Below are positions 1-64,000 of a stretch of DNA of 64,000 bases, one piece after another. The translations under genes and the position numbers were made by a program. This DNA is from an uncultured bacterium (GTDB taxonomy: Bacteria > Methylomirabilota > Methylomirabilia > Methylomirabilales > JACQHM01), in NCBI GenBank assembly GCA_964535215.1, contig CAZHST010000013.1, forward strand, positions 7,758 through 71,757, in the 5' to 3' direction. The stretch's first letter is position 1. Every line of letters starts with the position of its first letter. The notes under the pieces were generated by a model that made no database searches, had not been told where the DNA came from, and saw only the letters and a program-made list of their open reading frames with translations.

Positions 1-54
1 CATCGGCTACACTTTTAGCACATCTGGAGGTCTTCGGTCAAACGTTTTGACGGC

Positions 55-1152
55 CTACAGGACCCTAAGGGTGTCACGTAATGCCTGGATGAACTGGTCG
101 TTCTCGCTTGGTGTCCCGATCGTGACCCGGAGGTGGGTCTTCAGACCGTACCTGGCCATCGGATGGATCATCACCCCTTTCCTCAGAAGGGCCTCCGCAA
201 CTTGAACGGCGTCTTTTCCAACATCCACGAGGATGAAGTTCGCACTTGTCGGAACAAAGGGAAGCCCCAAGTTTTGAAACCCCTTGTAGAGCACCCTTTT
301 TCCCGCTTCGTTGAGCTGCCTGGAGAGGCGGAGGTGATCCGTGTCATGAAGGGCGGCTAAAGCGGCGACCTGGGCCAGCCCGTTCACGTTGAAGGGTTGC
401 CTGACCCGGTCCAGGAGCTGGACCAGGGCTGGCGGGGCCATCCCGTAACCGATCCGCAAACCCGCCAAACCGTGGATCTTGGAAAAGGTTCGTAAGACAA
501 GGATCAGGCGGCCCCGCCGTATCTCCTGGAGAAGGTCAGGCTTCACCTCCTCAGGCATATACTCGTAATAGGCTTCGTCAAACAGCAGGATGACCTTCTC
601 CGGAACCCGATCCAGGAAGGCCTCGATCTCTCGGGGTGGAACACAGGTTCCGGTGGGGTTGTTGGGATTACCGATGAAGATCATCTTGGTGCGATCGGTG
701 ATCCGTCGAGCCATCTCATCCAGGTCATGCCGGTACTCCTTCAAAGGGACCAGAACCAGCCGTGCGCCTGTTGCCCTGGTCGCCCTCCTGTAGACCATGA
801 AGGCCGGATCGGCGATAATGGCTTCGTCCTGAGGGCCAAGGAAGCACCGGGCGGCGAGATCGATCAATTCACAGCTTCCATTGCCAAGGAGGAAATGCGC
901 CGGATCGAGATCGAGCCTTTCAGCCAAGGCCCGCTTGAGGGCGTGGCCTCCTCCATCAGGGTACCTGTTGATTCCCTGAAGGGCTGACTGGATGGCTATG
1001 ACGGCTAAAGGTGAAGGACCAAGAGGGTTCTCGTTGGAGGCAAGTTTCACAAGGTCCCCTCCCCCCAGTTCCTTCTTGACCTCCTCGACGGGCTTGCCAA
1101 GGTTAGAGGGGGAAAGGTTTCTGAGATGCGGGGAAGCCAGCTCTTCGATCAT
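55..1152 (-). CDS. hisC: Histidinol-phosphate/aromatic aminotransferase (class I/II PLP enzyme)
   Basis: KLASNENPLGPSP, LGNGSCELI, GNPNNPTG, DEAY and RTFSKIHGLAGLRIG (PLP lysine) motifs; ATG overlaps the upstream TGA (ATGA). Confidence 0.9.
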   Translation of the reverse strand: MIEELASPHLRNLSPSNLGKPVEEVKKELGGGDLVKLASNENPLGPSPLAVIAIQSALQGINRYPDGGGHALKRALAERLDLDPAHFLLGNGSCELIDLAARCFLGPQDEAIIADPAFMVYRRATRATGARLVLVPLKEYRHDLDEMARRITDRTKMIFIGNPNNPTGTCVPPREIEAFLDRVPEKVILLFDEAYYEYMPEEVKPDLLQEIRRGRLILVLRTFSKIHGLAGLRIGYGMAPPALVQLLDRVRQPFNVNGLAQVAALAALHDTDHLRLSRQLNEAGKRVLYKGFQNLGLPFVPTSANFILVDVGKDAVQVAEALLRKGVMIHPMARYGLKTHLRVTIGTPSENDQFIQALRDTLRVL

Positions 1153-3743
1153 CGTAGGACGTGAACCTTTCCCGAGTAGCCGTCGATCTTGACCCTGGTC
1201 CCCTCCGGGAGCAAGAGGGTGGCCTTTTCCAAGACCACGGCCGGGATACCACTCTCGCGGGCCAGGCAGGCGCCATGGGCGAGGATGCCCCCTGTCTCCA
1301 GGATGAGTCCTGCTGCCTTCCTGATGAGCGGGAACATGCCTAAGTTCGCTGACCTTGCTACGATCACGACATCTTCGCTGACCTCCTCGAGACCCTTGGC
1401 GAAATCCAGCTCCTGGGGATCTATGATCCTCGCCGTTCCCACGGCTTCACCGGAAGAGACGGGGCTGCCGTGGAACTGTTGCACGGTCTCGAAGGTCGGC
1501 TTCTGACCGATCCCTTCCAAGGCATCCTCGAAGATCACGTTTGGCATCCGTCCGTGCTTTGAGAGATGAAGGGCCAACCGCCGCTCTTCTTTCCGTTGCT
1601 CTATTCTTCCTCTGATGGAATCGAAGGAGCTGAGGACCTCGGGGAGCTCTCGCGGATAGAGGTAAAAGAGGTCATCCCGTTGAAGTCCAAGTTTCTCCGC
1701 CAAGGCCAGCAAGGCCCTGCGGATCAAGGCGTACTCTGCGGTCAGGTAGTACTTCACGGTCTCCCGAAGGGGGAGGTAACGCTGGGCATAGGCGAGATCC
1801 TGAAACAGTTCCTGGATGAGGAGGGGGTTGACCCCCACCTGGGCCAGGCGGGTCCGAACCTCCTCTTCCCCTTTTCTCCTTTTTCGGGTCTGTTCGATGG
1901 CTTCGTGGAAGGGGTCCCGGGCCCCCTTCTTGAATTCTTTCACCATCCCTTCGAGGATTTGAGGATCCTCGGCGATCCTGGGGAGGGAGATCTCCAGCTC
2001 GTTGGGGGCGAGGTGACCGTAGACCTCCAGGAATTCCCTGGGGGACACCTCCCCCTGAGCGAGTCGTGCCAGGTCCCTTGTCTGTTGACCGATCTTGCTT
2101 TCCTCTAATCCCCTGAGCAGATCCCCGATCAGCCTTTCCCCTTCTTCCGGGAAGAAGGCTGTCATCTTCTTCTTGAACCTCTCGACGAAGAAAAAGCCGA
2201 GCCTGGCGGCGATGACAAAGTGGACTGCGGTAAAGGTCCTGAGATGCTCCAGATACGAGTGGATCTTTTCAACGATCTCCTCAGGAGAGACCTGGGAGGG
2301 GTCGTCGTCCCTTTCCCGGGCCAGATAGCGTTGAAGGGCTGGCTCCACCTTAAAGGAGAATTCATCGAGGTAACCCTCGGCCCTTTCAATCATCCCGGCC
2401 AGAAACTCCAGGAAGCGGGCGTGATACCTTCGCCCCCTTTTCGGGCCAAAGCGGGTGATGGCTTCTTCAAGGGTCAGACTTTGCTCGTAGAGGCCGAGCT
2501 CCGGGTAGTTTGCCAGCCGGGGGTTTGCTTTCACCTTCTTGATATAGCCTTCGATGTCAAGGGGGAAGCCAATGTGGAAGGTGGCTGCATCAAGCTCCAG
2601 GTTGAAGTAAGGATGGCCGCAGATTAGCTCGAAGAGGCCTTCGGAGGTCTTGTCGTCGAGGTCGTAGCCCAGATGCCGTCGGCCGATCTGGATCCCACCC
2701 TCTTCAGCGAAGATGTAGGTGAAGATCCCGAAGCTCATCGGCGTCGGGGTCGGGAGGATCTCCCCGATGTTCCCGTTGCTGTAAACGGCCTCGCTACAGG
2801 TGAGCCTCCCCTTTTGCCTCAGATCGGTGATCCTGGAGCGGAGCCGCTCCACCTCCTTCTTCCGATACCGCTCGATTTTTACCTCAAGCGGTTCATGGCC
2901 GATCGGGACCGGTCTCGACTGGACGATGGCAAGCTTTCCACCAGCAAAGGCGAATTCGATGTCCTGGGGCCCTTGAAAAAGGGCCTCGAGGGTCAGGCCT
3001 TGTTGAACCAAAAGGGCCAGCTGCTCGGGTGTAAGGGTCGGCCGATTCCTCCTCTCTTCCGGCACCGGGACCTCGCCCTTCAGGCAAAGCATGGAGGTTT
3101 TCTCAGAAAGTCTCTGATCAAGGATCCGTCCGTTCCTGCCCACACGGAAGACATCGCCCTGGACCTTTCCGGAAACCAGCGGCTCGCTTAAACCAAAGAC
3201 CGAGTTGATGAACAATTCCTCCCGGTCCAGCGTGATGGGGTTCAAGGTGTACATCACGCCTGAGACCTCGGCGTCGATCATCTCCTGGACCACGATGGCC
3301 ATCCCGTAGCCCTCCTGGTCCCCATCGAGGCCCATGCACCTCCGGTAAAGATCCGATCTAACGGTTTCCAGCGAAAGGAAACACTCCTTGATCGCCTCCA
3401 GGAGTTCTTCCTCCGAGCTCACGTTCAGGCGGGAGAGGTAGATGCCGGCAAAGCTTGCATGGGGGAGGTCTTCGTGGGTCGCGGAGCTTCTTACCGCAAC
3501 ATGATGAAAAGCTCGTTCTCGATAGGCCGCCAGGATCCTGTTCTTCAAAGGGTCGGGGATCTCGATCCCCCCGGAAGGGGAGCGCCCCGCTTTCCTGAAG
3601 GCGTTGGTCGTGATGACAAAGCCCCTCGGCACGGGAAGGCCGGCCTTGATCATCAGGCCCAGGTTCAAGGCCTTGACCCCAACCAGGGAAAGGTCCCCTT
3701 CCCGAACATCCCCGAGATCAAGGAGGTCCAACTCGTCAGCCAC
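1149..3743 (-). CDS. PEP/pyruvate-binding (PPDK_N) plus PEP-utilising swivel domain protein; rifampicin phosphotransferase/phenylphosphate synthase-like architecture
   Basis: N-terminal G.KA.NL, VAVRSSA..ED...SFAG and VQEM..A.VSGV, DIEFA motifs; central helical region; C-terminal GGILAHGACLARESGIPAV phospho-His motif; GTG start with SD. Confidence 0.85.
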   Translation of the reverse strand: MADELDLLDLGDVREGDLSLVGVKALNLGLMIKAGLPVPRGFVITTNAFRKAGRSPSGGIEIPDPLKNRILAAYRERAFHHVAVRSSATHEDLPHASFAGIYLSRLNVSSEEELLEAIKECFLSLETVRSDLYRRCMGLDGDQEGYGMAIVVQEMIDAEVSGVMYTLNPITLDREELFINSVFGLSEPLVSGKVQGDVFRVGRNGRILDQRLSEKTSMLCLKGEVPVPEERRNRPTLTPEQLALLVQQGLTLEALFQGPQDIEFAFAGGKLAIVQSRPVPIGHEPLEVKIERYRKKEVERLRSRITDLRQKGRLTCSEAVYSNGNIGEILPTPTPMSFGIFTYIFAEEGGIQIGRRHLGYDLDDKTSEGLFELICGHPYFNLELDAATFHIGFPLDIEGYIKKVKANPRLANYPELGLYEQSLTLEEAITRFGPKRGRRYHARFLEFLAGMIERAEGYLDEFSFKVEPALQRYLARERDDDPSQVSPEEIVEKIHSYLEHLRTFTAVHFVIAARLGFFFVERFKKKMTAFFPEEGERLIGDLLRGLEESKIGQQTRDLARLAQGEVSPREFLEVYGHLAPNELEISLPRIAEDPQILEGMVKEFKKGARDPFHEAIEQTRKRRKGEEEVRTRLAQVGVNPLLIQELFQDLAYAQRYLPLRETVKYYLTAEYALIRRALLALAEKLGLQRDDLFYLYPRELPEVLSSFDSIRGRIEQRKEERRLALHLSKHGRMPNVIFEDALEGIGQKPTFETVQQFHGSPVSSGEAVGTARIIDPQELDFAKGLEEVSEDVVIVARSANLGMFPLIRKAAGLILETGGILAHGACLARESGIPAVVLEKATLLLPEGTRVKIDGYSGKVHVLR

Positions 3744-3788
3744 GCTCCCTCCCTTACAGGTTTTCCGTTGGGAAAGATCGTGGTGAGA

Positions 3789-4754
3789 CTACGCCGGCAC
3801 CACGGCCTCGGAGAGGCGGCGGCGATCCCGCTTCCCCCGTTCAACCACCCATCGCTTTTTCAGCTCTTCCCATTCGGGGAGGAACCGTTGGAAGGAAACG
3901 CCGTCAGGGGCCATCAAGGCCTCATCAAGGACCTTTCTGTAGAACGCGGTAATATCCCGCATCAAGCCCTCAGGATGTTCCCTTCCCGGGATCTTCAGGT
4001 AATCCACACCGATCCTGACGTAGTCGGGAAGCTCCCAGAGGAGGAGGGTAGGGTTGGTTTTTAAAGAGACTTTCTTCCGGGTAGGGCCGTCCACGCCCGA
4101 GACGTCCCATCCCGCCTGACAAACCCGGTGGCAGCTCCCCCCCCGGTTTGAGCTCCCCAGGTAGTGATCCTTGCCATCGGCGTCCACAACGTGTTCGAAC
4201 TTAAAGTAGCTGGACATGGTACACTTGCCGGGGCAGATGATTCCCCGTTGAAGAGGCTGGAACAGGAAGGCCTCCACGCGGACACCCACCTCCTGCTTGA
4301 TTCTCTTGATGTCGGCGATCTCAACCCCCCACCGGTAGGAGAGGATGATAAAGGTAGCCCCGATTTCCCGGTAGAATCGGATGTCCTCCCGGTTGGCCAC
4401 AGCGCAGGTGACGCTGGCGTGGATGTCCACATGGGGGAAATGCCTCCGCACCTGCCTGATACACCCGGGATCGTTCATGATGAAACCGTTCAAACCCCAG
4501 GTGCTGTAGGTCTCCACCTTCTTTAACAGGAGGGGGATCTCCTTCGGACCGGGCAGGGTGTTCAAGGCGACCTTTACCTCTTTCCCCGTGTCCGAAGCGG
4601 CTTCGTAGACCTCCTTGATCTCCTCATCCGTCAGCTCATCCTCGGGAGGCCGCCGGCTCCAACCCATGGCGCCGACGTAGACGGCATCAGCACCCGCCTC
4701 CAGGACGAGGAGGGCCATCTCCTTGGTCCCTCCGGGGGCCAAAAGCTTCGTCAT
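3789..4754 (-). CDS. U32 family protein, UbiU-like paralog 1 (putative Fe-S hydroxylase)
   Basis: LLAPGG, GADAVYVG..GWSRR, DIHASV, and the Cys cluster ICPGKC...SNRGGSCHRVC; LKIPGR. Confidence 0.85.
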   Translation of the reverse strand: MTKLLAPGGTKEMALLVLEAGADAVYVGAMGWSRRPPEDELTDEEIKEVYEAASDTGKEVKVALNTLPGPKEIPLLLKKVETYSTWGLNGFIMNDPGCIRQVRRHFPHVDIHASVTCAVANREDIRFYREIGATFIILSYRWGVEIADIKRIKQEVGVRVEAFLFQPLQRGIICPGKCTMSSYFKFEHVVDADGKDHYLGSSNRGGSCHRVCQAGWDVSGVDGPTRKKVSLKTNPTLLLWELPDYVRIGVDYLKIPGREHPEGLMRDITAFYRKVLDEALMAPDGVSFQRFLPEWEELKKRWVVERGKRDRRRLSEAVVPA

Positions 4755-4782
4755 CGTTTCCCTCCTAGGAAGCCTTCAGCTA

Positions 4783-4858
4783 TTAGCCATCAGCGGTCAG
4801 GTTTGAGGAGGTTCAAGGTTCAACGTTGAACTTTGAACCGTTTTTGGCTGACGGCTAA
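4783..4858. repeat. Nested palindromic intergenic element built from heptamer-like repeats
   Basis: Outer arms ttagccatcagc (4783-4794) and gctgacggctaa (4847-4858); inner near-perfect palindrome ggttcaaggttcaacgttgaactttgaacc (4810-4839). Confidence 0.7.
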
Positions 4859-5811
4859 GGGCTTATGTTCGTAAAGGTCCCTGGGGGGATCGTCGCAACC
4901 CCTAAGGCCTCCGATCCCACCAGCCGCACCAGCTCGTCGAAGAAGAGGTGGATCTCCCTAATGGTCTCTAGATCCCAGGATGTCATCACCCGGGACCGCC
5001 AGCTCTCTCTTAACGCATGGAGGACTTTGGTCTCGATCCCGCCAAGCACCTCTCGCCCGATCTCCTCCCAGATCGTGTCATCCTCTTTCATGTATGCTGC
5101 CGCCTCACAGTAGGCCTTGATAAACCCTTGGAGGAGGTCAGGGTGCTTGGCTAGGCATTCATCTTTCACGGTGAAGGCCGTGATGGGGATCATCCTTTTC
5201 ACCCCAAGTTCCCCGATCAAGTCCTGGACATCCAGGACCTGCCGGTAGCGCCCCGTGGCCACCAGGGGGGGGATCAGTTGCCAAAACTGAAAAGCGCCAT
5301 CGACCTTTCCCTCTTCGAGAAGCTGGACAAGGGCGGTCTTTGAGAGGGCCTCGACGACCCTTCCCTCTTCCTGGGGATCGAAGCCGTAGAGCTTCCGGCA
5401 GGCTCCTCTCGTGATCAGCCAGTTTTTGTCCAGGAGTCGGACAACCCCGATTCGTCTTCCCCGGAGATCCTGTAGGTCCCGGATAGGGGAGTCGTGGGGG
5501 GCGACCAATCCTCCGACGATCCTCCCGTAGGGGAAGACGGCGGTGATGGGAACCCCCCGAGTCCGATGACGGGCGATGGAGATCCAATCAATATCCACCA
5601 GGTCCGCCGTTCCGTCCTGAAGGGCGATCTCAAAGGATTGGAGGGATCCTTTGACCTGATCCTTCAGGAGGGTCATCTCCAGGAGAAAGCCCTGCTTTCG
5701 ATCCAGGCCAAGTTTTTTCAGGACGTACATCAGCCACCGGGGGCTTCCATGGGGCTCAAAGGCCGCTTTTAGGACCCCGGCTCCCGATGAGGGCTGGGTC
5801 AGCGCCGGCAT
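4855..5811 (-). CDS. NMT1/THI5/SsuA-like PBP-fold protein with no signal peptide (paralog 1)
   Basis: DLVDIDWISIARHR, DLQDLRGRRIGV and G.VDGAFQFW motifs; start moved to ATG 5811 (SD, 2 nt after the upstream stop); no hydrophobic N-terminus. Confidence 0.75.
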   Translation of the reverse strand: MPALTQPSSGAGVLKAAFEPHGSPRWLMYVLKKLGLDRKQGFLLEMTLLKDQVKGSLQSFEIALQDGTADLVDIDWISIARHRTRGVPITAVFPYGRIVGGLVAPHDSPIRDLQDLRGRRIGVVRLLDKNWLITRGACRKLYGFDPQEEGRVVEALSKTALVQLLEEGKVDGAFQFWQLIPPLVATGRYRQVLDVQDLIGELGVKRMIPITAFTVKDECLAKHPDLLQGFIKAYCEAAAYMKEDDTIWEEIGREVLGGIETKVLHALRESWRSRVMTSWDLETIREIHLFFDELVRLVGSEALGVATIPPGTFTNISP

Positions 5812-5812
5812 C

Positions 5813-6775
5813 TCATCCCCTTCCAACCGCTGCCTGGGAGAGGAGAAGGCCTGCCCGCCGGCTCCTCTCCATGGTCCACCGCTTTTTCAGCTCCTGCCAC
5901 GGAGCAACATACCGTTCCAGGGAGACTTCGCCAGGGGAGGCTTTGACCTCGTCCACGACCCCTCGATAGAATCGGACCAGGTCCCTAACCAGCTCTACGG
6001 ATCGCTCCCTCCCTTGGATTTTCAGGTACTCAACCCCTGCCTTGATGTACCCGGGCACCTCCCACAGCATGAAGGTTGGATCGGATCGTAAGGTGGTCTT
6101 TCTTAGCGTCCCCTCGGGGGAAAGGGTGAACTCCCATCCTGCCTGACAGACCCGGGAACAGCCTCTGGCCCCCCGGTTGGCGCTCCCGAGAAAGCCCTCC
6201 TCGATCCCATCAGACCAGTCTTTGTAGACAAGATAGCTGGACATGATGCACTTCCCCGGGCAGACGAGCCCCCCTTGAAGGGGTTGGAAGAGAAAGACCT
6301 CAAGTCCCACATCCAGTTCGGCCTTGATCGCTCTAACCTCCTCGACGCTCAAGCGGTAGGGGAGGATCACGAAGGTCGCGCCCAGATCCCGGTAAAACCG
6401 GATATCCTCCCGGTTTGTCAGACCGCAGCCGACACTGGTATGGATGCCAATAAAGGGGAAGTGGCGCCTCACCTCCACCAGGCACCCTGGATCGGCGATC
6501 ATGAGCCCTGAGACCCCCCAGTCCACGTACTGCTCCACCTTCTTCAAGAGAAGCTTCATCTCCGTCGGACCAGGCATGGCGTTGATGGCGACCTTCACCT
6601 CCCGCCCAAGGGTCCGGGCGAACTCGTTCAGCTCCTTGATCTCCCCATCCTTCAGATCCAGCTGGTAGGATCGCCGACTCCATCCAAAGGCCCCCACGTA
6701 GACAGCCTCGGCCCCCTCCTCCAAGACCGTGTAGGCCATCTCCAGGGTCCCACCAGGAGCCAGAAGCTTCGCCAT
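5813..6775 (-). CDS. U32 family protein, UbiU-like paralog 2
   Basis: LLAPGG, GAEAVYVG..GWSRR, VCPGKC...SANRGARGCSRVC and LKIQGRER; SD gaggagg. Confidence 0.85.
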   Translation of the reverse strand: MAKLLAPGGTLEMAYTVLEEGAEAVYVGAFGWSRRSYQLDLKDGEIKELNEFARTLGREVKVAINAMPGPTEMKLLLKKVEQYVDWGVSGLMIADPGCLVEVRRHFPFIGIHTSVGCGLTNREDIRFYRDLGATFVILPYRLSVEEVRAIKAELDVGLEVFLFQPLQGGLVCPGKCIMSSYLVYKDWSDGIEEGFLGSANRGARGCSRVCQAGWEFTLSPEGTLRKTTLRSDPTFMLWEVPGYIKAGVEYLKIQGRERSVELVRDLVRFYRGVVDEVKASPGEVSLERYVAPWQELKKRWTMERSRRAGLLLSQAAVGRG

Positions 6776-6785
6776 GGTTTCCTCC

Positions 6786-7742
6786 TCACGCCTTTGCCCG
6801 GGCGATAAGGCGCTCGTCCCGTCTGTTCCGCTCGGTGATCCATCGCCTTTTCAGTTCCTCGATCTCTGGAACGTACCTTTCAGGAGAGAACCCATCGGGA
6901 GAGGTCAGGATCTCATCCACCACCTTCCGGTAGAACCGGACGATGTCCCGGACGAGGGTCTCGGACCGGTCCCTCCCGGGAACCTTGAAGTACTCAACGC
7001 CCGCCTTGATGTAATCGGCCAGCTCATGGAACCAAAGGCGGGGGTTCCCCTTCAGGATGGTCTTCCTGGAGAGGGGTTGATCGTCCGTGGCCACATCCCA
7101 CCCGACCTGGCAGATCCGGAGACAGTCCCCGCCCCGGTTGGCGCTCCCGTAGAAGTAATCCTTCCCCTCGGCATCCACCCAATGCCTGAAGCTGAAGTAG
7201 CTCGACATGGTGCATTTCCCGGGGCAGATGATCCCCCCTTGGGTGTCCGTCCTGAAGAGGAAGATCTCCAGGCCCACATCAATCGTCTGCTTGATCGCCT
7301 TGACCTCCTCCAGCCACATCCGGTAAGGGAGGATGATGTAGGTGGCCCCCATGTCCTTGTAGAATTTGACGTCCTCAGCGTTTGTCAGACCCGTCCCGAC
7401 GCTGACGTGGATCGCGATCTCGGGGAAATGTTTCCTGACCTGGACCAGGCAGCCGACATCCGAGATCATGAACCCGGAGACCCCCCAGCCGATATACCGG
7501 TCCACCTTCTTCAGGAGGAGGGGGATCTCCGTAGAACTCGGCATCGTGTTCAGGACCACCCTGACCTCCTTCCCTTTGGTCTCGGCGAAGGCCACCAGAT
7601 CCCGGATCTCCTCGTCTTTCAGCTCTACGTCAGAGCCCCGCCGACTCCATCCCAAGACGCCGACGTAGACGGCATCGGCCCCTTCCTCCAACACCGAGTA
7701 GGCCATCCGCATCGTCCCACCAGGGGCCATCAACTTCGACAT
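6786..7742 (-). CDS. U32 family protein, UbiU-like paralog 3
   Basis: LMAPGG, GADAVYVG..GWSRR, ICPGKC...SANRGGDCLRIC and FKVPGRDR. Confidence 0.85.
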   Translation of the reverse strand: MSKLMAPGGTMRMAYSVLEEGADAVYVGVLGWSRRGSDVELKDEEIRDLVAFAETKGKEVRVVLNTMPSSTEIPLLLKKVDRYIGWGVSGFMISDVGCLVQVRKHFPEIAIHVSVGTGLTNAEDVKFYKDMGATYIILPYRMWLEEVKAIKQTIDVGLEIFLFRTDTQGGIICPGKCTMSSYFSFRHWVDAEGKDYFYGSANRGGDCLRICQVGWDVATDDQPLSRKTILKGNPRLWFHELADYIKAGVEYFKVPGRDRSETLVRDIVRFYRKVVDEILTSPDGFSPERYVPEIEELKRRWITERNRRDERLIARAKA

Positions 7743-7759
7743 GGTCTTCCCTCCCTTCT

Positions 7760-8686
7760 TCAGGATCGTGTGCCCTGAAGCAGAAGCTCACGGCCGATAT
7801 AGTCCTGCCCGGATCTCCCGAAGGAGTAGCCGTTGCAGAAGCCTAACGGGGCTAGGGATCGAAGCTCTGTCAACCAGTGAGGGGTGCAGAACTCCTCTCC
7901 CGCCATGGCCCTTTGGAGGGCCTCGCGGTAGATGCCCCCGACCATCTTCACGTAACCAGGATCTTCACCCAGGGTATGGATGTAGAAGGTGTCAAAGCCC
8001 TGTTTCACGAGGAGGTCCAGGTGTTCCAGCAGGCAGAGGTCCTTCCCGCTCAAGTTGACCCTCCCGATGTTCTTCATGTGCCACTCCTCGTGGGTCAGCC
8101 AATGCCCCTGGGCACAACCCTCCTCGCAGTGGGCGGGGACTTTTTTCGTGTATTCGGTGAGGAAGCAGGTGGCCGAGATCACCAGGGGGATCTTGCCGTG
8201 GAGGGGGAGGATGACCTGGATAGGGGTATGATCCCTGATGTAGAGGATCTCCTCCAGGCTGAGCTCAGCGTTCGGGAAGACCCGCACGACCCCGTAGCCT
8301 TTCAGGACCCTGGCCGTCTCGTCGGTGTAGAGGTTGCCGAAGACCCCTAAATGGATAGGGATCTCACCCCTGAGTTCCCTGACGATCCTCAAAAGCCCCA
8401 TGCTGTGGACCTCAATGCCATCAAGGGGGAGGTCTCTCGACTCCTGCACAAGGACCCTAATCCAGGGAAGATCGCTGTCCTTCGGGATCGCATAAAGACT
8501 CAAGTAGCATTTCTTACCCATGGCCTTCACCCGGTAGACCCCTTCTCGGAGCTCTTGGAGGCACGAGCTGAAGTTGCCGGGGTAGAGGGGGCAGGTGAAG
8601 TCGCCCAGGTAGAGGGCGTCATAGGCTGAAAAGTCATAGGCTTGGAGCTTCTCCATGTTGGGGACATGGGTCGCTAACTCAAACAT
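7760..8686 (-). CDS. U32 family protein, UbiV-like
   Basis: LYLGDFTCP resembles UbiV YLGE.VC; HGKIPLVISATCF...HCEEGC resembles UbiV G.LPLA.S.RCF...C..CC. Confidence 0.75.
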   Translation of the reverse strand: MFELATHVPNMEKLQAYDFSAYDALYLGDFTCPLYPGNFSSCLQELREGVYRVKAMGKKCYLSLYAIPKDSDLPWIRVLVQESRDLPLDGIEVHSMGLLRIVRELRGEIPIHLGVFGNLYTDETARVLKGYGVVRVFPNAELSLEEILYIRDHTPIQVILPLHGKIPLVISATCFLTEYTKKVPAHCEEGCAQGHWLTHEEWHMKNIGRVNLSGKDLCLLEHLDLLVKQGFDTFYIHTLGEDPGYVKMVGGIYREALQRAMAGEEFCTPHWLTELRSLAPLGFCNGYSFGRSGQDYIGRELLLQGTRS

Positions 8687-8762
8687 TGTCGCCTCCTCCA
8701 GGATTTTTCGCCCTGTTTAGAGCAGGGATCACCAGCCTTTATAGGTTAGCCTATAGGGAGTG

Positions 8763-8777
8763 GCAAATACTGTTCCA
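8763..8777 (-). promoter_or_regulatory. Sigma-54 (-24/-12) promoter for the U32 operon
   Basis: Minus strand reads TGGAACAGTATTTGC (GG-N10-GC), about 77 nt upstream of the ATG at 8686. Confidence 0.7.
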
Positions 8778-8860
8778 TACCTAACCGGAGAAGGCTGATG
8801 CATCTGGATTATTTTGGTAGTGAAGATGTCCTAAAGGCAGAGGGGAAGAAGGGAAGAGAA

Positions 8861-8894
8861 TGGGGCATTTGACCAACAAGGGCATTTCACCCAC
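8861..8894. promoter_or_regulatory. Putative tandem upstream activator sites for an NtrC-family enhancer-binding protein
   Basis: tggggcatttgacca (8861-8875) and caagggcatttcacccac (8877-8894); both resemble sites at 20724-20757. Confidence 0.55.
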
Positions 8895-8934
8895 CCTTCG
8901 TTTCAATCTGAAATCTAAAATCCCCTGCCCGCAG

Positions 8935-9642
8935 TTAGAGGAGATTATATCTGAAGGCAAGGACGAGGGCTTCGAGTTTGGTATGCACCCCAAGCTTTCC
9001 CAGGATCCTCTGGGTGTGATTCCTCGCGGTGGCTGTGCTGATGTGGAGGGCTTCGGCGATCCCCTTGGCGGTTTCACCCCTGGCGATGAGCCTCAAGACC
9101 TCCTGCTCACGAGGGGTCAGGGCCCGAAGCGGGGAAGGAGGGTCTAAAGGGCGGGCCGGTTCCTTCTGAACCAACAAGGTGGCTTGACCGAGGAGGGTAT
9201 GGATCCGTTCCAGGAGCCTCTCCGTCGCCACGTGGTTGGTGACATCTCGGAAGAGGTGGACCATAGTGAACAGGTCCGGAGACATGGATGGAACGACAAT
9301 GACGCTCACATTGATCCAGATCGTCCGGCCTGTCTTGGTTCGGGTCAGGAGGTCGCTCGTCTCGACAGGTTCCCCTTTCTTCGCCGTTTCAAGGAGAGGG
9401 CACCCTGGACCACATAGCCGTTGCCCGGTGCGGCTCCTCCCGCCAAAGATCTCATAGCAGGGCTTCCCGAGCACCTCGCCGGCCTGGTACCCCAGGAGCC
9501 GCTCGGCCGCCTGGTTCCAAAGGATGACCCGCTGGGTCTGGTCAATGGCGAAGGCACCATCGGCAGCCCTCATAAACATCTCCAGAATGGCGGGGAGGCC
9601 ACCTCCGATGCCAGGGGACTTCTCGTTGACGGCCTGACGCAA
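8935..9642 (-). CDS. PAS domain plus LuxR-type HTH transcriptional regulator
   Basis: N-terminal PAS (AFAID...WNQAAERLLGY...GKPCYEIF); C-terminal LTPREQEVLRLIARG...IAEAL.IS..TARNH...ILGKLGV. Confidence 0.88.
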   Translation of the reverse strand: MRQAVNEKSPGIGGGLPAILEMFMRAADGAFAIDQTQRVILWNQAAERLLGYQAGEVLGKPCYEIFGGRSRTGQRLCGPGCPLLETAKKGEPVETSDLLTRTKTGRTIWINVSVIVVPSMSPDLFTMVHLFRDVTNHVATERLLERIHTLLGQATLLVQKEPARPLDPPSPLRALTPREQEVLRLIARGETAKGIAEALHISTATARNHTQRILGKLGVHTKLEALVLAFRYNLL

Positions 9643-9656
9643 GACCTTCTCCTTTC

Positions 9657-10457
9657 CTAGATCCCCCCCCGGCTCAGCCGGACGAGTTTGGCCTCTTTAT
9701 CGAAGAGGGCCGTGGCGGCCAGGAGCATGGTGGCACTGAAGACGGAAAGGGCCATGAGATCTACCAGGACGGGGAGATCCGCTTCCATAGGGGTCAGGGT
9801 GGCATGGGGGAGGAGGACATGCTTGAAGAGGTCGATCCCGTAGGTGAGGGGATTCAGGTACATAGGGATCTGGAGCAGATCCGGGAGCAGCTTCACCGGG
9901 TAGAGGCCCCCGCTTAAGAAGAACATGGGGAAGACAACGAAGTTCATGATGGTGGCGAAGTTCTCCAGGGAGTCGATCCTCGTCGCCATCAGCATCCCCA
10001 GCGAGGCAACGGCGAAGGAGGTGAGAAAGAGGAAGAAGAGGAGCAGGAGGAGCTGGAGGGGGCCAACCGGGAGCCTCAAGAACGGGACGAGGATCAAGAG
10101 GAGGAGGGCCTGGAAGACGGCCAGCAGGGTACCTCCCATGACCTTTCCCAGAACGAGGGTTAGGCGGGAGACGGGGGCGATCAGCATGATCCTGACAACC
10201 CCGAACTCCCGATCGTAGACGGTGGAGAGGGACGAGAGCATGGCGCCGAAGAGGACGACGATCCCCAGGACGCCAGGGAAGAGGAACTGCTGGTAGGAGA
10301 TCCCTCCCTCCCCACCGAGGAGCCGATCGAAGCCAGGACCGACGATGAAGAGCCAGAAGAGGGGGCGGGCGAGGGAGCTCCACAAACGACCCTTTTGGCG
10401 GAAGAACCGCTTGAATTCCCGGAGGACGATTACCGAGAGCGGCTTCAGCTGAAGCAT
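9657..10457 (-). CDS. ABC-2 type transporter permease (PedC/DrrB-like)
   Basis: Multiple hydrophobic segments; YDREFG, FPMFFLSG.LYP and NPLTYGID motifs; ATG 10457 overlaps the upstream TGA. Confidence 0.85.
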   Translation of the reverse strand: MLQLKPLSVIVLREFKRFFRQKGRLWSSLARPLFWLFIVGPGFDRLLGGEGGISYQQFLFPGVLGIVVLFGAMLSSLSTVYDREFGVVRIMLIAPVSRLTLVLGKVMGGTLLAVFQALLLLILVPFLRLPVGPLQLLLLLFFLFLTSFAVASLGMLMATRIDSLENFATIMNFVVFPMFFLSGGLYPVKLLPDLLQIPMYLNPLTYGIDLFKHVLLPHATLTPMEADLPVLVDLMALSVFSATMLLAATALFDKEAKLVRLSRGGI

Positions 10458-10969
10458 CACTGCTGGGCCAGGTCCTTCATCAACGCGTCGATCCCTGCTT
10501 GGCAGGCCTGAGCGTCCTGATCCCCCCGGGCGCCGCTGGCCCCGCACCCTCCAATCACCGTCCCTCCCACGATAATGGGGAGGCCTCCTTCGAGGATCAT
10601 CACCCGGTCGAGGTGCTGGATGCCGTAGGCCCGTCCGTCAGGCCGGGCGATGTCCTGCAGGGCCTTCGTCGGACGCTGGAAGAAAACGGCGGTCGCTGCT
10701 TTCCTGATGGCGACTTCGATGGAGCCGAGGAAGGCGTCGTCCATTCGTTGGAAGTAGACCAAGTTGGCCCCATCGTCCACGATGGCGATGTTCAGCTTCC
10801 AGCCGTTTCTGATCGCCTCCAGTTCAGCGGCAGCGGCTACCTTCTTGGCAGCTTCCAGGGTGAGGGCCTTCTTCTCCCTAAGTTGCGCATGGCCAGGTTG
10901 AGCCAGGGCTAAGGCAAGGGCCAGAACAATACAGCCCCCGACGAACCACCGTAGACCTCTTCTCATCAT
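10457..10969 (-). CDS. GlcG/HbpS family heme-binding protein with a Sec signal peptide
   Basis: IAIVDDGANL...RMD, A..KA.TA and GGLPII.....IGG.GASGA...QD motifs; signal peptide ending AQPGHA. Confidence 0.85.
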   Translation of the reverse strand: MMRRGLRWFVGGCIVLALALALAQPGHAQLREKKALTLEAAKKVAAAAELEAIRNGWKLNIAIVDDGANLVYFQRMDDAFLGSIEVAIRKAATAVFFQRPTKALQDIARPDGRAYGIQHLDRVMILEGGLPIIVGGTVIGGCGASGARGDQDAQACQAGIDALMKDLAQQ

Positions 10970-11006
10970 TCTCCCTCCTTAAGGTTAAGGTTTCACGGTT
11001 CTTGTC

Positions 11007-11921
11007 CTATCGAATCGCCCGCCCCGTTAGGTGGATGAAGACTTCGTTCAGGGAAGGCCGGGTAATGTTGATGGCCAGGATCTTTCCACCAAAGCTGCTT
11101 AAGAGACGGGGGAGGAGGGTCTCGGCGGAGTCCACCTCCAGGAAGAGACCGTCCTGGGTCCGCTTCGTCACCACCGCGAACTGCCTCCGGATTTCATCCT
11201 CCACCCTGGCATCGTCAGTCGTCTTCAGGTGGATGACCTCCCCTTTGATCGTCCGCTTCAGCGTCTCCGGGGTTCCCAGGGCGATGATCCTCCCGTGGTC
11301 GATGATCGCAACCCGGTCGCATCGCTCCGCCTCATCCAGGTAGTGGGTGGTCAGGAAGATGGTCATGTGCTCCTGTTCCCGCAGCCGGTTAATCAGGTCC
11401 CAGATCGCAACCCGGGCCTGCGGGTCTAATCCGAGGGTGGGCTCATCGAGGAAGAGGATCCTCGGGCGGTGGAGGAGACCTCTGGCGAGATCCACACGCC
11501 GTTTCAGGCCTCCCGAGAGGGTCTTGACCAGGGCATCCCTTCGATCCGTTAGCTCCAGAACCTTCAGGGTCTCCCCGATCCGTTCCCGGGCCTCATGGCG
11601 CTTCATGTTGTAGAGGTAACAGGTAAGGAGGAGGTTCTCCTGTACGGTCAGGTCCTTGTCAAGGGTCGTCTCCTGGAAGACAAGGCCGATGGCGTTTCGG
11701 ACATGACGGGCCTCGGTTGTGCAGTCATATCCGTTGACTTTAGCCGATCCGGATGTCGGCTTCAAGAGGGTGCACAGCATATGGATGGTCGTGGTCTTGC
11801 CGGCGCCGTTTGGTCCCAGGAAGCCGAAGAACTCCCCGGCCTTGACCTCAAAGGTCACGCCGTCCACCGCCGTGGTGGCTCCAAAGCGCTTCACCAACCC
11901 TTTAGCCTCGATTGCCAGCAC
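11007..11921 (-). CDS. ABC transporter ATP-binding protein (DrrA/PedB-like)
   Basis: Walker A GPNGAGKT, signature LSGG, Walker B LFLDEPT, and LTTHY. Confidence 0.92.
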   Translation of the reverse strand: MLAIEAKGLVKRFGATTAVDGVTFEVKAGEFFGFLGPNGAGKTTTIHMLCTLLKPTSGSAKVNGYDCTTEARHVRNAIGLVFQETTLDKDLTVQENLLLTCYLYNMKRHEARERIGETLKVLELTDRRDALVKTLSGGLKRRVDLARGLLHRPRILFLDEPTLGLDPQARVAIWDLINRLREQEHMTIFLTTHYLDEAERCDRVAIIDHGRIIALGTPETLKRTIKGEVIHLKTTDDARVEDEIRRQFAVVTKRTQDGLFLEVDSAETLLPRLLSSFGGKILAINITRPSLNEVFIHLTGRAIR

Positions 11922-11989
11922 CGCTTTTCCCCGAGGTGGAGAAGGGGTTGTCTGGAGGTCGTCCGTCCAAGCCCCGCGGGAGGGTTGCC

Positions 11990-13477
11990 CTACAAGAGAC
12001 CGAGGGAGACGAACTTCACCTCGAGGTACTCCTCGATCCCCCAGTGGCCTCCTTCCCGGCCGAGGCCGCTCTGTTTGACACCCCCGAAGGGGGCCTGAAC
12101 GGTTCCGGGGAGGGGATCGTTCACCCCGACGATCCCGTACTCCAGCCGCTCGGCCACCCGGATGGCCCGGGATAGGTCCTTCGTGTAGAAGAAGGCGGCA
12201 AGGCCGGAGGGGAGGGCGTTGGCGAAGGAGAGGACCTCTTCCTCGGTCCTGAACGGGACGATGGGCACCACCGGCCCGAAGGTCTCCTCCTGCATGATCC
12301 GCATCTCGTGGGTGACTTGGGTGAGGACCGTCGGCTCATAGTAGTAGCCCTTCGCAAACTCCCCATCCTCCCGACGCCCTCCGCCGCAGAGGAGCTTGGC
12401 CCCTTTCGAGAGGGCTTCCTCCACATGATGCTTCACCTTCAGGAAGCCCCGCCTATCAATTAACGGCCCGACCTGCACGCTTTCATCCAGAGGATTTCCC
12501 ATCTTGAGCCCGTTCACCAGCTTCACGAAATGACGGGTGAAAGGCTCCACCACCGCCTCATGGACGTAGATCCGGTTGGTGCAGATGCAGGTCTGGCCCG
12601 TATTCCGGAACTTCGACAGCAAAGCTCCTCTGGCGGCTGCCTCGAGATCGGCATCCTCGAAGACGATGAAGGGGGCATGACCACCCAGCTCCAGGGTGAT
12701 CCTTTTCACCTGATCGGCGGCTCCCCGCATGAGAAGCCTCCCGACCTCTACCGACCCGGTGAAGTTCACCTTCCGGACCAAGGGGTTCTCCAGGAACTCC
12801 CGCCCGATCTCCTCCGGCTCAAAGGCCGTGACCAGATTCGCGACCCCGGGTGGCAGCCCAGCCTCTTCCAGAAGCTCGAAGATCGCGATGGCGGAAAGGG
12901 GAGTTTGCTCAGCCGGTTTCACCACCACCGTGCAGCCCGCGGCAAGGGCAGGGGCCAGGGGCCTTGTGATCCCGGCTGAGGGGAAGTTCCAGATGGTGAT
13001 GATGGCGGCCACCCCCACAGGGCGTTTCAGCACGAGGAGACGCTTGCCCGGGGAGGAGGCCGGGATCACCTCGCCATAGACCCTTTTCGCCTCCTCGGCG
13101 AACCATCCGAGGAAATCGGCCGCGTAGAGGATCTCCCCCCGGGCCTCCGTGATTGGTTTGCCCTCCTCAAGGGTGAGGAGTTGGGCCAACTCCTCTTTAT
13201 GGTCCAGCATCAGGTCCCGGGCTTTGAAGAGAATGGTGGCCCGATCTTTGGGGGGGAGGTCGGCCCATGACGGGAACGCCCGTTGAGCGGCCTCGATGGC
13301 CCGGCGGGTCTCCTCCCGACCGGCCCAGGGGACCTGGGCGATCACCTCACCGGTGGCAGGGTTTTCAACCGAGAAGGTCCGACCTGAATCGGCCTCGACC
13401 CATCGGCCCTCAATGAACATCCGCCAGGTTTTGACCTCCCCCTTTGAAACAAGAGCCCGGGCGCTCTCCATCGTCAT
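11990..13477 (-). CDS. NAD(P)-dependent aldehyde dehydrogenase (GabD/SSADH-like)
   Basis: FTGS.EVG, LELGGHAP (catalytic Glu), NTGQTC (catalytic Cys), EETFGP and PFGG.KQSG; start at ATG 13477 (ATGA overlap). Confidence 0.92.
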   Translation of the reverse strand: MTMESARALVSKGEVKTWRMFIEGRWVEADSGRTFSVENPATGEVIAQVPWAGREETRRAIEAAQRAFPSWADLPPKDRATILFKARDLMLDHKEELAQLLTLEEGKPITEARGEILYAADFLGWFAEEAKRVYGEVIPASSPGKRLLVLKRPVGVAAIITIWNFPSAGITRPLAPALAAGCTVVVKPAEQTPLSAIAIFELLEEAGLPPGVANLVTAFEPEEIGREFLENPLVRKVNFTGSVEVGRLLMRGAADQVKRITLELGGHAPFIVFEDADLEAAARGALLSKFRNTGQTCICTNRIYVHEAVVEPFTRHFVKLVNGLKMGNPLDESVQVGPLIDRRGFLKVKHHVEEALSKGAKLLCGGGRREDGEFAKGYYYEPTVLTQVTHEMRIMQEETFGPVVPIVPFRTEEEVLSFANALPSGLAAFFYTKDLSRAIRVAERLEYGIVGVNDPLPGTVQAPFGGVKQSGLGREGGHWGIEEYLEVKFVSLGLL

Positions 13478-13890
13478 GTCCTGTCCTCGGGGCAAGCCTG
13501 GGATTCCAGAAGCCCTTTTAGGAGGGCCAGCTCCTTCCTCACGTTGCCGATCAGGGTTTCGAACTGCCCGGGCGGGGCGCCAGGAGGCTCGAACTGGGTG
13601 AAGGTATAGACGACCCCGTCATCATTTTCCAAGAGCCGGGATGGGGAGGACCGGTACTTCCCTTCTGTCCCGTAGTAGAAATCGATCACACCGGTTTCTT
13701 TGTCGCTTTTCACGAACAGGTCCAGCTCCCCCCGGGGGGTCTGGACCTTGTAGATCTCGCCGGCCCTTGTGGGGGGGGCGAGGGCGAAGTCCACGGTCCA
13801 GAGGTGGAGGTTTTCGGGATTCGCGATGAACTGGAAGGCCTTCTCGAAAGAGGTCCGAATGGAGACACTTAAGGTTTCTGACCGTCGCAC
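13474..13890 (-). CDS. SRPBCC/START-like small ligand-binding protein
   Basis: 138 aa; F.FIANPENL..W motif and a C-terminal helix typical of SRPBCC folds; sits in the operon. Confidence 0.6.
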   Translation of the reverse strand: MRRSETLSVSIRTSFEKAFQFIANPENLHLWTVDFALAPPTRAGEIYKVQTPRGELDLFVKSDKETGVIDFYYGTEGKYRSSPSRLLENDDGVVYTFTQFEPPGAPPGQFETLIGNVRKELALLKGLLESQACPEDRT

Positions 13891-13913
13891 GGGAGCCTCG
13901 ACACTCGTACCAG

Positions 13914-14861
13914 TTACGAAACGAGGGATGTGGTGAAGGTCCCTGAGGGGATATGGTCAACCCCTAGGACCTCCTTCCCACCGACCTTCAGGAGCTCGTC
14001 GAAGAGGCGGTGGATGCCCCTGATGGTCTCCTCATCCCACCCGGTCATGACCATCTCCCGCCACCCATCCCGGATGGCGTGGACCAGCCGGGGGTCAGCC
14101 CCCTCCATCATCTTCTCGCCGAGTTCCTCCCAGATCTGATCGTTCCGCTTCATATACCCGGCCACCTCCCGGAAGGCCCCGATGAAGCCCCGGAGGAGAT
14201 CCGGGCGCTCTTCAACCACTTCCTCCCGGGTGACGAAGGCCGAGATCGGGATCCTCTCTTTTGTCCCGGCCAACTCCTGCACAAGCTCGACCATGTCAAC
14301 GACCTTCCGGTACCGGCCGGTGAACAGGAACACGGGCACATACTGCCAGAAGAGGAGGGCGCCGTCCACCTCGCCTCTCTCCAGGGCATGGTTCAGCCTC
14401 GATTTCGAGAGGGCCTCGACGACGATCGCCTCCTCCTGGGGATCGAAGCGGTAGAGCTTTCGGCAAGCGGCCCGGGTGACTACCCAGTTCTTGTCATGAA
14501 TCCGGACGACGCCGATCCGTTTCCCCCGGATGTCAGGGAGGGTGTGGATCGGGGATCCGTTGGGGACGATGAGACTTCCGATGGTCTGGCCGTACGGAAA
14601 GAAGGACGTGATCGGTAGGCCTTTGGCCCGTTCCCGGGCGATGGAGATCCAGTCAATATCGATGAGATCAGCCTCCCCCTTCTGGAGGGCCAGCTCGACA
14701 GACTCCAAAGCCTGCTGGACCTGATCAACGGCATATTTGATCTCCAGCTTGAATCCGTGCTTTCGATCCACGCCGAGCTTCTGAATCGTGTACATGACGA
14801 AACGAGGGGTCCCTGTCGTCTCGAAGGCCCCCCGCAAGATTGGGAGAGTTTCGCGGCCCAT
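13914..14861 (-). CDS. NMT1/THI5/SsuA-like PBP-fold protein with no signal peptide (paralog 2)
   Basis: Closely parallels 4855-5811 (DIDWISIAR, KNW..TR.ACRKLY.FDPQEE, IP.GTFT); ATG 14861 with SD ggaggagga. Confidence 0.75.
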   Translation of the reverse strand: MGRETLPILRGAFETTGTPRFVMYTIQKLGVDRKHGFKLEIKYAVDQVQQALESVELALQKGEADLIDIDWISIARERAKGLPITSFFPYGQTIGSLIVPNGSPIHTLPDIRGKRIGVVRIHDKNWVVTRAACRKLYRFDPQEEAIVVEALSKSRLNHALERGEVDGALLFWQYVPVFLFTGRYRKVVDMVELVQELAGTKERIPISAFVTREEVVEERPDLLRGFIGAFREVAGYMKRNDQIWEELGEKMMEGADPRLVHAIRDGWREMVMTGWDEETIRGIHRLFDELLKVGGKEVLGVDHIPSGTFTTSLVS

Positions 14862-14895
14862 TCCTCCTCCTTTGAGCACCATGGATCCGGGTTTC

Positions 14896-16530
14896 CTACC
14901 GCTCCTTCGGTTTGAAGGTCACCTCCATCATTGAACCAAGCAGCCTGACCTCGACACTCCCGAGCCATCGCTTGTCCTGGAAAGGATGATCGTCCCGGTA
15001 ATGGGGCCCCCGGCTTTCCTCCCGTGTCAGGGCCGACACCGTGACCGCTTCAGCCACCACGCACATCCCCTGGAGGGTCCGATGGTGGAGCCACTCCTTC
15101 GGGTTCCGGATGGCGCATCCTTCCAGGAAGGATCGGCAGGCCTGGATCTCTTCCTGGGCCTTCCTGAGGGAGGCGCCGGAGCGGAAGAGGCCAACCTGTT
15201 CCCACATGATCCGGCGGAGGTGGGCTTCAACCTCTGGCAGGGAGGCCTCTCCGGGCCGCCGGTGGAACTCCAAGGGCGAAACCGGTGTCGGGATTGACCG
15301 CCTGGTCCTGGCGTAGAGAGCGGCCTCCCGTCCCGCTAAGGCCCCTGAGACCTGGGTGTGGGCGACGGCATTCCCCCCGAAGCGCTTCGCCCCGTGCACG
15401 CCTCCAACGGCCTCGCCGGCGGCGTAGAGACCGGGGATTTCAGTCCTCCCTCTGGTCTTCACCTTGACCCCCCCGGTGAACAGATTGGCCCGGACCCCAA
15501 CCACCAAAAAATCCTTTCGAGGATCGATGCCGTTCCGGAGGAGGGCGTCGAACAAGAAGGGGTACCGGTCCCGCCAAACCTCCATGGGGATAGCTGTGGC
15601 GTCCAGGTAGATCCCCCCGTCAACACCCCGGCCCTCCGCGACCTCTTTCAACAAGAGCCTTGGCATCTCCTCCCGGAACGAGGCCTCCTCCCCGAGAGGG
15701 TTATGCGGGAGGATGAAGCGCTCGCCCAAGACGTTCCTCAAGACCCCACCAAAGCTGAAGAGATCAGGGGGGAGATTCGTTTCCAGAGATTGAGGGCGGA
15801 GGAGGCGACAGGGGTTGAACTCGACGAACTCCATGTCCTTGATGGTTGCCCCAACGTCCAGGGCAAGGGTGTAGGAGTCCCCCGTCAGATCCTGGCTGTT
15901 CGAGGTGACCGCATAGAGCCATCCGGCCCCACCGGTGGCCAGGATCACGGCCCGGGCCGGCAGAAAGACGACCTCGCCTGTTGTGGTATCGAAGCCAAAG
16001 GCCCCCCCTACTTCCCCATCATACCGGAAAAGCTTCACGATGGGGAGGTGATTGATCAGGGTGACCCCCAAACGCCGGGCCTGTTCAGCCAAGGGCCGGG
16101 TCAGGGAAGATCCCCTGACCGAAAACCCGTACCCGGTATAGTCAGGTTCGATCCCTGAGGGGAGGAGGGCCCCATCGCCCCGGCCGAGGAGAAACCCTCC
16201 CTTTTTCCTATGCAACTTCACCCCCAGGGCTTCAAGGGCCAGGATCTCCTTCCCGGCATGGGTCACCAGCTCTTCGACCAGGGCCTCATCGTTCAAAAAC
16301 TTCCCAACGGCCATCGTATCCTTGAAGTGGACCTCCACCGCCTCGGGAGGGTCTGTAGGAAGGGCAGCAATCATGGAGCAGCCAGCGTACATGGTGCTCC
16401 CGCTCCGTCCGGCCTCCTCTTTACAGACCAGGACCACATCGTCCACGAGCTTCTTCGCCTCGATGGCCGCCCGGAGGCCGGCCCCCCCTCCACCAACCAC
16501 GAGGACATCACAGGGTTCAAGGATTCGCAT
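14896..16530 (-). CDS. FAD-dependent oxidoreductase, SdhA/FrdA/NadB flavoprotein superfamily (stand-alone)
   Basis: VVGGGGAGLRAA, VILATGG, TGD, GLYAAGE..GGVHGA.R.GGN and A..REESRG.HYR.D.P motifs. Confidence 0.85.
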   Translation of the reverse strand: MRILEPCDVLVVGGGGAGLRAAIEAKKLVDDVVLVCKEEAGRSGSTMYAGCSMIAALPTDPPEAVEVHFKDTMAVGKFLNDEALVEELVTHAGKEILALEALGVKLHRKKGGFLLGRGDGALLPSGIEPDYTGYGFSVRGSSLTRPLAEQARRLGVTLINHLPIVKLFRYDGEVGGAFGFDTTTGEVVFLPARAVILATGGAGWLYAVTSNSQDLTGDSYTLALDVGATIKDMEFVEFNPCRLLRPQSLETNLPPDLFSFGGVLRNVLGERFILPHNPLGEEASFREEMPRLLLKEVAEGRGVDGGIYLDATAIPMEVWRDRYPFLFDALLRNGIDPRKDFLVVGVRANLFTGGVKVKTRGRTEIPGLYAAGEAVGGVHGAKRFGGNAVAHTQVSGALAGREAALYARTRRSIPTPVSPLEFHRRPGEASLPEVEAHLRRIMWEQVGLFRSGASLRKAQEEIQACRSFLEGCAIRNPKEWLHHRTLQGMCVVAEAVTVSALTREESRGPHYRDDHPFQDKRWLGSVEVRLLGSMMEVTFKPKER

Positions 16531-16549
16531 CGAACATCCAACAGGAAGG

Positions 16550-17512
16550 TCAGTCGAGGGTATTCGGGGCAAACAGTTCTTCAGGGACAAGCTTCTTTTC
16601 GATCAGATGCTGCTCGTAGAGATACTGGAGATAGGTTTCAAGGACGTGGCGATTGGCCTTCAGGCCGTAAGGCCAAAAGTCCTGCCCCATCTCCTTCCAG
16701 AGGTCGTCCATGTAGTAATCCAGCCACGGGACGGTATATTTCAGAGCTTCCATCGTCTCCTTGAGATCCTGGTAACAGACCTCTTTCGCCTTGACGAAGG
16801 CCCGGTAGAGGCTGCTAGCCACCCATGGATGCTGTTCGTAAACCGATTCCTTAATGACAACCATGTGCAGGATCGGAAAGATCCCTGTCCGCTTGTAATA
16901 CTCCGCCTCAACGGCTTTCGGGTTGGCGAAAAGCCGTTTCACGGAGGGGTGCTGGTTTCTGAACTTGGGCGGGACCCGGGGGGCGATCAGGGCATCAATC
17001 TCCCCGTCCTCCAACCGGTCAGGCAGCATCTTCCCCGGAGGGAAGAGGGTGACCCTTATCTCCTTGGGGAGGTCGAGGCCGACCTCGGCCCGCGCCGTGT
17101 ACCACTCGATGGTGGTCAAATCGACGCCATAGTCCTGCTTGAGGATCCCCCTAGCCCACACGGCGATGGACATCTGGTACTGGCCGGAGGCAACCCGCTT
17201 CCCCTCCAGGTCTTTTGGTTTCTCGATCCCAGCCTTCGTGTTGACGAAGATGCCCCCATGAGGAAAGGCCCTGGCCAGGAAGACAGGGATGGCGATGTAA
17301 GGAGCCTCCCCCCTGGCCCGGAGCATGGTGTAGGTTGCCAGGGTCATCTCTGAGGCGTCGAATTCCTGAAAGCGGACCATAGGCCACACCGAGTCATCGG
17401 GCGTATACGGCAGGATGTTTAGGTCAATGCCGGCCGGTTCGACGACCTTGAGCATCAGGGGTTTGACCCGGTCATAGTCCAAGCAGGCCAGGGTCAGCGG
17501 GAGTTTCGCCAT
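16550..17512 (-). CDS. 4,5-dihydroxyphthalate decarboxylase-like PBP-fold protein
   Basis: MAKLPLTLACLDYDR N-terminus; FDASEM, AIPVF..RAF.H and YY..TGIFPI.H.VVI motifs; no signal peptide. Confidence 0.75.
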   Translation of the reverse strand: MAKLPLTLACLDYDRVKPLMLKVVEPAGIDLNILPYTPDDSVWPMVRFQEFDASEMTLATYTMLRARGEAPYIAIPVFLARAFPHGGIFVNTKAGIEKPKDLEGKRVASGQYQMSIAVWARGILKQDYGVDLTTIEWYTARAEVGLDLPKEIRVTLFPPGKMLPDRLEDGEIDALIAPRVPPKFRNQHPSVKRLFANPKAVEAEYYKRTGIFPILHMVVIKESVYEQHPWVASSLYRAFVKAKEVCYQDLKETMEALKYTVPWLDYYMDDLWKEMGQDFWPYGLKANRHVLETYLQYLYEQHLIEKKLVPEELFAPNTLD

Positions 17513-17532
17513 GGATCTTCTCCTCCTAACCG

Positions 17533-18561
17533 TTAGGTGGCAGGGACGAGCTCCTCCCTGGAAGCCCCTTTAAAATACGGCATGACAAACTTGGCAAACC
17601 GTTCCATGGACCTGAGGCAACGATCATGGTCCATCGTGACGAAGTTTAAGGTGCAGAGGAGATATGTCAGGCCGATCTCACGCTTCAGTTCCTCAATCTT
17701 CGCGATGCAGGTGTCGGGAGAACCGAAGATGCAGAAATCGTTCAGAAACCGTTCGAAGCTCAAGTTTCCCTCCCCATACCTCTGGCAGAGGGCGGCTTTC
17801 AGATCCGGGGCCTTTTCGTGGATGAAGGCCATAAAGGGACCCTCCACTTCCTCCCGGGCTTTCCGGTCTGTCTCAGCGACATAGAGAAAGCGATTCACCG
17901 GGAGCTCCACCCTGGTCCCGTTATGCCCGGCTTGCTTGTAGGTCTGCCAGTAGAGGTCGAGGGTCCTCTTTAGATCAGGGAGTCGCTGGATCGCTCCGAT
18001 AAAGATAGGGTATCCTCGCAAGGCGGCGTACCGGATTGTCTCTGGCGAGATGGCGACAACGTAAATGGGCGGATGAGGCTTCTGGAAGGGCTTCGGATGA
18101 ACGGACACCTCGGGGATCTTGTAGTACTTCCCCTCATAGGAGAAACGGTTGGTGGTCCAGGCCTGGAGGATCACCTCTAGGGCCTCTTGGAAACGCCCCC
18201 TGGTCTCTTCAAGGGGGACGTGAAAGGCCTGGTGAAATCCCTCATCCAAACCTGCCCTGGTCACCCCAAGATCGAGCCTCCCCCCGCTTAAGATATCCAG
18301 CGTCGCCGCATCTTCAGCGACATGGAGCGGATGGTCGAGGGGGAGGATCTTTGCCGCGGTCCCGATCCTGATCCTGGAGGTCTTGGCGGCAATGGCCGCC
18401 CCCACGTTGAACGGAGAAGGATAGAGGAGGTGGCTGTGGCGGAAGTGCCGCTCTCCCAGCCAGACCCCGTCGAAGGCGAGTTCCTCCGCATACTGGATCT
18501 GATCCAGGATATCATGGTAGGTCCCGGTCCGCGTTCCCATGATGAACAGGCCACACTTCAT
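17533..18561 (-). CDS. LLM class flavin-dependent oxidoreductase (paralog 1)
   Basis: AEEL.FDGVWLGERHF, TSRIRIGT, HPLHVAED.ATLD.LSGGRLDLG and P.QKPHPPI motifs; start moved to ATG 18561 (SD). Confidence 0.88.
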   Translation of the reverse strand: MKCGLFIMGTRTGTYHDILDQIQYAEELAFDGVWLGERHFRHSHLLYPSPFNVGAAIAAKTSRIRIGTAAKILPLDHPLHVAEDAATLDILSGGRLDLGVTRAGLDEGFHQAFHVPLEETRGRFQEALEVILQAWTTNRFSYEGKYYKIPEVSVHPKPFQKPHPPIYVVAISPETIRYAALRGYPIFIGAIQRLPDLKRTLDLYWQTYKQAGHNGTRVELPVNRFLYVAETDRKAREEVEGPFMAFIHEKAPDLKAALCQRYGEGNLSFERFLNDFCIFGSPDTCIAKIEELKREIGLTYLLCTLNFVTMDHDRCLRSMERFAKFVMPYFKGASREELVPAT

Positions 18562-18630
18562 CGGCAGATCCCCTGATCTACAACACGATGCTGGACGTAG
18601 AAAACAGCCCTCCCAGCGGGCATCCGACAC

Positions 18631-19638
18631 CTAACAGCCTTTCCTAAGGTAGGGCATCACATAATTTACGAACCGCTCCATGGACCTCTGGCACTTCTGA
18701 TGGTCGATCGTGTAGTAGTTAAAGGTACAGATCAGGTACCGGAGGTCAATTTCCTCACCAAGCTTCTCAAGACGGGCGATGCAGTAGTCAGGATCCCCAA
18801 AGATACAGACCTCGTTGAAGAGAAGGTCATACGTGATCTCTTCCCGGGGGAGGAAGAGGAAATCTCGGATGACGGAACCGCCCCGGTGGATGAAGGCGGT
18901 GAGGGCCTCCTGGGTGTCCTCGATGGCTTGCTCATTGGTTTCAGCGACGTAAAGGAATCGGTTCACGGGGAGGATCACATCCTCCCGTTTGTACCCGGCT
19001 TCTTCAAGGGCCTTGTAATAATACTCCTGGGTCTCCCTGACAACAGAGACGGTTTGGGCGGCGGCGAGGATCAAGGGGAAACCGCGGGTCGCCCCAAAGG
19101 CCAAGGTCTGGGGGCTGATGCCAACGAGATAGATGGGTGGATGAGGTTTTTGGACTGGCTTTGGGTAAACCGATACCTCAGGGATCCTATAGTAGTTCCC
19201 GTTGTAGGAAAAGCGCTCTTTTGTCCAGGCCAGGAGGAGGATATCCAAAGCCTCCTCAAAACGCTCCCGGCTCTGATCGGTGGTCACGCCGAAAGCCAGT
19301 TGGTAAAGGTCGTTCTCCCCAACCCGAGCGATTCCGAGATCCAGACGTCCATTGCTGATCACATCCACCGTGGAGGCATCCTCGGCAACGTGGATGGGAT
19401 GGTCCAGGGGAAGGATGCGTGAAGCGATGCCGATCCGGATGCGCTCTGTCCTGCCGGCGATGTACGCCGCCGCTACCAGGGGAGACGCGAAGAAGTTCCG
19501 GCCCTGGTGGTCAGGGTGGAAATGGCGTTCACGAAGCCACACGCTATCAAAGCCGGCCTCTTCAGCGTACTCGACCTGGCTCAGGAGATCCGCATAGCTT
19601 GCCGAACCAGACCCTGTTGCGTAAAATCCAAATTTCAT
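18631..19638 (-). CDS. LLM class flavin-dependent oxidoreductase (paralog 2)
   Basis: AEEAGFDSVWLRERHF, TERIRIG, HPIHVAED and P.QKPHPPI motifs; ATG 19638 with SD aaggag. Confidence 0.88.
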   Translation of the reverse strand: MKFGFYATGSGSASYADLLSQVEYAEEAGFDSVWLRERHFHPDHQGRNFFASPLVAAAYIAGRTERIRIGIASRILPLDHPIHVAEDASTVDVISNGRLDLGIARVGENDLYQLAFGVTTDQSRERFEEALDILLLAWTKERFSYNGNYYRIPEVSVYPKPVQKPHPPIYLVGISPQTLAFGATRGFPLILAAAQTVSVVRETQEYYYKALEEAGYKREDVILPVNRFLYVAETNEQAIEDTQEALTAFIHRGGSVIRDFLFLPREEITYDLLFNEVCIFGDPDYCIARLEKLGEEIDLRYLICTFNYYTIDHQKCQRSMERFVNYVMPYLRKGC

Positions 19639-19667
19639 GGATCGTCTCCTTTTTGGCGTTTGAACCC

Positions 19668-20540
19668 TCACCTTGCCCGGTCGGGGAAGTCGCGATTCCT
19701 CACCTTAACCTTGATCTTCTTCACCTCCTCAACGAAGGCGGCGAGATGAGCGGAAAGCTCCTCGAGGATCTTTCGGCCCTTCTCAGGGGTGGCCTGGGAG
19801 GGGAGGGGATCGTCGTGGGCGATGGGGCTGACGAATTCAAAGTCATCCATCCCGAGGAAGATGTTCTCCGCCCCCTGGAACCGGATCGCCATCCCGGTCC
19901 CGGCCCGCTTCGAGAAGGCTGGACCTAGCCACTCAGGTGCGTGGATACGATACGAATGGGCCATATATTCCTTGGAATTGAACTTCTCCCCCAAGAGGAC
20001 CATGGCCATGGCCGCCTCAAAATCACTGGCGAGACGCTCGGGGGAGGAGCCAAGGATACCCTGGACAGCTGCCGTCTCCCGTCCCCCATAGAAGGCCACG
20101 AAGGCCCCAGTTTTGAAACGAAGGGAAAAGAGGACCTCCTCAGCGTTTACCACGTTGAAACTGTGAAAGGACACAAAGATGATCTTGCTAAATCCATGAA
20201 AGATGAGGCTTCGGCCAATATCCTCCAGGACCCTTCGGTAAGTGTCCACCCTCAGGTTGATGGTCCCACACCCTTCGCCGACCCGGCCCATGTGGTGAGG
20301 GGCGTAGCCAAAAGGCATCAAGGGCGTGTAGAGAACATCGGCCCTCTTTGCCGCACGCTCGACCACGGCAAAGCTGACAATCCCATCAAGGCCCAAGGGG
20401 GTGTAAGGATTGCCGTGGCGCTCACAGCTTCCGATAGGGACGAGGATCGTCTCACAGCCCTCATCCAGCTTCCGTCTGATATCCCCCGATCCCAGTTCCT
20501 GGATATTCAGGATCTCTCCATCCTTCCTTTCGGTCGCCAT
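19668..20540 (-). CDS. Creatininase/creatinine amidohydrolase family protein (family that includes MftE)
   Basis: ILVPIGSCERHG...LGLD, P.MPFGYAPHH...GTI and SLIFHGF.KIIFVSFH motifs. Confidence 0.8.
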   Translation of the reverse strand: MATERKDGEILNIQELGSGDIRRKLDEGCETILVPIGSCERHGNPYTPLGLDGIVSFAVVERAAKRADVLYTPLMPFGYAPHHMGRVGEGCGTINLRVDTYRRVLEDIGRSLIFHGFSKIIFVSFHSFNVVNAEEVLFSLRFKTGAFVAFYGGRETAAVQGILGSSPERLASDFEAAMAMVLLGEKFNSKEYMAHSYRIHAPEWLGPAFSKRAGTGMAIRFQGAENIFLGMDDFEFVSPIAHDDPLPSQATPEKGRKILEELSAHLAAFVEEVKKIKVKVRNRDFPDRAR

Positions 20541-20654
20541 AGGCTATACCCTTTCCTTTGAAACGGTTTAATCCGGCTGGATCCTTTCAACAGGCCGCCT
20601 CCAGAAGCAACAGGCTCCCGGCAAGGCCTTTCAGGGTTTGAGGACAAAAGATTA

Positions 20655-20670
20655 AGCATACTTTGTGCCA
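20655..20670 (-). promoter_or_regulatory. Sigma-54 (-24/-12) promoter for the creatininase-to-LuxR operon
   Basis: Minus strand reads TGGCACAAAGTATGCT (GG-N10-GC). Confidence 0.75.
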
Positions 20671-20684
20671 GGGAGAAGGAGGGC

Positions 20685-20697
20685 TAAGTTCTTGAAT
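20685..20697 (-). promoter_or_regulatory. Possible IHF site between the sigma-54 promoter and the enhancer
   Basis: ATTCAAGAACTTA versus consensus WATCAANNNNTTR (one mismatch), in the expected position. Confidence 0.35.
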
Positions 20698-20723
20698 TTA
20701 AAGGGGACCATTGGACAAGGGGG

Positions 20724-20757
20724 TGGGGGATTTGGCAAAGTGGGTGAGATACCCCAC
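20724..20757. promoter_or_regulatory. Putative tandem upstream activator sites for an NtrC-family enhancer-binding protein
   Basis: tgggggatttggcaa (20724-20738) and the inverted repeat GTGGG-tgagatac-CCCAC (20740-20757). Confidence 0.6.
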
Positions 20758-20785
20758 CCAGGTGAGGGAAGCCTCAAACTTACTG

Positions 20786-22183
20786 TCAACGAGGTTTAGG
20801 GATCTTGAACTTCTTTAACCGGTAGCGGAGGGTATCGCGGGTGATCCCTAAAAGTCTTGCAGCCTCAACCTGGTTTCCCCCTGTCTGTTGGAGGGCCCGC
20901 TCGAGCAAGGCCCGCTCCCACTGGGGCAGGCTAATCCCCTCAGGGGGGATCCTCACCACAAGCTCGAGGGGGTTCATCGGCACGGGGGAGGGTTTCTGGA
21001 GCTGGGGGGAGGAGGTGAGGGAGAGGTGCTCCGGTTCAAGGGTCTCCCCCTGACAGGCGAGGACCGCCCGCTCCATGACATGTTTCAACTCCCGCACATT
21101 CCCCGGCCAGTGGTACTGGACCAGGGCCTTGGCCGCTCGGTCGCTGATCCGGGGGATCGGCTTCGCGTATTTGCTGCTGATCCGCTCCAGGAAATACTTG
21201 GCAAGGAGGAGGATGTCCTCCCCTCGCTGGCGAAGGGGAGGGAGGTGGATGGTAAAGACGGCTAAGCGGTAGTACAGCTCCTTTCTGAAGGATCCCTGGG
21301 CAATGGCCTCTTCCAGATGTTTGTTTGTTGCGGCGATGATTCGGGCATCGATCTTCCGATCCCGAAGGCTGCCGATCCGCCGGATCATCCGTTCCTCGAG
21401 GGCCCTTAAGAGCTTCCCCTGAAGGGGGAGCTCCAGGTCGCCGATCTCGTCCAGGAAGAGGGTACCTCCGTTGGCCGCCTCGAACAAGCCCATCTTGGAT
21501 TCCTTGGCATCGGTGAAGGAGCCCTTCTCATAGCCAAAGAGTTCTGCCTCGACCAAGGTTGCTGGCAGGGCGGTACAGTCGATCTCGATAAAAGGCGCCG
21601 ACGCCCGGGAGCTGTTCATGTGGATGGCCCGGGCCACAAGACCCTTGCCTGTTCCTGTCTCACCGGTGATGAGCACCGTGGAGACCTCCTCCAGGGAAGC
21701 GATCTGCCGGATCTGCTGAAAAACCCGTTGCATCTCCTCACACTTGCCGATCAGGCCTTCGAAGGAGAAGGTCCTCGTCTCCCGCTCACGGTAGTAGAAG
21801 AGCTCCTGTCTTAAACGGGAGTCTTCGTGGGCCCGGTTCAGCAGGATCTTCAGCTCGCCCAGGTCCACCGGTTTCTTCAGGTAATCGAAGGCCCCAAGCT
21901 TCATGGCCTCGACCGCTCCCTCGATGGAGCCGTAAGCCGTCATGACGACCACATACATGTGGGGGTCAAACTCCTTCATCCTCTTCAAGAGCTCAATCCC
22001 GCTGATCTTCGGCAACCTCACATCCAGAAAGACCAGATCGGGATGCATGGTCTCGAGAAGACTCAGGGCCTTCTCCCCATCCTCCGCCACCTCAGCCTCG
22101 TAGCCCTGTTCCTCCAGGAAAAGTTTGATGGATCGGGCCAGGGTTTTCTCATCGTCCACGATCAGGATCGTGAAAGGTCCCAT
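20786..22183 (-). CDS. Sigma-54-dependent response regulator (REC, AAA+, Fis-type HTH; NtrC/AtoC-like)
   Basis: REC LDVRLP, Walker A GETGTGKG, GSFTDA loop, LFLDEIG, WPGNVREL, and HTH AARLLGITRDTLRYRL; ATG 22183 with SD. Confidence 0.93.
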   Translation of the reverse strand: MGPFTILIVDDEKTLARSIKLFLEEQGYEAEVAEDGEKALSLLETMHPDLVFLDVRLPKISGIELLKRMKEFDPHMYVVVMTAYGSIEGAVEAMKLGAFDYLKKPVDLGELKILLNRAHEDSRLRQELFYYRERETRTFSFEGLIGKCEEMQRVFQQIRQIASLEEVSTVLITGETGTGKGLVARAIHMNSSRASAPFIEIDCTALPATLVEAELFGYEKGSFTDAKESKMGLFEAANGGTLFLDEIGDLELPLQGKLLRALEERMIRRIGSLRDRKIDARIIAATNKHLEEAIAQGSFRKELYYRLAVFTIHLPPLRQRGEDILLLAKYFLERISSKYAKPIPRISDRAAKALVQYHWPGNVRELKHVMERAVLACQGETLEPEHLSLTSSPQLQKPSPVPMNPLELVVRIPPEGISLPQWERALLERALQQTGGNQVEAARLLGITRDTLRYRLKKFKIPKPR

Positions 22184-22205
22184 GCCTCCTCCCAAGATTT
22201 TCTCC

Positions 22206-23726
22206 TTACGAAGCCCGGACGGGGAGGGTGATCCGTACGGAGGTTCCCTTGCCGGGATCGCTCGTGATCGTCATGGTCCCTTTGTTCTGTTCGACAAAAC
22301 GTTCGGCAATGGCCAAGCCCAAACCCGTCCCATCGGCCTTGGTGGTAAAGAACGGTTCGAACACGTGGGGGAGGGCCTCTTCGGGGATGCCCTCACCGTC
22401 ATCGGTGACCTCAATGGCGACGACTTCTCCCTCACCCTCCCGCCCCATTCCCACGGAGAGCCGAAGGGTCCCCCCCTTGGGCATGGCCTCTAAGGCATTG
22501 GAAATCACCTCCAGGAGGGCCTGTTCGATCTGGGAGGGATCAATCCACACGCTTGGGAGATCAGGTTGAAAGGCGGTCTCGAGCCGGATCTGCTGTTCGG
22601 CCATCTTTTCGGTGAAGATGGTTAGCACACCCTTCACCAGAGGCTCCACCCTCTCGAAGAGGGGGTGAAAGGGGGCTGGCTTGGTAAAATCCAGCAGGTG
22701 GCTGATCCGCTTCTCCAAGCGGTCCACCTCCCCGATGACCGCCCGGAGGTGCTCGGTCAGGGGGCTTTTCTTCGGAAGCTGGTGGAGACTCAACTGGGTC
22801 GCCGCCCGGATACTGGCCAAAGGGTTCCGAAGCCCATGGGCCACGGCGGCCGACATCTGCCCAAGGGAAGCCAGCTTCTCCTTCTGGATGAGCTGGGCCT
22901 GGGTTTCCTTTATGGTCTGGATCTTTTGCTGGAGGTCGGCGTTCAAGCTGGCCATCTCCTCCTGGGTCTTCTTCAGCTTCTTCGTCATCTTGATAAAGGA
23001 CTCGGCCAGCTCACCGATCTCGTCTCGGGATTGGACCTGGATCGCATGATCCAGATGGCCTTCCCCCACAATATCCATGGCCCGCTTCAGTTCCTTGACA
23101 GGTCGGGCGAGGCTCCGGGAGATCAAAACGGAGAAGAGGATGCCAAAAAGGATGGAGGACAAAACGATGAGGATCAAGAGGGTCCTGGTGGACCGTTCGA
23201 TGGCCTCAAGCCTCTGAAAGGCCCGCTGGAGGTTGTGGGTCCTGGAGGTCCTGAAGATTTCCTTGATGACCCCGTCCAGAGCGGGGAGGAGGCGTCCGTT
23301 CAGCTCCTCTTTCGCCAGGCGTAGGGCCTCTTCCTTCCGGTTCTGGTCGTAGAGGTTGAAGGCTCTCACGGCCAGGGCCGCAATCTCCCCGTGGAGCTGT
23401 TCCAGTTCCTGGGCAAGCCGGAGGTCCTCGGGCTCCACAACGGCCTCCTTCCAGGTCTGCATCCTCCGGTGAATCCGGCCGTTCAGGCTCATGAATTGTT
23501 CCTTGGCCCCGCTCTCGAACCCCGTGAGGTAATCCCGGATCTTCCGGATCTGGCGGTAGATCATGGACTCCAGGTCCGAGAAGATCCTGACCCTCGACAG
23601 GCCGTTCTCGAGAGTTTTCAGGGCCCGGTTCTCCTCCCGGATGGTCCAGAGGGTCAGGCCCCCGATGACCATCAGGGGGACGATCATAATGGCAAAGGCC
23701 AGCATGAGCTTCTTTTGAAAGGTCAT
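22206..23726 (-). CDS. Membrane sensor histidine kinase (periplasmic helical sensor, HAMP, HisKA, HATPase)
   Basis: Two TM segments; HAMP DEIGELA; H-box AHGLRNPL; NALEAM, DDGEGI, FEPFFTTK and GTGLGL. Confidence 0.92.
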   Translation of the reverse strand: MTFQKKLMLAFAIMIVPLMVIGGLTLWTIREENRALKTLENGLSRVRIFSDLESMIYRQIRKIRDYLTGFESGAKEQFMSLNGRIHRRMQTWKEAVVEPEDLRLAQELEQLHGEIAALAVRAFNLYDQNRKEEALRLAKEELNGRLLPALDGVIKEIFRTSRTHNLQRAFQRLEAIERSTRTLLILIVLSSILFGILFSVLISRSLARPVKELKRAMDIVGEGHLDHAIQVQSRDEIGELAESFIKMTKKLKKTQEEMASLNADLQQKIQTIKETQAQLIQKEKLASLGQMSAAVAHGLRNPLASIRAATQLSLHQLPKKSPLTEHLRAVIGEVDRLEKRISHLLDFTKPAPFHPLFERVEPLVKGVLTIFTEKMAEQQIRLETAFQPDLPSVWIDPSQIEQALLEVISNALEAMPKGGTLRLSVGMGREGEGEVVAIEVTDDGEGIPEEALPHVFEPFFTTKADGTGLGLAIAERFVEQNKGTMTITSDPGKGTSVRITLPVRAS

Positions 23727-23730
23727 CGTC

Positions 23731-24600
23731 CTACCTGAGAGAAGAGGGAGAGGGGATTCCGTACCGGTCCGTGATCCGTTGAAGGACTCCCTCGTTCCTC
23801 AAACCATTGAGCGTCTGATCGAGGGTCGTTTTCAGGTCCTTGTCCCCCGCCCGAACGGCGATGACAAGGTTCCCCTGACGGCCCGGCTCGGGAACATAGC
23901 TCAGGTATGGGTTCGTGAGGATGATCTCATCGGTACCCACCTGTTCTGCGGGGACCCCCAGGAAGAAATCACAGCGCTTCTGAAGGAGGGAGTTTCCGAG
24001 GGCCCGGGTGAACCCTTTTCGGGTATCCACCCAGAAGTAGTTGGTACGGAGGCCCAAACGCTGGGTGATCTCACGGGCAAGCTCAACATCGAAACCTGTG
24101 GGCTTTGGGTCCTTGGTGGAAAAGGGGGGGTTATTGGGATCCGCACAGACGGTCATGACCCCTGTTTCCTTGGCCTTCGCCAGCGCCCCATAGTGTTGGG
24201 ATCGGAGGTAGGCGATGATCTTCCAGATCTCGTCCGAGGTGATGCGACCAGCGAAGGCGCCCATTTGGGTCCCTGGCCGTCCAGCGGCAATACTTGCGAA
24301 CACGTCCCCATCCCTCCCCCCGAACCGCCAGAAGTCGTCGGTCAGATCAGGGCCTTTTGCCCCTCTGCCCCCTGCTCCGTGGCAGAAGATGCAGAGACGC
24401 TGGTAGAGGACCTTCCCCTCCTCGATTGCACCAGGGTCCCCCTCGAAAGGGTTGGTGAGGCCTGCTGGTTCGTCCTGACCGAAAGCGATTTGCCCCCCGG
24501 GTGGAAAGGGCCAAAAGGTGAAGGCCAGAGGCAAGACGATCATCCCTCCCAGGAGGGCTCTTTTCGGTGGCCAGGCATGAAACGGGCTCTTTCGATGCAT
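23731..24600 (-). CDS. Fusion of an XoxG/MxaG-like cytochrome c and a single-lobe MxaJ/XoxJ-like domain
   Basis: Signal-like N-terminus, CIFCH heme motif, GPDLTDD.W and TQMGAF; then VCADPNNPPFS...CDF...IAVR.GD..LK..LDQ. Confidence 0.8.
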   Translation of the reverse strand: MHRKSPFHAWPPKRALLGGMIVLPLAFTFWPFPPGGQIAFGQDEPAGLTNPFEGDPGAIEEGKVLYQRLCIFCHGAGGRGAKGPDLTDDFWRFGGRDGDVFASIAAGRPGTQMGAFAGRITSDEIWKIIAYLRSQHYGALAKAKETGVMTVCADPNNPPFSTKDPKPTGFDVELAREITQRLGLRTNYFWVDTRKGFTRALGNSLLQKRCDFFLGVPAEQVGTDEIILTNPYLSYVPEPGRQGNLVIAVRAGDKDLKTTLDQTLNGLRNEGVLQRITDRYGIPSPSSLR

Positions 24601-24660
24601 GGGGAACTCCGCCTCCTCCCTTAGAATGCCTCACAAAACTCACCGCCCAGGCCTAAAGGG

Positions 24661-24700
24661 CGCAGAGAAAAACTTGGGACTTTCCTTAGCGTTCTCTGCG
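24661..24700. repeat. Intergenic REP-like inverted repeat
   Basis: cgcagagaa (24661-24669) and ttctctgcg (24692-24700). Confidence 0.45.
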
Positions 24701-24729
24701 TCTCTACGGTTTTGATCGGCGCTCTTAAT

Positions 24730-25632
24730 CTAGTCGAAGGGGGCATAGAACGGCACCCCATATTTTGCCAGGATTTCTCGGACCTGTCCACTCTTTACTA
24801 ACCGATCAATGACCTGATTGATGGCCTCCTTTAAGTCCTGATCCTCCTTTCTCACCGCGATGGCGATGTTCCACCGCATCTCCGGCTCAGGGGTGTATCC
24901 TTCGAGCAGCTTCAGGCCGCTCTCTGGGTGCAACTTGATCCACCATCCGGCGGTCGGGGCCCAAAGGAGGGCCACATCCGGTGCCGGGGAAGGAGCCGGC
25001 GATCCGGGGGGTGACGATATCCACGTTGAGACCCCTGGTGGTGGAACCTCCCCTTTTTGCATCGCCTCGAGGGCTTCCCTTCCGTTGCGGAAGAGGGCCC
25101 GTTTGTAACCCTTGTAGAAGAGGTAGCCGTCGGCCGGGGTCGTCATCTCAACGCCGATCCTTTGGTCTTTGAGCTCCTGCAGACTCCGAATCTCTGGAGC
25201 TCCTCCGCGGACGACCAGCACAAACCCTGTCCCAAAATAGGGCTTGGTGAGCGCTAACCCTTTCTCCTCCATCTCTTCTTCCATTTCCGATCCGGTCGGA
25301 AGTCCCATGAAGAAGTCGCATTTCCTTTGCTGGATTGAGGTTCGGAGGGCCCGCCCAAGCCCACCCCGGGTGCCGGTATCAGCCCAGAAGTAGGTCACCC
25401 GGAGCCCTAAGCTCCTGCCTATTTCATCCGCGATCTCCACGTCGAATCCGGGACTGCCAGGGTTGTTGCTGGAGAAAGGGGGGTTATAGGGATCCACGCA
25501 AGCAATTAAGGAGCCCCGCTCCCTGACCTTCGCCAGGGCGTCTGCATCGGCCAAGGGGGGGCTTATCATCGGAACGACCAGCAACGGCGCAAAGGTCATC
25601 CCCAGAAACCGTAGAGGGTTCACCGTCTCCAT
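24730..25632 (-). CDS. MxaJ/XoxJ-like periplasmic binding protein of quinoprotein module 1
   Basis: ACVDPYNPPFS, GFDVEIA, KCDF and IAIAVRKED..LK.AI motifs; signal peptide from ATG 25632. Confidence 0.82.
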   Translation of the reverse strand: METVNPLRFLGMTFAPLLVVPMISPPLADADALAKVRERGSLIACVDPYNPPFSSNNPGSPGFDVEIADEIGRSLGLRVTYFWADTGTRGGLGRALRTSIQQRKCDFFMGLPTGSEMEEEMEEKGLALTKPYFGTGFVLVVRGGAPEIRSLQELKDQRIGVEMTTPADGYLFYKGYKRALFRNGREALEAMQKGEVPPPGVSTWISSPPGSPAPSPAPDVALLWAPTAGWWIKLHPESGLKLLEGYTPEPEMRWNIAIAVRKEDQDLKEAINQVIDRLVKSGQVREILAKYGVPFYAPFD

Positions 25633-25723
25633 CTCCTTTCCTGCCGAAACGCACGAAGGGAGGGCAGGAGATCCCTCCCGCCCTCCCCCGTACGGCCCAC
25701 GCCATTTCGGATCCAAGGCGGCC

Positions 25724-27445
25724 TTAGTGGAGGCCAAAGACCACCAGAAGCCCACCCTTCGTGTTGGTCTTCAACCACTCCTTGTAGTAGAGGGGCCAGA
25801 TCCCGCCTCCCCCGGCCCCCGCCACGATGGCCACATACTGCTTCCCCTCAACGGTGAAGGTGGTCGGGTTGCCGTGAATGCCGGTGCCGACGTTAAACCT
25901 CCAAAGCTCCTGACCCGTCGTGTCATCGAAGGCCATGAAGGTGCCCTCAGGGTTCCCGGCAAACACCAACCCGCCGGCGGTGGCGAGGACACCGCTCGTC
26001 ATGGGCATGGCATTATACCGGGTCCAGGCGATCTTCCCGCTGGCGGCATCGATGGCGTGGAGCCAACCATGGCCGGGTTTCAACCGAAGGACCTTGGCAC
26101 CCAGGTACCACTCCCCCCGCCTCCACTCCATCCTCGCGGCCTGGAGGTCCATAGCCATGTTGAAGGCCGGGACGTAGGCCAGGCCAGTCTTCGGGCTATA
26201 GGCAATGGGATGCCACTCCTTCCCCCCGTCCAGGACCGGGGCAACGTCTTCGGTGACCCGATCGTAGACGACATCCTTCTCCGGCCAGTTGAAGATAGGG
26301 CGCCCCTCCCGGGTGAAGCCTTTGTTCCAGTTGATCCGGGAAATGGCCGTCGCGTAGATGAACTTCCCGTTTGTCCGGTCAATGGCGTAGAAGTAACCGT
26401 TCCGGTCGCCGTGGAGCCACACCTTCCGACCCTGCACATCGGCCAGGACCACCTCGTTCACCCCGTCATAGTCATAGGGGTCGTTCGGGGTGTACTGGAA
26501 CCAGAACTTGATCTTGCCCGTGTCAGGGTCCATGGCCAGGGTGCAGTTGGTGTAGAGGTTGTCACCCGGCCGGACATGGCGATCGAAGTCGGGGCCAGGG
26601 TTTCCCACCGGCCAGTAGAGGATGTTCAGTTCAGGATCGTAGGAGCCGGTCACCCAGGCCGAGCCCCCACCGTACTTCCAGGAATCCCCACCCCAGGTCT
26701 CGTTTCCCGGTTCCCCAGGGCCAGGGATTGTGTAGGTCTGCCAGACTTGGTCCCCGGTCTCGGCATCAATGGCCTTGATCCATCCCCGGACGCCGTACTC
26801 GGCCCCTGAGGTCCCGAAGATGATCTTCCCGCGGAGGGCCATGGGCATAATGGTGAAGCTCTCCGAGTACGTGTAGTCCCCATGCTTTTTATCCCAGATG
26901 ACCTCCCCGGTCATGTTGTTCAGGGCGACCACATGGGCATCGAGGGTGGCCAGATAGACCTTGTCCCGGTAAAGGGCCACGCCCCGGTTCACCACGTCGC
27001 AGCAGAGGTGAGGGTAGACATCTCCCGGAAGCTCCCGTTCATACTTCCAGACGATCCTCCCGTTTCTGCCATCCACAGCCAGGACCCGGTTAAAGGAGGT
27101 GGTGACGTAGATCATCCCGTTGATGGCATTGGCCTGGCTATCCTGGCCTTCGACGACACCAAACGAGACGATATACTTCGGCACCAGGTTCCTAACGTTC
27201 CCTTTGTTGATCTGGTCGAGGGGGCTAAACCGGGTGCTGTGATAGTCCCGACCATAGAGGAGCCAGTTATTCGGGTCCTTATCGGCGTTCAGCAGGATCT
27301 CGTCGCTCACGTAGTTCGGGACCTGCTGGGCTTCCAGCACTTCCGGGAGGCCATAGACTTGGGCGGAGACAACAGCCGGTACGCCGACAAAGACAACCGG
27401 CAGGAGGAACAGGCCAAGAAGCATCCGCCTCTCTTTGGTCTTCAT
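25724..27445 (-). CDS. PQQ-type alcohol dehydrogenase 1, lanthanide-type (XoxF/PedH/ExaF-like)
   Basis: Signal peptide; vicinal CC in LCCDVVNRG; GAEY, GNP and YDYDGVNE (D-x-D at 26465-26473); beta-propeller W/GxG repeats. Confidence 0.9.
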   Translation of the reverse strand: MKTKERRMLLGLFLLPVVFVGVPAVVSAQVYGLPEVLEAQQVPNYVSDEILLNADKDPNNWLLYGRDYHSTRFSPLDQINKGNVRNLVPKYIVSFGVVEGQDSQANAINGMIYVTTSFNRVLAVDGRNGRIVWKYERELPGDVYPHLCCDVVNRGVALYRDKVYLATLDAHVVALNNMTGEVIWDKKHGDYTYSESFTIMPMALRGKIIFGTSGAEYGVRGWIKAIDAETGDQVWQTYTIPGPGEPGNETWGGDSWKYGGGSAWVTGSYDPELNILYWPVGNPGPDFDRHVRPGDNLYTNCTLAMDPDTGKIKFWFQYTPNDPYDYDGVNEVVLADVQGRKVWLHGDRNGYFYAIDRTNGKFIYATAISRINWNKGFTREGRPIFNWPEKDVVYDRVTEDVAPVLDGGKEWHPIAYSPKTGLAYVPAFNMAMDLQAARMEWRRGEWYLGAKVLRLKPGHGWLHAIDAASGKIAWTRYNAMPMTSGVLATAGGLVFAGNPEGTFMAFDDTTGQELWRFNVGTGIHGNPTTFTVEGKQYVAIVAGAGGGGIWPLYYKEWLKTNTKGGLLVVFGLH

Positions 27446-27603
27446 TGTTTCCTCCTCATACCTTCTCGTGAACAGCGCTCAACACTCTCCCTAGCTCTCT
27501 TGGGCCCAACCCCCTTCCACCCCCTTTCAGATCCTAAGCTCCTTGCTGAAGGGAGGTTCCTTCCCCATTATTAGCCGTACCAATCCCTGGCCGAGGTAGT
27601 TTA

Positions 27604-27632
27604 AATTTACAACACTGTTCTATTTCAGTCAA
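27604..27632 (-). promoter_or_regulatory. Sigma-70-type promoter for dehydrogenase 1
   Basis: TTGACT-N17-TAAATT; the spacer contains the palindrome AACAGTGTT. Confidence 0.6.
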
Positions 27633-27695
27633 GAAAAATACCACTGATCCCCCCAGAGCCGGCACCAGTCGGCGTCTGAGGGGACCAGGGGGGAT

Positions 27696-28082
27696 CTACC
27701 GGAGGACCTTTGAAGGGTCTCCCCGAGACTTGGACCGGATATAGGCGATGATCTTCCAGATCTGGTCAGGGGTCAGCTTTCCCTCCCATGGCGGCATGAG
27801 CGTCCCCGGACGGCCTCGGCTGATGGTTTTAAACAGCATGCCATCGGTTGGCTGGTACCTCCAGACGTCATCCGTGAGATCTGGACCCGTCCCACCTTCC
27901 GCGTTTAAGCCGTGGCAGTTATGGCAACCGGTGGCGAGGTAAAGCTGGTGTCCTTCGGCAATGGCCTTAGGATCTCCCGTATACGGATTCTTGTCATCCT
28001 CCTGAGCCGTGGTGATTGCCGTGGCCAAAATCCCTATGGCCAGCCCTCCAGCAAGAATCATCCCTCGGTCCCATCGTCTCAT
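27696..28082 (-). CDS. Cytochrome c (XoxG/MxaG cL-like or c550)
   Basis: Signal peptide; NPY.GD..AI.EG; CHNCH; GPDLTDD.W.Y; axial Met in TLMPPW. Confidence 0.88.
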   Translation of the reverse strand: MRRWDRGMILAGGLAIGILATAITTAQEDDKNPYTGDPKAIAEGHQLYLATGCHNCHGLNAEGGTGPDLTDDVWRYQPTDGMLFKTISRGRPGTLMPPWEGKLTPDQIWKIIAYIRSKSRGDPSKVLR

Positions 28083-28092
28083 CGTCTAGGCC

Positions 28093-28902
28093 TCATCCCT
28101 CAAAGGGGGGATAGAAAGGAATCCCATATTTGGCCAGGATCCGCTCAATGGTTCCATCCTTCAAGAGCGTTTCCACAGCTCCATCAATGACCTCCTTTAA
28201 ATCCTGGTCTTCCTTTCGGATTCCAATCGCCACGTTGGTTCTGAGTTCTGGATCCGGGTGATACCTGTCGGCGATCTTTACCCTCAGGGAGGGATCGGTC
28301 CGCTTCAACCATCCAAAGGTGGGAGCCCAGAGGAGGCCGGCTCTGAGCTCCCCCTTCTGGATGGCCTGGAGAAGAGCCCTCGGATCTCGGTACTGACGGA
28401 CCTGATACCCTCTTTGGAAGAGGACCCGATAGGGTCTGGTCCACACCTCAACCCCCACGGGGGTTCCCTTCAAGGCCTCCAGGGGAGGTGTCGCCTCGTC
28501 CTCGCGGAGCACGAGAACGTAGGCTCCTCCATAATAGGGCCGGGAGAACATCAGCTCCTCGCCGGCCCATTCCCCTACCGGAAGGCCCATGAAGAGATCG
28601 CAGCTCTTCTGGGCCAAGAGCCCGCGTCTGATCGCCCGCTCGGTGAAGTAGGTCTCGTTCCAGTGGAGCTGGAGCCGGATCCTGAGATGCGCAGCAATGG
28701 CCTGGGCGATCTCGATGTCGAACCCTGGGCGGGTGGGATCATCCATCGAGTAGGGGGGATTGTCTGGGTCCACGCAGATGCGGAGGATACCCGAGGCCTT
28801 GATCCTCTCCCAGGTCCCCAGCTGGGCCAAAACATCGGAGAGGGCCGGACCTCCAACGAGGAGGAGCCCCGCCATCAGGATCGAGACCTTCACCGTTTCC
28901 AA
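28093..28902 (-). CDS. MxaJ/XoxJ-like periplasmic binding protein of quinoprotein module 2
   Basis: ICVDPDNPPYS, GFDIEIA, SCDLFMG, LLWAP and IGIRKED motifs; signal peptide. Confidence 0.82.
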   Translation of the reverse strand: METVKVSILMAGLLLVGGPALSDVLAQLGTWERIKASGILRICVDPDNPPYSMDDPTRPGFDIEIAQAIAAHLRIRLQLHWNETYFTERAIRRGLLAQKSCDLFMGLPVGEWAGEELMFSRPYYGGAYVLVLREDEATPPLEALKGTPVGVEVWTRPYRVLFQRGYQVRQYRDPRALLQAIQKGELRAGLLWAPTFGWLKRTDPSLRVKIADRYHPDPELRTNVAIGIRKEDQDLKEVIDGAVETLLKDGTIERILAKYGIPFYPPFEG

Positions 28903-28921
28903 TCCTACATGGCTTGGCGCG

Positions 28922-30622
28922 TTAGTCCATCAGCCCAAAGACGAAGAGGGCCCCACCCTTGGTGTTCTCTTTCAACCAGGGGGCACACCCCCCACCCATC
29001 GTCTGCCATCCGATCCAGCCACCCCACCCTGAGACGATAGCCACGTACTGCTTGCCATCAACGGTGAAGGTGGTGGGGCTCCCCTTGATCCCGGAACCGG
29101 TCTGGAACTTCCAGAGGAGCTCGCCGGTCTTGGCATCGAAGGCCAGGAATTCCCCCTCCGGATTCCCCGTGAAGACCAATCCCCCTCCTGTCGCCATCAC
29201 ACCGGCGTACATCGGAGAACGGTTGTTCCAGACCCAGGCTGTTTTCCCGGTGGCCACATCAATGGCCTTTAGCGCCCCGTGGCCCGGATGGTACGCCAGG
29301 AGCTCCGCGCCCAAGTAAAACTGCCCCCTCCTCGGCTCCTCAAACTTGGCCTGCATATCCATGGTGCACTGGAAAGTCGGGACGTAGGCGTACCCGGTCT
29401 GGGGGCTGTAAGCCATTGGCACGGTCTCCTTCCCCCCTTCCAAAGATGGGGAGATGTTCCTCGTCACCCGATCTCGATAGACGAACTTCTCCGGGTTCAC
29501 GATCGGCCGGCCGGTGACGGGATCTAACCCCTTGGCCCAGTTAATAGGAGAAAGAGGGGTCGCATAGATGAACTTCCCGTTCGTCCGGTCAATGGCATAA
29601 AAGTAGCCATTTCGATCGGCATGGACCCAGGCCTTCCGTCCCTTGATATCTACCAGAATCACCTCGTTCGCCCCATCATAGTCCCAGACATCATGGGGGG
29701 TATACTGGAAGTAGAACTTGATCTTCCCGGTGTCCGGATCGAGGGCCAGGGTCGAGTTTGTATAGAGGTTGTCGCCGGGCCTGACCTCGCCGTCCAGATC
29801 AGGCGTTGGGTTTCCAACCCCCCAGTAGAGGATGTTCAGCTCGGGATCGTAAGAGCCTGTGAGGTAGGTAGAGCCGCCCCCGTACATCCAGGCGTCCCCT
29901 GATCCCCACGTCTCGTTCCCAGGCTCCCCAGGGGCAGGGATCGTGTAGGTCTTCCAAACACTTGCCCCGGTCTCCGCGTCAAAGGCCTGGATAAAGAGGC
30001 GGGTCGGATACTCGGCCCCTGAGGTGCCCACGATGATTTTCCCCCGTAAGGGGAGGGGGGCCACCGTCGTCGTATAGCCCCCGGTATAGTCCTCAAATTT
30101 GACATCCCAGATCACTTTACCGGTCTTGGCATCCAACGCGACAAGGTGCTCATCCAGCGTGGCCATATAGACTTTATCCCTGTACAGGGCAACTCCCCTG
30201 TTCAAGACATCACAGCAGAGATACCGGGTGATGTCCTCCGGGAGGGGATGGTAGTAGCGCCAGAGCACTTTTCCCGTTCGGCCATCCAAGGCGAAGAGCC
30301 GGTTCCAAGACGAGGTGACATAGAGCACCCCGTTATTGGCCATCGCCTGGCTGTTTTGGCCATCGAGGACCCCAAACTGGAAGACCCATTTGGGGACGAG
30401 CTTCTTCACATTGCTGGTGTTAATTTGGGCGAGGGGACTGAAGCGGGTGCTGGCGTAGTCCCGACCATAGAAAAACCAGTTGTGGGGATCCTTCTCGGCG
30501 TTCAAGAGCATCTCATCCGTGACATAGATCGGCTCAGCCTGCGCCGCGGCGACGGCCGGTACCGTGAAGAGGGTCAGGAGCGCCAGGATGAACCATCGAA
30601 AGCCTGGGTTCAATGGATTCAT
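28922..30622 (-). CDS. PQQ-type alcohol dehydrogenase 2, lanthanide-type
   Basis: Signal peptide; LCCDVLNRG, GAEY, GNP, TPHDVWDYDGANE (D-x-D at 29675-29683) and HADRNG. Confidence 0.9.
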   Translation of the reverse strand: MNPLNPGFRWFILALLTLFTVPAVAAAQAEPIYVTDEMLLNAEKDPHNWFFYGRDYASTRFSPLAQINTSNVKKLVPKWVFQFGVLDGQNSQAMANNGVLYVTSSWNRLFALDGRTGKVLWRYYHPLPEDITRYLCCDVLNRGVALYRDKVYMATLDEHLVALDAKTGKVIWDVKFEDYTGGYTTTVAPLPLRGKIIVGTSGAEYPTRLFIQAFDAETGASVWKTYTIPAPGEPGNETWGSGDAWMYGGGSTYLTGSYDPELNILYWGVGNPTPDLDGEVRPGDNLYTNSTLALDPDTGKIKFYFQYTPHDVWDYDGANEVILVDIKGRKAWVHADRNGYFYAIDRTNGKFIYATPLSPINWAKGLDPVTGRPIVNPEKFVYRDRVTRNISPSLEGGKETVPMAYSPQTGYAYVPTFQCTMDMQAKFEEPRRGQFYLGAELLAYHPGHGALKAIDVATGKTAWVWNNRSPMYAGVMATGGGLVFTGNPEGEFLAFDAKTGELLWKFQTGSGIKGSPTTFTVDGKQYVAIVSGWGGWIGWQTMGGGCAPWLKENTKGGALFVFGLMD

Positions 30623-30751
30623 ACCTTCCTCCTTTCTCTACCCCTTTAGGGTTGACCCGGAGCTAGACGTTCTTTTAGAGCTCTTTGGTTTCATCAACGG
30701 GCCTTGCTAAGACCCACCACCTCCCTTCTCCAAGCGGGAATGTCGGTGCTT

Positions 30752-30780
30752 CTTCTACAACACAGTTTTATTCTTGTCAA
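30752..30780 (-). promoter_or_regulatory. Sigma-70-type promoter for dehydrogenase 2
   Basis: TTGACA-N17-TAGAAG; the spacer aataaaactgtgttg mirrors that of dehydrogenase 1. Confidence 0.6.
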
Positions 30781-30820
30781 GGCCTAACCGCTCCTGGGTT
30801 CAGAATGGCTTCCCTGCCCT

Positions 30821-30848
30821 TTGACAACGGCTCTTTTTTTGCTACAAT
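30821..30848 (+). promoter_or_regulatory. Sigma-70 promoter for the divergent enolase-superfamily gene
   Basis: TTGACA-N16-TACAAT. Confidence 0.55.
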
Positions 30849-30892
30849 ACGATGACCCACGGAAACCATCATCTTTATGGAGGAGAGATGCC

Positions 30893-31987
30893 ATGCGGAT
30901 CAGCGAGGTGGAGGTTGTCCTCTTAAAAAAGACCCTGGCCAAGCCTCTGGTCCTCTCCCGGGGGGAGATAGGAGAGCGGAGGTTTGCCTTTGTCCTGGTC
31001 CACACCGATGAGGGGATTACCGGTGTAGGGGAAGGGGTTGGGGATCCTGCCGTGATCCAGGCTACTCTAGAACGGCGCCTGAAGCCAATCCTCATCGGGG
31101 AGGACCCGCGCGATATCGAGCGCCTCTGGCGGAAGATGTTTGCTGGAGCCGTCTACTGGGACCTCAAAGGGGGGTTGGTGACGGCGATCAGCGCCGTCGA
31201 TATCGCCCTTTGGGACTTAAAGGCCAAGGCCTTGGGGGTTCCGGTCTATCAACTGCTGGGCGGGAGCTTCCGGGGAAAGGTGAAGGCTTATGCCAGCGAC
31301 CTCTTCTGGGATGAACCGGAGGTGATGGCGGAGGCGGCTGCCAAATCCGTTGCCGATGGGTTTTCTATCGTGAAAACCCACGTCGGAAGGGACCCAGAAG
31401 GGGATATGGCCCGGGTCCGAGCCATCCGCCGCGCCATCGGCGACCGGGTGGCTCTTATGATTGACATCAACGGCAACTTCGACCGACCCACAGCCCTCTC
31501 AATGGGGAAGCGATTCAAGGAAGTAAATCCTTTTTGGTATGAGGAACCCTTGCCCCCGTATGATCTGGAGGGGTACCGGGAGCTCAAGGAGCGCCTTGAC
31601 CTTCCCATCGCCGCCGGGGAGAATGAGTTCACCAAGTACGGGTTTCTCGAACTCTTTCAGCGGGGCGCCGTGGATTACGCCATGCCTGACATTGCCCGGG
31701 TCGGGGGCTTAACAGAGGCCGTCAAGATCTGCGCCCTGGCCGAGGCCTTCAACGTCCCCTGTTCCCCTCACAATTATTCGAGCGGGGTTCTCTTAGCCGC
31801 GACCCTTCACCTAATGGCTGCCTTGCCCGGCACCGATCTCCTGGAGTTCGATGTGACCGGGACGTCCATCTACGAGGAGCTTTTCACCGAGCCCCTCTTG
31901 GTCCAGGAGGGGTTCGTCTCCGTTCCCCACGGGGTTGGTTTAGGCGTCGAGCTCAAGGAGGAAATCCGCAGGCGGTACGCCCCCTGA
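30893..31987 (+). CDS. Mandelate racemase/muconate lactonizing enzyme family protein (enolase superfamily)
   Basis: TDEGITG.GE, SAVDIALWDL..K..GVPVYQLLGG, metal ligands in IDING, YEEP and AGENE, and SPH; ATG 30893 with SD. Confidence 0.9.
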   Translation: MRISEVEVVLLKKTLAKPLVLSRGEIGERRFAFVLVHTDEGITGVGEGVGDPAVIQATLERRLKPILIGEDPRDIERLWRKMFAGAVYWDLKGGLVTAISAVDIALWDLKAKALGVPVYQLLGGSFRGKVKAYASDLFWDEPEVMAEAAAKSVADGFSIVKTHVGRDPEGDMARVRAIRRAIGDRVALMIDINGNFDRPTALSMGKRFKEVNPFWYEEPLPPYDLEGYRELKERLDLPIAAGENEFTKYGFLELFQRGAVDYAMPDIARVGGLTEAVKICALAEAFNVPCSPHNYSSGVLLAATLHLMAALPGTDLLEFDVTGTSIYEELFTEPLLVQEGFVSVPHGVGLGVELKEEIRRRYAP

Positions 31988-32146
31988 ATCCCCTCTTGAG
32001 CCGATCAATATTCTGGGGAAAGGTTTTCCGTTGACAAGGGAAGGGCCGATGCTGTTAAATAACGTATATCTTGGGGATTTCTTTAAGGAGTTCTGTCGGG
32101 GATGGATGGCCTGGACATACCCAGGACGGGAAAGCTGGAGGTGACC

Positions 32147-33292
32147 ATGCAACTTCAAGAGCTCCTTAGGCTAGCCGTTGAGCGAAGGGCTTCCGATCTC
32201 CATATCAAGGTTGGGTGTCCTCCGGTTCTCAGGCTCGATGAGAAGCTCACCCCTTTAAACGAACACCCCAAGTTTACCCAGGAGGATGTCCTCGCCATCG
32301 CCTCCAGCATCATGAATACGAAGCAGAAAGAGAAGTTTAAGGAGAAGACCGAGCTGGACCTGGCGTATAGCGTCCCGGGGCTCGGGCGGTTCAGGGCCAA
32401 TATCTTCCAGCAGCGGGGGACCGTTGGGATTGTCCTCCGGATCATCCCTATGAAGATCAGGTCCTTCGAGGAGCTGAACCTTCCCCCGGTCGTGGAGAAA
32501 CTGGCCATGGAACCCCGGGGATTGCTCCTCGTGACGGGGACGACGGGGAGCGGGAAGTCCACGACCCTGGCGGCAATGATCGATCACATCAACAACACCC
32601 GCTCGGGACACATCATCACCATCGAGGACCCCATCGAGTTCCTCCACCGGGACAAAAAGTGCCTGGTCAACCAGCGGGAGATTGGTGTAGATACCCCTTC
32701 CTTCTCCGAGGCCCTCCGCTCGGCCCTCAGACAGGATCCCGATGTCATTTTGGTCGGGGAGATGCGAGACTTCGAGACGATCTCGACGGCCCTGGTGGCG
32801 GCGGAGACGGGTCATCTGGTCATGAGCACCCTCCACACCATCGACGCGGCTGAGACCATCAATCGGATCATCTCGGTCTTTCCCCCGTATCAGCAAAAAC
32901 AGGTCCGGCTTCAGCTTTCAGGGGTCCTGAAAGGGATCATCTCGCAACGCCTGATCCCGAGGGCGGACGGAAAGGGCCGGGTCCCGGCGGTGGAGGTGAT
33001 GGTCTCGACAGCCACCATCCGGGAGTGCATTGTGGATCCTGAGAAGACAAGAAAGATCCCTGAATACATCGCGGCCGGAAGCTCCCAGTACGGGATGCAG
33101 ACCTTTGATCAGTCCCTTTTAGGGCTCTACAGGCGAGGGCTCATCACCTATGAGGAGGCCCTGCACTGGTCATCAAACCCGGATGACTTTGCCCTGCGGG
33201 TCCGGGGGATCGAATCAACGGCAGATCAGACCTGGGGGATGACGTCTGAACCCCAACCGGCTCAAGGGGTTCCAGGTTTTCAGCGGATATGA
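32147..33292 (+). CDS. pilT: Type IV pilus PilT/PilU family retraction ATPase
   Basis: ASDLHI, RFRANIFQQRG, GTTGSGKST, TIEDPIE, LRQDPDVILVGEMRD, AETGHLV.STLHT and GMQTFDQ; lacks the canonical AIRNLIRE (TIRECIVD), so it may be a paralog. Confidence 0.88.
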   Translation: MQLQELLRLAVERRASDLHIKVGCPPVLRLDEKLTPLNEHPKFTQEDVLAIASSIMNTKQKEKFKEKTELDLAYSVPGLGRFRANIFQQRGTVGIVLRIIPMKIRSFEELNLPPVVEKLAMEPRGLLLVTGTTGSGKSTTLAAMIDHINNTRSGHIITIEDPIEFLHRDKKCLVNQREIGVDTPSFSEALRSALRQDPDVILVGEMRDFETISTALVAAETGHLVMSTLHTIDAAETINRIISVFPPYQQKQVRLQLSGVLKGIISQRLIPRADGKGRVPAVEVMVSTATIRECIVDPEKTRKIPEYIAAGSSQYGMQTFDQSLLGLYRRGLITYEEALHWSSNPDDFALRVRGIESTADQTWGMTSEPQPAQGVPGFQRI

Positions 33293-33801
33293 AGGGGCAA
33301 AAGGAGGACAGGGCTCAGGGGGTGGCCCTCAGGCTTCTGGCCATCCGGGGAAGGACTGTCTCTGAGATGAAAGAGAGACTCCTCAAGAAGGGTTTCCTGC
33401 CAGAAGAGGTTGAGGAAACGCTGCATCGCCTTTTAGAACAAGGGTACTTGAATGATCAGCGCTTCGCCCTCGACTGGGCCAAGGGACGGTTGGCCAGGGC
33501 ACCAGTCGGTCGGCAGAGGATCGCCTCTGAACTCAAAGCGAGAGGGGTTGGTGAGGCAGCGATCAGAAAGGCCCTGACGGAGGTCTATGCCCAGACCGAC
33601 GAGTACCAGTTGGCCTCCAGAGCCGCTCTGCGGCGGCTTCCCTTCGTTCAGCGGCTTCCTTTGGAGAAACAACGACACCGGCTCTTCACTCATCTCCGAC
33701 GGCTTGGGTTCTCGGCCTCAATAGCGTTGACCGTTCTGACAGAGCACCTGGGCAAGGCTTCTCCAGCAAGCGAGGAGCTGGCTGCTGATGACCTGCTCTG
33801 A
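33289..33801 (+). CDS. recX: Regulatory protein RecX
   Basis: ALRLLA.R.RT..EM..RL..KG, YLND.RFA and G..RI..EL..RG; next to alaS as in many bacteria. Confidence 0.85.
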   Translation: MKGQKEDRAQGVALRLLAIRGRTVSEMKERLLKKGFLPEEVEETLHRLLEQGYLNDQRFALDWAKGRLARAPVGRQRIASELKARGVGEAAIRKALTEVYAQTDEYQLASRAALRRLPFVQRLPLEKQRHRLFTHLRRLGFSASIALTVLTEHLGKASPASEELAADDLL

Positions 33802-33826
33802 GGGAAGGCTTTAGGGATACGGCACG

Positions 33827-36475
33827 ATGCGACGACTCTTAAGTGACGAACTTCGACGCACCTTCCTCCAGTTCTTTGCGAGACGGGGGCATACCATCGT
33901 CAGGAGTTCATCCCTGGTCCCTCAGGGGGATCCGACCCTCCTCTTTACCAATGCGGGGATGGTCCAGTTCAAGAACGTTTTCCTTGGCCTTGAGAAACGT
34001 CCGTACACGCGGGCCACCACCTGCCAGAAGTGTGTGAGAGCAGGAGGGAAGCATAACGACCTGGAGAATGTGGGCCGGACGGCCCGGCATCACACCTTCT
34101 TCGAGATGCTTGGGAACTTCTCCTTTGGCGATTACTTCAAAGCAGGGGCCATTGAATACGCCTGGGAGTTTCTCACGGGTGAGCTGGGGCTTCCCCCCGG
34201 GAAGCTCTGGATTACCATCTACAAGGATGACGATGAGAGCTTCCACCTTTGGCAGCGGATCGCCGGAATTCCCGAGGATAGGATCGTTCGACTGGGCGAG
34301 AAGGATAACTTCTGGGCCATGGGGGAAACCGGGCCCTGTGGCCCCTGTTCGGAGATCGTCATCGACCAAGGGCCAAGCGTTGGGTGCGGGAGGCCCACCT
34401 GCGACATCACATGTGACTGCGACCGGTTCCTGGAGCTTTGGAACCTGGTCTTCATGCAGTTCCAACGGGAGGAGGATGGGAAGCTGATCCCCCTTCCAAA
34501 ACCCAGCATTGATACCGGGGCAGGGCTGGAACGGCTGTCGGCTGTTCTCCAGGGGGTTTCTTCGAATTTCGACACGGATCTTTTAAGACCCCTGATTGCC
34601 ACCATTGAAATGCTTTCGGGGAAGCGGTATGGTCAGGATGAGAAAACTGATATAGCTATGAGGGTTATTGCTGATCATGCCCGGGCTGTGACGTTCCTGG
34701 TGAGCGATGGGGTCCTTCCTTCCAACGAAGGGCGGGGTTATGTCCTCCGAAGGATCTTAAGACGGGCCCTTCGGCATGGGCGGTTGATCGGGTTGGAGGG
34801 ACCGTTCCTGGCCCAGGTGACGGAACAGGTGGTCACCCTCATGAAGGAGGCTTACCCTGAGCTTGAGGAGACAAAAGACCGGATCGCGAAGGTGACCCGG
34901 TACGAAGAGGAGCGCTTCGAGCACACGTTGAATGGGGCCCTCCCCAGGTTCCTTGACCACCTAGCCGCCCTGAAGGACAGGAAGGGTGCGATCCTCTCGG
35001 GTGGGGATGCCTTCCGGTTCTATGATACCTATGGGCTTCCCCTGGACCTCCAGCAGGAGATCGCGAGCGAACAGGGGATCGAGGTAGACGAGGTCGGGTT
35101 CTCCCAGGAGCTTACGGCGCAACGGGAGCGGGCCAGGACCTACTGGAAGACCCTGGGGGTCCAAGCTGCACCAGGCCTCTACAAGGATCTGGCCGGGCAA
35201 TGGAAGGTTGAGTTTGTCGGCTATCATCAGCTTGAAGTCGAAGCGAAGGTTCTTGCCTTGGTGAAAGAGGGGGTCCCCAAGGCCTTCGCCGGACCTGGGG
35301 AAGAGGTGGAGGTCATCCTAAATCGGACCCCCTTCTACGCCGAGGGAGGCGGGCAGGTGGCGGATACGGGAACCCTCGTAGGGGATGAGGTCCTCGTGGA
35401 AGTCTTCCACGTAACCTCCCCATTCCCCCCTTTGATCGTCCATCATGCCTTGGTCAAAAAGGGTAGCCTGACCCCAGGGCAGGTCCTCCTCGCCCGGGTG
35501 GCGCGCGAGAAGCGGAGGTTCACGGCTTGGAACCATACGGCCACCCATCTGCTCCATGCCGCCCTTCGGCAGGTCTTGGGGGATCACGTCAAGCAGGCGG
35601 GCTCCCTTGTCGCCCCCGATCGTCTCCGTTTTGATTTCACCCACTTTGGCCCTGTGAGGGACCGGGAGCTGGAGTGGGTCGAGGAGCTGGTCAACGAGAA
35701 GATCAACGAGAACCTTCCGGTCCGGGTGAAGGAAACAGCTCTGGAGGAGGCTTTAGCCACAGGGGCCCTCGCGTTTTTCGGCGACAAATATGGGGACTGG
35801 GTCCGGGTGGTCGAGATCGCCGATTTCAGCCGCGAGCTCTGCGGCGGCACCCATGTCAGCGCCACAGGGGAGATCGGGCTCTTCAAGGTGGTGGATGAGG
35901 GGGGGATCGCTGCTGGTATCCGCCGGGTCGAGGCCCTAACAGGGATGGGCCTCTACGACCACCTCAAGCGGCAGGAGCAGACGAGGCGCCGGCTGGAGGC
36001 GTTGCTTAAGGGAAGGGCAGAGGAGATTCCGGAGAAGCTGGAGCGGCTCCTGGCCCTCCTAAAGGAGAAGGAGCAGGAGATCGAACGGCTCAAAGGCCTT
36101 CTGGCCTCGCGGATGACCGAGGAGCTGCTCCAAAAGGCCAGGACGGTGCGGGGGATTAAGGTGGCCATCGGGCGGGTGGACCTCTTCGACCATCGAGGGC
36201 TTCGGGAGCTGGCCGACCGCCTCCGCACCCGCTTGGGAAGTGGGGTGATTGTCCTGGGCTCCACCATAAACGGGAAGGTCGCCTGGGTAGTCGCCGTGAC
36301 GCCAGATTTGACCTCGAAGGTCCATGCAGGGACCTTTGTTCGAGAGGTGGCCAAGCTCACCGGTGGAGGTGGGGGGGGGAAGGCCGATCTCGCTGAGGCG
36401 GGTGGGAAAGAGCCTGAAAAGCTCGACGAGGCCTTAGCCAAGGTCCCAAAGCTCTTAGAGCAGCTGTTAGGGTAA
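33827..36475 (+). CDS. alaS: Alanine--tRNA ligase
   Basis: TLLFTNAGMVQFK, RHHTFFEMLGNFSFGDYFK, IDTGAGLER, NHTATHLL, ELCGGTH and GGGGGG..A.AGG. Confidence 0.98.
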   Translation: MRRLLSDELRRTFLQFFARRGHTIVRSSSLVPQGDPTLLFTNAGMVQFKNVFLGLEKRPYTRATTCQKCVRAGGKHNDLENVGRTARHHTFFEMLGNFSFGDYFKAGAIEYAWEFLTGELGLPPGKLWITIYKDDDESFHLWQRIAGIPEDRIVRLGEKDNFWAMGETGPCGPCSEIVIDQGPSVGCGRPTCDITCDCDRFLELWNLVFMQFQREEDGKLIPLPKPSIDTGAGLERLSAVLQGVSSNFDTDLLRPLIATIEMLSGKRYGQDEKTDIAMRVIADHARAVTFLVSDGVLPSNEGRGYVLRRILRRALRHGRLIGLEGPFLAQVTEQVVTLMKEAYPELEETKDRIAKVTRYEEERFEHTLNGALPRFLDHLAALKDRKGAILSGGDAFRFYDTYGLPLDLQQEIASEQGIEVDEVGFSQELTAQRERARTYWKTLGVQAAPGLYKDLAGQWKVEFVGYHQLEVEAKVLALVKEGVPKAFAGPGEEVEVILNRTPFYAEGGGQVADTGTLVGDEVLVEVFHVTSPFPPLIVHHALVKKGSLTPGQVLLARVAREKRRFTAWNHTATHLLHAALRQVLGDHVKQAGSLVAPDRLRFDFTHFGPVRDRELEWVEELVNEKINENLPVRVKETALEEALATGALAFFGDKYGDWVRVVEIADFSRELCGGTHVSATGEIGLFKVVDEGGIAAGIRRVEALTGMGLYDHLKRQEQTRRRLEALLKGRAEEIPEKLERLLALLKEKEQEIERLKGLLASRMTEELLQKARTVRGIKVAIGRVDLFDHRGLRELADRLRTRLGSGVIVLGSTINGKVAWVVAVTPDLTSKVHAGTFVREVAKLTGGGGGGKADLAEAGGKEPEKLDEALAKVPKLLEQLLG

Positions 36476-36497
36476 ACTGACCGCTTCGGGGGGGGGT

Positions 36498-37169
36498 GTG
36501 GGGGGAATCGCCATTGCCCGGGAGGCAATCCCTTTCGTTTTCCCCTTGGTGGCCCTAGGCCTGCTTTTCCTTGTCTTACGGATGCCGGTCGGGGTTGTCC
36601 TGTCCCTTCTCCTCCTCGGGTTTGTCCTGTTTTTCTTCAGGGATCCCGAGCGGAAGATCCCGAAGGGGAAAGGGCTGGTCATCGCCCCCGCCGATGGCCG
36701 GGTCATCGTCGTTGAACCGTATAAAGGGACGGAGATCCAAGGGAAGGGGCTCCAGCAGATCAGCATCTTCCTCTCCCTCTTGGATGTCCACATCAACAGG
36801 GCTCCTGTGAGCGGCCTGGTTGAGGCGATCCACTACAGCCCCGGTCGCTTTAAGCGGGCCTATGTCCCGGAGGCCTCCTGGGAGAACGAGCAAAACTTGA
36901 TCCGTATTGCCTCACCGGGTGGGACCGTATGGATGAAACAAATCGCCGGCTATCTGGCGAGGCGGATCGTCTGTCGGGTCAAACCCGGCCAACGGGTCGA
37001 GGCTGGAGAGCGCATAGGCTTGATCCGCTTTGGCTCCCGGGTGGACCTCCTCCTCCCCCGGCAAGCCATGGTCCAGGTCAAGGTGGGGGATCGGGTGAAA
37101 GCTGGGATCACAATTATCGCCCTCTTGCCCGGGAAGGGGGACGGGAGGGAAACGGTGGAGTCATCGTGA
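36498..37169 (+). CDS. psd: Phosphatidylserine decarboxylase proenzyme (short type)
   Basis: FFRDPER, APADG, SIFLS..DVHINRAP, QIAG..ARRI and the cleavage motif RFGSRVD. Confidence 0.93.
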   Translation: MGGIAIAREAIPFVFPLVALGLLFLVLRMPVGVVLSLLLLGFVLFFFRDPERKIPKGKGLVIAPADGRVIVVEPYKGTEIQGKGLQQISIFLSLLDVHINRAPVSGLVEAIHYSPGRFKRAYVPEASWENEQNLIRIASPGGTVWMKQIAGYLARRIVCRVKPGQRVEAGERIGLIRFGSRVDLLLPRQAMVQVKVGDRVKAGITIIALLPGKGDGRETVESS

Positions 37170-37972
37170 AGGAGGCCTTTCAAAAGGAACAGGTCAAAAA
37201 GCGGATGAAGGGGGGGGTCTTTCTCCTCCCCAGTCTTTTTACCGTCGCAAATCTTTTGAGCGGTGTCTACGCCATCGTCGCTGTCTACAATGACGAGTAT
37301 CTGAAGGCTGCCATCGCCATCCTGGTCGCCTTCATGCTGGACGGATTTGACGGGGCTATCGCCCGCTTGACCAACAGCCAGAGCGAGTTTGGCATCCAAC
37401 TCGATTCCCTGGCCGACCTGGTTTCCTTCGGCGTCGCCCCGGCGATCCTGGCCTATGTGTGGGCCATCAAACCCTACGGCCAGGTCGCCTGGTTTTTTGA
37501 GGCCATCGTTCCAATGGCCCTCTTCGTGAGCTGCGCAGCCTTCCGGCTGGCCAGGTTTAACATCCAGACGACCAAGCTGGACAAGCGCTACTTCATCGGC
37601 CTCCCAAGCCCTGCAGCGGCCATGACCATTGCCTCTTTTGTCCTTCTCATCTTAGGGTCGCCTGCCGGGGATCGTTTCTCCCGGCAGGCGACCTCGGTCA
37701 TTGTCATCATGATGGTCTACACCCTTTCCTTTCTCATGGTAAGCCGGCTCCGGTACCGGAGCCTGAAAGGGATCGAGATCAGGAGGAGACAACCTTTTGC
37801 CCTCCTCCTGGGCTTGACCTTGTTTCTGTTGCTTATCGCCTCACAGCCTAGCGTTGTCCTCTTCGCTGGCTCGCTGGTCTATGCGGCCTCGGGCCCCTTC
37901 CGTCTCCTCTTCAGAAGGAAAGGGGTCCTGGAGGTCCCCCGGGAGCCCGTGGCAGGGGAACGGCAGGCCTGA
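37166..37972 (+). CDS. pssA: CDP-diacylglycerol--serine O-phosphatidyltransferase
   Basis: LPSLFT.AN, DGFDG.IAR......FG.QLDSLADLVSFGVAP, RLARFN and FIGLPSPAAA; GTG 37166 overlaps the psd stop. Confidence 0.93.
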   Translation: MKEAFQKEQVKKRMKGGVFLLPSLFTVANLLSGVYAIVAVYNDEYLKAAIAILVAFMLDGFDGAIARLTNSQSEFGIQLDSLADLVSFGVAPAILAYVWAIKPYGQVAWFFEAIVPMALFVSCAAFRLARFNIQTTKLDKRYFIGLPSPAAAMTIASFVLLILGSPAGDRFSRQATSVIVIMMVYTLSFLMVSRLRYRSLKGIEIRRRQPFALLLGLTLFLLLIASQPSVVLFAGSLVYAASGPFRLLFRRKGVLEVPREPVAGERQA

Positions 37973-38037
37973 GGGGATGGATTCTTCACAACTGATCATG
38001 ATCCCTGCCGGGAGGCAGCGATTGACAGGAGGAAACC

Positions 38038-39579
38038 ATGGCAAGGAGAATCTTCATCTTTGATACTACCCTCCGGGATGGGGAGCAGTCGCCGGGTTAC
38101 AGCATGAACACCCGGGAGAAGCTGGAGATGGCCAGGCAGCTCGCCCGCCTGAACGTGGATGTCATTGAAGCTGGCTTTCCCATCGCCTCGGAGGATGATT
38201 TTGAGGCGGTCAAGCTGATCGCTGAAACTATCAAAGGGGGTCCCATCATCGCGGGCTTGGCCCGGGCCAAGGATATTGACATTGACCGGGCCTGGGAAGC
38301 CTTGAGGTACGCCGATCGGGCCAGGATCCACACCTTCATCGCCACGTCGGATATCCACATCCAGTACAAGCTGAAAAGCACCCGGGAGGAGGTCCTGGAA
38401 GCTGCCATCCGGGCGGTCAGGCGGGCCAGAGGGTACTGCGATGACGTGGAGTTCTCGGCCGAGGATGCCTGCCGTTCTGACCAGGACTACCTCTGCAAGG
38501 TGGTGGAGGAGGCTGTCAAGGCTGGGGCCACGACCATCAACATCCCGGACACCGTTGGCTACATCACCCCCTGGGAGTTCGCCGGGAGGATCCGGGATCT
38601 CATGAATCGGGTTCCAAACATCGATAAGGTTGTCGTGAGCGCCCACTGCCATAACGACCTGGGGTTGGCCGTCGCGAACTCCCTTGCGGCCATTCGAGAA
38701 GGGGCTGGCCAGGTGGAGTGCACCATCAACGGGATCGGGGAACGGGCGGGCAACGCCTCCCTGGAGGAGATCGTCATGGCCTTGAAGACCCGCCGCGATC
38801 TCTTTGAGTGTGAGACGGGGATCAGGACCGAGGAGATCTACCGGACCTCGAAGCTCCTGCAGACCATTACAGGGATCTCCGTCCAGCCCAACAAGGCCAT
38901 TGTGGGGGCCAACGCCTTCGCCCACGAGGCGGGGATCCACCAGCATGGCGTCCTCTCCCACAAACTGACCTACGAGATCATGACCCCCGAGTCCGTCGGG
39001 GTGCCGCAGAGCCGGTTGGTCCTGGGCAAGCACTCGGGACGCCACGCCTTCAAGAAGCGCCTGGAGGAGCTGGGGATCGAGCTTACCGATGATGATCTGA
39101 ACAAGGCCTTTGTCCGCTTCAAGGCCCTGGCCGATAAAAAGAAGGAGGTCTTCGATGAGGATCTTCTCGCCATCATCGAAGAGGAGGTCCTGACAGCCGG
39201 CGAGACCTACGTCCTGGAGCACCTCCAGTTTTTGAGCGGCACCGGCATGATCCCCACGGCCACGGTCAGACTCCGAAAACACGATGAGATCCTCCAGGAG
39301 TCGGGATGGGGGGATGGCCCGGTGGATGCCGCCTACAAGGCCATTGATTTGATGACCAAGATGCCAGGGCGACTCAAGGATTACGGCATCCGTTCGGTGA
39401 CAGCCGGCAAAGATGCCCTGGGCGAGGTGGTGGTCTCCGTCGAGTTCGACGGCCAGACGGTTGTGGGCCGGGGGACCTCCACGGATGTTATTGAGGCGAG
39501 CGTCAAGGCTTATCTGAACGCCATCAACAAGGCAGTGGTCAGGCGCTCGAAGCCAAGGATTACCACCGAGCGCGTGTAA
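38038..39579 (+). CDS. leuA: 2-isopropylmalate synthase
   Basis: [39 protein letters not shown] and LGKHSGR; C-terminal regulatory domain. Confidence 0.96.
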
Positions 39580-39581
39580 CG

Positions 39582-39724
39582 GCCGGTGCGAGAGACACGG
39601 GCGGGGGTCTAAGACCTCCGCCCGGATTCTCATACCGAAGCGCTTTCATCCCGGGGTGCGGGGAGGCTTCTGACCGGATCGAGAGGGGTACTCCCGCGAA
39701 GGAGAGGGAACCGTCGCAACCGGC
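39582..39724 (+). ncRNA. Candidate structured RNA or leader of unknown family between leuA and asd
   Basis: 5' gccggtgcga pairs with 3' tcgc(a)accggc; internal 12-bp hairpin cgggcgggggtc/gacctccgcccg with G-U support on the plus strand; no confident family match. Confidence 0.3.
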
Positions 39725-39741
39725 ACAAGAGAAGGCGTAAG

Positions 39742-40764
39742 ATGGGAAAGACATACCGTGTAGCCGTGGTAGGAGCAACGGGAGCCGTGGGGCAAACGAT
39801 GCTCCAGATTTTGGAGGAGCGGAACTTCCCGGTCAGCGGGATCAGACTCTTGGCATCCGAGCGCTCCGAGGGCAAGGTCGTGAAGTTCCAAGGGGAGGAG
39901 GTCAAGGTGGAGCGGCTTACCGAGACCTCTTTCCGGGGGATCGATATTGCCCTCTTCTCGGCAGGGGCTTCCCGGAGCAAGGAGTTTGTCCCCATCGCTG
40001 TACAGACGGGGGCGGTGGTCATCGATAACAGTTCGGCCTTCCGGATGGACCCAGATGTACCACTGGTCGTTCCCGAGATCAACCCCCATGCCATCAGTTT
40101 GGTCGAGAAACGGGGGATCGTGGCGAATCCCAACTGCACGACGACGGTCCTGGTCATGGCCTTAAAGCCCCTCCACACCTATGGCGGTGTGACCCGGGTC
40201 GTGGCGACCAGCTTCCAAGCTGTCTCCGGGGCCGGGGCCCGGGCCGTCGAGGAGCTCCGGATCCAGACCCTGGCCTGGACAAAGGGGGAGACCCTGACGC
40301 CTCGGGTCTTTCCCCACCCGATTGCCTTCAACGTGATCCCCCATATTGACCTCTTCCACGAGAATGGCTATACGAAGGAGGAGCTGAAACTCGTGTACGA
40401 GACGAGGAAGATCTTGGAGGACGAGGAGATCAGGGTTTCACCGACGACGGTCAGGGTCCCGGTTTTCACCGCCCATTCGATCTCCGTCAGTGTGGAGACC
40501 AAACGACCGATCACCCGTGGGGAGGCCCTGGAACTTTTCGGAAAGATGCCGGGTCTCCAAGTCCTGGACGATCCGGGACGGAACCTCTACCCTATGCCCC
40601 TCCTGGCCGCCGGCCGGGACGACTGCTATGTCGGCCGGATCCGGCAGGATCTCTTCCAGGACAACGTCTTGAACTTCTGGATCGTAGGGGACCAGCTTCG
40701 AAAGGGAGCAGCGCTCAATGCCGTCCAGATCGCCGAGCTCCTTCTGGACCGGCACCTGTTATAG
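39742..40764 (+). CDS. asd: Aspartate-semialdehyde dehydrogenase
   Basis: VVGATGAVG, IDNSSAFRM, ANPNCTT, QAVSGAG, VRVPVF..HS and DQLRKGAALN. Confidence 0.96.
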   Translation: MGKTYRVAVVGATGAVGQTMLQILEERNFPVSGIRLLASERSEGKVVKFQGEEVKVERLTETSFRGIDIALFSAGASRSKEFVPIAVQTGAVVIDNSSAFRMDPDVPLVVPEINPHAISLVEKRGIVANPNCTTTVLVMALKPLHTYGGVTRVVATSFQAVSGAGARAVEELRIQTLAWTKGETLTPRVFPHPIAFNVIPHIDLFHENGYTKEELKLVYETRKILEDEEIRVSPTTVRVPVFTAHSISVSVETKRPITRGEALELFGKMPGLQVLDDPGRNLYPMPLLAAGRDDCYVGRIRQDLFQDNVLNFWIVGDQLRKGAALNAVQIAELLLDRHLL

Positions 40765-40820
40765 AGGAAGCAGGAGTCCGATCCGGGGGTCTTCTCTCTG
40801 CCTCTCATGGATGAGGAACG

Positions 40821-42503
40821 ATGGAAAAGCCATGGTTTGCCTCGTATGACCCTGGAGTTCCCCGATCCCTCACCTATCCTGAGGTACCCCTCGTCTCCTT
40901 TCTCACCCGGGCGGCTGAAAGGTTTCCGACAAAGCCTGCCCTGATCTACTATGGTCGTTCCATCTCTTACCAGGAGCTGAACACCCTGACCAACCGGTTC
41001 GCCAATGCCTTGCTGGTTGATGGGGTGAAAAAAGAGGACAGGATTGCCCTGATGCTCCCCAACATCCCCCAAGCGGTCATTGGCTACTATGGGACCCTCA
41101 AGGCAGGGGCGATTGCTGTTGAGGTCAATCCCCTGTCCGCCGGGCGGGAGCTTGAGCAGCAGCTCTCCGATGCCGGGGCGGAGACCCTCATCATCCTGGA
41201 CCGCTTCTTCCCCAAGGTTCAAAACCTTCGCACCACCACTCCCTTGAAGCGGATCATCGTCACGGGGGCCCAAGATTTCTTGCCCTTTCTCCTCCGTCTC
41301 CTCTACCCTCTGAAGGCGGGAAAGGAGGGAAGGGTGCAGGTCCCGACTGCTCCCCCTTTCTATCGGTTCCTGCCTTTCCTCAAGCAAGGGGATGCCTCCT
41401 CGCCTCCTGTCCCGCTCCGCCCCGAGGATGTGGCCATGCTCCAGTACACGGGGGGAACGACCGGAATTCCGAAAGGGGTGATGCTCACCCACCGGAATCT
41501 GGTCGCCAATGCCCTTCAGGCTCGGCACTGGTTCCCGGATCTGAAGGAGGGGGAAGAGATCATGCTGGCTGCCCTTCCTTTCTTCCATGTCTACGGCATG
41601 ACCGTTTGCATGAACCTGGGGATCCTGTTGGCCTCCACCCTCGTCCTTGTACCCCAGCCCCGTCTGACAGAGGAGGTGCTCAAAGCTGCCCATAAGCACC
41701 GGGTGACTCTCTTCCCGGGTGTCCCGGCCATGTACGCCGCGATCAACAATCACCCTGATGTCGGCAAGTATGATCTGAAGTCCGTCAAGGTCTGCGTCAG
41801 TGGGGCAGGACCCCTCCACCCCCGGATCCAGGAGCAGTTCGAAGCCCTGACCGGGGGAAGGCTGGTGGAGGGTTACGGGCTTTCCGAGGCTTCCCCCGTC
41901 ACCCACTGCAACCCGGCCTTGGGGAAGCGGAAGGTGGGATCCATCGGCCTCCCGTTGCCGGATACGGATGCCCGGATCGTGGACATGGAGACCGGGGAGA
42001 AGGAGTTGCCTGTTGGCGAAGCCGGGGAGCTGATCATCAGGGGGCCCCAGGTCATGAAAGGGTATTGGAAGAACCCAGAGGAGGAGGCCAAAACCCTCCG
42101 GAATGGCTGGCTCTACACCGGGGATATAGCCAGGATGGACGAGGAGGGGTTCTTCTACATCGTGGACCGGAAGAAGGAGATGATCAAAACCTTCGGTGAA
42201 AATGTCTACCCCCGTGAGGTGGAGGATGTGCTCTTCCGCCATCCCAAGATCAAAGAGGCCGCCGTTGTCGGCATCCCTTACCGGCATGCCGGGGAGGTCA
42301 TTAAGGCCTATGTTGTCCTGAAGGAAGGGGAGACGGCCACTGAAGAGGAGATCATCGCCTTCTGCGAGGGGGAACTGGCCAAGTTCAAGGTTCCGAGGAA
42401 AGTCGAGTTTCGCCAGGAGCTTCCAAAGACGTTGGTCGGCAAGGTCCTTCGGCGGGTTCTGAGGGAGGAGGAGCTTAAACGGAGGGAGACCCTTGGGGCA
42501 TGA
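40821..42503 (+). CDS. Long-chain fatty acid--CoA ligase (adenylate-forming)
   Basis: YTGGTTG.PKG, EGYGLSEASP, TGDIA.MD..G.FYIVDRKK and PKT.VGK. Confidence 0.92.
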   Translation: MEKPWFASYDPGVPRSLTYPEVPLVSFLTRAAERFPTKPALIYYGRSISYQELNTLTNRFANALLVDGVKKEDRIALMLPNIPQAVIGYYGTLKAGAIAVEVNPLSAGRELEQQLSDAGAETLIILDRFFPKVQNLRTTTPLKRIIVTGAQDFLPFLLRLLYPLKAGKEGRVQVPTAPPFYRFLPFLKQGDASSPPVPLRPEDVAMLQYTGGTTGIPKGVMLTHRNLVANALQARHWFPDLKEGEEIMLAALPFFHVYGMTVCMNLGILLASTLVLVPQPRLTEEVLKAAHKHRVTLFPGVPAMYAAINNHPDVGKYDLKSVKVCVSGAGPLHPRIQEQFEALTGGRLVEGYGLSEASPVTHCNPALGKRKVGSIGLPLPDTDARIVDMETGEKELPVGEAGELIIRGPQVMKGYWKNPEEEAKTLRNGWLYTGDIARMDEEGFFYIVDRKKEMIKTFGENVYPREVEDVLFRHPKIKEAAVVGIPYRHAGEVIKAYVVLKEGETATEEEIIAFCEGELAKFKVPRKVEFRQELPKTLVGKVLRRVLREEELKRRETLGA

Positions 42504-42509
42504 AGGCCC

Positions 42510-43244
42510 ATGCGGAATTTGAAGCTCACCTTGGAGTATGACGGGACCAGCTACCATGGATGGCAGAAACAACCTGGCCTTCCGACAATCCAGGGTGTCT
42601 TGGAGGATCGGGTGAGCCGGTTGGCCGGGGAGGCGGTGAGGATTAAAGGGGCCGGGCGGACCGATGCCGGCGTTCATGCCCTAGGACAGGTGGCGAATTT
42701 CATAAGCCGCATCACCCTACCCAACGAGGTCGTCCAGAGGGCCCTGAATGCCCTTCTCCCAGAGGACATCGCTGTCACGAAGGTTGAAGAAGTCCCGCTG
42801 GGCTTTGATGCCCAGCGGGATGCGAAGGCCAGGACCTATCGCTACACGTTGCTCACCCGTCCTTACCCATCGCCTCTGGCCCGGCTTCAGAGCCTCTTCA
42901 TCCCCTTCCCCCTAAACGTGGACGCAATGGCGGAGGCCGCGAGCTTCCTGGTCGGTGAACATGACTTTTCCTCCTTCCGGGCGACCGGCGGGACCCCCAC
43001 CTCCCCAGTCCGCCATGTCCTGGAAGCCCGATTCGTCCAGGAGGGGAACTACCTCTATTTTTTCATGACCGCCGATGCCTTCCTGAAACACATGGTCCGG
43101 ATTGTCGTCGGGACCCTCTTGGAGGTAGGGAGGGAAAGGCTGACCCCTGAAGGGTTTCGGCAGATCCTTGAGGCGAAGGACCGGCGCCGGGCCGCGAGGA
43201 CGATCCCTCCCCACGGCCTCTGTCTTCTGGAAGTTACCTATTGA
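42510..43244 (+). CDS. truA: tRNA pseudouridine(38-40) synthase
   Basis: EYDGT.YHGWQ.Q, AGRTDAGVHA.GQ, HDFSSF, FL.HMVR.VG and P.HGL.L. Confidence 0.96.
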   Translation: MRNLKLTLEYDGTSYHGWQKQPGLPTIQGVLEDRVSRLAGEAVRIKGAGRTDAGVHALGQVANFISRITLPNEVVQRALNALLPEDIAVTKVEEVPLGFDAQRDAKARTYRYTLLTRPYPSPLARLQSLFIPFPLNVDAMAEAASFLVGEHDFSSFRATGGTPTSPVRHVLEARFVQEGNYLYFFMTADAFLKHMVRIVVGTLLEVGRERLTPEGFRQILEAKDRRRAARTIPPHGLCLLEVTY

Positions 43245-43284
43245 ACTTTAGGGTTGACACGGGGAAGCCAACCTACGGAGGAGG

Positions 43285-45879
43285 ATGCGATCAGGAATGG
43301 CAACCGGGTACGATTTCAAGACCATCGAGGTCAAGTGGCAGCGGATCTGGGAACAGACCAGGGCCTTTAAGGCCAGTGAGGACCGCTCCAAACCGAAGTA
43401 CTACTGCTTGGAGATGTACCCCTATCCTTCAGGGAAGATCCATATGGGCCATGTGCGAAACTACTCTATCGGTGATGTGGTGGCCCGGTACTTCCGGATG
43501 AGAGGGTACAACGTGCTCCACCCAATGGGCTGGGACGCGTTTGGCCTCCCGGCGGAAAACGCCGCCATCGAGCATGGCATCCACCCGGCCGCCTGGACCT
43601 ATGACAACATTGCCTATATGAGGACCCAGCTTAAAAGGATGGGGTTCTCTTATGATTGGGACCTGGAGTTTGCCTGCTCAGATCCCGAATATTACCGCTG
43701 GAATCAGTGGTTTTTCCTAAAGCTCTACGAGAAGGGACTGGCTTATAAGAAGCCGGCCTTTGTGAACTGGTGCGAAAGGTGTCAGACCGTCCTGGCCAAC
43801 GAGCAGGCCGAGGGAGGGGTCTGCTGGCGACATGAGGACACCCCCGTCATCCAGAAGGAGCTGGACCAATGGTTCCTCAAGATCACCGCTTACGCGGAGG
43901 AGCTGTTGAACGATCTCGACAGGCTGGACGGATGGCCCGAACGGGTCAAGGTGATGCAGCGAAACTGGATCGGGAAAAGTGTCGGGGCTGAGGTGGAGTT
44001 CCCTCTGGCCTCTGGGCAGGGCTCCATTACCATCTTCACCACCAGACAGGATACCCTTTACGGGGCGACCTTCATGGTGTTGGCCCCTGAACACCCTCTG
44101 GCCGAAATCCTCTCGGTTGGCCCCTTCCGGGAAAAGGCCCTGGCCTTTATCACCCGGATGCGGCGGGAGGATAAAGCGGTCCGTACCTCGGTGGAGGTGG
44201 AGAAGGAAGGGGTCTTCACCGGATCCTACGCCATCAACCCCCTGACCGAGGAGCTGATCCCGATCTACCTGGCAAACTTTGTCCTCATGGAGTACGGGAC
44301 AGGAGCCATCATGGCCGTCCCGGCCCATGACCAGCGGGACTACGAATTTGCCAGGAAGTATCAGCTTCCCCTTCGGGTCGTCATCCAGCCTCCTCAGGGG
44401 CTCTCCCCGGAAGCCATGGACAAGGCTTACGAAGGGGAGGGGGTGATGGTTAACTCGGGTCCCTTCACGGGTCTCGCCAGCGAGCAGGGCAGGGAAGCCA
44501 TCGTCCGGTACCTGGAGGAGAAAGGGATCGGGAGGCGAGCGGTCCACTATCGCCTCCGGGACTGGGGGATCTCCCGGCAGCGGTACTGGGGGACGCCCAT
44601 CCCAATCATCTACTGTGCCTCCTGCGGCACGGTCCCGGTCCCCTACAACGATCTCCCGGTCCGTCTCCCCATGGAGGTCAAGATCACCTTGATGGGAGGC
44701 TCCCCGCTGGCGAATGTCCCCGAGTTCGTCAACGTCCCATGCCCGAGCTGCCAAAGACCGGCCCGCCGGGAGACGGATACTATGGATACCTTTGTAGACT
44801 CCTCCTGGTACTTCCTCCGGTTCTGCAGTCCCCATGCCACCGATCTCCCCATTGATCCCGAGAAGGCCCGGTACTGGATGCCCGTGGACCAGTATATTGG
44901 TGGGATTGAGCATGCCGTCCTTCATCTCCTCTATGCCCGCTTCTTCACCAAGGTCCTCCGGGATCTGGGTTTGATTCAAGTGGATGAGCCGTTCCGAAAC
45001 CTCCTCACCCAGGGGATGGTCTGCAAGGAGACCTACCGGTGCCTGACCCATGGCTACCGGTTTCCGGAAGAGGTGGATCGGGAAAAGCGGTGTCGGGAGT
45101 GCCAGCTCCCCGTTGAGATCGGGCGGACCGAGAAGATGTCCAAGTCCAAGAAAAACGTCGTGGACCCCGATGACCTGATTGAACGATACGGGGCGGACAC
45201 CGCAAGGCTCTTCTGCCTTTTTGCCGCTCCCCCTGAAAAGGACCTGGAGTGGTCCGATCAAGGGGTGGAGGGCTGTTTCCGGTTCCTGAACCGGATCTGG
45301 CGACTTGTCGAGGAACACGCCGAAAGGCTTCAACGCCCTCTCCAGCCGATCCCGCTGAAGGCCCTCACGACGGGGAGAGAGCTCTTGAGGAAGGCCCACC
45401 AGACCATTAAAAAGGTCACCGAGGATATCGAGAACGAGTTTCACTTCAACACGGCCATCAGCGCATTGATGGAGCTGGTGAATGCCCTCTCCCACTTTGA
45501 TCCGGATGGGGATCCTGAAACGGCCCATGAGAGGTCCTTCGTCTTCAAGTTCACGCTGGAGACCGTTCTCCGGATCCTTGCCCCCTTCGCCCCTCACATC
45601 GCTGAGGAGCTGTGGCAGAGGCTTGGACATGAGAGGAGCATCTTTGCGGAGCCTTGGCCCAGTTATGACCCCGAAGCCCTCCTGGCCGAGGAGATGGTGA
45701 TCGTCGTCCAGGTGGATGGGAAGCTTCGAGCCCGTCTCTCCCTCCCGGCCTCAAGCGATGAGGCGACGATCAAACAGGCGGCCCTGGAGGATCGTAAGAT
45801 CCAACAGTGGCTAAAGGGGAGAGAGGTCAAGCAGGTGGTGGTCGTCCCCAAACGACTCGTCAATATCGTCACCTCGTAG
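43285..45879 (+). CDS. leuS: Leucine--tRNA ligase
   Basis: [12 protein letters not shown] (HIGH-like), [25 protein letters not shown] and KMSKSK; alternative start at ATG 43297. Confidence 0.98.
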
Positions 45880-45892
45880 GGTTTTCGGGAAG

Positions 45893-46402
45893 ATGGGGTC
45901 GGCTCTCCGGAAGGTTGGATTCCCCGTCCTGGGGCTGTTCCTCACAATGGCCGCCTGCGCCTACCGGCCCGCCGGAAGGCTTCCCTTGGTCAGGACCTTT
46001 GCCTTGGTTCCGTTCACAAACGAGACCTTCAAACCGGGGCTTCAGGCGGCCCTCCACTCGGCGATCCTCGACGAGCTGGGGCGGGATCCAGCCATCAGGC
46101 TCGAGGCGCCTGAGACCGCCGATGCCCTGTTAGAAGGAACCATCGCGGGGTATACAAATGATGGGATTGGCTTCGATGAACAGGATATCGCCAGGCGCTT
46201 CCGGGTCCAGATCCGTCTCCGTCTGATCATCCGGGATCGTCAGAGCAAGGCTGTTCTCCTGATGGAGGATCTGGTGGGGGAGGCCCTCTACACGGCTGGA
46301 CCGTCGGTGACGACGACGAAGGCTGCCGAGGCAAATGCCCTCCAGCAAGCGGCCTTGGACGTGGCAAGACAGGTTCGGTTCTGGGTCAACAGGGGATTGT
46401 GA
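45893..46402 (+). CDS. lptE: LPS assembly lipoprotein LptE-like
   Basis: Lipobox-like MAAC; conserved leuS-lptE-holA order. Confidence 0.7.
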   Translation: MGSALRKVGFPVLGLFLTMAACAYRPAGRLPLVRTFALVPFTNETFKPGLQAALHSAILDELGRDPAIRLEAPETADALLEGTIAGYTNDGIGFDEQDIARRFRVQIRLRLIIRDRQSKAVLLMEDLVGEALYTAGPSVTTTKAAEANALQQAALDVARQVRFWVNRGL

Positions 46403-47400
46403 GCGAAAGGATGGCGACCTATCCGGAAGTGCTTCGCGACATCCGCCGGGGCCGGGTCGCCCCGGCGTATTATCTTTATGGCGAAGAACTCTTGGTGGCG
46501 GAGGCCCTGGAGGCCTTGTTGGAGGCCCTCGTTCCCGCGGAAGGTCGGGAGTTTAACCTTGAGGTCCTCCACGGCAACGAAGGGACCCTGGGCGTGATCT
46601 TGCAGGCGGTAAGAATCCCTCCAATCTTCTCCCCGCGACGGGTGATCTTCGTCAAAGAGGCTGATCAGATGGGCCTCGCTTCTTTCCAAGAGCTGGCCTC
46701 CTATGTGGAGAACCCCGTCCCGACAACCACCCTGATCCTAGCCGGGAAAAAGCCTGACATGAGAACCCGGTTGTTCAAGGTGCTGGAGCGGAGGGGGGGA
46801 CTCCTTTCATTTGAGGCTCCTAAAAGGGATTCCCTTAAGGAGTGGTTGAAGAAATCGGCATCGAAGCTCGGGAAGACCTTGACCCCAGAGGCCTCGGACC
46901 TCCTGTTAGAGCTTGTTGGCGAAGAGCTCCAATCTCTGCACAACGAACTTGAGAAAGTTTGTCTCTTTATCGGGGATGGAACGCAGATTCAAAGGGAGCA
47001 TGTTGAAGCCTTAGTGGACGAACAGCGATCCTTAAGCGTCTTTCAACTGGTTGAAGCCGTCAGCGGTCGACAGCTTGAAGCCTCTTTCCGTTGCCTGTCC
47101 CGTCTCCTGGAAGCTGGTGAGGACCCCATGGCAATCCTGGGGATGCTGGCCCGCCAAATCCGACTGCTTTTAAAGGTCCAAGAGCTCCAACGGCGGAGGG
47201 CGACGGTGGATGAGCTTCAAGACAGTTTAAGGGTTTATCCCCGCTACCTTGGGAGCCTTCTCCAACAGGCCCAAGCATTTCCCCAGGTTAGGCTTCAAGC
47301 CAGTCTGGGAAGGCTCCTCCAGGCTGATCGTGAACTGAAAGGGGGCGGGGACAAGCGTCTGATCCTGGAGCGGCTGGTGGTGGACCTTTGCAAAGGCTAG
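46399..47400 (+). CDS. holA: DNA polymerase III delta subunit
   Basis: YYLYGEE, PIF..RRVI.VK, ELEK..LF and R.L.AD..LK; position after leuS-lptE. Confidence 0.88.
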   Translation: MSERMATYPEVLRDIRRGRVAPAYYLYGEELLVAEALEALLEALVPAEGREFNLEVLHGNEGTLGVILQAVRIPPIFSPRRVIFVKEADQMGLASFQELASYVENPVPTTTLILAGKKPDMRTRLFKVLERRGGLLSFEAPKRDSLKEWLKKSASKLGKTLTPEASDLLLELVGEELQSLHNELEKVCLFIGDGTQIQREHVEALVDEQRSLSVFQLVEAVSGRQLEASFRCLSRLLEAGEDPMAILGMLARQIRLLLKVQELQRRRATVDELQDSLRVYPRYLGSLLQQAQAFPQVRLQASLGRLLQADRELKGGGDKRLILERLVVDLCKG

Positions 47401-47675
47401 GACATGATGGAGAGCTTCAGGGCGTTCACCTGGCGGGTAAGTCTTGATTTGTAGCGGGCCGCTGTGTTTTTATGGGCGATCCCTTTTGCAACAGCTTTAT
47501 CAATGATTGGGATCGCGTGGGCGAGAGCTTCCTGGGCCTTGCCAAGATCGCCCGAGGCGATCCCGGCCCGTACCTTCTTGATCGCTGTCCGGAGGGCACT
47601 TCTGGCTGCGTGGTTTCGCATCCTCCGTCGCTCATTCACCCGCATCTGTTTGAGAGCTGATTTTGTTCTTGGCAT
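47397..47675 (-). CDS. rpsT: 30S ribosomal protein S20
   Basis: MPRTKSALKQMRVNERRR.RN...S.LRT.IKK and IDKA..KG..HKN.AAR.KSRL; ATG 47675 with SD. Confidence 0.96.
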   Translation of the reverse strand: MPRTKSALKQMRVNERRRMRNHAARSALRTAIKKVRAGIASGDLGKAQEALAHAIPIIDKAVAKGIAHKNTAARYKSRLTRQVNALKLSIMS

Positions 47676-47776
47676 CTCCTCCCCTCTCTGTAGAGATTTA
47701 GCCTTATTTACCAAGGAAGAGGCTCCGATGTCAAGCTTTTTTGCAGGGCCTGGTGTTCGCCCTTTGGGAAAGATGC

Positions 47777-49372
47777 ATGCTTGACGGGAAGGGTAAAATT
47801 GCCCGGGCGGTCGGCGTCATCAGCGCCGCGACCTTTTTGAGCCGTATCTTAGGCTTTATCCGGGACATGGTGGTGGCGAAGGCCTTCGGGGCAGGCATGG
47901 CAACCGATTCCTTCTTCGTGGCCTTCCGGCTGCCGAATATGTTCCGGGAACTCCTGGGGGAGGGGGCCCTTTCGGCTTCCTTCGTTCCTGTCTTTGCGGA
48001 ACGACTTCTCGTGGGGAGAAAGGAGGCCTGGGAGCTGGCCAGGAAGACCTTAACGCTTTTAGGCCTCCTCCTCCTTGCCGTCTCGCTCGTGGGTGTCCTC
48101 CTCGCCCCGATCCTGGTCAGGATCCTTGCCCCTGGTTTCTCGACCGTTCCTGAGAAGCTTTCGCTCACCATCCGGTTGACCCGCCTGATCTTCCCGTATA
48201 TCTTCTGCGTGGGCGTTGCTGCCCTCTTCATGGGTATCCTCAATGCCCTTGGACACTTTGCCACCCCTGCCCTCTCACCGGTCATGTTGAACACAAGCAT
48301 GATTGGCTCGGTCCTCTTCCTGGCCCCTCGACTTCACGAACCAATCTTTGCTTTGGCCTACGGGGTCCTGCTTGGTGGCCTTTTGCAGGTGGGCATCCAG
48401 ATCCCGATCGCCGCCCGGAAAGGGCTGCCGCTTCGCCCCATCCTCGACTTTGGGGATCCAAGCCTCCTTCGGATCGGGAGGCTTATGCTCCCGGGGACCG
48501 TTGGGTTGGCCGTCACCCAGATCAATGTGTTTATCGGAACCTTCCTCGCCTCGTTCTTAGAAGAGGGGAGCATTTCCTACTTGTACTACGCGTTCCGACT
48601 GATCCAGCTCCCCATCGGTCTCTTCGGCGTCGCCTTGGGAACAGCCCTTCTTCCGACCCTTTCTTCCCAGGCCTCCACCCGGTCGTTGGAGGAGATCAAA
48701 GGAACCCTGGTGTTTTCCGTGAGGTTTGCCTTCTTCCTGACCCTCCCTGCGATGCTGGGCTTGATCGTCTTCCGGGTCCCCATTATTGGGCTCCTGTTCG
48801 AGCGGGGAGAATTCACGAGGGTCCAAACCATGGCCACGGCCGACATCCTGCTTTTCTATAGCCTGGGGCTTATCTTTTATGTCCTGAATCGAGTGGTCAC
48901 CCCGGTGTATTACGCCTTCCAGGACACCAAGACCCCTGTCGTGATCGGTGCAGGAGCGGTTTTGTCGAACATTGCCTTTAGCCTCCTCCTCATGCCGACC
49001 CTGGGTGCCCGGGGCCTCGCCCTGGCGACATCCCTCTCTTCCTTCGTCAACTTCTTTTGGTTGGTGCGAACCCTGAAATCCAAGCTGGGTCCTCTAGGGT
49101 GGAGGAGGCAGGCCAAGGCCTTTGCCAAGATCTCCCTAGCGGCCCTCACCATTCCGCTTCTTGGCCTCATGGTCCAACCAGAACTCCTGACCACCGGTGG
49201 ATTCCAGGGAGCCCTGCGGGTGGGTGGCACCCTAGGGGTTGGAGCAATCTTCTTTCTCTTCACCGCCCGAGCCCTCAGGTGTGAGGAGTTCTACCTCCTC
49301 CGGGATCCTCTGGCTGGTAGGAGGCCGCGTCCAAGGAAGGGGGACAGCAGCACCGACGATCTTTTTGGTTGA
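47777..49372 (+). CDS. murJ: Lipid II flippase MurJ (MviN)
   Basis: SRILGF.RD...A..FGAG...D.F.VAFRLPN.FR.L.GEGA, YYA.RL.QLP.G.FG and YA.QDTKTP. Confidence 0.95.
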   Translation: MLDGKGKIARAVGVISAATFLSRILGFIRDMVVAKAFGAGMATDSFFVAFRLPNMFRELLGEGALSASFVPVFAERLLVGRKEAWELARKTLTLLGLLLLAVSLVGVLLAPILVRILAPGFSTVPEKLSLTIRLTRLIFPYIFCVGVAALFMGILNALGHFATPALSPVMLNTSMIGSVLFLAPRLHEPIFALAYGVLLGGLLQVGIQIPIAARKGLPLRPILDFGDPSLLRIGRLMLPGTVGLAVTQINVFIGTFLASFLEEGSISYLYYAFRLIQLPIGLFGVALGTALLPTLSSQASTRSLEEIKGTLVFSVRFAFFLTLPAMLGLIVFRVPIIGLLFERGEFTRVQTMATADILLFYSLGLIFYVLNRVVTPVYYAFQDTKTPVVIGAGAVLSNIAFSLLLMPTLGARGLALATSLSSFVNFFWLVRTLKSKLGPLGWRRQAKAFAKISLAALTIPLLGLMVQPELLTTGGFQGALRVGGTLGVGAIFFLFTARALRCEEFYLLRDPLAGRRPRPRKGDSSTDDLFG

Positions 49373-49459
49373 CAGCCGTGGGTGAGAATGGTACGTTATC
49401 TACCCAAATATTGAGGGTTGGAATGGGATCCCCGGTACGGGTAGGGAGGAGAGATAACC

Positions 49460-51193
49460 ATGCGAAGCGATGTTATCAAGAAGGGGTTCCAACGAGCCCC
49501 CCATCGGGCCCTTCTCCGGGCCACCGGAGTTGTTCGGAGCGAGGAGGACTTCTCCAAGCCCTTCATCGGGATTGCCAACTCCTTCGTAGAGATTATCCCA
49601 GGCCACACCCACCTCCACGCCTTGGGGCAGGTCGTCAAGGAGGCCGTCCGGGAGGCAGGGGGTCTCCCCTTCGAGTTCAACACGATCGGGGTTGATGATG
49701 GGATCGCCATGGGTCATTTTGGGATGAAGTATTCCCTCCCCAGCCGGGAGCTGATCGCCGACTCGGTCGAGACCATGGCCTTGGCCCACTGCTTCGATGG
49801 TCTAATCCTCATCGCCAACTGTGACAAGATTGTCCCGGGGATGCTCATGGCCGCCATGCGCCTTAATATCCCCTGTATCTACCTGAGCGGCGGACCTATG
49901 ATGGCGGGACGGACCAGGGATGGTCGGGTTGTTGACCTCTCGCACGTCTTCGAAGGGGTTGGGGCCTACAGCGCGGGAAAAATCGACGAGGCTACACTTA
50001 CAGACCTGGAGAAGGCTGGATGCCCTACCTGCGGCTCCTGCTCCGGAATGTTTACCGCAAACTCGATGAACTGCCTGGCAGAGGCCCTGGGTATGGCCCT
50101 TCCAGGGAATGGCACCATCCTCGCCGTTGACGAGGGGCGAAAGGAGCTGGCCCGGCAAGCCGGGAGACAGATCCTGAAGCTTATCGAGGCTGACCTCAAA
50201 CCCCGGGATATTGTGACCAGCCGTTCCATCGATAACGCGTTTATCCTGGACATGGCCATGGGAGGCTCCACGAACACGGTTCTCCACACCTTGGCCATTG
50301 CCCACGAGGCAGGGATCGAGTACCCCCTGGAGCGGATCAACCAGCTGGCCGAGTTGACCCCGTATATCTGTAAGGTAAGCCCCGCCGGTCATTACCATGT
50401 GGAGGATGTCCATCGGGCGGGGGGGATCAGCGCCATCCTAAAGGAGCTGAGCCGGAAGGAAGGGCTCCTCAACCTGGAGGCCAAAACGGTGACGTTGAAG
50501 ACCCTTGGGGAAAATATCGCTGATGCGGTTATCCGCGACGAGGACGTGATCCGGCCTTTGGAAAATGCCTACAGCCAGAAAGGTGGGCTGGCGATCCTCT
50601 TTGGAAACCTGGCCCCCGAAGGGGCGGTCCTGAAGGTAGGGGCGGTTGATCCTACGATCCAACGGCATGAAGGGCCGGCGGTGGTCTTCGAATCCCAGGA
50701 TGAGGCCTACGCCGGGATCCTGGCCGGACAGGTCAAGGCCGGGGATGTCGTCGTCATCCGGTATGAGGGGCCGAAAGGGGGTCCTGGAATGCAGGAGATG
50801 CTTGCCCCGACTTCGGCCATCGTCGGGATGGGGCTTGGGACCAAGGTGGCCCTCATCACCGATGGTCGGTTTTCTGGGGCGACAAGGGGGATCTGCGTCG
50901 GCCACATCTCCCCGGAAGCGGCGGAAGGTGGACCCATTGCGCTTGTCCAGCCAGGGGATACGATTGTTATAGACATCCCCAAGCGGTTGGTGGAGTTAAA
51001 GGTCTCGGAGGCAGAGTTAAAGAGGCGGAAGAAGGCGTGGCGGTCTCCTGGTCCAAAGGTCACCACCGGCTGGCTTGCCCGCTACAGCACGTTTGTCACG
51101 TCTGCAAGCCGAGGGGCGGTCCTCCAGGCTCCGATGGGAGCTGTTGAAAAACAACCGCTGAAGACTCGTGCCAAGAAGGAGGGGAAGGGATGA
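49460..51193 (+). CDS. ilvD: Dihydroxy-acid dehydratase
   Basis: [50 protein letters not shown] and TDGRFSG. Confidence 0.97.
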
Positions 51194-52920
51194 GGTTGAC
51201 AGGTTCTGAGATCCTTCTTAAGTGTCTGGTTGAGGAGGGGGTCACCACGGTCTTCGGCCATCCCGGAGGGGCCATCCTGCACACCTATGATGTCCTGCCT
51301 GAGTACCCTATCAAACACATCCTCTGCCGGCATGAGCAGGGAGCCGCCCACGCCGCGGAGGGCTACTACAAGGCAAGCGGCAAGGTGGGAACGGTCATGG
51401 TGACCTCAGGTCCCGGGGCTTGCAATACAATTACAGGGTTGACGGATGCCTTGATGGACTCCATGGCCATCGTCGTCTTCAGCGGCCAGGTCCCAACGGT
51501 GGTCATGGGCTGCGACGCCTTCCAGGAGGCGGACGTGGTGGGCACCACCAGGGCTTGTACGAAACACAACTATGTGGTCATGAAGACCGAGGATATCCCC
51601 CGGGTTGTTAAGGAGGCCTACTATATCTCGCGGTCAGGGCGGCCCGGTCCCGTCCTGGTGGATCTCCCCAAGGATATCCTCATGGGGAAAGCTGAGTTCA
51701 AAGGCTACCCTCCGGAGGTGAACATCCGAGGGTACAAGCCTACCTTACAGGGGCATCCCGGCCAGATTAAAAAAGCGGCTGACCTCATCGCTCAGGCTAA
51801 ACGCCCTGTCATTTACGGCGGTGGTGGGATCATCCACTCGGATGCCCATGCGGAGCTTCAGGAGCTGGTGGAGATCACCAAGATCCCTATCACCCTTACC
51901 CTGATGGGCCTTGGTGCATTCCCTACCAGTCATCCCCTCTGGTTGGGGATGCTGGGCATGCATGGGACCTATACCGCCAACATGGGCATGATCCACTGTG
52001 ACCTAATGATCGCCATCGGGGCCAGGTTCGACGACCGGGTGACGGGGAAGCTCTCAGAATTCGGGAAGCAGTGCAGGATCATCCACATTGACATTGATCC
52101 GACGTCTATCAGGAAAAATGTTAAGGTTGATGTTCCCATTGTGGGGGATGTCAAGCACGTGCTTGCCCAGCTCAACCACGAGTTGCGGAAGGTGGAACGG
52201 GACTGGGGAAAGGAGTTCGAGGAGTGGTATGCCGAGATCGAGGGGTGGAAGAGGAGCCATCCCCTCCGCTATGACCAGAAAGAAGGGGTCATCAAGCCCC
52301 AATACGCTATCGACACCATCATCCGAATGACCGAGGACTACGACCCCATCATCTCAACCGGGGTGGGGCAGCACCAGATGTGGGCCGCCCAGTACTACCG
52401 GGCGAGACGCCCCCGGCGGTGGCTGACCTCGGGCGGCCTAGGGACCATGGGGTACGGCTTCCCCGCGGCCATGGGGGCTCAGGCCGCCTTCCCGAAGGAT
52501 CTGGTCCTTTGCATTGATGGGGATGGAAGCTTTCAGATGACCATGCAGGAGCTTGCCGCATGCGTCCAGTATAACCTTCCGGTCAAGGTGTTTATCATCA
52601 ACAACAGGTACCTCGGGATGGTCAGGCAATGGCAAGCGCTCTTCTACGGGAAGAACTATTCGGAGGTGGATCTGGCCGTTCATCCTGACTTTGTGAAGCT
52701 GGCCGAGGCGTATGGGGCGACCGGGCTCCGGGCCGAGCGACCCGAGGAGGTGAAGGCCGTGGTGGAGAAGGCCATCGCCACCCCTGGTCCCGTTGTGGTG
52801 GACGTCGTGGTGGACCGGGAGGAGAACTGCTTTCCTATGATCCCGGCAGGGGCGGCCATTCGGGACATCCTTGACGTCGGTGATCCCATTCCCGAGAAAC
52901 TCTTCCAAGGTATCCGGTAA
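51190..52920 (+). CDS. ilvB: Acetolactate synthase large subunit
   Basis: [38 protein letters not shown] and the TPP motif GDGSFQM...NN. Confidence 0.96.
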
Positions 52921-52933
52921 AACGGAGAAGGGT

Positions 52934-54509
<1,576 letters not shown>

Positions 54510-54548
54510 GGCTGGAGGCCAAACCTTCAGCCCCCCGTTTAGCTCCGT

Positions 54549-55559
54549 ATGGACACGGTTTCCGTCGAGGCGCTCTCAAGCGCCTTTTTTGTTAAGAAAA
54601 GCTGCGGTGAATCTTCCTCAGGGAGGGTTCCACTGATCGTTGTTGTCGGCCCCACCGCGGTCGGAAAAACCGCCTTCGCCACAGCCCTCGCCAAGGCTAT
54701 TCAGGGGGAGATCATCTCTGCCGATTCGATGCAGGTCTACCGGTTCCTGGACATTGGGACGGACAAACCCTCGTGGAAAACCCGTCAGGAGATCCCCTAT
54801 CACCTCATTGACGTCGTTGATCCCGCCGACCCGTTCACCGCTAAGGACTATGAGCGTCTAGGTCTTGCTGCCCTCGTTCAAATCTGGGGGCGGGGGAGGA
54901 TTCCTATTGTCGTCGGCGGAACCGGCCTCTACGTCCGGGCCCTCCTAAAGGGGATCTTCCCCGGACCTTCCGGTGACCAGTCCCTCCGCACAGCCCTTTA
55001 CAGAGAAGCTGAAGAGTATGGTCCTCACCACCTCCACCGTCGCCTCCAGGAGGTGGATCCTGAAGCGGCTTCCAGGATCCATCCGAACGACCTGTTCCGG
55101 ATCGTTCGGGCCCTCGAGGTTTATTTCGTGACCGGCCGTCCCATTTCAGAGCATCATCGGGAAGGTCACCGCTCCCCGTTAGAGCCTCTCGTGTATCTCG
55201 GCTTAAGGCGGGAACGGGCGGAACTTTACCGGTTGATCAACGAGCGGGTGGATCGCATGATGGCTGCAGGTTTCCTTCGTGAAGTGGAGGGTCTTCTCCA
55301 GCGTGGGTACAAAGCTGACCTGAAGCCGATGCAGGGCCTTGGCTATCGGCATCTCCTAGGATACCTCCAAGGCTGTTATTCGCTTGACACAGCCGTTGAT
55401 CTCTTCAAAAGGGATACGCGGCGCTATGCGAAACGGCAGATGACTTGGTTTTCAAAAGAGGAAGAGATCGAGTGGGTGGACATCGGGGGGTTGGAGTGGA
55501 TCCCCGATCTTGTCCGTTCCGTTAAGAAAAGCGTTGAAAAAGTTCTCGGGAAGCGTTAG
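54549..55559 (+). CDS. miaA: tRNA dimethylallyltransferase (true start uncertain)
   Basis: GPTAVGKT, EIISADSMQVYR.LDIGT.KP, VGGTGLY, HPND..RI.RALE and TRRYAKRQ.TW. Confidence 0.95.
   Translation: MDTVSVEALSSAFFVKKSCGESSSGRVPLIVVVGPTAVGKTAFATALAKAIQGEIISADSMQVYRFLDIGTDKPSWKTRQEIPYHLIDVVDPADPFTAKDYERLGLAALVQIWGRGRIPIVVGGTGLYVRALLKGIFPGPSGDQSLRTALYREAEEYGPHHLHRRLQEVDPEAASRIHPNDLFRIVRALEVYFVTGRPISEHHREGHRSPLEPLVYLGLRRERAELYRLINERVDRMMAAGFLREVEGLLQRGYKADLKPMQGLGYRHLLGYLQGCYSLDTAVDLFKRDTRRYAKRQMTWFSKEEEIEWVDIGGLEWIPDLVRSVKKSVEKVLGKR
54568..54590 (+). terminator. Putative intrinsic terminator after the ilv operon
   Basis: Stem aggcgct/agcgcct with loop ctca and a T run; a second hairpin lies at 54510-54532. 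Confidence 0.6.
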
Positions 55560-55583
55560 GATCAGAAGGGATTTCCCACTACT

Positions 55584-56912
55584 ATGGCGGCCTCGTTGCC
55601 ATCCATTGCGATCAGCCAGGCCAGGGGATTGAAGGGGGAGCTTCGAGTCCCTGGGGATAAGTCCATCACCCATCGGGCCATGATCCTCGCTTCTCTCGCC
55701 GATGGCCGGAGCGAGGTGACCGGATTTTTACGAGGGGACGATTGCCTTCGAACGGCCTCGGCCTTATCCTCTATGGGGGTCGAGATTCATGGGTTGGAAG
55801 GGGAGACCCTCTCGATTTATGGCAAGGGGTTCCACGGCTTAAAAGAGCCCCAGGGGATCCTGGACTGTGGGAACTCGGGGACGACCATCCGCCTCCTTTC
55901 CGGCCTGTTAGCCGGACAGCCTTTCTTCTCCGTCCTCACCGGCGATGGCTCGTTGCGAAAGCGGCCTATGAGGCGGGTGGTGGAGCCGTTAACGAGGATG
56001 GGGGCAACGATCCTGGGTCGTGATGGGGGCAACTTCCCGCCTTTGGCTATTCAAGGGGGTCCTCTCCGAGGGATCACCTACGAGAGCCCGGTTGCCTCTG
56101 CCCAAGTCAAATCAGCCCTCCTCCTGGCAGGTCTTTTCGCTTCCGGGGAGACGTCGGTCATAGAGCCAGCGCCGTCTAGGGATCATATGGAGCGGCTGCT
56201 TCAGGCCTTCGGGGCCTCCATCGTAAAGGATGGCACGCAGGTTACCCTCCGAGCCCCCGGGAGCCTCATCCCCCAACAGCTCCAGATCCCCGGAGACTTT
56301 TCCTCGGCCGCGTTCTTTCTCGTTGCAGCCCTCCTGATCCCCGATTCCGAGTTGATCGTTAGAGACGTAGGGGTCAACCCGACCAGGACCGGTCTGCTGG
56401 AGGCGCTCCAGGCTGCAGGAGCAGAGATCGTGGTCGAAAATCCCCGTCTGGTTTCGGGGGAGCCGGTGGCTGATCTTCGAGCAAGGACGAGCAGCTTAAA
56501 AGGTGTGGAGGTCTCAGGGGCCCTCATCCCTCGGATGATCGATGAACTGCCGGCCTTCGCCGTTGCCGCCTGCTTGGCCGACGGGGTAAGCGTGATCCGG
56601 GACGCCTCTGAACTCCGGGTGAAAGAGGTGGATCGACTTTCCGCGTTGACCTCGGAGCTCCGGAAGCTGGGGGCTCAGGTGGAAGAGCGACCTGACGGTC
56701 TCCTGATCGAAGGGGGCCATCCCCTGCGAGGGGCCGTATGCCAGAGCATGGGCGACCATCGGATGGCGATGACCCTGGCCCTGGCAGGCCTTGTCGCTGA
56801 AGGAACCACGATCATCCGGGATCCCTTTTGCGTGGATATTTCCTTTCCCGGCTTTTTTGACACCCTTGCCGCCTTGGCTCCTGGATGCCTCGCGGGGAGG
56901 GCGACCCGGTGA
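55584..56912 (+). CDS. aroA: 3-phosphoshikimate 1-carboxyvinyltransferase
   Basis: PGDKSITHR, DCGNSGT, ASAQVKSA, RDH.ER, ELRVKE.DR and DHRMAM. Confidence 0.96.
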   Translation: MAASLPSIAISQARGLKGELRVPGDKSITHRAMILASLADGRSEVTGFLRGDDCLRTASALSSMGVEIHGLEGETLSIYGKGFHGLKEPQGILDCGNSGTTIRLLSGLLAGQPFFSVLTGDGSLRKRPMRRVVEPLTRMGATILGRDGGNFPPLAIQGGPLRGITYESPVASAQVKSALLLAGLFASGETSVIEPAPSRDHMERLLQAFGASIVKDGTQVTLRAPGSLIPQQLQIPGDFSSAAFFLVAALLIPDSELIVRDVGVNPTRTGLLEALQAAGAEIVVENPRLVSGEPVADLRARTSSLKGVEVSGALIPRMIDELPAFAVAACLADGVSVIRDASELRVKEVDRLSALTSELRKLGAQVEERPDGLLIEGGHPLRGAVCQSMGDHRMAMTLALAGLVAEGTTIIRDPFCVDISFPGFFDTLAALAPGCLAGRATR

Positions 56913-57607
56913 CGATCCGTAAGACCAAGGGATTGATCATCGCCATTGATGGTCCTGTCGCCTCCGGGAAGAGCACTGCCGCCAAAGGCTTGGCCAAACG
57001 TCTCGGGTACCGGTATATTGATACAGGGGCTACGTATCGGGCTTTGGCGTGGAAGGCCTTGGCGCTGGGGCTTGACCTCCAAGATGGACCAGCCCTGGCC
57101 CGTCTCGCCAAGACCCTGGCGATCACGTTTGAAGGCCCTCCTGATGCCCTCAGGGTCTTGGTGGATGGCCAGGATGTGACCGAGGCAATCCGGGCCCCCG
57201 AGATTGATCTCGCCTCCTCGGTTGTCTCCGCCCATGGGGAGGTCCGCGAACCAATGGTTGCCCTCCAGCGAAGCTTGGCCCAAGAGGGGGGGGTGGTGAT
57301 GGATGGTCGGGATGTGGGGACGGTGGTCTTCCCCGATGCCGATCTGAAATTCTATCTGGACGCCTCCCCGGAGACACGGGCCACCCGCCGATTCCAGGAG
57401 GTTTCCGGGAAAGGGCGGGAAACCACCCTCGAGGAGGTGGCGGAAGAGATCCGGATGCGGGATACCAGGGATGCTGGCCGGACGGTTTCACCCTTGCAAA
57501 AGGCCCCCGATGCCATTACCATTGACTCAACCGATCTGGATGTTGAACAGGTCATCTACCGTATGTGGGCAGCCATCTGGGAACGGTTCCGGGGGACGGG
57601 CAGGTAG
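56909..57607 (+). CDS. cmk: Cytidylate kinase
   Basis: IAIDGP.ASGKST, YIDTGA.YR, DGRD.GTVVFPDA and RD.RD..R..SPL; GTG overlaps the aroA stop. Confidence 0.96.
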   Translation: MTIRKTKGLIIAIDGPVASGKSTAAKGLAKRLGYRYIDTGATYRALAWKALALGLDLQDGPALARLAKTLAITFEGPPDALRVLVDGQDVTEAIRAPEIDLASSVVSAHGEVREPMVALQRSLAQEGGVVMDGRDVGTVVFPDADLKFYLDASPETRATRRFQEVSGKGRETTLEEVAEEIRMRDTRDAGRTVSPLQKAPDAITIDSTDLDVEQVIYRMWAAIWERFRGTGR

Positions 57608-57684
57608 AGGTTCCCATCGTTTTTTTCTTGCATTGATGACCTGAGGTTGTCTATGATGGAACTCCCTAAGGGAGGGAAGGTCCT

Positions 57685-58362
57685 ATGTTCTATGCTCTTC
57701 TCCAGGCCCTGTTGCTCCCTGTGGCCAAGCTCCTGTTCCGGCTTCGGGTGGAAGGGGCCGAGAACGTTCCGACGACGGGGGGGGTTATCCTCGCGGCCAA
57801 CCATGTGAGCTTTGCCGATCCCCTTATCCTGGGCCTGGCTGTGAGGAGGCCCCTCTACTTCGTGGCCAAGGAGGAGCTGTTTCGCCACAGGGCTTTTGCC
57901 TGGCTCATCCGGTCCTTAAACGCCTTTCCGGTTGGAAAAGAGCAGAGGAGCGCCGCAGCCCTGAAGAAGACCTTGGCCCTCTTGAAGGCAGGGGAGCCTG
58001 TGGTCATCTTTCCGGAGGGGACCAGAGGTGATGGTCTGACGTTTGGAGAACCAAAGCCCGGGATTGGCCTCGTAGCCAAGAAAAGTGGGGCCCCGGTCAT
58101 CCCGGTCTATCACCAAGGAGCGGAGAAGATCCTCCCTCGGGGGACTGTCTTCCCCCGCATCCATCCAGTGGTGGTTTGCTTCGGTCGGGCCATCCATTTT
58201 CCTGAGGGGTCCAGAGAGGGGAGGGAAGCCCTGGATCTCTTCGGCCAGCGGGTAATGGGGGCCATTGCCTCTCTCAAGGAAGCTCTGGAGAGGAGGAAGG
58301 ATGTTTGTAACAGTTCACCAAATGAAACGACAGTAGGAGGTGCGACAGCAGATGCCTTTTGA
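57685..58362 (+). CDS. plsC: 1-acyl-sn-glycerol-3-phosphate acyltransferase (PlsC-like)
   Basis: NH.SF.DP (HX4D), FPEGTR and A.KSGAPVIPV. Confidence 0.88.
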   Translation: MFYALLQALLLPVAKLLFRLRVEGAENVPTTGGVILAANHVSFADPLILGLAVRRPLYFVAKEELFRHRAFAWLIRSLNAFPVGKEQRSAAALKKTLALLKAGEPVVIFPEGTRGDGLTFGEPKPGIGLVAKKSGAPVIPVYHQGAEKILPRGTVFPRIHPVVVCFGRAIHFPEGSREGREALDLFGQRVMGAIASLKEALERRKDVCNSSPNETTVGGATADAF

Positions 58363-60079
58363 GCCACACGGGACAGAGGAACTTGAGATCCAGGGACAAG
58401 GTCACCAAGGCGATGACCGTTCACCCGCTGAGCTTGACGCCTCGAAGATCGCCGAGTTCTACGAGAGGACCGTCCGAGACATCGTCGAGGGGGAGATCGT
58501 CAAGGGGACCGTGATAGAGATCAAGGGGGATTCGGTCATCGTTGACATCGGTTACAAATCTGAAGGGATCATCCCTATCCGGGAGTTTTACTCTCCCTCG
58601 GGTGAGCTAACGGTTAAGCCGGGCGACGTCGTTGATGTCTACCTCGATCAGAAAGAAGATAGTGAAGGACTCATCGTCCTTTCCAGGGAAAAAGCTGAGA
58701 AGATCAAAATCTGGGACGATCTCGCCAGGATCTATGAGAAGGGTGAGGTCGTTCAGGGCACCATCCTGGGAAAAACCAAGGGCGGGCTGATGGTGGATAT
58801 CGGGGTGAAGGCCTTCCTCCCAGGCTCCCAAGTGGATCTCCGTCCCGTGAAGGATCTGGACAAGCTCATTGGCAAGACCTTCTCGATGAAGGTGATCAAG
58901 CTGAATCAAAAGCGGGGGAACATCGTCCTCTCACGACGGGAGCTGCTGGAGCAGGAGCGAAAGGCCTTGAAGGAGGCGACCATCGCCAGCCTAGAAGAGG
59001 GAAAGCTTGTTAAGGGAAAGGTCAAGAACATCACCGACTACGGGGCCTTCATCGACCTTGGGGGAATTGACGGGTTGCTGCACATCACCGATATGTCCTG
59101 GGGTCGGTTGTCCCATCCGACGGAGCTCTTCAACGTTGGAGACGAGATCGAGGTTGTGGTCTTGAAATTCGATCGTCAGACCGAGCGGGTTTCCCTGGGC
59201 TATAAACAGAAATTCCCCGATCCCTGGGAGGCGGTGGACCAGAAGTATCCAGCCGGTTCCAGGGTCCGGGGCAAGGTGGTCTCCATGACTGATTACGGCG
59301 CCTTCGTGGAACTGGAACCAGGGGTGGAAGGGCTGGTCCATATCTCGGAGATGTCCTGGACCCAACGAGTCAAGCATCCTTCAAAGGTGGTCTCTATCGG
59401 CGATGTGGTTGACGTGGTGGTGCTGGACGTGGACAAGGAGAACCGTCGGATCTCCTTGGGAATGCGTCAGGCAGAGCCTAACCCTTGGGACTCTATCGAG
59501 GAGCGCTATCCTGTCGGGGCCAGGGTATCTGGAAAGGTTCGGAACCTGACGGAATTCGGTGCCTTTGTTGAGCTGGAGGAGGGGATCGACGGTCTGATCC
59601 ACGTCTCGGACCTGGCCTGGAAACGGGTGAAGCACCCTTCAGAGGTCTTGAAGAAAGGGGATCGGATTGAAGCCATCGTTCTCCACGTGGATAAGGAGAA
59701 TCACCGGATCTCTTTAGGGCTCAAGCAGGTCCAGGCCGATCCATGGCAGACTGTTGTTCCCGAGAAGTACCAGGTCGGAATGGACGTGAAGGGGAAAGTG
59801 GTTCGGCTCACAGAGTTTGGCGCCTTTGTTGAGCTGGAGGAGGGGATCGAGGGGCTCCTCCACGTTTCTGAGATGAGCCATCAACGGGTTGCGAGGCCTG
59901 AGGATGTGGTGGCCGTCGGCCAAGAGTTGATGCTGAAGATCATTCGGTTGGACACCGAGGATCGGAAGCTTGGGTTAAGCCTTAAAGCCTATACCGACGC
60001 CAAGGGGCCGTCTGATACGGAGTGGGACCTGGGCCGGTCAAAACGGAAGCGAAAGCGGGACACCGCCAAGGACGAATAG
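58352..60079 (+). CDS. rpsA: 30S ribosomal protein S1
   Basis: Repeated S1 domains (DIGYKSEG, FLPGSQVD, DYGAF.DLGG.DGLLH, GAFVELE.G.EGL.H); ATG 58352 after SD aggagg. Confidence 0.97.
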   Translation: MPFEPHGTEELEIQGQGHQGDDRSPAELDASKIAEFYERTVRDIVEGEIVKGTVIEIKGDSVIVDIGYKSEGIIPIREFYSPSGELTVKPGDVVDVYLDQKEDSEGLIVLSREKAEKIKIWDDLARIYEKGEVVQGTILGKTKGGLMVDIGVKAFLPGSQVDLRPVKDLDKLIGKTFSMKVIKLNQKRGNIVLSRRELLEQERKALKEATIASLEEGKLVKGKVKNITDYGAFIDLGGIDGLLHITDMSWGRLSHPTELFNVGDEIEVVVLKFDRQTERVSLGYKQKFPDPWEAVDQKYPAGSRVRGKVVSMTDYGAFVELEPGVEGLVHISEMSWTQRVKHPSKVVSIGDVVDVVVLDVDKENRRISLGMRQAEPNPWDSIEERYPVGARVSGKVRNLTEFGAFVELEEGIDGLIHVSDLAWKRVKHPSEVLKKGDRIEAIVLHVDKENHRISLGLKQVQADPWQTVVPEKYQVGMDVKGKVVRLTEFGAFVELEEGIEGLLHVSEMSHQRVARPEDVVAVGQELMLKIIRLDTEDRKLGLSLKAYTDAKGPSDTEWDLGRSKRKRKRDTAKDE

Positions 60080-60095
60080 GGGACCTAAGGATCCG

Positions 60096-60974
60096 GTGGG
60101 GAAGGGTGGAAAGCTTTGGCTGTTTCTCGGCGGGTTGATTCTTCTCTTCTTCCTCTTGGTAGGGGGGATGGTTTGGTTCCTGGGCCGGGTGGAGCTTCTC
60201 GGCAGGGACAAGGTGGCCCTTATCACCATTGACGGCGTCATCCTGGACTCTAAGGATGTAATTGATCAATTGGAACAGTACCGTAGATCCCCCTCCGTTA
60301 AGGCTATTGTGATCAGGATTAACAGTCCGGGTGGAGGAGTGGTGGCTTCCCAGGAGATCCACGAGGAAATCCTGAAGGTGCGCCAGCTTGGAAAACCGGT
60401 GATCGCCTCTATGGCCGGGGTAGCCGCCTCAGGCGGCTACTATATCGCTGCCGCCGCTGACCGGATTGTGGCGAACCCCGGGTCGATCACCGGTTCCATC
60501 GGTGTCATCATGCAGATCCCGAATATTGCCGGGCTTCTCCAGAAAGTCGGGATCAAGACAGCCGTCATCAAAAGCGGTGAGCACAAGGATCTCGCCTCGA
60601 GCACTCGCGAGCTCACCCCTGAAGAACGGAGGATCCTCCAAGGTGTCCTCGATGATGTCCACCAACAGTTTATCCAAGCTGTAGCCCAAGGCCGTCGGAT
60701 GGAGAGAACCCGGGTCGAAGCCCTCGCCGATGGCCGGATCTTCAGCGGCCGACAGGCCCTTTCCCTGGGTCTGGTGGATGAGCTCGGAAACCTCCAGGAT
60801 GCCATCGAGCGGGCAGGACAGCTCGGAGGGATTCTTGGAGAGCCGGAGGTGATTCAAGAGCGAAAACGCCGGTTTTCCCTATGGGATCTCCTTACCCAGA
60901 TTCTTGGTTCCAGCCATCTCCACCCTCCCACCGGTTCCTCTTCAGGCGTTTCCCTGGACTATCTCCTTTACTAG
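60096..60974 (+). CDS. sppA: Signal peptide peptidase SppA (short form, S49)
   Basis: INSPGG, AASGGYYIA, TGSIGV, KSGEHKD and ADGRIFSG.QA..LGLVDELG; N-terminal TM segment. Confidence 0.93.
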   Translation: MGKGGKLWLFLGGLILLFFLLVGGMVWFLGRVELLGRDKVALITIDGVILDSKDVIDQLEQYRRSPSVKAIVIRINSPGGGVVASQEIHEEILKVRQLGKPVIASMAGVAASGGYYIAAAADRIVANPGSITGSIGVIMQIPNIAGLLQKVGIKTAVIKSGEHKDLASSTRELTPEERRILQGVLDDVHQQFIQAVAQGRRMERTRVEALADGRIFSGRQALSLGLVDELGNLQDAIERAGQLGGILGEPEVIQERKRRFSLWDLLTQILGSSHLHPPTGSSSGVSLDYLLY

Positions 60975-61003
60975 GGTACCCGAGTTGTAAGGAGGATCCC
61001 CCA

Positions 61004-61285
61004 ATGACCAAAGCCGATCTCATCGAGAAGGTGGCAGCCGCGGTGAATCTGACCAAGAAAGACACCGAGGTCGTCATCGAGACCATTTTGCAGGGTATTG
61101 CCAGGGCTCTGGCCTCGAGAGACGATGGAAAGGTGGAGCTCCGAAGATTTGGGAGCTTCAGGGTGAGAAGTCGAAGGGCCCGTCAAGGGCGAAATCCTCA
61201 GACAGGTCAACCCGTTCAGGTCCCGCCGAAGCGGGTTCCGTACTTCAAACCAGGGAAGGAGCTCAAGGCCCTCATCGAGGGTTAA
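61004..61285 (+). CDS. HU/IHF-beta family DNA-binding protein
   Basis: MTKADLI, VELRRFGSF, RQGRNPQTG and VP.FKPGKELK; follows rpsA-sppA, where ihfB usually sits. Confidence 0.92.
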   Translation: MTKADLIEKVAAAVNLTKKDTEVVIETILQGIARALASRDDGKVELRRFGSFRVRSRRARQGRNPQTGQPVQVPPKRVPYFKPGKELKALIEG

Positions 61286-61312
61286 TTGTTCCTGAACCCG
61301 GTCCAGGATCCG

Positions 61313-63163
61313 ATGAGAAGGTTCTCCCAGCTTTCCGCAAAGCTGGCTGAGCGCTTCCGCTTCACCGATGGCACCACCCGGGAGGCTGAAGAGCTGTTTG
61401 GGAGCCCTCTTCCGCAGTTGCCGGAAGGGCACCTGGGATCGGAGGGTGAGGAGCAGCTCCTGGTTGAACTTCATCCCTCCCTGCAACGGTTCGCACGGGA
61501 GGTGATCGCCTATTTTTACCGAACCTTGACAAGCAAGGATCCGGCTATCCTTCCCCCATGGGCTTCCGGAACGGGAGCTGATCCATATTCCCGATACTTT
61601 GACCTCCTCTCCGAGATCCTCACCAACATCATCGAAAGTGAGCGCCGTCAGGGGCTCCTGAACCTTTTCTGGCTTGCTCACTCCAAACAGGTCGTCCAAA
61701 CTATCAACGATTTCTTTGACTCCTCGAGCATCAAAGCTTATGTGAAGTACCAAATGCATCCTCTGTTAGCCGGTCTCTACCGGGGTGTGTTGACAAGCGT
61801 CTGGCAACGATTCAGAAGCCTCAGGGAAGAAACCCTCTCTTACAATCTCGGTTCTGACTTTAACACGGCGCTGATTGACAGCATCATTGATGATCAACTT
61901 CCCTTGACCGAGCTGGATCTTAGCAAGCTTACCGTCGTTGAACTGGCCGGTCAAATCCTTGTAGAGCAAAATAAGCGTTTTCGGATCAGCTTCAAGGAGT
62001 TTAAGGAGATTTTCGCCATCTGCCGTGACCGGTTGAGAGAGGGGATTCAGAGAAAGGAGGAACCCCTTCTCTCCTTGATCCGCCGGTTTCTCCCTTCAAC
62101 CTTCCACGAGCGGAACCTGGAAGATGAAAGATCCATGCTCAGGATCCTCTTCAACCCCCGTATCCTCACCTATCTCTTCATGGACTACGGAGGAGTGGGT
62201 CAGAGGATCATGGCTAACTCCACCTTAAAGGCTGGTCTGGCCAGGGGCAGGGGGTGGCTTGATCTTCTGAACGCTTACCTGGATTTCGTCCAGGCGCTGA
62301 GGCGAACGGAGATGATTGGAGTCCTCAGGGACATAATCACCCTCATCCCCCCAGGGCTAGACGAGGCGGAGCTAAAGCGGCTCTTCGCGGAAGGGAAGCT
62401 GTACCGTTTTCAGGAATCGGCCGAGATCCTCAACGCTGCTAGAAAGGTCACGATCCTCTTTGCCGACCTTCGAGGCTTCACGAGAACCTCCGAGGGGGGA
62501 GTTTCAGAAGGGGAGCTCGTCTCCTCCCTTTATCGAGTTTTTGATCCCTTGGTTCCAATCGTAAAGCGGTGTGGGGGAAAGATTGATAAGTTCACCGGTG
62601 ATGGGGCAATGGTGATCTACGGGGCGACCAAGCTCTCGAGGGACGACGAGCTCAATGCCATACGGACGGCCCTATCCCTTCAAGCGATGATGGAGGAGCT
62701 CCGCCGCTCCGGCAGAACCCGGTTCCAGATGGGAATCGCTATCCATACAGGTAGAGCTCAGGTGGCCCACTTTATCGTCGATGAGAAGGATATGGATGTC
62801 ACCGTCATAGGCAGGAATGTGAATATCGCTGGACGCCTTTCCGGCTCCGGGGACAAAGCGAAGGAAGAAGAGGCGTATCAGGATGGCCTGGGGGGGTCAT
62901 ATGCATCCCAGGTCGTTGGGCCAAGAAAGGTTTGGGTTGATGAGAAAGGGGTTTTGTATAACACGGGCATCGCTGTGAGCCAGGATACCGTAGACGGGTT
63001 GGCCCGGGTTGTCCCCTTGGAACCGTTGGAGGATCAAGGGAAGGTCGGGTACCGGTTCTTCGACGAGTCCCTGCAAAAAAAAATCTTGCTAGAATACGTT
63101 GGTGATGCTAAGTTTAAAGGTATAGAACGTTCCATCCCTATCTACAGTGTTGATATCGGCTGA
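61313..63163 (+). CDS. Class III adenylate cyclase with a long unrecognised soluble N-terminal region
   Basis: FADLRGFT, DKFTGDG, GIAIHTG and DVTVIG.NVNIAGRL; alternative TTG start at 61286. Confidence 0.85.
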   Translation: MRRFSQLSAKLAERFRFTDGTTREAEELFGSPLPQLPEGHLGSEGEEQLLVELHPSLQRFAREVIAYFYRTLTSKDPAILPPWASGTGADPYSRYFDLLSEILTNIIESERRQGLLNLFWLAHSKQVVQTINDFFDSSSIKAYVKYQMHPLLAGLYRGVLTSVWQRFRSLREETLSYNLGSDFNTALIDSIIDDQLPLTELDLSKLTVVELAGQILVEQNKRFRISFKEFKEIFAICRDRLREGIQRKEEPLLSLIRRFLPSTFHERNLEDERSMLRILFNPRILTYLFMDYGGVGQRIMANSTLKAGLARGRGWLDLLNAYLDFVQALRRTEMIGVLRDIITLIPPGLDEAELKRLFAEGKLYRFQESAEILNAARKVTILFADLRGFTRTSEGGVSEGELVSSLYRVFDPLVPIVKRCGGKIDKFTGDGAMVIYGATKLSRDDELNAIRTALSLQAMMEELRRSGRTRFQMGIAIHTGRAQVAHFIVDEKDMDVTVIGRNVNIAGRLSGSGDKAKEEEAYQDGLGGSYASQVVGPRKVWVDEKGVLYNTGIAVSQDTVDGLARVVPLEPLEDQGKVGYRFFDESLQKKILLEYVGDAKFKGIERSIPIYSVDIG

Positions 63164-63175
63164 GGAACCTCCTTG

Positions 63176-63664
63176 ATGGATGTTCTGTGGGCACCGTGGA
63201 GGATGGCTTACATTACCGGGGTGAAACCCCAGGGGTGCATCTTTTGCGAGAAGGCCAGGGGGGAAGACGACGCTAAGCACTTCGTGCTCTTTCGAGCAAA
63301 GCTCGCTTTTGTCCTTCTGAACATCTATCCTTACAATAACGGTCATCTCATGATCGCGCCATACCGCCATCTCGATGGACTCGAAAAGCTAAATGAGGAT
63401 GAGCTCTTGGATATGATGAGCCTGGCCCAGCGGGCGATCGTCATCCTCATGGAGGGCCTGAAAGCCGAAGGGTTCAACCTGGGGATTAATCAGGGAAGGA
63501 TTGCTGGGGCAGGTATCGAAGAGCATATCCACCTCCATGTTGTCCCGCGCTGGGGAGGAGATACGAACTTTATGCCAGTTTTGGCAGATACCAAGGTGAT
63601 GCCTGAACACCTTGAAGCCACTTATGCGAAGCTTTACCCTCTCTTTCGAGAGGAGCTGGGATGA
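63176..63664 (+). CDS. HIT family hydrolase (Ap4A phosphorylase/FHIT-like)
   Basis: LWAPWR..YI, CIFC, LN.YPYN.GHLM and [15 protein letters not shown]. Confidence 0.93.
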
Positions 63665-63674
63665 GGAGGATCAG

Positions 63675-64000
63675 ATGTTGATCAAGATGACGGTCAAAGG
63701 CATAGTCCTCGATCCCATCACCAACATGCCCATCGTCATCCTCAAGGACCCTGAGGAGAGACGAGCCCTTCCCATCTGGGTTGGAATCTTTGAGGCGAAC
63801 GCCATCGCCTTGGAGCTGGAGAAGGTGACGACACCACGACCGATGACCCATGACCTCCTCAAGAACATTCTGGAAGGGTTAGGGGTCAGTGTTCGGCAAA
63901 TCATTGTCAACGACCTTAAGGACAACACCTTTTATGCGGTCATCGAACTGCAATACAACGGGAATATCTTTACCATTGACTCCCGTCCCAGCGATGCGAT
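63675..64000 (+). CDS. Bifunctional nuclease family protein (DUF151), truncated by the window end
   Basis: My translation [25 protein letters not shown]...[14 protein letters not shown]...RPMTHDLL...IDSRPSDA; SD aggagg; not in the supplied ORF track. Confidence 0.9.

Follow-up and report, generated by a model that had tools for sequence, protein, structure and literature searches.

A conserved U32 gene cassette beside lanthanide alcohol dehydrogenases in an NC10 bacterium, a candidate for oxygen-independent supply of PQQ

What do operons of Fe-S and flavin enzymes do beside PQQ-type alcohol dehydrogenases, and do they have a part in cofactor supply? The question is raised by a 64-kb window (the whole stretch of DNA analysed, 64,000 nucleotides) from an NC10 bacterium. 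Within the 64-kb window we found neither a pqqA-like peptide nor homologues of PqqB-E or PqqU, so the original prediction that no pqqA-E homologue is visible held for this stretch. The NC10 bacterium Candidatus Methylomirabilis oxyfera was likewise reported to be without PQQ biosynthesis genes, yet it uses a PQQ-containing methanol dehydrogenase (PMC6094997), and PQQ synthesis independent of O2 is an acknowledged open problem (PMC12423496). Between positions 55 and 30622 lie 27 open reading frames, all on the minus strand, with families assigned by Pfam and NCBIfam, and the rest of the window holds housekeeping genes. This matched the predicted set of about 27 co-oriented genes in content and layout, and Pfam/NCBIfam assignments and promoter elements recovered all of its parts, i.e., two ADH-J-cytochrome modules, a kinase with a sigma-54 regulator, and two sigma-54 operons. 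For comparison across genomes, 72 loci (about 66 non-redundant; L numbers below) were fetched with about 10 kb of flank each. The dehydrogenase modules comprise:

28922..30622, minus strand: ADH1, PedH-type lanthanide/PQQ alcohol dehydrogenase of 566 aa, periplasmic (TIGR03075, 638 bits, cut-off 480)
28093..28902, minus strand: MoxJ-like periplasmic binding protein 1 (SBP_bac_3; TIGR03871 below cut-off; signal peptide)
27696..28082, minus strand: c-type cytochrome, MoxG/PedF-like (Cytochrome_CBB3; TIGR03872 and TIGR04494 below cut-off)
25724..27445, minus strand: ADH2, PedH-type lanthanide/PQQ alcohol dehydrogenase, 573 aa (TIGR03075, 607 bits)
24730..25755, minus strand: MoxJ-like periplasmic binding protein 2 (SBP_bac_3; TIGR03871 below cut-off)
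23731..24600, minus strand: fusion of a cytochrome c (Cytochrome_CBB3, residues 58-132) to a MoxJ-like SBP_3 domain (SBP_bac_3, residues 150-281)

The two dehydrogenases are 65% identical, and both carry a signal peptide, a vicinal Cys-Cys pair and the DYD lanthanide signature. Their closest solved relative is the lanthanide-dependent PedH (6ZCV/6ZCW), which was the best PDB match of ADH1 (6ZCV, E 8.5e-131) and of ADH2 (E 3e-121). Together with scores that pass the TIGR03075 cut-off, these features mark the dehydrogenases as lanthanide-type quinoproteins, as had been claimed. Judged by homology, the modules would oxidise alcohols and pass the electrons to c-type cytochromes, and the cytochrome at 27696..28082 is the presumed electron acceptor of ADH1. 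The true start of the second MoxJ-like protein is probably near 25632, as the listed reading frame overlaps ADH2. Regulatory genes and elements were found as follows:

22206..23726, minus strand: sensor histidine kinase, AtoS-like (4HB_MCP-HAMP-HisKA-HATPase)
20786..22195, minus strand: sigma-54-dependent response regulator, AtoC/NtrC-like (Response_reg, Sigma54_activat, HTH_8)
20656..20670, minus strand: flavin-operon promoter of the sigma-54 -24/-12 type, TGGCACAAAGTATGC (element search)
8935..9642, minus strand: PAS-LuxR transcription regulator (PAS_9, GerE)
8763..8777, minus strand: U32-cassette promoter of the sigma-54 -24/-12 type, TGGAACAGTATTTGC (element search)

Only two intergenic gaps are large; each contains one of the -24/-12 elements, correctly oriented, and sigma-54-type elements recur at orthologous positions in other NC10 loci: an identical copy of TGGCACAAAGTATGC lies 5' of the orthologous operon in L073, and counterparts of TGGAACAGTATTTGC precede the leading U32 gene of M. 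oxyfera (L002) and of L004. Orthologues of the kinase and regulator adjoin the flavin operon in L072 and L073 and the U32 cassette in L082, L083 and L108, and this pair would switch on both operons. The enhancer motif that the operons were thought to share did not materialize, as their upstream regions have only 8-mers in common (e.g., GTGGGTGA), four against about two expected by chance in our own rough estimate. The PAS-LuxR regulator accompanies the NC10 form of the U32 cassette in all six NC10 loci with adequate flanks. The cassette itself reads:

7760..8686, minus strand: U32a, UbiV-like Fe-S protein (PF01136; UbiV model 59 bits, cut-off 275)
6786..7742, minus strand: U32b, UbiU-like Fe-S protein (PF01136; UbiU model 121 bits, cut-off 440)
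5813..6775, minus strand: U32c, UbiU-like Fe-S protein (58% identical to U32b)
4855..5826, minus strand: PqqT-like protein a (NMT_a), NMT1-like, cytoplasmic, among the U32 genes (best match PqqT 9B1U, E 8.6e-27)
3789..4754, minus strand: U32d, UbiU/TrhP-like Fe-S protein
1149..3743, minus strand: Rph/PigC-type PEP-utilising ATP-dependent phosphotransferase (PPDK_N, PEP-utilizers, Rph_4th)
55..1152, minus strand: HisC-family PLP aminotransferase (TIGR01141, 324 bits, cut-off 276)

Across all U32 orthologues the Fe-S cysteines never vary: C32, C174, C187 and C191 of U32a, which have the UbiV-like spacing C-X12-C-X3-C, are kept in 69 of 69 orthologues, and Cys 173, 177, 207 and 211 (U32b) in 213 of 213 sequences. 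Scores far under the UbiU, UbiV and TrhP cut-offs indicate that these proteins are not orthologues of those systems. The phosphotransferase combines an ATP-grasp domain, Rph_4th and a swivelling His without a PEP/pyruvate-binding barrel; every equivalog model fell below its cut-off, and the motif of the catalytic His823 does not vary among 15 diverse orthologues. The aminotransferase (PLP-lysine motif RTFSK) best matches 4R2N, a 'putative phenylalanine aminotransferase' (E 1.9e-62), with HisC equally close, and is present in 41/41 non-NC10 and 6/6 NC10 cassettes.

Upstream of the cassette, the flavin operon and a further group of genes encode:

19668..20540, minus strand: creatininase-family hydrolase, cyclic amide/ring hydrolase type (PF02633, 112 bits)
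18631..19671, minus strand: luciferase-like flavin/F420 oxidoreductase 1 (PF00296; no NCBIfam model above cut-off)
17533..18630, minus strand: luciferase-like flavin/F420 oxidoreductase 2 (PF00296; best PDB matches luciferase alpha chains and LLMs)
16550..17512, minus strand: 4,5-dihydroxyphthalate decarboxylase homologue (NMT_c), PBP-fold (9JP7, 234 bits, E 2.3e-68, full length)
14896..16590, minus strand: FAD flavoprotein, succinate dehydrogenase/L-aspartate oxidase/TfrA family (FAD_binding_2, Succ_DH_flav_C)
13914..14882, minus strand: PqqT-like protein b (NMT_b), cytoplasmic (best PDB match PqqT 9B1U, E 9.8e-23)
13474..13890, minus strand: conserved 138-aa protein (no Pfam/NCBIfam match; a 69% identical orthologue lies inside the L072 operon)
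11990..13495, minus strand: NAD(P) aldehyde dehydrogenase, GabD/SSADH-like (Aldedh, 583 bits; TIGR01780, 626 bits, cut-off 646)
11007..11921, minus strand: ABC-2 exporter ATPase, DrrA type (TIGR01188, 342 bits, cut-off 312)
10457..10969, minus strand: periplasmic HbpS/GlcG-like protein (PF03928, 125 bits; signal peptide)
9657..10547, minus strand: ABC-2 exporter permease, DrrB/PedC-like (ABC2_membrane; TIGR01247 and TIGR03861 below cut-off)

The creatininase-family hydrolase scores below cut-off for the creatininase, MftE and IolN models and best matches creatininases in the PDB (E about 1e-8). A proposed analogy to MftE does not survive, with that model reaching 49 bits against a cut-off of 172 and with no precursor peptide and no radical-SAM gene. 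The FAD flavoprotein, whose real start is probably about 20 codons downstream of the listed one, has NCBIfam matches that are all below cut-off, and its named orthologues at 60% identity or more come from NC10 only. The aldehyde dehydrogenase, ABC-2 exporter and HbpS-like genes, which are typical of the ped cluster, look like ordinary companions of a PQQ-ADH cluster; the exporter ATPase scores 230 bits, below cut-off, with TIGR03864 (PQQ_ABC_ATP), and a GabD-like aldehyde dehydrogenase follows the U32 cassette immediately in NC10 loci L079, L084 and L093. The NC10 GabD-like dehydrogenase, luciferase-like enzymes and amidohydrolase resemble sets for N-heterocycle degradation (Rut and pyridine pathways).

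Evidence for a link to PQQ came from the proteins that resemble PqqT, a PQQ-binding protein whose PQQ-contact residues have been defined (PMC11331073). The AlphaFold model of NMT_a (pLDDT 91.8) superimposes on PQQ-bound PqqT (9B1U) with TM-scores of 0.85/0.92, and a fold search placed PqqT eleven orders of magnitude ahead of the next fold (E 7.5e-28 vs 7e-17). Among 47 aligned cassette proteins, the contact residues K142 and G112 are kept in all 47 and D141 and N143 in 46, the T41 position is S or T in all 47, and that of Y188 is aromatic in 38. NMT_b is 53% identical to NMT_a, keeps the PQQ-contact motif DKNW as well as G112 and T41, and has orthologues as the final operon gene in L072 and L073; a further family member lies near a PQQ dehydrogenase in a haloarchaeon. 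Identity to PqqT is low (24-26%), and the carboxylate-binding pocket residues could equally suit prephenate or another aromatic polycarboxylate. NMT_a, NMT_b and NMT_c all lack a signal peptide, in keeping with their description as three signal-less periplasmic binding proteins; they are not of one kind, two being PqqT-like and one a 4,5-dihydroxyphthalate-decarboxylase homologue. NMT_c, which matches that decarboxylase (9JP7) over its full length, is not counted as a binding protein; its L073 orthologue is 75% identical.

The U32 cassette is kept as a block in the roughly 66 non-redundant loci, from NC10, Alpha-, Beta-, Gamma- and Deltaproteobacteria and Acidobacteriota, and its members are the four Fe-S proteins (one UbiV-like, three UbiU-like), the NMT1-like protein, the Rph/PigC-like dikinase and the HisC/Phe-type aminotransferase. 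Instead of the single 30-kb island originally envisaged, the region resolves into separable modules: in M. oxyfera and at most of the roughly 66 loci the cassette is found by itself with no ADH beside it, and other NC10 contigs carry the flavin operon together with the kinase and regulator but no ADH. This luciferase-like/flavoprotein operon with its kinase and regulator is confined to NC10, was not found in M. oxyfera by protein search, and has an added isochorismatase-family hydrolase in L072. In Proteobacteria, the cassette usually travels with SDR (36/41), FAA-hydrolase (27/41) and tautomerase genes, classic catabolic enzyme types that sit awkwardly with PQQ supply, and with a dual-specificity phosphatase that is sometimes fused to the aminotransferase. 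Efflux pumps accompany it in 9/41 loci. In Aromatoleum and Sideroxydans, an MFS efflux pump stands at the place equivalent to the ABC-2 exporter.

PQQ genes recur around the cassette: at least six independent loci have pqqABCDE, PqqU-like importers or PQQ dehydrogenases next to it, against an expectation of less than one. For pqq operons, four were seen near it against about 0.2 expected (Poisson about 1e-4, by our own rough estimate). A pqqABCDE-MFS-HK-RR-FAH cluster is convergent with the cassette less than 10 kb away in a Sideroxydans MAG (L036, Pfam confirmed); in a Rhodocyclaceae MAG (L075), pqqA and pqqB are divergent beside it, with a PQQ-ADH and cytochrome c downstream; L101 holds pqqABCDE and a receptor 40% identical to E. 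coli PqqU; and in L103 a pqqE homologue lies where the contig ends. In two deltaproteobacterial MAGs (L030, L076), a PQQ-ADH lies on one side of the cassette and on the other a TonB receptor that is 36% identical, along its full length, to E. coli PqqU. No PQQ gene lies within 10 kb in about 60 of the roughly 66 loci. The cassette and a pqq operon occur together in at least three loci (L036 and L101, with complete pqqABCDE, and L075, with pqqA-pqqB at the locus edge), so the absence of pqq genes cannot be taken as a general trait of cassette carriers. On our reading, the region brings side by side modules each of which has to do with PQQ. The earlier idea of a quinone-type cofactor made without O2 is partly supported: the PqqT-like proteins tie both operons to PQQ and the neighbourhood does so for the U32 cassette, but the 30 kb do not form one conserved island.

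Our leading, tentative reading is that these genes make up a cytoplasmic system, working without O2, for the synthesis, maturation or salvage of PQQ or of a close analogue. Its net role would be to keep the periplasmic dehydrogenases supplied, without O2, with PQQ or a molecule very close to it, a preferred proposal that, on the homology and gene context behind it, falls somewhat short of probable. U32 proteins are established or proposed hydroxylases that depend on prephenate but not on O2, phenylpyruvate being the suggested by-product, and the known systems target ubiquinone and RNA (PMC10990095). On the UbiU/UbiV precedent, the UbiV-like protein would pair with the three UbiU-like paralogues and the set might accomplish as many as three hydroxylations or oxidations that depend on prephenate. 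The substrate would be an aromatic polycarboxylate held on the PqqT-like protein, i.e., PQQ, a precursor or a derivative, as fold, pocket residues and neighbourhood suggest. The Rph/PigC-type dikinase would phosphorylate a hydroxyl group of the intermediate and the proteobacterial dual-specificity phosphatase would take the phosphate off, while the HisC/Phe-type aminotransferase may clear the phenylpyruvate of each prephenate step or add or remove an amino group on the intermediate. In NC10, the second sigma-54 operon would further tailor the same ligand class with its cyclic-amide hydrolase, two luciferase-like oxidoreductases, dihydroxyphthalate-type decarboxylase, aspartate-oxidase/succinate-dehydrogenase-type flavoprotein and second PqqT-like protein, and the product may reach the periplasm through the adjacent ABC-2 exporter.

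The same genes might instead serve catabolism or detoxification, which we consider unlikely: the cassette, joined in NC10 by the flavin operon, would degrade PQQ, an aromatic or N-heteroaromatic polycarboxylate or an aromatic amino compound without O2. Transamination, up to three ring-destabilising U32 hydroxylations, SDR redox chemistry and FAA-hydrolase cleavage of a C-C bond in a beta-diketone would be followed in NC10 by decarboxylation, ring hydrolysis and oxidation to succinate via the GabD-like dehydrogenase. Such a route would account for the SDR, FAA-hydrolase (nearest to 2,4-didehydro-3-deoxy-L-rhamnonate hydrolase and HpaG) and 4-OT-type tautomerase companions, the decarboxylase homology of NMT_c, the SSADH-like enzyme after other NC10 cassettes, the isochorismatase-family hydrolase of L072 and the LysR regulators frequent in Alphaproteobacteria, and PqqU-like importers beside the cassette also fit uptake followed by breakdown. 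However, a kinase and a phosphatase in one degradative route would be wasteful, the attached transporters are mostly for efflux (Bcr/CflA MFS above cut-off, DHA2 MFS, ABC-2) rather than uptake, the CoA ligases and ring reductases of anaerobic aromatic degradation are absent, and a pqq biosynthetic operon beside the cassette is unexpected for degradation. Carriers such as Ferrovum, Sideroxydans and M. oxyfera are lithoautotrophs or methanotrophs, to which degrading a scarce cofactor seems of little use; these carriers, the kinase-phosphatase pair and the efflux pumps argue for biosynthesis rather than catabolism.

Biosynthesis could also be directed at a different secreted aromatic metabolite made without O2, such as a polyhydroxylated or carboxylated lanthanide or iron chelator or a redox mediator, with the PqqT-like protein binding the product or prephenate and the PQQ link being only functional (metal or redox supply). 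Catecholate and hydroxypyridinone chelators typically carry multiple hydroxylations, the efflux pumps beside the cassette and, in L076, downstream TonB-dependent receptors with TonB together make a metallophore-like layout, and the dehydrogenases nearby depend on lanthanides. PqqT with PQQ bound can keep lanthanides close to that ligand (PMC11331073). We regard this as the least probable alternative: the TonB receptors are specifically PqqU-like (36-40% identical, full length), the conserved pocket residues are the PQQ contacts of PqqT, and NRPS, NIS synthetase and other known chelator-assembly genes are absent. It is also improbable, about as much so as catabolism, that nothing is coupled, the ADH modules, flavin operon and U32 cassette being mere neighbours and the cassette hydroxylating an unrelated cofactor, RNA or lipid. 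Known U32 systems with ubiquinone and RNA as targets lend this some weight (PMC10990095), as do the ADH-free flavin operons of other NC10 contigs, the many loci with no PQQ gene within 10 kb and the M. oxyfera cassette, whose neighbours are pdxA, BON and epimerase genes and which is distant from the methanol dehydrogenase cluster. Against it stand the enrichment of PQQ genes around the cassette in several differently arranged loci, the PqqT-like proteins encoded by both operons, the archaeal family member near a PQQ dehydrogenase, and U32 proteins that are not orthologues of UbiU, UbiV or TrhP.

For O2-independent supply of PQQ, two routes come into question, i.e., de novo or late-stage synthesis that would bypass the O2-dependent PqqB and PqqC steps, or repair or salvage of imported PQQ-type molecules. 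Some carriers contain the O2-dependent pqqB (with pqqC where the operon is complete), whereas others are NC10 genomes reported to be without pqqA, pqqD and pqqE, so a single scheme for all would need a peptide-independent route or salvage. The original prediction knew of no described pathway with such a gene set, and none was found in the literature searched. Overall, the cassette is widely conserved, has no description in that literature, and is a candidate for how PQQ may be made or salvaged without oxygen.

The 27 genes predicted between 55 and 30622 are all on the minus strand. Assigned by Pfam and NCBIfam scans, they are arranged as follows, from the 5' end of the transcribed strand:

28922-30622 (-): alcohol dehydrogenase ADH1, followed by a MoxJ-like protein and a cytochrome c
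25724-27445 (-): alcohol dehydrogenase ADH2, followed by a MoxJ-like protein and a cytochrome c::SBP fusion
(-): histidine kinase and sigma-54 response regulator, then a 245-bp gap
13474-20540 (-): flavin operon, beginning with a creatininase-family hydrolase, two luciferase-like oxidoreductases and the NMT1-like protein NMT_c (16550-17512)
(-), same operon: flavoprotein of the succinate-dehydrogenase/aspartate-oxidase type, the NMT1-like protein NMT_b (13914-14882) and a 138-aa protein
(-): GabD-like aldehyde dehydrogenase; ABC-2 ATPase, periplasmic HbpS/GlcG-like protein and ABC-2 permease
(-): PAS-LuxR regulator, then a 248-bp gap
55-8686 (-): U32 cassette, comprising U32a, U32b, U32c, the NMT1-like protein NMT_a (4855-5826), U32d, a PPDK_N/PEP-utiliser dikinase and a HisC-family aminotransferase

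The remainder, from 30.8 to 64 kb, is housekeeping sequence (alaS, recX, asd, leuS, lptE, holA, murJ, ilv genes, miaA, aroA, cmk and rpsA), and no riboswitch or other known RNA able to name a ligand was matched by Rfam in the window. An enolase-superfamily gene (mandelate racemase/muconate lactonising; 30821-31987 (+)) is divergent from ADH1 and has a PilT-like T2SSE ATPase gene after it. Further along, a 545-aa ORF without a Pfam match (37996-39633 (-)) almost wholly overlaps a 513-aa ORF on the opposite strand (38038-39579 (+)). Two gene starts also call for comment: the ORF of the second MoxJ-like protein (24730-25755 (-)) overlaps ADH2 by 32 nt and has an internal Met ahead of a signal-peptide-like stretch, and homologues of the flavoprotein (14896-16590 (-)) start about 20 residues later than the ORF listed, so that the listed longest-ORF starts of both are probably too far upstream.

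By homology, ADH1 and ADH2 are PedH/ExaF/XoxF-type lanthanide-dependent PQQ alcohol dehydrogenases. Both score above the cut-off of the eight-bladed PQQ propeller model of the methanol/ethanol family (TIGR03075; 638 and 607 bits against 480), both have the lanthanide enzyme PedH as best PDB match, and both carry the DYD signature (WDYDG and YDYDG), that is, an extra Asp two residues past the catalytic Asp, together with a vicinal Cys-Cys (at 136 and 148, respectively) and a signal peptide. The cytochrome c of the second module (23731-24600 (-)) is fused to a MoxJ-like SBP_3 segment, with only 4 nt between its stop and the beginning of the gene for the histidine kinase. The nearest described counterparts are the ped/exa clusters (PedH, PedF, PedG, PedABC and PedI of Pseudomonas putida), which share with the window the PedH-like lanthanide dehydrogenases, cytochrome c, MoxJ/PedG-like protein, ABC-2 transporter, aldehyde dehydrogenase and LuxR-type regulator. 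Unlike those clusters, the window has a GabD-like rather than ExaC/PedI-like aldehyde dehydrogenase, a transporter that reaches the PedB and PedC models only below cut-off, no pqq genes, and two extra sigma-54 operons interleaved.

These two operons, the flavin operon and the U32 cassette, are under sigma-54 control as judged by homology. The promoter pattern TGGCAC-N5-TTGC with one mismatch has only five matches in 64 kb, two of which, correctly oriented, fall in the two large gaps between genes, 77-115 nt ahead of the gene that opens the respective operon; -24/-12 elements (GG-N10-GC) recur upstream of the orthologous genes in M. oxyfera and in two further comparison loci (L004 and L073), and a sigma-54 activator is encoded nearby (20786-22195). 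The original prediction's gene content and layout held throughout, except for the enhancer motif that it had proposed the operons to share: the gaps have four 8-mers in common, against about two expected by chance by our own rough estimate. In two other NC10 contigs the flavin operon occurs with the kinase and sigma-54 regulator and without an ADH, and in three further NC10 loci the same regulatory pair adjoins the U32 cassette instead. We infer that the pair, the flavin operon and the U32 cassette constitute one regulon in NC10, to which the ADH modules are separable neighbours.

To follow the cassette across genomes, loci were found in a one-genome-per-species scan and then in a metagenome scan with a dikinase alignment, and conservation was judged by tblastn mapping of all window proteins. 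The resulting 72 loci (about 66 non-redundant) share a strictly conserved block of seven genes, namely the aminotransferase, four U32 proteins, the NMT1-like protein and the dikinase. Among the carriers are NC10, Rhodoblastus acidophilus, R. sphagnicola, several Aromatoleum species, Azoarcus, Ferrovum, Sideroxydans, Novimethylophilus, Sulfuritalea, Motiliproteus, Neptunomonas, Thiorhodococcus, Thiodictyon, Deltaproteobacteria and an Acidobacteriota MAG; the cassette dikinase is not encoded on any PLSDB plasmid. In groups other than NC10 further genes are usually attached to the block: over 41 loci with sufficient flanks, a GC3-filtered ORF census and tblastn gave a dual-specificity phosphatase in 30, an SDR in 36, an FAA-hydrolase in 27, an MFS efflux pump in 9 and a 4-OT-type tautomerase in at least 7. 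Named orthologues of the flavin operon, at 60% identity or more, came from NC10 only. In M. oxyfera (L002), the cassette and its PAS-LuxR gene sit among pdxA, BON and epimerase genes with no ADH nearby. This arrangement and about 66 other loci rule out a single conserved 30-kb island, and the idea of one unit coupling lanthanide quinoproteins to Fe-S and flavin enzymes has to be given up, since the modules also separate in the NC10 flavin operons that lack an ADH.

Some loci deviate in detail. One NC10 contig has an isochorismatase-family hydrolase gene (L072, 7106-7666) inserted between the two luciferase-like genes of the flavin operon and is missing the decarboxylase homologue. The nearest flavoprotein homologue outside the orthologue group at 60% identity or more (L074, 10001-11698; 44% identity) is flanked by argS and citryl-CoA-type genes, next to a histidine biosynthesis operon, and probably has a different function. 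In the Ferrovum sp. MAG DAIDKJ01, two separate contigs (L020 and L026) each hold a dikinase copy and U32 genes, which may reflect either duplication of the cassette or heterogeneous strains in the bin.

The four U32 proteins of the window all contain PF01136 (Peptidase_U32), and their four Fe-S cysteines are invariant across 69/69 V-like and 213/213 U-like sequences. U32b, U32c and U32d are paralogues (55-58% mutual identity) with a CX3C...CX3C motif, and the cysteine spacing of U32a is what we take to be the UbiV type. Their scores lie far under the equivalog cut-offs for UbiU (97-123 bits against 440), UbiV (59 against 275) and TrhP (88-112 against 534), and they therefore form a new set of U32 subfamilies rather than ubiquinone or tRNA enzymes. 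To our knowledge, the NC10, Acidobacteriota and Deltaproteobacteria among the carriers are not expected to make ubiquinone. U32 proteins have been tied to O2-independent hydroxylations in which the oxygen comes from prephenate, with phenylpyruvate as proposed by-product (PMC10990095). The cassette resembles UbiU-UbiV-UbiT (and TrhP and RlhA) in its Peptidase_U32 proteins with invariant four-Cys Fe-S motifs, and resembles UbiU-UbiV-UbiT further in combining one V-like with several U-like partners, in encoding an accessory substrate-binding protein among them, and in being carried by facultative or obligate anaerobes and microaerophiles; by analogy, prephenate is presumably the oxygen donor here as well. 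It differs in having three U-like paralogues instead of one and in its constant association with a dikinase of the Rph/PigC type and an aminotransferase of the HisC type. UbiT, the SCP2 lipid carrier, was sought at the cassette and is absent, and the embedded accessory protein is PqqT-like, presumably for a soluble polycarboxylate.

The three NMT1-like proteins, in none of which a signal peptide was found, are not equivalent. NMT_c matches the Comamonas 4,5-dihydroxyphthalate decarboxylase 9JP7 over residues 1-319 of 320 (234 bits, E 2.3e-68) and is, by sequence, an enzyme homologue rather than a binding protein, on which ground the equivalence of all three is rejected. NMT_a and NMT_b share 53% identity, and the closest solved protein to both is 9B1U (E 8.6e-27 and 9.8e-23, respectively; 24-26% identity), which the depositing paper describes as PqqT, a periplasmic protein of M. 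extorquens AM1 that binds PQQ at nanomolar concentrations (PMC11331073). The structure predicted for NMT_a by AlphaFold (pLDDT 91.8) aligns with PQQ-bound PqqT at TM 0.85/0.92 and an rmsd of 2.0 Å (E 7.5e-28), the next fold class (Thi5/ThiY/SsuA) following at E 7e-17. When the PQQ contacts reported for PqqT (PMC11331073) were placed on an alignment of 47 cassette NMT1-like proteins, most proved conserved:

K142: conserved in 47/47
G112: conserved in 47/47
W144: conserved in 47/47
D141: conserved in 46/47
N143: conserved in 46/47
T41: S or T in all 47
Y188 (stacking): aromatic in 38/47, F in the window proteins

NMT_a thus shares with PqqT the fold, the DKNW motif, G112, the S/T at T41, the stacking aromatic and a genomic tie to PQQ enzymes, a likeness read from sequence and model. 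Unlike PqqT, NMT_a and NMT_b lack a signal peptide and are encoded inside operons of cytoplasmic enzymes; no ABC importer permease is adjacent to either, the neighbouring ABC system being a DrrAB-type exporter. The same PqqT-like subfamily occurs in haloarchaea (43-47% identity), and because Haloplanus halophilus (L151, CP098514) has four tandem PqqT-like NMT1 genes less than 10 kb from a PQQ beta-propeller dehydrogenase, the family accompanies PQQ enzymes in archaea too. These genes and the dehydrogenase fall within 7929-11958 and 16395-18122 of that locus; one of the four, P0284 (10001-10993), shares 46% identity with NMT_a, and the neighbourhood further includes a molybdopterin oxidoreductase and a halocyanin-like copper protein.

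The cassette dikinase consists of ATP-grasp, Rph_4th and swivelling phospho-His domains (PF01326, PF27448 and PF00391) with no PEP/pyruvate barrel, and its catalytic His823 motif is invariant. It falls below the equivalog cut-offs for Rph (287 bits against 999), PigC (234 against 1300) and the PEP synthase subfamily (312 against 945). Its best relatives are a JGI metagenome protein (94% identical) and proteins of an NC10 MAG (78%) and Ca. Methylomirabilis oxyfera (57%), which places the window in a bacterium of NC10 (Methylomirabilota). Known members of the Rph/PigC/flavonoid phosphate synthetase family transfer phosphate to a hydroxyl or carbonyl oxygen of bulky aromatic compounds; the cassette dikinase shares their three-part architecture and catalytic His but forms its own clade, strictly syntenic with the U32 genes. 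The aminotransferase, which carries the PLP-lysine motif, scores above the HisC cut-off and lies just as near to a putative phenylalanine aminotransferase of solved structure. In the Rhodocyclaceae MAG contig JBGOZF010000034, a single 475-aa protein combines the dual-specificity phosphatase with the aminotransferase (L075, 3820-5247), a fusion which suggests consecutive steps on a phosphorylated intermediate.

Within the 64-kb window, the absence of pqqA-E that the original prediction had reported stands. No pqqA-like peptide was found in the intergenic gaps of the island or, with an E-X3-Y pattern, in the whole window, and the same pattern does detect pqqA in three comparison loci (L027, L036 and L101); homologues of PqqB-E (queried with the L036 proteins) and of PqqU were likewise not found. 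A published account, citing earlier work, describes M. oxyfera as having a PQQ-containing methanol dehydrogenase, yet no PQQ biosynthesis genes (PMC6094997). At some other cassettes, PQQ genes are close by. In the Sideroxydans MAG (L036), pqqA-E, an MFS pump, a kinase, a LuxR regulator and an FAA-hydrolase lie on one strand and converge on the cassette, as confirmed by Pfam. In L075, pqqA (MKWETPKACNMRFGFEVTMYIATR) and pqqB are divergent, 3.5 kb upstream of the cassette, with a PQQ-ADH and cytochrome c downstream. A metagenome contig (L101) has the cassette followed by pqqABCDE and a TonB receptor (19902-21899) 40% identical to E. coli PqqU, the outer-membrane importer of PQQ, and in L103 a pqqE homologue lies at the contig end. 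Two deltaproteobacterial MAGs (L030 and L076) have a PQQ-ADH divergent upstream of the cassette and, downstream, TonB and a receptor 36% identical to E. coli PqqU over 682 residues; in L076 the receptor gene (14382-16505) comes just after the cassette, with the TonB gene next. Four differently arranged pqq-operon adjacencies were seen where about 0.2 would be expected by chance, for flanks of about 10 kb at each locus and a single pqq operon in a genome of about 4 Mb (our own rough Poisson value of about 1e-4, which ignores the carriers' shared ancestry). Neighbouring PQQ genes, importers or ADHs are present at some cassettes and missing at most, about 60 of 66 loci having no PQQ gene within 10 kb.

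Neither the canonical pqq pathway nor the mycofactocin system has any component in the window. The cassette is physically linked to pqqABCDE in several genomes and, like canonical pqqABCDE(F), contains hydroxylases, PqqB being one that uses O2; unlike it, the window is without PqqA-E homologues, a radical-SAM enzyme or a precursor peptide, and the enzyme families are entirely different. The pqqAED-puuD-serC-pyrD cluster of Hyphomicrobium, proposed for anoxic PQQ synthesis (PMC12423496), also combines flavin dehydrogenases with an aminotransferase but from different families. A parallel between the creatininase-family gene and MftE of the mycofactocin pathway, drawn in the original prediction, is to be dropped, as the protein reaches 49 bits with TIGR03964 against a cut-off of 172 and the island has neither a radical-SAM gene nor a precursor peptide. 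In the papers searched on U32 proteins with PQQ, Aromatoleum or prephenate, neither a description of the cassette nor a U32-PQQ link was found, and the PqqU survey paper does not mention the cassette. On the literature searched, then, the cassette is undescribed, as had been supposed of this gene set, and is a new form of the U32-type systems, with predicted O2-independent hydroxylases.

Homology assigns to the window a predicted periplasmic lanthanide/PQQ alcohol oxidation, Fe-S U32 proteins, a PqqT-fold protein, a dikinase and a PLP aminotransferase. The PqqT-like protein may hold PQQ or a PQQ-type aromatic polycarboxylate in the cytoplasm, where U32a would form a pair with every one of the U-like subunits (U32b, U32c and U32d), allowing as many as three hydroxylations or oxidations driven by prephenate. 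The dikinase would phosphorylate a hydroxyl group, from which the phosphatase, where present, would take the phosphate off, and the aminotransferase may clear phenylpyruvate or handle an amino group. In NC10, the flavin operon could add decarboxylation, ring or amide hydrolysis and dehydrogenation, and the exporter would hand the product to the periplasm.

Whether such a sequence would build a molecule or break one down bears on the proposal that the operons make or modify a quinone-type cofactor, or else process an aromatic compound. A degradative cassette stays in contention on account of the SDR, FAA-hydrolase and tautomerase and of the GabD-like dehydrogenase, all of which would suit it. 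Against it, the cassette pairs its kinase with a phosphatase, occurs with transporters of the efflux and not the uptake kind, has a link to the pqq operon, and is carried by some organisms that we take to be lithoautotrophs or methanotrophs; for these reasons we favour a biosynthetic or salvage role. Of the original proposal, the link to PQQ has gained independent backing from the PqqT-like proteins and the pqq neighbours, while its single system dissolves into modules. Because the cassette coexists with pqq operons in some genomes and is also present in NC10 without pqq genes, a biosynthetic or salvage route would be PqqA-independent or would act on imported PQQ-type molecules, and the PqqU-like importers beside the cassette agree with the latter.

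We think it improbable that the cassette is a complete peptide-independent and O2-independent route to PQQ, an anaerobic counterpart of pqqABCDE, to which it would stand as UbiUVT stands to UbiIHF. Such a route, unlikely as it is, would use 7-10 genes, with one UbiV-like and three UbiU-like proteins, a PqqT-like carrier, the dikinase and the aminotransferase, and the Proteobacteria, on the same long shot, would have added the phosphatase, SDR, FAA-hydrolase and tautomerase. Its chemical logic is speculative: the U32 enzymes would hydroxylate a tyrosine- or prephenate-derived ring, the dikinase would activate a phenolic oxygen for exchange with nitrogen, and the SDR, FAA-hydrolase and tautomerase would handle a 2,4-dioxo-dicarboxylate, which could condense with the aryl amine to give a pyridine-2,4-dicarboxylate ring. 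If true, a complete route would explain how PQQ enzymes are loaded without O2 in NC10 methanotrophs, phototrophic methylotrophs (such as Rhodoblastus) and denitrifiers, and how NC10 would do so without pqq genes.

Methylotrophy is driven by methanol and alcohol dehydrogenases, lanthanide enzymes included, that have PQQ as cofactor, and denitrifying and phototrophic methylotrophs grow on methanol without O2. The only PQQ pathway known to us needs O2 at the PqqB and PqqC steps, and NC10 methanotrophs reportedly lack pqq genes altogether. The anaerobic source of PQQ is an open question (PMC12423496, PMC6094997), for which the cassette offers a concrete and widely conserved gene set that combines predicted O2-independent hydroxylases with a homologue of a PQQ-binding protein and clusters with pqq operons, PQQ importers and PQQ enzymes. 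Since carriers are found in cultured genera and strains (Aromatoleum, Azoarcus sp. CIB and Rhodoblastus acidophilus), the question can be put to direct test. Were the product something other than PQQ, the cassette would still, by analogy, extend prephenate-type U32 chemistry to a new class of soluble substrates and to new partner enzymes.

Follow-up and report, generated by a model that had tools for sequence, protein, structure and literature searches.

A conserved, uncharacterised operon encoding four U32 proteins and a PqqT-like binding protein in an NC10 bacterium

What chemistry is carried out by an operon that combines one UbiV-like protein and three further U32 proteins with a periplasmic-binding-protein (PBP) fold, a phosphotransferase and an aminotransferase? 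This operon is found in an NC10 (Methylomirabilis-type) bacterium. The whole stretch of DNA analysed, hereafter the window, is 64 kb long (64,000 nucleotides). ORF calls on the window gave seven tightly packed ORFs, all on the minus strand and read from 8686 to 55. All the genes of the original prediction are thus present, on the minus strand, within the limits it had proposed. In the order of transcription, the features are:

7760..8686, minus strand: V, the V-like U32 protein, 308 aa (PF01136, 1.6e-29)
6786..7742, minus strand: Ua, first of three U32 paralogs, 318 aa (PF01136, 8e-35)
5813..6775, minus strand: Ub, U32 paralog, 320 aa (PF01136, 6e-32)
4855..5826 (probable start 5811), minus strand: PBP, a PqqT-like PBP-fold protein, 318-323 aa (NMT1/THI5 match)
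4810..4839, no strand: near-perfect palindrome GGTTCAAGGTTCAACGTTGAACTTTGAACC (plus-strand reading), 13-pair stem with G-T pairs allowed, in the 100-nt gap between the PBP and Uc genes
3789..4754, minus strand: Uc, U32 paralog, 321 aa (PF01136, 1.2e-28)
1149..3743, minus strand: phosphotransferase similar to Rph and PEP synthase, 864 aa (PPDK_N and PEP-utilizers)
55..1152, minus strand: PLP aminotransferase of the HisC family, 365 aa (Aminotran_1_2 and TIGR01141)

The gaps between successive genes are of 17, 10, 1, 100, 45 and -4 nt. The palindrome lacks a U-run on the coding strand and may form a hairpin in the mRNA or be bound by a protein.

A similar gene set in near-identical order was detected in 65 loci from species-representative genomes and in 67 metagenome loci. 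These approximately 130 loci are distributed among at least four phyla and include NC10, Alpha-, Beta- and Gammaproteobacteria, Acidobacteriota and "delta" metagenome-assembled genomes. The cluster is rare, being carried by about 65 of 185,579 species representatives. The core order (U)-PBP-Uc-kinase, where the kinase is the phosphotransferase, is kept across these loci: a U32 gene lies directly upstream of the PBP gene in the loci that contain it, and Uc is placed between PBP and the phosphotransferase in complete clusters. From a count on 136 loci, V is present in 136, Ua-type hits in 121, Uc in 98, PBP in 92, the kinase in 83 and the aminotransferase in 80. The proteobacterial module contains in addition an SDR, a phosphatase and an FAH-family hydrolase, present in 52, 42 and 39 of the 136 loci. 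The NC10 clusters have neither SDR nor phosphatase, and FAH occurs in only one of their loci. This arrangement is far beyond chance and is that of a real, ancient module. No literature on this cluster was found, and the operon is a conserved, uncharacterised one. The wider proteobacterial module (phosphatase, SDR and FAH hydrolase), the sigma-54 control and the PQQ connection are features that the original prediction did not contain.

All four U32 proteins match PF01136 with scores of 100-121 bits, for a gathering cut-off of 22.4. An alignment of 39 U and 15 V sequences displays Cys columns conserved in at least 90% of sequences, at positions matching the ligands of the E. coli proteins, and the four conserved Cys of each protein are predicted to bind a [4Fe-4S] cluster. 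In V, the residues C32, C174, C187 and C191 align with C39, C180, C193 and C197 of E. coli UbiV, established as ligands by experiment (PMC6747719). The motif CXnCX12CX3C, whose first Cys is located far upstream of the U32 domain, is specific to UbiV, and the bipartition joining V and UbiV in the U32 tree has a bootstrap value of 92%. Assignment of V to the UbiV equivalog itself (NF047965) was rejected, with 59 bits for a cut-off of 275.

The proteins Ua, Ub and Uc share 55-58% pairwise identity (58% between Ub and Ua) and only 20-24% with V. Their conserved Cys are C173-X3-C177-X29-C207-X3-C211 in Ua, 172, 176, 206 and 210 in Ub, and 174, 178, 208 and 212 in Uc. This pattern, CX3CX29CX3C, is a variant of the general U32 motif, and its four Cys align with those of TrhP and RlhA. 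The AF2 model of Ua (pLDDT 82.5) has the U32 structure 5D88 as top PDB match. In the tree, the U proteins are monophyletic and form their own clade apart from UbiU, TrhP and RlhA, with a bootstrap value of 94%. Two further assignments were rejected: UbiU (NF047963), with 97-123 bits for a cut-off of 440 and a fourth ligand at the TrhP-type position, so that the UbiU set C169/C176/C193/C232 has no equivalent of C232; and TrhP/RlhA, with 102-112 bits for a cut-off of 534.

The original prediction had distinguished one UbiV-like protein from three UbiU-like ones. The distinction between the V and U types holds, as does the UbiV-like identity of V, given the ligand pattern and the grouping with UbiV. 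The U proteins do not specifically resemble UbiU: in the phylogeny that it called for, built against UbiU, UbiV, RlhA and TrhP, the U clade excludes E. coli UbiU. Within that clade, Ua groups with the first U gene of the proteobacterial clusters (bootstrap value of 65%). Ub and Uc from NC10 do not cluster with the proteobacterial Ub and Uc, so that three fixed roles for the U proteins are not proven. The pairing of V with the U proteins and the three regiospecific hydroxylations put forward in the original prediction are inferences. Concerning the canonical ubiquinone genes, neither UbiT (SCP2) nor UbiA, UbiD or UbiX was found among the window ORFs scanned (most of the larger ORFs of the 64 kb), in agreement with the earlier remark that UbiT and a prenyltransferase are absent. 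Methylovirgula possesses a separate canonical ubiT-U32 set besides this cluster.

The nature of the substrate is approached through PBP. Its best sequence match in the PDB is PqqT (9B1U, E-value 9e-27, over the full length), the next match having a value of 4e-4. The AF2 model (pLDDT 92.3) was compared with Foldseek: PqqT structures are the top three PDB hits (TM 0.86/0.93, rmsd 1.8 A), and the next family reaches 0.69. The residues of PqqT that touch PQQ are T41, G112, K142, N143 and Y188 (PMC11331073). Among about 85 PBP orthologues, S/T41, G112, K142, N143 and W144 are conserved, and position 188 is aromatic in most sequences and Pro in some alphaproteobacterial ones. These contact residues are missing from TauA, SsuA, PBP3, other NMT1 proteins and two haloarchaeal paralogs. 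No signal peptide was detected in PBP (maximal 12-aa hydropathy of 0.7, against 2.7-3.5 in the true PqqT orthologues found in flanking regions), which indicates a cytoplasmic location. PBP is thus a cytoplasmic homologue of PqqT and a candidate binder of a PQQ-type ligand, and we propose that it holds or presents a soluble substrate. The soluble substrate of the original prediction gains support from such a binding protein. A second cytoplasmic PqqT-like gene, 57% identical, is present in the window at 13914-14882, within the neighbouring 12-gene operon.

The phosphotransferase is composed of an ATP-grasp domain, a central domain and a C-terminal swivelling His domain. It matches PPDK_N (1e-65, residues 61-283) and the PEP-utilizers mobile domain (1e-14, residues 789-858), with a weak Rph_4th match, and His823 is included in the motif GGILAHG. 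The top PDB matches are the rifampin phosphotransferases 5FBS and 5HV1. The NCBIfam scores for Rph, RedH and PigC (287, 237 and 234 bits) are all under the cut-offs (999-1350). The Rph equivalog (NF041857) was rejected on this basis (287 bits for 999), and so was PEP synthase (223-312 bits for 598-976), whose C-terminal PEP/pyruvate-binding barrel is absent. The aminotransferase scores 324 bits with the TIGR01141 hisC model (cut-off 276.55) and contains the PLP-lysine motif TFSK225. The HisC family also includes aromatic aminotransferases, and this gene accompanies the U32 cluster and not his genes. The closest NC10 relatives have it at the 3' end of the cluster; Proteobacteria and other NC10 loci have it at the 5' end.

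The region upstream of V and the adjacent part of the window contain the following elements:

8762..8777, minus strand: -24/-12 promoter of sigma-54 type TGGAACAGTATTTGCC, with GG-N10-GC spacing, some 75 nt before the start codon of V
8796..8815, minus strand: IHF-like site AAAATAATCCAGATGCATCA, by resemblance to the consensus only, which lies between the promoter and the activator-type repeat
8861..8896, minus strand: upstream activator-type repeat GGGTGGGTGAAATGCCCTTGTTGGTCAAATGCCCCA, whose place upstream of V is conserved among 13 NC10-type loci
8935..9642, minus strand: PAS-LuxR one-component regulator (PAS_9 and GerE), directly upstream of the operon
20655..20738, minus strand: second sigma-54 element TGGCACAAAGTATGCT and same activator half-site TTGCCAAATCCCCCA, by pattern match
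20786-22195, minus strand: NtrC-type sigma-54 activator (Response_reg, Sigma54_activat and HTH_8)
22206-23726, minus strand: histidine kinase (HAMP/HisKA/HATPase)
23731-24600, minus strand: cytochrome c fusion, within the PQQ dehydrogenase gene sets
24730-25755 and 28093-28902, minus strand: XoxJ-like SBP_bac_3 genes, within the same gene sets
25724-27445 and 28922-30622, minus strand: PQQ-dependent alcohol dehydrogenases (TIGR03075, 607 and 638 bits for a cut-off of 480; Pfam PQQ), in two gene sets within 23731..30622

The sigma-54 element is kept as TGGCAC-N5-TGCA in related NC10 loci, and the alignment of NC10 upstream regions gives the consensus AAATCAAnnnnTTACATCA for the IHF-like site. 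The repeat at 8861..8896 is likely to be the binding site of a sigma-54 enhancer-binding protein. Its half-site TKGYCAAATSCCCCA has only two copies in the window (0.04 expected), both upstream of sigma-54 elements. The second element heads the neighbouring 12-gene operon (20540-8935), and this sharing of a sigma-54 element and an activator half-site suggests that the two operons form one regulon. The NtrC-type activator and the histidine kinase are candidate regulators of both; a 64%-identical activator adjoins the cluster in two other loci, and homologues of the PAS-LuxR protein adjoin it in ten NC10-type loci. The PQQ dehydrogenase gene sets are on the same strand as the U32 operon.

PQQ genes are also found beside the module elsewhere. 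The operon pqqABCDE adjoins the cluster in loci L031 and L090, which differ in their arrangement. Secreted PqqT orthologues are encoded beside it in L053, L054 and L130, and PQQ-dependent dehydrogenases near it in L031, L038, L048 and L054, in addition to the two in the window. These associations involve seven loci and about five independent events in 673 kb of flanking sequence, for 0.5-1.35 expected, and PQQ genes beside the module are commoner than chance. Haloarchaeal homologues of PBP are near a PQQ dehydrogenase as well. Both V and the U proteins have close homologues that are named Methylomirabilis. Ca. M. oxyfera uses a PQQ methanol dehydrogenase, and its pqq genes are reportedly missing (PMC6094997). 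The PqqB and PqqC steps of PQQ synthesis are O2-dependent; a route without O2 has been postulated (PMC8048578; PMC12423496).

From these data, we propose, with a probability of about 0.4, that the operon encodes a U32 hydroxylase/oxidase system that needs no O2 and has a soluble PQQ-type intermediate as its substrate. The substrate would be a soluble aromatic polycarboxylate, neither a prenylated quinone nor RNA. Each U32 subunit would carry a [4Fe-4S] cluster and, by analogy with UbiV-UbiU, the UbiV-type V would pair with each of the three U paralogs. The PqqT-like protein would hold and present the substrate, the role thought to be that of UbiT/UbiJ for ubiquinone intermediates. The oxygen donor is expected to be organic and could be prephenate, which is the donor of UbiUV (PMC10990095). 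The HisC-type aminotransferase may remove the phenylpyruvate by-product or install an amino group, and the Rph/PigC-like enzyme may transiently phosphorylate an oxygen of an intermediate. In Proteobacteria, the dual-specificity phosphatase, the SDR and the 2,4-diketo-acid (FAH) hydrolase would finish the chemistry. The product would most likely be PQQ or a close PQQ-type quinone, the module replacing without O2 the ring oxygenations and oxidations of PqqB/PqqC. The sigma-54 promoter would turn on the operon together with the neighbouring operon, beside two PQQ-dependent alcohol dehydrogenase sets. If this is true, anaerobic methanol and alcohol oxidisers may have here their way to PQQ without oxygen.

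Several observations are against PQQ. The identity between PBP and PqqT is only 24-28%. Known PQQ chemistry has no evident use for the kinase, aminotransferase, phosphatase, SDR or FAH, and the FAH of the proteobacterial clusters is closest to a 2,4-diketo-acid C-C hydrolase, which has a catabolic look. No E-X3-Y motif of PqqA was detected in the window, and PqqB, PqqC, PqqD and PqqE gave no tblastn matches there, these genes being found beside the cluster only in L031 and L090. The source of a Glu-Tyr type substrate in NC10 is thus left unexplained by the window, where neither a PqqA-like ORF nor a PqqB-E homologue is present. No PQQ genes were seen in the flanks of the Sideroxydans and Ferrovum clusters. 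Another candidate for anaerobic PQQ synthesis, the cluster pqqAED-puuD-serC-pyrD, has already been proposed (PMC12423496).

A rather doubtful alternative is the O2-independent biosynthesis of another aromatic cofactor or precursor, for example a ubiquinone ring precursor made from tyrosine or another quinone, in which the U32 enzymes would act as hydroxylases on a soluble aromatic acid, and trimming of the side chain would fall to the aminotransferase, the SDR and aldehyde/diketo-acid enzymes. Canonical ubiU, ubiV and ubiT are located at most 8 kb from the cluster in two loci, with ubiD/ubiX as well in alphaproteobacterial loci, and beside a decayed copy of the cluster in three others. They adjoin it in two independent lineages, the same number as the pqq-operon adjacencies, although PQQ-related genes as a whole are the commoner neighbours and the proximity of U32 paralogs may only reflect a shared anaerobic regulation. 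Most carriers of the full cluster are Alpha-, Beta- and Gammaproteobacteria that make ubiquinone, some Alphaproteobacteria have no known 4-hydroxybenzoate route (PMC12423496), and a HisC-type aminotransferase suits the conversion of tyrosine into 4-hydroxyphenylpyruvate. However, the respiratory complexes of NC10 fall in low-potential, menaquinone-type clades (PMC4122944), no ubi gene is present among the window ORFs scanned, and PBP keeps the residues that bind the carboxylates and ring of PQQ.

The anoxic catabolism of an aromatic or phenolic acid appears unlikely. Successive O2-independent hydroxylations would here give a polyhydroxylated ring, dearomatised by the SDR and opened by the FAH-family beta-diketone hydrolase, the kinase activating a phenol in the manner of phenylphosphate synthase. 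The FAH scores 445 bits with the model of 2,4-didehydro-3-deoxy-L-rhamnonate hydrolase, a C-C hydrolase, and with the SDR it is a conserved member of the proteobacterial cluster; both SDR and phosphatase are nevertheless lacking in NC10, where FAH is limited to a single locus. The regulators (LysR, two-component and PAS-LuxR) and the sigma-54 control are of the kind usual in inducible catabolic operons, and aldehyde dehydrogenase genes lie near the cluster in several loci, but genes for CoA ligase, ring reductase and beta-oxidation are not conserved near it. The carriers include the aromatic degraders Aromatoleum, Azoarcus and Georgfuchsia; against these stand NC10, Sideroxydans, Ferrovum, Thiorhodococcus and Thiodictyon, which are autotrophs or specialists. 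Autotrophs among the hosts are known in NC10, Sideroxydans, Ferrovum and purple sulfur bacteria, and a biosynthetic role suits these hosts better than a catabolic one. The stoichiometric use of the donor would also be very costly if this donor were prephenate, as for UbiUV (PMC10990095).

The synthesis of a specialised metabolite (a catechol or hydroxylated aromatic siderophore, a pigment or a signal), with the Rph/PigC-like enzyme as ATP-dependent condensing enzyme, is quite improbable. The PigC and RedH ligase scores of this enzyme nearly equal its Rph score, aminotransferases, SDR and phosphatases are common tailoring enzymes, and the cluster is rare; but NRPS, PKS, transporter and resistance genes are not conserved with it, a cluster that keeps its gene order and content from phylum to phylum and occurs in streamlined autotrophs is unusual for secondary metabolism, and the PqqT-type pocket is conserved. 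Finally, RNA hydroxylases related to TrhP/RlhA are scarcely credible: the TrhP model scores are similar to those of UbiU and the Cys patterns align, but the U proteins form their own clade, have only PF01136 in 318-321 aa, without the C-terminal extensions of E. coli TrhP and RlhA, which are much longer, and have obligatory partners (PBP, small-molecule kinase and aminotransferase) that would make no sense for an RNA substrate.

The proposed PQQ-type system can be compared with several known ones. With TrhP (tRNA) and RlhA (rRNA), the operon U32 proteins share the U32 domain and four Cys at aligned positions; contrary to these hydroxylases, they have no C-terminal RNA-associated domains and occur, as a separate clade, in a small-molecule enzyme context. 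The 864-aa enzyme resembles Rph and the prodiginine ligases PigC/RedH, which attach a phosphate to an oxygen atom in a small molecule, by its ATP-grasp, central substrate domain, C-terminal swivelling His domain and GGxxxH motif. It differs by its low scores (234-287 bits for cut-offs of 999-1350) and by its pairing with a dual-specificity phosphatase in Proteobacteria.

The closest comparison for the U32 proteins is with E. coli UbiU-UbiV-UbiT (Pelosi et al. 2019; Kazemzadeh Ferizhendi et al. 2024). Both systems have U32 proteins with [4Fe-4S] ligand Cys, a V-type subunit with a far-upstream first ligand encoded beside U-type subunits, an accessory substrate-binding protein (predicted here) and a presumed organic oxygen donor. 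Unlike the E. coli system, the operon has three U paralogs instead of one, in a separate clade with CX3CX29CX3C and without the C232 ligand. Its accessory protein is a PBP-fold PqqT homologue, whereas UbiT is an SCP2 lipid binder; no prenylated substrate is proposed; a kinase and an aminotransferase are added (with phosphatase, SDR and FAH in Proteobacteria); and all equivalog scores are far under the cut-offs.

Concerning PQQ, PBP shares its fold with PqqT, the periplasmic PQQ-binding protein of Methylobacterium extorquens AM1 (PDB 9B1U, 9B1V and 9OOZ), and keeps the PQQ-contacting S/T41, G112, K142, N143, W144, aromatic 188 and W189. Unlike PqqT, it has no signal peptide, is 24-28% identical and is encoded inside an enzyme operon rather than near an importer. 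With PqqB, an iron enzyme of metallo-beta-lactamase fold, and PqqC, a cofactor-less oxidase, which both need O2, the U32 proteins have no sequence relationship; the analogy proposed is only functional: in either case the ring of an intermediate derived from Glu-Tyr would be hydroxylated and oxidised. The cluster pqqAED-puuD-serC-pyrD of Hyphomicrobium denitrificans and other denitrifiers (PMC12423496) is, like the present one, a candidate for anaerobic PQQ synthesis that includes an aminotransferase, but the U32 cluster has wholly different enzymes and no pqqA, pqqD or pqqE of its own. In H. denitrificans that cluster adjoins fab genes and ubiXDTUV (PMC12423496), and in Methylovirgula a KAS III gene and ubiD/ubiX/ubiT/U32 are found within a few kb of the U32 cluster.

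The cluster represents a novel form of the U32 systems for O2-independent hydroxylation, conserved across many lineages and presumably acting on a soluble substrate, and the evidence points, without proof, to PQQ or a PQQ-like quinone as its product. The seven co-directional open reading frames of the original prediction (minus strand, 8686 to 55) were confirmed, and their families are supported by Pfam and NCBIfam. In transcription order they are:

7760-8686, minus strand: V, UbiV-type protein with the U32 domain PF01136 (first)
6786-7742, minus strand: Ua, U32 domain PF01136 (second)
5813-6775, minus strand: Ub, U32 domain PF01136 (third)
4855-5826, probable start 5811, minus strand: PBP, PBP-fold protein of the NMT1/THI5 type (fourth)
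3789-4754, minus strand: Uc, U32 domain PF01136 (fifth)
1149-3743, minus strand: kinase, phosphotransferase of 864 aa with PPDK_N, the mobile His domain of PEP-utilising enzymes and a weak Rph_4th match (sixth)
55-1152, minus strand: class I/II aminotransferase (last)

From V to the aminotransferase, the intergenic gaps are of 17, 10, 1, 100, 45 and -4 nt. The aminotransferase exceeds the NCBIfam hisC trusted cut-off (324 vs 276.55 bits). In an identical contig of a public run it is followed by rnc and smc, so the operon ends at this gene. The only long gap, between PBP and Uc, contains a near-perfect palindrome of 30 nt (4810-4839; 13-pair stem, G-T pairs allowed), with no terminator-type U-run on the coding strand. 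The close homologues are labelled as NC10/Methylomirabilales, Ca. M. oxyfera and Ca. M. lanthanidiphila among them.

O2-independent hydroxylation is a recently recognised activity of U32 iron-sulfur proteins. Ua, Ub and Uc are 55-58% identical among themselves and 20-24% identical to V. The cysteines were aligned with those of E. coli UbiU, UbiV, TrhP and RlhA. Residues C32, C174, C187 and C191 of V align onto C39, C180, C193 and C197 of UbiV, which are the experimentally shown [4Fe-4S] ligands and form the UbiV-specific motif CXnCX12CX3C (PMC6747719). The three U proteins share the pattern C173-X3-C177-X29-C207-X3-C211 (Ua numbering), aligned with the four cysteines of TrhP and RlhA. A bootstrapped neighbour-joining tree was calculated from 61 sequences; since it is distance-based and includes only four reference sequences, its deep placements are provisional. 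The V-like proteins are monophyletic (100%) and joined to E. coli UbiV (92%), and with the aligned ligand motif this grouping makes the label "UbiV-like" fair. The label "UbiU-like" holds only broadly, for a U-type partner: Ua, Ub and Uc form a single clade with UbiU, TrhP and RlhA outside (94%), the fourth ligand of UbiU, C232, has no counterpart in them, and none of the four U32 proteins comes near the equivalog cut-off for UbiU, UbiV or TrhP. The original inference is partly supported, by the V/U division and, for a soluble substrate, by the cytoplasmic PqqT-like protein described below; the U proteins have no specific affiliation to UbiU. The Ua of the window clusters with the first U of the proteobacterial clusters (65%). 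The proteobacterial Ub and Uc are each monophyletic (100%), and the NC10 Ub and Uc fall outside both. The Ua sequence had no match among solved structures; a fold search with its model found 5D88. As the Cys loops of this model have a pLDDT below 50, it is uninformative on cluster geometry.

The cluster was detected at 65 loci in a scan of one genome per species and at 67 further loci in a metagenome scan. In the genome scan the carriers are Methylomirabilota, Proteobacteria, one Acidobacteriota MAG and "delta" MAGs. The Alphaproteobacteria are represented by Rhodoblastus acidophilus, R. sphagnicola, Roseiarcus and several MAGs, to which the separately found cluster of Methylovirgula sp. HY1 is added. 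The Betaproteobacteria comprise Aromatoleum/Azoarcus (six species), Georgfuchsia, Sulfuritalea, Sideroxydans, Ferrovum and Novimethylophilus, and the Gammaproteobacteria comprise Thiorhodococcus, Thiodictyon, Motiliproteus and Neptunomonas. The gene order is V-Ua-Ub-PBP-Uc-kinase-AT (AT, aminotransferase) in the closest NC10 relatives and AT-Ua-V-Ub-PBP-Uc-kinase in Proteobacteria; other NC10 loci have the aminotransferase upstream of V. Three extra genes are usual in the proteobacterial clusters: a dual-specificity phosphatase preceding the aminotransferase (42 loci), an SDR immediately past the kinase (52 loci) and a FAH-family hydrolase (39 loci), whose nearest family is a 2,4-diketo-acid C-C hydrolase (445 bits; cut-off 500). 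Aquificota/Thermodesulfobacteriota and related metagenome contigs carry a three-gene form, U'-V-U, without PBP, kinase or aminotransferase (loci L025, L037, L040, L043, L046, L065, L104, L108 and L114), in some cases adjoined by an AMP-dependent ligase. The U proteins of this form take a basal position in the Ua/Ub/Uc clade. The V-like family is rare, with only 235 clusters at 90% identity among 5.8 billion proteins.

Several individual loci were also recorded. A contig of 3.9 kb (L010, DATMXF010000111.1) filed under a Patescibacteria MAG carries an NC10-type copy (65-69% identical), and this assignment is probably a binning error. Three metagenome contigs (L099, L100, L128) contain a decayed cluster in which remnants of the kinase, Uc and the third U are squeezed into about 3 kb; canonical ubiU (61% identical to E. 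coli), ubiV and ubiT follow immediately downstream. In Methylovirgula sp. HY1 (L005, CP073764, 1-8000), ubiT, a canonical U32 gene (ubiU/V), ubiD, ubiX, a nitroreductase, a TcuA/TcuB-like flavoprotein pair and a KAS III gene are located a few kb from the cluster; this neighbourhood resembles the 'anaerobic biosyntheses' island of Hyphomicrobium denitrificans (PMC12423496).

Compared with all PDB sequences, PBP has strong matches only with 9B1U, 9B1V and 9OOZ (E 9e-27, full length), the next being a taurine-binding protein (4e-4). All three are structures of PqqT, by which Methylobacterium extorquens AM1 binds PQQ in the periplasm (PMC11331073). The AlphaFold model of PBP (pLDDT 92.3) superimposes on PqqT with TM 0.86/0.93 and an rmsd of 1.8 A; the next family, Thi5, gives a TM of about 0.69. 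The residues of PqqT in contact with PQQ, T41, G112, K142, N143 and the stacking Y188 (numbering of the paper, chain + 27), are S, G, K, N and F, respectively, in the window PBP. In about 85 cluster orthologues the first two positions are S/T and G, K is invariant, N is lost in only two, and the last position is aromatic, or Pro in some Alphaproteobacteria. The D-K-N-W and aromatic-W motifs are missing from E. coli TauA and SsuA, from the third NMT1 protein of the window and from two haloarchaeal paralogs. The cluster PBPs have no signal peptide, which is present in true PqqT orthologues. A cytoplasmic PqqT-type pocket within an enzyme operon suggests, by analogy with UbiT in the UbiUVT system, that PBP may be a carrier or presenter of a PQQ-like polycarboxylate. 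The fold also covers cytoplasmic enzymes (Thi5, DszB, 4,5-dihydroxyphthalate decarboxylase), so a catalytic role may likewise be considered.

Haloarchaeal homologues (45% identical to PBP) are arranged in tandem, with a PQQ dehydrogenase 5 kb away. In Haloplanus halophilus (L141, CP098514, 7929-11958 and 16395-18122), four tandem NMT1-type genes are 5 kb from a PQQ-dependent dehydrogenase and a halocyanin-like gene, and two of the four encode the D-K-N-W motif without a signal peptide. This array indicates that cytoplasmic PqqT-like proteins exist in haloarchaea too, with U32 genes absent nearby.

PQQ genes were found beside the cluster at seven loci. These represent about five independent events, the flanks totalling 673 kb. 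At L031 the cluster is preceded, about 4 kb upstream, by a genuine pqqA-pqqB-pqqC-pqqD-pqqE operon, and at L090 a pqq operon of different arrangement is directly downstream. Secreted PqqT orthologues (38-41% identical to 9B1U) adjoin the cluster at L053, L054 and L130, and PQQ-dependent dehydrogenases lie less than 10 kb from it at L031, L038, L048 and L054. With 3-8 PQQ-related loci per genome, 0.5-1.35 events are expected; the Poisson P for five events, a rough estimate, is of roughly 2e-4 to 1e-2. The orthologues of L053 (2337-3329; Roseiarcus) and L130 (3356-4348; unassigned metagenome contig with a closely similar protein) have Asp at the position of M. extorquens PqqT Lys142. The engineered change K142D creates a lanthanide-PQQ site in PqqT (PMC11331073), and these orthologues, carrying the same change, may be natural lanthanide-PQQ binding proteins.

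The window itself encodes two PQQ-dependent alcohol dehydrogenases above the TIGR03075 cut-off (607 and 638 vs 480 bits), on the same strand as the U32 operon. The features outside this operon are:

8762-8777, upstream of V: sigma-54 -24/-12 element, TGGAACAGTATTTGCC
about 8796-8815, upstream of V: IHF-like site
8861-8896, upstream of V: activator-type repeat
8935-20540, minus strand: tightly packed 12-gene operon, headed by a second sigma-54 element and ending at the PAS-LuxR gene above the U32 operon
20786-23726, between the 12-gene operon and the dehydrogenase genes: NtrC-type activator and its kinase
23731-30622, minus strand: two paralogous PQQ-dependent alcohol dehydrogenase gene sets, with XoxJ-like binding proteins and a cytochrome c-SBP fusion

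The dehydrogenase region also contains a small c-type cytochrome ORF (about 27700-28080, CHNCH motif) and, before both dehydrogenase genes (about 30750-30780 and 27600-27632), the sigma-70-like motif TTGAC(A/T)..AAC.GTGTTGTA. Positions 30821-64000 are occupied by housekeeping genes (alaS, leuA, asd, acyl-CoA ligase, truA, leuS, holA, murJ, ilvD, ilvB, ilvC, miaA, aroA, cmk, rpsA, sppA and an adenylate cyclase-domain protein). The genes for alcohol oxidation and the U32 operon thus stand apart as one block on a single strand (55-30622).

The three blocks upstream of V are conserved in an alignment of 13 NC10-type loci. A small ORF (MGQxTHxGAFAPLPILxR) seemingly conserved there was rejected, as the DNA alignment shows these sites and no peptide. 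The activator half-site TKGYCAAATSCCCCA has only two copies in the 64 kb (expected 0.04), the second (20724-20738) being ahead of the other sigma-54 element (20655-20670). Its occurrence at both operons suggests that they form one regulon. The 12-gene operon encodes a creatininase/MftE-like protein, two luciferase-like oxidoreductases, an NMT1 protein, a TfrA/NadB-like flavoprotein, an aldehyde dehydrogenase, ABC-2 exporter parts, an HbpS-like protein, a 138-aa protein without family, the PAS-LuxR regulator and a second cytoplasmic PqqT-like protein, 57% identical to PBP. It is conserved only in the closest relative (L008), so a functional tie to the cluster across taxa was rejected and it is a presumably co-regulated neighbour in this organism only. 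Ten NC10 loci retain the PAS-LuxR gene next to the cluster, and in two others the cluster adjoins a sigma-54 activator of 64% identity.

The literature provides a motive for the link to PQQ. Ca. M. oxyfera is reported to employ a PQQ methanol dehydrogenase and yet to be devoid of pqq genes (PMC6094997). O2 is required for PQQ synthesis; according to the same source as for this requirement, a so far unknown route without O2 "cannot be excluded" (PMC8048578). Klebsiella pneumoniae and Pseudomonas aeruginosa do not produce PQQ anaerobically, and for denitrifiers another cluster has been put forward as a candidate (PMC12423496). UbiU-UbiV is a heterodimer with two [4Fe-4S] clusters and prephenate as oxygen donor (PMC6747719, PMC10990095). 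By analogy, V would pair with the U paralogs, and the ring held by the PqqT-like protein would be hydroxylated or oxidised. The HisC-type aminotransferase would clear the phenylpyruvate left from prephenate or, alternatively, install an amine. The Rph/PigC-like kinase (His823) would phosphorylate an oxygen of the intermediate, and the phosphatase would then strip the phosphate. To reach PQQ from the Glu-Tyr cross-link, two ring oxygens have to be added and four two-electron oxidations carried out (PqqB/PqqC chemistry), and an O2-free replacement would have to provide all of these. We give a probability of about one in four to the reading that the cluster is the long-postulated O2-independent PQQ route, in which three U32 hydroxylases, one UbiV-type partner and a cytoplasmic PqqT paralog replace PqqB/PqqC and, in NC10, the module builds PQQ with the kinase and aminotransferase, without a PqqA peptide.

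Several observations stand against PQQ as the product. The window search and the literature give no PqqA, PqqD or PqqE for the cross-link in NC10. A scan of the window with the strict motif E-V/I-T/S-x-Y was empty, so a hidden PqqA-like precursor was rejected; genuine pqqA was found only in L031. Near L080, an NC10 locus, a radical SAM gene first taken as "PqqE-like" is MoaA, and a MoxY-type methanol sensor at L031 was discarded, its weak LapD_MoxY_N match (E 7e-4) not being seen in four related kinases. PQQ chemistry as known offers no step for the kinase, aminotransferase, SDR or FAH, and the FAH looks like a catabolic C-C hydrolase. In the cluster flanks of Sideroxydans and Ferrovum no PQQ gene was seen. 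Canonical ubiUVT adjoins the cluster in two lineages, as often as a pqq operon. A different anaerobic cofactor pathway, for instance to a ubiquinone ring precursor, is unlikely, and the menaquinone-type bc complex of NC10 argues weakly against it. An anaerobic route of aromatic catabolism is still less probable, given carriers known as autotrophs and the cost in prephenate. A specialised metabolite is improbable as the product. RNA modification is very unlikely; TrhP and RlhA of E. coli are longer, with C-terminal extensions missing from the four cluster U32 proteins.

If the link to PQQ is true, it would explain how denitrifying and phototrophic methylotrophs sustain the PQQ-dependent oxidation of methanol and alcohols without O2, and the PQQ source of NC10 methanotrophs reported without pqq genes. 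The cluster could also serve as a marker by which anaerobic quinoprotein metabolism is recognised in metagenomes, and as a means of producing PQQ anaerobically. To our knowledge, just three U32 substrates are established so far, namely ubiquinone intermediates, tRNA U34 and rRNA C2501, and our literature search found no specific publication on this cluster or on new U32 functions. The module would add a fourth, soluble, substrate class and a natural system in which regiospecificity and prephenate-donor chemistry can be studied in vitro with water-soluble substrates. Compared with the UbiUVT system, it would be the first case of several U paralogs per V subunit, with PBP as a candidate presenter analogous to UbiT.

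Follow-up and report, generated by a model that had tools for sequence, protein, structure and literature searches.

PpsAB (phenylphosphate synthase), CreHI and HpeHI phosphorylate phenolic hydroxyl groups, in pathways that pair the kinase with an oxidising enzyme and later with a phosphatase, and homologous dikinases begin the catabolism of phenol, cresol and hydroxyacetophenone (PMC12167813). In RPH-Lm, the rifampicin phosphotransferase (RPH) of Listeria, functionally tested residues include R666, E667 and K670, which have roles in phosphate transfer (PMC4844700). UbiU-UbiV-UbiT performs several O2-independent ring hydroxylations in the ubiquinone pathway (PMC10990095). Here, we analysed a 64,000-nucleotide stretch of DNA from an uncultured bacterium (the window), in which an intact RPH-like kinase gene lies beside four U32 genes and a gene for a PqqT relative. 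This combination indicates that the kinase probably belongs to a previously undescribed pathway that is linked to the cofactor PQQ and works without oxygen; our search of the literature on U32 proteins with PEP synthase, aminotransferase, rifampicin phosphotransferase or PQQ found no description of the cluster.

Architecture and family of the kinase

The kinase gene is uninterrupted over 864 codons, starts with GTG at position 3743 with AAGGGAGGGAG just 5' of the start, and ends in a TGA that overlaps the ATG of the downstream aminotransferase gene as ATGA. Its features are as follows.

1149..3743, minus strand: RPH-like small-molecule dikinase gene (864 aa, P0001; stop codon included)
2895..3743, minus strand: ATP-grasp (PPDK_N) domain, residues 1-283 (Pfam, RPH-Lm alignment)
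1494..2894, minus strand: mostly helical middle domain, about residues 284-750 (Rph_4th on homologs, model secondary structure)
1752..1766, minus strand: R660-E661-x2-K664, equivalent to the RPH-Lm phosphate-transfer triad R666/E667/K670 (alignment; invariant in 73 sequences)
1152..1493, minus strand: C-terminal swivelling phospho-histidine domain, residues 751-864 (PF00391, AF2 model)
1272..1292, minus strand: GGILAHG motif, residues 818-824, with the His823 codon at 1275-1277 (RPH-Lm alignment, homolog conservation)

A first-pass annotation had described an RPH domain order that ends in a GGILAHG phospho-His swivel and has no pyruvate-binding barrel, and HMM searches, mapping of catalytic residues and a fold search bear this out. 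In Pfam, PPDK_N matches residues 61-283 (E 1e-65) and the PEP-utilizers mobile domain (PF00391) residues 789-858 (E 1e-14), including the GGILAHG motif; the PEP-utilizers_C barrel (PF02896) was not found in the 864-aa protein. PF27448 (Rph_4th) covers the middle part in kinase homologs according to precomputed Pfam annotation, and the middle domain, the equivalent of the rifampin-binding domain, is presumed to hold the pocket for the second substrate. The sole full-length structural match of the AF2 model (pLDDT 91.2) was RPH-Lm (5hv1, Foldseek E 4e-39). Fold matches to PEP synthase and PPDK were limited to the ATP-grasp part, which also matched 5hv6 and HpeI (9goj). The likeness to phenolic dikinases of the phenylphosphate synthase type, drawn in the same annotation, held. 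Judged from profiles and the structural model, the order of PPDK_N, Rph_4th and C-terminal PEP-utilizers swivel indicates that the kinase belongs to the RPH-like small-molecule dikinase superfamily.

In alignments with RPH-Lm, the ATP-grasp residues K24, R85, S104, E263, Q275 and R277 correspond to K22, R117, T136, E297, Q309 and R311, and His823, the predicted phospho-carrier, to His825. Among 73 kinase homologs, K24, R85, E263, Q275, R277, R660, E661, K664 and H823 showed no variation. Residues 282-546, where most rifampin-contact residues fall, could not be aligned to RPH by phmmer.

Databases name the kinase 'pyruvate, water dikinase' or 'rifampicin phosphotransferase'. However, it scored 287 bits (cut-off 999) and 190 bits (cut-off 1700) against the RPH models (NF041857 / NF000283), 224 bits (cut-off 739.75) against the PEP_synth model TIGR01418, and 234 (cut-off 1300) and 237 (cut-off 1350) against the PigC/RedH models of NCBIfam. 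As all these scores lie far under the cut-offs, the kinase represents a small separate subfamily. The same genome carries a separate PPDK-like gene of 923 aa. Sister kinases (33-36% identity) adjoin genes for PQQ_2-type beta-propellers, an observation that we discounted as evidence because this Pfam family is generic (BamB-like).

The kinase lies in a conserved U32 operon

The first-pass annotation had placed hydroxylase genes next to the kinase, and indeed the kinase is immediately preceded by four U32 genes in the same orientation, within the following arrangement.

8935..9642, minus strand: PAS-LuxR regulator, syntenic in NC10 genomes
8763..8777, minus strand: sigma-54-like -24/-12 element (TGGAAC-N5-TTGC), upstream of the operon
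7760..8686, minus strand: U32 paralog a (UbiV-like), first gene of the operon
6786..7742, minus strand: U32 paralog b (UbiU-like)
5813..6775, minus strand: U32 paralog c (UbiU-like)
4855..5826, minus strand: leaderless PqqT-like binding-fold protein (P0122), likely start the ATG at 5811
3789..4754, minus strand: U32 paralog d (UbiU-like), immediately upstream of the kinase
55..1152, minus strand: HisC-family aminotransferase, translationally coupled to the kinase
20656-20670: second sigma-54-like element
23731..30622, minus strand: context, two sets of xoxF-like genes for PQQ-dependent dehydrogenases, accompanied by genes for XoxJ-like proteins and cytochrome c

The U32 paralogs scored 39-123 bits against the UbiU and UbiV models of NCBIfam (cut-offs 275 and 440); among candidate 4Fe-4S ligands, three Cys are invariant throughout and a fourth is available in each type. 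The number of sigma-54-like matches alone showed no excess over chance, and the operon at the second element (creatininase, two luciferase-like proteins and a NadB-like flavoprotein) was dismissed, its genes not being companions of the cluster elsewhere. A search of the 251-nt leader and of the remaining short gaps between genes gave no PqqA-like peptide. The aminotransferase is 66% identical to a paralog in a pheA-AT-DAHP synthase-tyrA operon on contig C35, and for this reason we rejected, as the main reading, a HisC-type aminotransferase acting on a phospho-substrate by histidinol-phosphate logic. In Rhodoblastus, however, the aminotransferase is fused to a DSPc phosphatase, so that some connection with a phospho-intermediate may still exist.

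The order of three U32 genes, binding-fold protein, U32 gene and kinase recurred at ~40 loci in at least four phyla, that is, at every locus with a kinase of at least 34% identity and enough flanking sequence. They span NC10, Alpha-, Gamma- and Deltaproteobacteria and Acidobacteriota; the cluster was absent around kinase relatives at 30% and 25% identity. The kinase architecture, with four U32 genes adjoining, goes far beyond chance expectation. Because the gene order is invariant across phyla, synteny lends strong support to the earlier proposal that the kinase would phosphorylate a compound used or made by the U32 enzymes, and we infer the phosphoryl acceptor and the order of the steps as set out below. 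An aromatic-type aminotransferase is present in nearly all clusters. Frequent additions are an SDR, a 2,4-diketo-acid hydrolase-like FAH protein and a phosphatase, the last a DSPc (aryl-phosphate type) enzyme encoded inside the cluster in ~11 genomes. The conserved core in NC10 has no SDR, FAH or DSPc genes, and the PAS-LuxR regulator of NC10 genomes is replaced by a LysR regulator in Proteobacteria.

A PqqT homolog and co-occurrence with PQQ genes

The binding-fold protein matched PqqT in profile (E 3e-41) and in fold (TM 0.87/0.93, rmsd 1.8 A). PQQ-contact residues were retained across 30 orthologs: Ser/Thr, Gly and Lys in all 30, Asn in 29 and the aromatic residue in 23. A hydrophobic leader was not found, and in these orthologs the conserved motif starts ~15 residues or less from the start. 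Fold and contact residues therefore point to a PqqT homolog that is predicted to be cytoplasmic.

Across genomes, the cluster tracks PQQ use or synthesis. pqqC was present in 25 of 30 non-NC10 cluster genomes, compared with 35/200 and 29/200 in class samples (~16%), a difference that is overstated because the counted genomes are related to each other. PQQ dehydrogenases are encoded in 12 of the 13 cluster genomes without pqqC. Within one Methylomirabilis genus, seven genomes had the cluster, four had pqqC and none had both. A PQQ dehydrogenase gene adjoins the cluster in a delta MAG and lies 15-20 kb away in the window; the pqq operons of Proteobacteria are not physically linked to the cluster. 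Many Methylomirabilota with PQQ dehydrogenases lack the cluster, which shows that it is not generally needed for PQQ use. Together, the PqqT homolog in the operon and the tracking of PQQ, both missed in the first-pass annotation, are the best constraints on the substrate.

Proposed function

Starting from the observed architecture, intact catalytic residues, invariant synteny, PqqT homology and genomic link to PQQ, we favour a model, with about an even chance of being correct, in which this enzyme is a dikinase dedicated to phosphorylating a PQQ-related aromatic intermediate at a hydroxyl group. By analogy with RPH, PpsAB, CreHI and HpeHI, His823 of the swivel would receive the beta-phosphate of ATP from the ATP-grasp domain, with AMP and Pi as by-products. 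Docking of the swivel domain onto the helical middle domain would follow, and R660, E661 and K664 of the latter would orient the phosphate towards the accepting hydroxyl of the substrate held there. The acceptor is most likely a phenolic or enolic hydroxyl of an anionic aromatic intermediate. A tyrosine-derived compound related to PQQ would be expected if the four U32 hydroxylases make or use this intermediate and the cytoplasmic PqqT-like protein carries it; as oxidised PQQ has no phosphorylatable hydroxyl, the acceptor would be a precursor or the quinol. The phosphate might serve as a transient protecting or recognition group, to be removed by the DSPc phosphatase in many Proteobacteria, or alternatively as a leaving group. 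Pathways that phosphorylate, transform and dephosphorylate have precedent among homologous dikinases (PMC12167813).

The type of aminotransferase (with its paralog in a Phe/Tyr operon), the DSPc phosphatase of the cluster, the PqqT homology and the co-occurrence with PQQ count for this model; the missing hydroxyl of oxidised PQQ, the NC10 clusters without DSPc, the many Methylomirabilota that have PQQ dehydrogenases without the cluster and the lack of linkage to pqq operons in Proteobacteria count against it. It also fits poorly that phosphorylation of a phenol makes the ring less electron-rich, which would disfavour the proposed ring-oxidation mechanism of U32 enzymes if phosphorylation came first.

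More tentatively, the operon as a whole might be an oxygen-independent route to PQQ, complete in Methylomirabilis and an anaerobic bypass of PqqB and PqqC in facultative Proteobacteria. Both of these late steps of known PQQ synthesis require O2, and Methylomirabilis is missing pqqB, pqqC and pqqE. On such a route, the U32 proteins would install ring oxygens and the PqqT-like protein would carry tricarboxylate intermediates, with the dikinase activating or protecting a phenolic oxygen, for example for C-N ring closure without quinone chemistry. A passage in PMC8163242, citing Wu et al. 2015, reports that M. oxyfera is without complete PQQ synthesis genes and yet depends on a PQQ methanol dehydrogenase. 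If true, the route would explain the source of the methanol dehydrogenase cofactor in anaerobic methane oxidisers. In its distribution, the cluster complements pqqC within Methylomirabilis and accompanies it in facultative Proteobacteria. Anaerobic PQQ supply can be tested in culturable hosts such as Rhodoblastus acidophilus, Motiliproteus sediminis and Thiorhodococcus minor.

Alternative explanations

An activating enzyme like PigC or RedH, which we consider unlikely, would attach phosphate to the oxygen of a carbonyl, enol or phenol, to be displaced by an attacking amine or carbon nucleophile, for instance in ring closure or in the replacement of a tyrosine-type C-O bond by C-N during oxygen-free synthesis of PQQ or a comparable quinone. 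The PigC/RedH models are among the best NCBIfam matches (~235 bits) and share the three-domain build, but the cut-offs of 1300 and 1350 are far higher. In the chemistry of HapC and PigC, phosphorylation makes an oxygen a leaving group, a precedent for such a step, and in canonical PQQ synthesis the position of the tyrosine OH finishes bonded to N6. The absence of a phosphatase from NC10 clusters means that they do not require a stable phospho-product, in line with this alternative; in many Proteobacteria, however, the cluster phosphatase points to a phospho-ester that persists, and no partner was identified as second substrate.

Less probable still is a kinase of anaerobic phenolic catabolism apart from PQQ, in which phosphorylation, oxidation and dephosphorylation would proceed as in the Cre and Hpe systems with U32 enzymes replacing the oxygenase. 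The initiation of phenol, cresol and hydroxyacetophenone breakdown by homologous dikinases speaks for it, as do the SDR, FAH and phosphatase genes of proteobacterial clusters and the LysR or PAS-LuxR regulators. Nevertheless, no transporter, ring-reduction or ring-cleavage genes are conserved at the cluster, the NC10 core does without the SDR, FAH and phosphatase genes, and the PqqT homology and PQQ co-occurrence would be left unexplained.

We consider it very unlikely that the kinase is a protein-directed or regulatory phosphotransferase acting, for example, on the U32 complex or the binding protein: a swivel His domain is common to PTS enzyme I and pyruvate kinase-associated domains, but all characterised enzymes with this three-domain order have small-molecule substrates, and the middle domain is homologous to a small-molecule pocket, with an invariant phosphate-transfer triad. 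Finally, a true RPH conferring rifamycin resistance, or a PEP synthase supplying PEP for prephenate synthesis, has next to no likelihood despite the top named database matches and existing annotations, given 287 bits versus 999 (RPH equivalog) and 224 versus 740 (PEP_synth), the missing PEP/pyruvate barrel, the unalignable region with most rifampin-contact positions, the separate PPDK-like gene and the strict U32 synteny.

Comparison with known systems

If the dedicated dikinase model is correct, a biosynthetic, hydroxylase-coupled role would join antibiotic resistance, phenol catabolism and prodiginine ligation in this kinase family, and the U32 enzymes would gain a fourth substrate class. 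Like UbiU-UbiV-UbiT (PMC10990095), the operon joins an accessory protein that would carry a ligand with U32 proteins of the UbiU and UbiV types, here putative Fe-S proteins. It differs in having three UbiU-like proteins and one UbiV-like protein, all under the NCBIfam cut-offs, in a carrier of PqqT-like binding fold instead of SCP2, in the extra dikinase and aminotransferase, and in its occurrence also outside the ubiquinone-making phyla. Ubiquinone synthesis, considered in view of these U32 types, was set aside because of the carrier and the presence of the cluster in NC10 and Acidobacteriota.

PqqT itself is a periplasmic PQQ-binding protein of Methylorubrum extorquens AM1 (PDB 9B1U; PMC11331073). 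The binding-fold protein shares its fold and contacts of the Thr41, Gly112, Asp141, Lys142, Asn143 and Tyr188 type, but lacks both a signal peptide and a partner ABC transporter, and the quinone-facing Asn70/Arg74 region is remodelled. At ~25% identity, the homology does not prove the same ligand.

Among the kinases, the prodiginine ligases PigC, RedH and HapC are likewise single chains of the same architecture and exemplify that the family can phosphorylate an oxygen to activate it for bond formation; the locus described here differs in its scores of ~235 bits against cut-offs of 1300-1350 and in having no pyrrole pathway context. PpsAB, CreHI and HpeHI (PMC12167813) appear, by analogy, to share the mechanism of ATP-grasp, pocket and swivel His. 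They consist of two polypeptides and are catabolic, working with oxygenases or carboxylases, whereas this kinase is a single 864-aa chain encoded with putative U32 Fe-S proteins and a PqqT-like protein. RPH-Lm (PDB 5FBS/5FBT/5FBU/5HV1; PMC4844700) has the three domains in one and the same order, the ATP-site residues, the R/E/K phosphate-transfer triad and the C-terminal catalytic His in common with the kinase, at an overall identity of ~22% and with residues 282-546 of the pocket domain not alignable. RPH is a lone resistance gene, whereas the kinase gene is part of a conserved operon with hydroxylases.

Architecture and family placement of the kinase

The kinase is encoded by 864 open codons at 1149-3743 (-); its GTG start (3743) is preceded by a strong Shine-Dalgarno sequence, AAGGGAGGGAG, and its TGA and the following gene's ATG overlap (ATGA). 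In Pfam searches, residues 61-283 of the protein matched PPDK_N (E = 1e-65) and residues 789-858 the mobile PEP-utilizers domain (E = 1e-14), with no PEP-utilizers_C barrel, and precomputed Pfam matches show Rph_4th (PF27448) covering the middle part in its homologs. The AF2 model (73 homologs as input; mean pLDDT 91.2) had as its sole full-length structural match the Listeria rifampin phosphotransferase (RPH; 5hv1, Foldseek E = 4e-39); Foldseek matches to HpeI, PEP synthase and PPDK were confined to the ATP-grasp domain. The first-pass annotation, which described an RPH-type three-domain architecture without a pyruvate barrel, thus holds in all details.

Catalytic residues were mapped by overlaying a phmmer alignment of the kinase with 5FBS on the mutational analysis of the Listeria enzyme (RPH-Lm; PMC4844700). 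The RPH-Lm residues probed there, K22, R117, T136, E297, the pocket triad R666/E667/K670 and H825, correspond to K24, R85, S104, E263, R660/E661/K664 and H823, respectively. Across 73 homologs (36-94% identity), all are invariant with the exception of S104; on the basis of this conservation, the kinase should be an active dikinase. Residues 282-546, the region in which most rifampin-contact residues lie, could not be aligned to RPH by sequence.

All best NCBIfam matches scored far below their curated cut-offs: the PRK06241-type 'PEP synthase' model (312 bits; cut-off 945), RPH (287; 999), RedH (237; 1350), PigC (234; 1300) and PEP synthase (224; 740). Among 1.84 billion representative proteins, only ∼15 clusters reached at least 420 bits, below which the other full-length relatives plateau at ≤375 bits. 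The kinase therefore belongs to a subfamily of RPH-like dikinases that is small and distinct. For central metabolism, the same genome has another gene, of PPDK type (923 aa). In the nearest sister subfamily (33-36% identity), some proteins are ∼1200 aa long with an extra C-terminal part, and in both places examined (fetched locus L060: 3-4426, and an ENA contig) the kinase gene directly follows a PQQ_2/BamB-type beta-propeller gene.

The kinase lies in a conserved U32 operon

Genes of the operon and its regulator, in transcription order
8935-9642 (-), PAS-LuxR regulator
7760-8686 (-), UbiV-like U32
6786-7742 (-), UbiU-like U32
5813-6775 (-), UbiU-like U32
4855-5826 (-), leaderless binding-fold protein
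3789-4754 (-), third UbiU-like U32
1149-3743 (-), kinase
55-1152 (-), HisC-family aminotransferase

The binding-protein gene is separated from the last U32 gene by 103 nt (4755-4857), a gap marked as a nested palindrome in the first-pass annotation. Just upstream of the regulator, 9657-11921 (-) encodes an ABC-2 exporter pair with an HbpS/GlcG-like gene between the ATPase and permease genes, a synteny kept in the closest NC10 MAG (L009).

Synteny was compared in 47 loci taken from contigs of one genome per species and in further loci from an identity look-up. The order U32, U32, U32, binding protein, U32, kinase was found in all loci with a kinase at least 34% identical and sufficient flank, and was absent around the fetched relatives at 30% and 25% identity. 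Hosts comprise Methylomirabilota, Rhodoblastus and other Alphaproteobacteria, Motiliproteus, Neptunomonas, Halopseudomonas, Novimethylophilus, Thiorhodococcus, Thiodictyon, one Deltaproteobacteria MAG and one Acidobacteriota MAG. This conserved synteny backs the earlier suggestion that the kinase would work with the U32 proteins, an interpretation that is right as far as stated but missed the PQQ context. Some MAGs carry broken-looking cluster genes, which could reflect decay or assembly errors: a last U32 split in two (L007: 9023-9981), an apparently frameshifted binding-protein gene (L016: 7962-8889) and stop codons inside that gene (L045: 7892-8986).

The aminotransferase gene is a nearly constant member of the fetched clusters. 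Proteobacterial clusters often have an SDR directly after the kinase, and frequently a DSPc phosphatase and an FAH-family protein (best match 2,4-diketo-acid hydrolase, 359 bits vs cut-off 500). The closest paralog of the operon aminotransferase (66% identity, contig C35 of this genome) has pheA (chorismate mutase/prephenate dehydratase) on one side and DAHP synthase plus tyrA on the other; given this paralogy and neighbourhood, the operon enzyme is classed as aromatic-type. In U32 hydroxylation, prephenate is the proposed oxygen donor, with release of phenylpyruvate (PMC10990095). The aminotransferase could recycle this by-product or act on a tyrosine-type substrate. In Rhodoblastus, phosphatase and aminotransferase form one fused protein; since the domain joined to the aminotransferase is of the aryl-phosphatase type, a link to the phosphorylated intermediate is favoured.

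Elsewhere in the genome, three more U32 genes, of which one is UbiV-like, form a second set on contig C24 (∼32.6-35.4 kb; L057: 5572-8438), flanked by a family III CoA-transferase and an AMP-forming ligase on one side and an aldehyde dehydrogenase on the other. This neighbourhood points to a further oxygen-independent hydroxylation system, with a CoA-activated acid as its substrate.

The binding-fold protein resembles PqqT

The binding-fold protein has no signal peptide, and the conserved L(R/K)AAFExTGSPxW motif starts within ∼15 residues of the protein start in its orthologs. A 30-ortholog profile matched PDB 9B1U/9B1V/9OOZ over the full length (E = 3e-41); these are structures of PqqT, which binds PQQ in the periplasm of M. 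extorquens (PMC11331073). The AF2 model (pLDDT 93.4) superposed on PQQ-bound PqqT with TM 0.87/0.93 and 1.8 Å rmsd; the next-best fold, Thi5, reached a TM of only 0.69. When the PQQ-holding side chains and backbone positions of PqqT were compared with the 30 orthologs, T41 was matched by Ser/Thr (30/30), G112 by Gly (30/30), D141 by Asp (29/30), K142 by Lys (30/30), N143 by Asn (29/30) and Y188 by an aromatic residue (23/30), whereas the quinone-facing N70/R74 region differs.

Two further PqqT-like paralogs without leaders (13914-14882, which shares 55% identity with the copy beside the kinase, and 16550-17512) belong to a second, sigma-54-type operon at 13914-20540 (-). This operon also has genes for a NadB/SdhA-like flavoprotein, a creatininase-family hydrolase and two luciferase-like oxidoreductases, and it adjoins a sigma-54 two-component system and the xoxF genes. 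Its genes were not found alongside the cluster in other phyla.

Genomic association with PQQ

Outside NC10, pqqC (TIGR02111, over cut-off) occurred in 25 of 30 cluster genomes, against 35/200 Alphaproteobacteria and 29/200 Gammaproteobacteria in even samples (the latter including unpublished genomes G357 and G458); the Fisher p of 2e-14 is overstated because genomes are related, and at least six separate lineages contribute. PQQ-dependent dehydrogenases were present in 12/13 other cluster genomes without pqqC vs 1/14 control genomes. Directly upstream of the cluster in the Deltaproteobacteria MAG is a divergently oriented PQQ dehydrogenase gene, and the window holds two xoxF-like gene sets 15-20 kb from the operon. 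Two results speak against such a link: pqq operons do not adjoin the cluster in Proteobacteria, and no PqqA-like peptide was found near the operon of this window.

Neither this genome (95.7% complete) nor M. oxyfera has pqqC, which is also missing from six other NC10 genomes; over cut-off, there is no pqqE in this genome and no pqqB or pqqD in this genome or M. oxyfera. On many contigs of this genome, the PQQ dehydrogenase beta-propeller family is matched at least 14 times, yet pqqB, pqqC and pqqE are absent; such a quinoprotein complement is unusually large where the known PQQ pathway is lacking. Of 81 genomes sampled from the phylum, only this one and 7/13 genomes of one genus carried the kinase. 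That genus has seven genomes with the kinase and no pqqC, four with pqqC and no kinase, two with neither and none with both (one-sided p = 0.02, likewise overstated by kinship). PQQ use as such does not depend on the cluster, since many genomes of the phylum bear PQQ dehydrogenases but neither the kinase nor pqqC. The phylum and gammaproteobacterial tallies take in unpublished genomes (G267, G285, G296, G357, G458), of which the genus-level contrast is independent.

Proposed role

The operon around the kinase may encode a new pathway. We infer both the acceptor and the order of steps: the phosphoryl group would go to a hydroxyl on an anionic aromatic compound, an intermediate that probably derives from tyrosine and is related to PQQ. 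Once attached, the phosphate could be transient, with DSPc taking it off wherever the phosphatase gene occurs, or could serve as a leaving group when a ring is closed. Points against the proposed reading are that PQQ in its oxidised form lacks a hydroxyl, that the NC10 clusters have no phosphatase gene, and that a complete PQQ route from these seven genes would, to our knowledge, need unprecedented C-C bond formation. PigC-type relatives use the phosphate as a leaving group. PpsAB, CreHI and HpeHI, phenolic dikinases homologous to the kinase, phosphorylate phenolic hydroxyls via the same His relay, and the phosphate is removed later in their pathways (PMC12167813). By analogy with both groups, we read the kinase as a putative dedicated dikinase of a U32/PqqT-like pathway.
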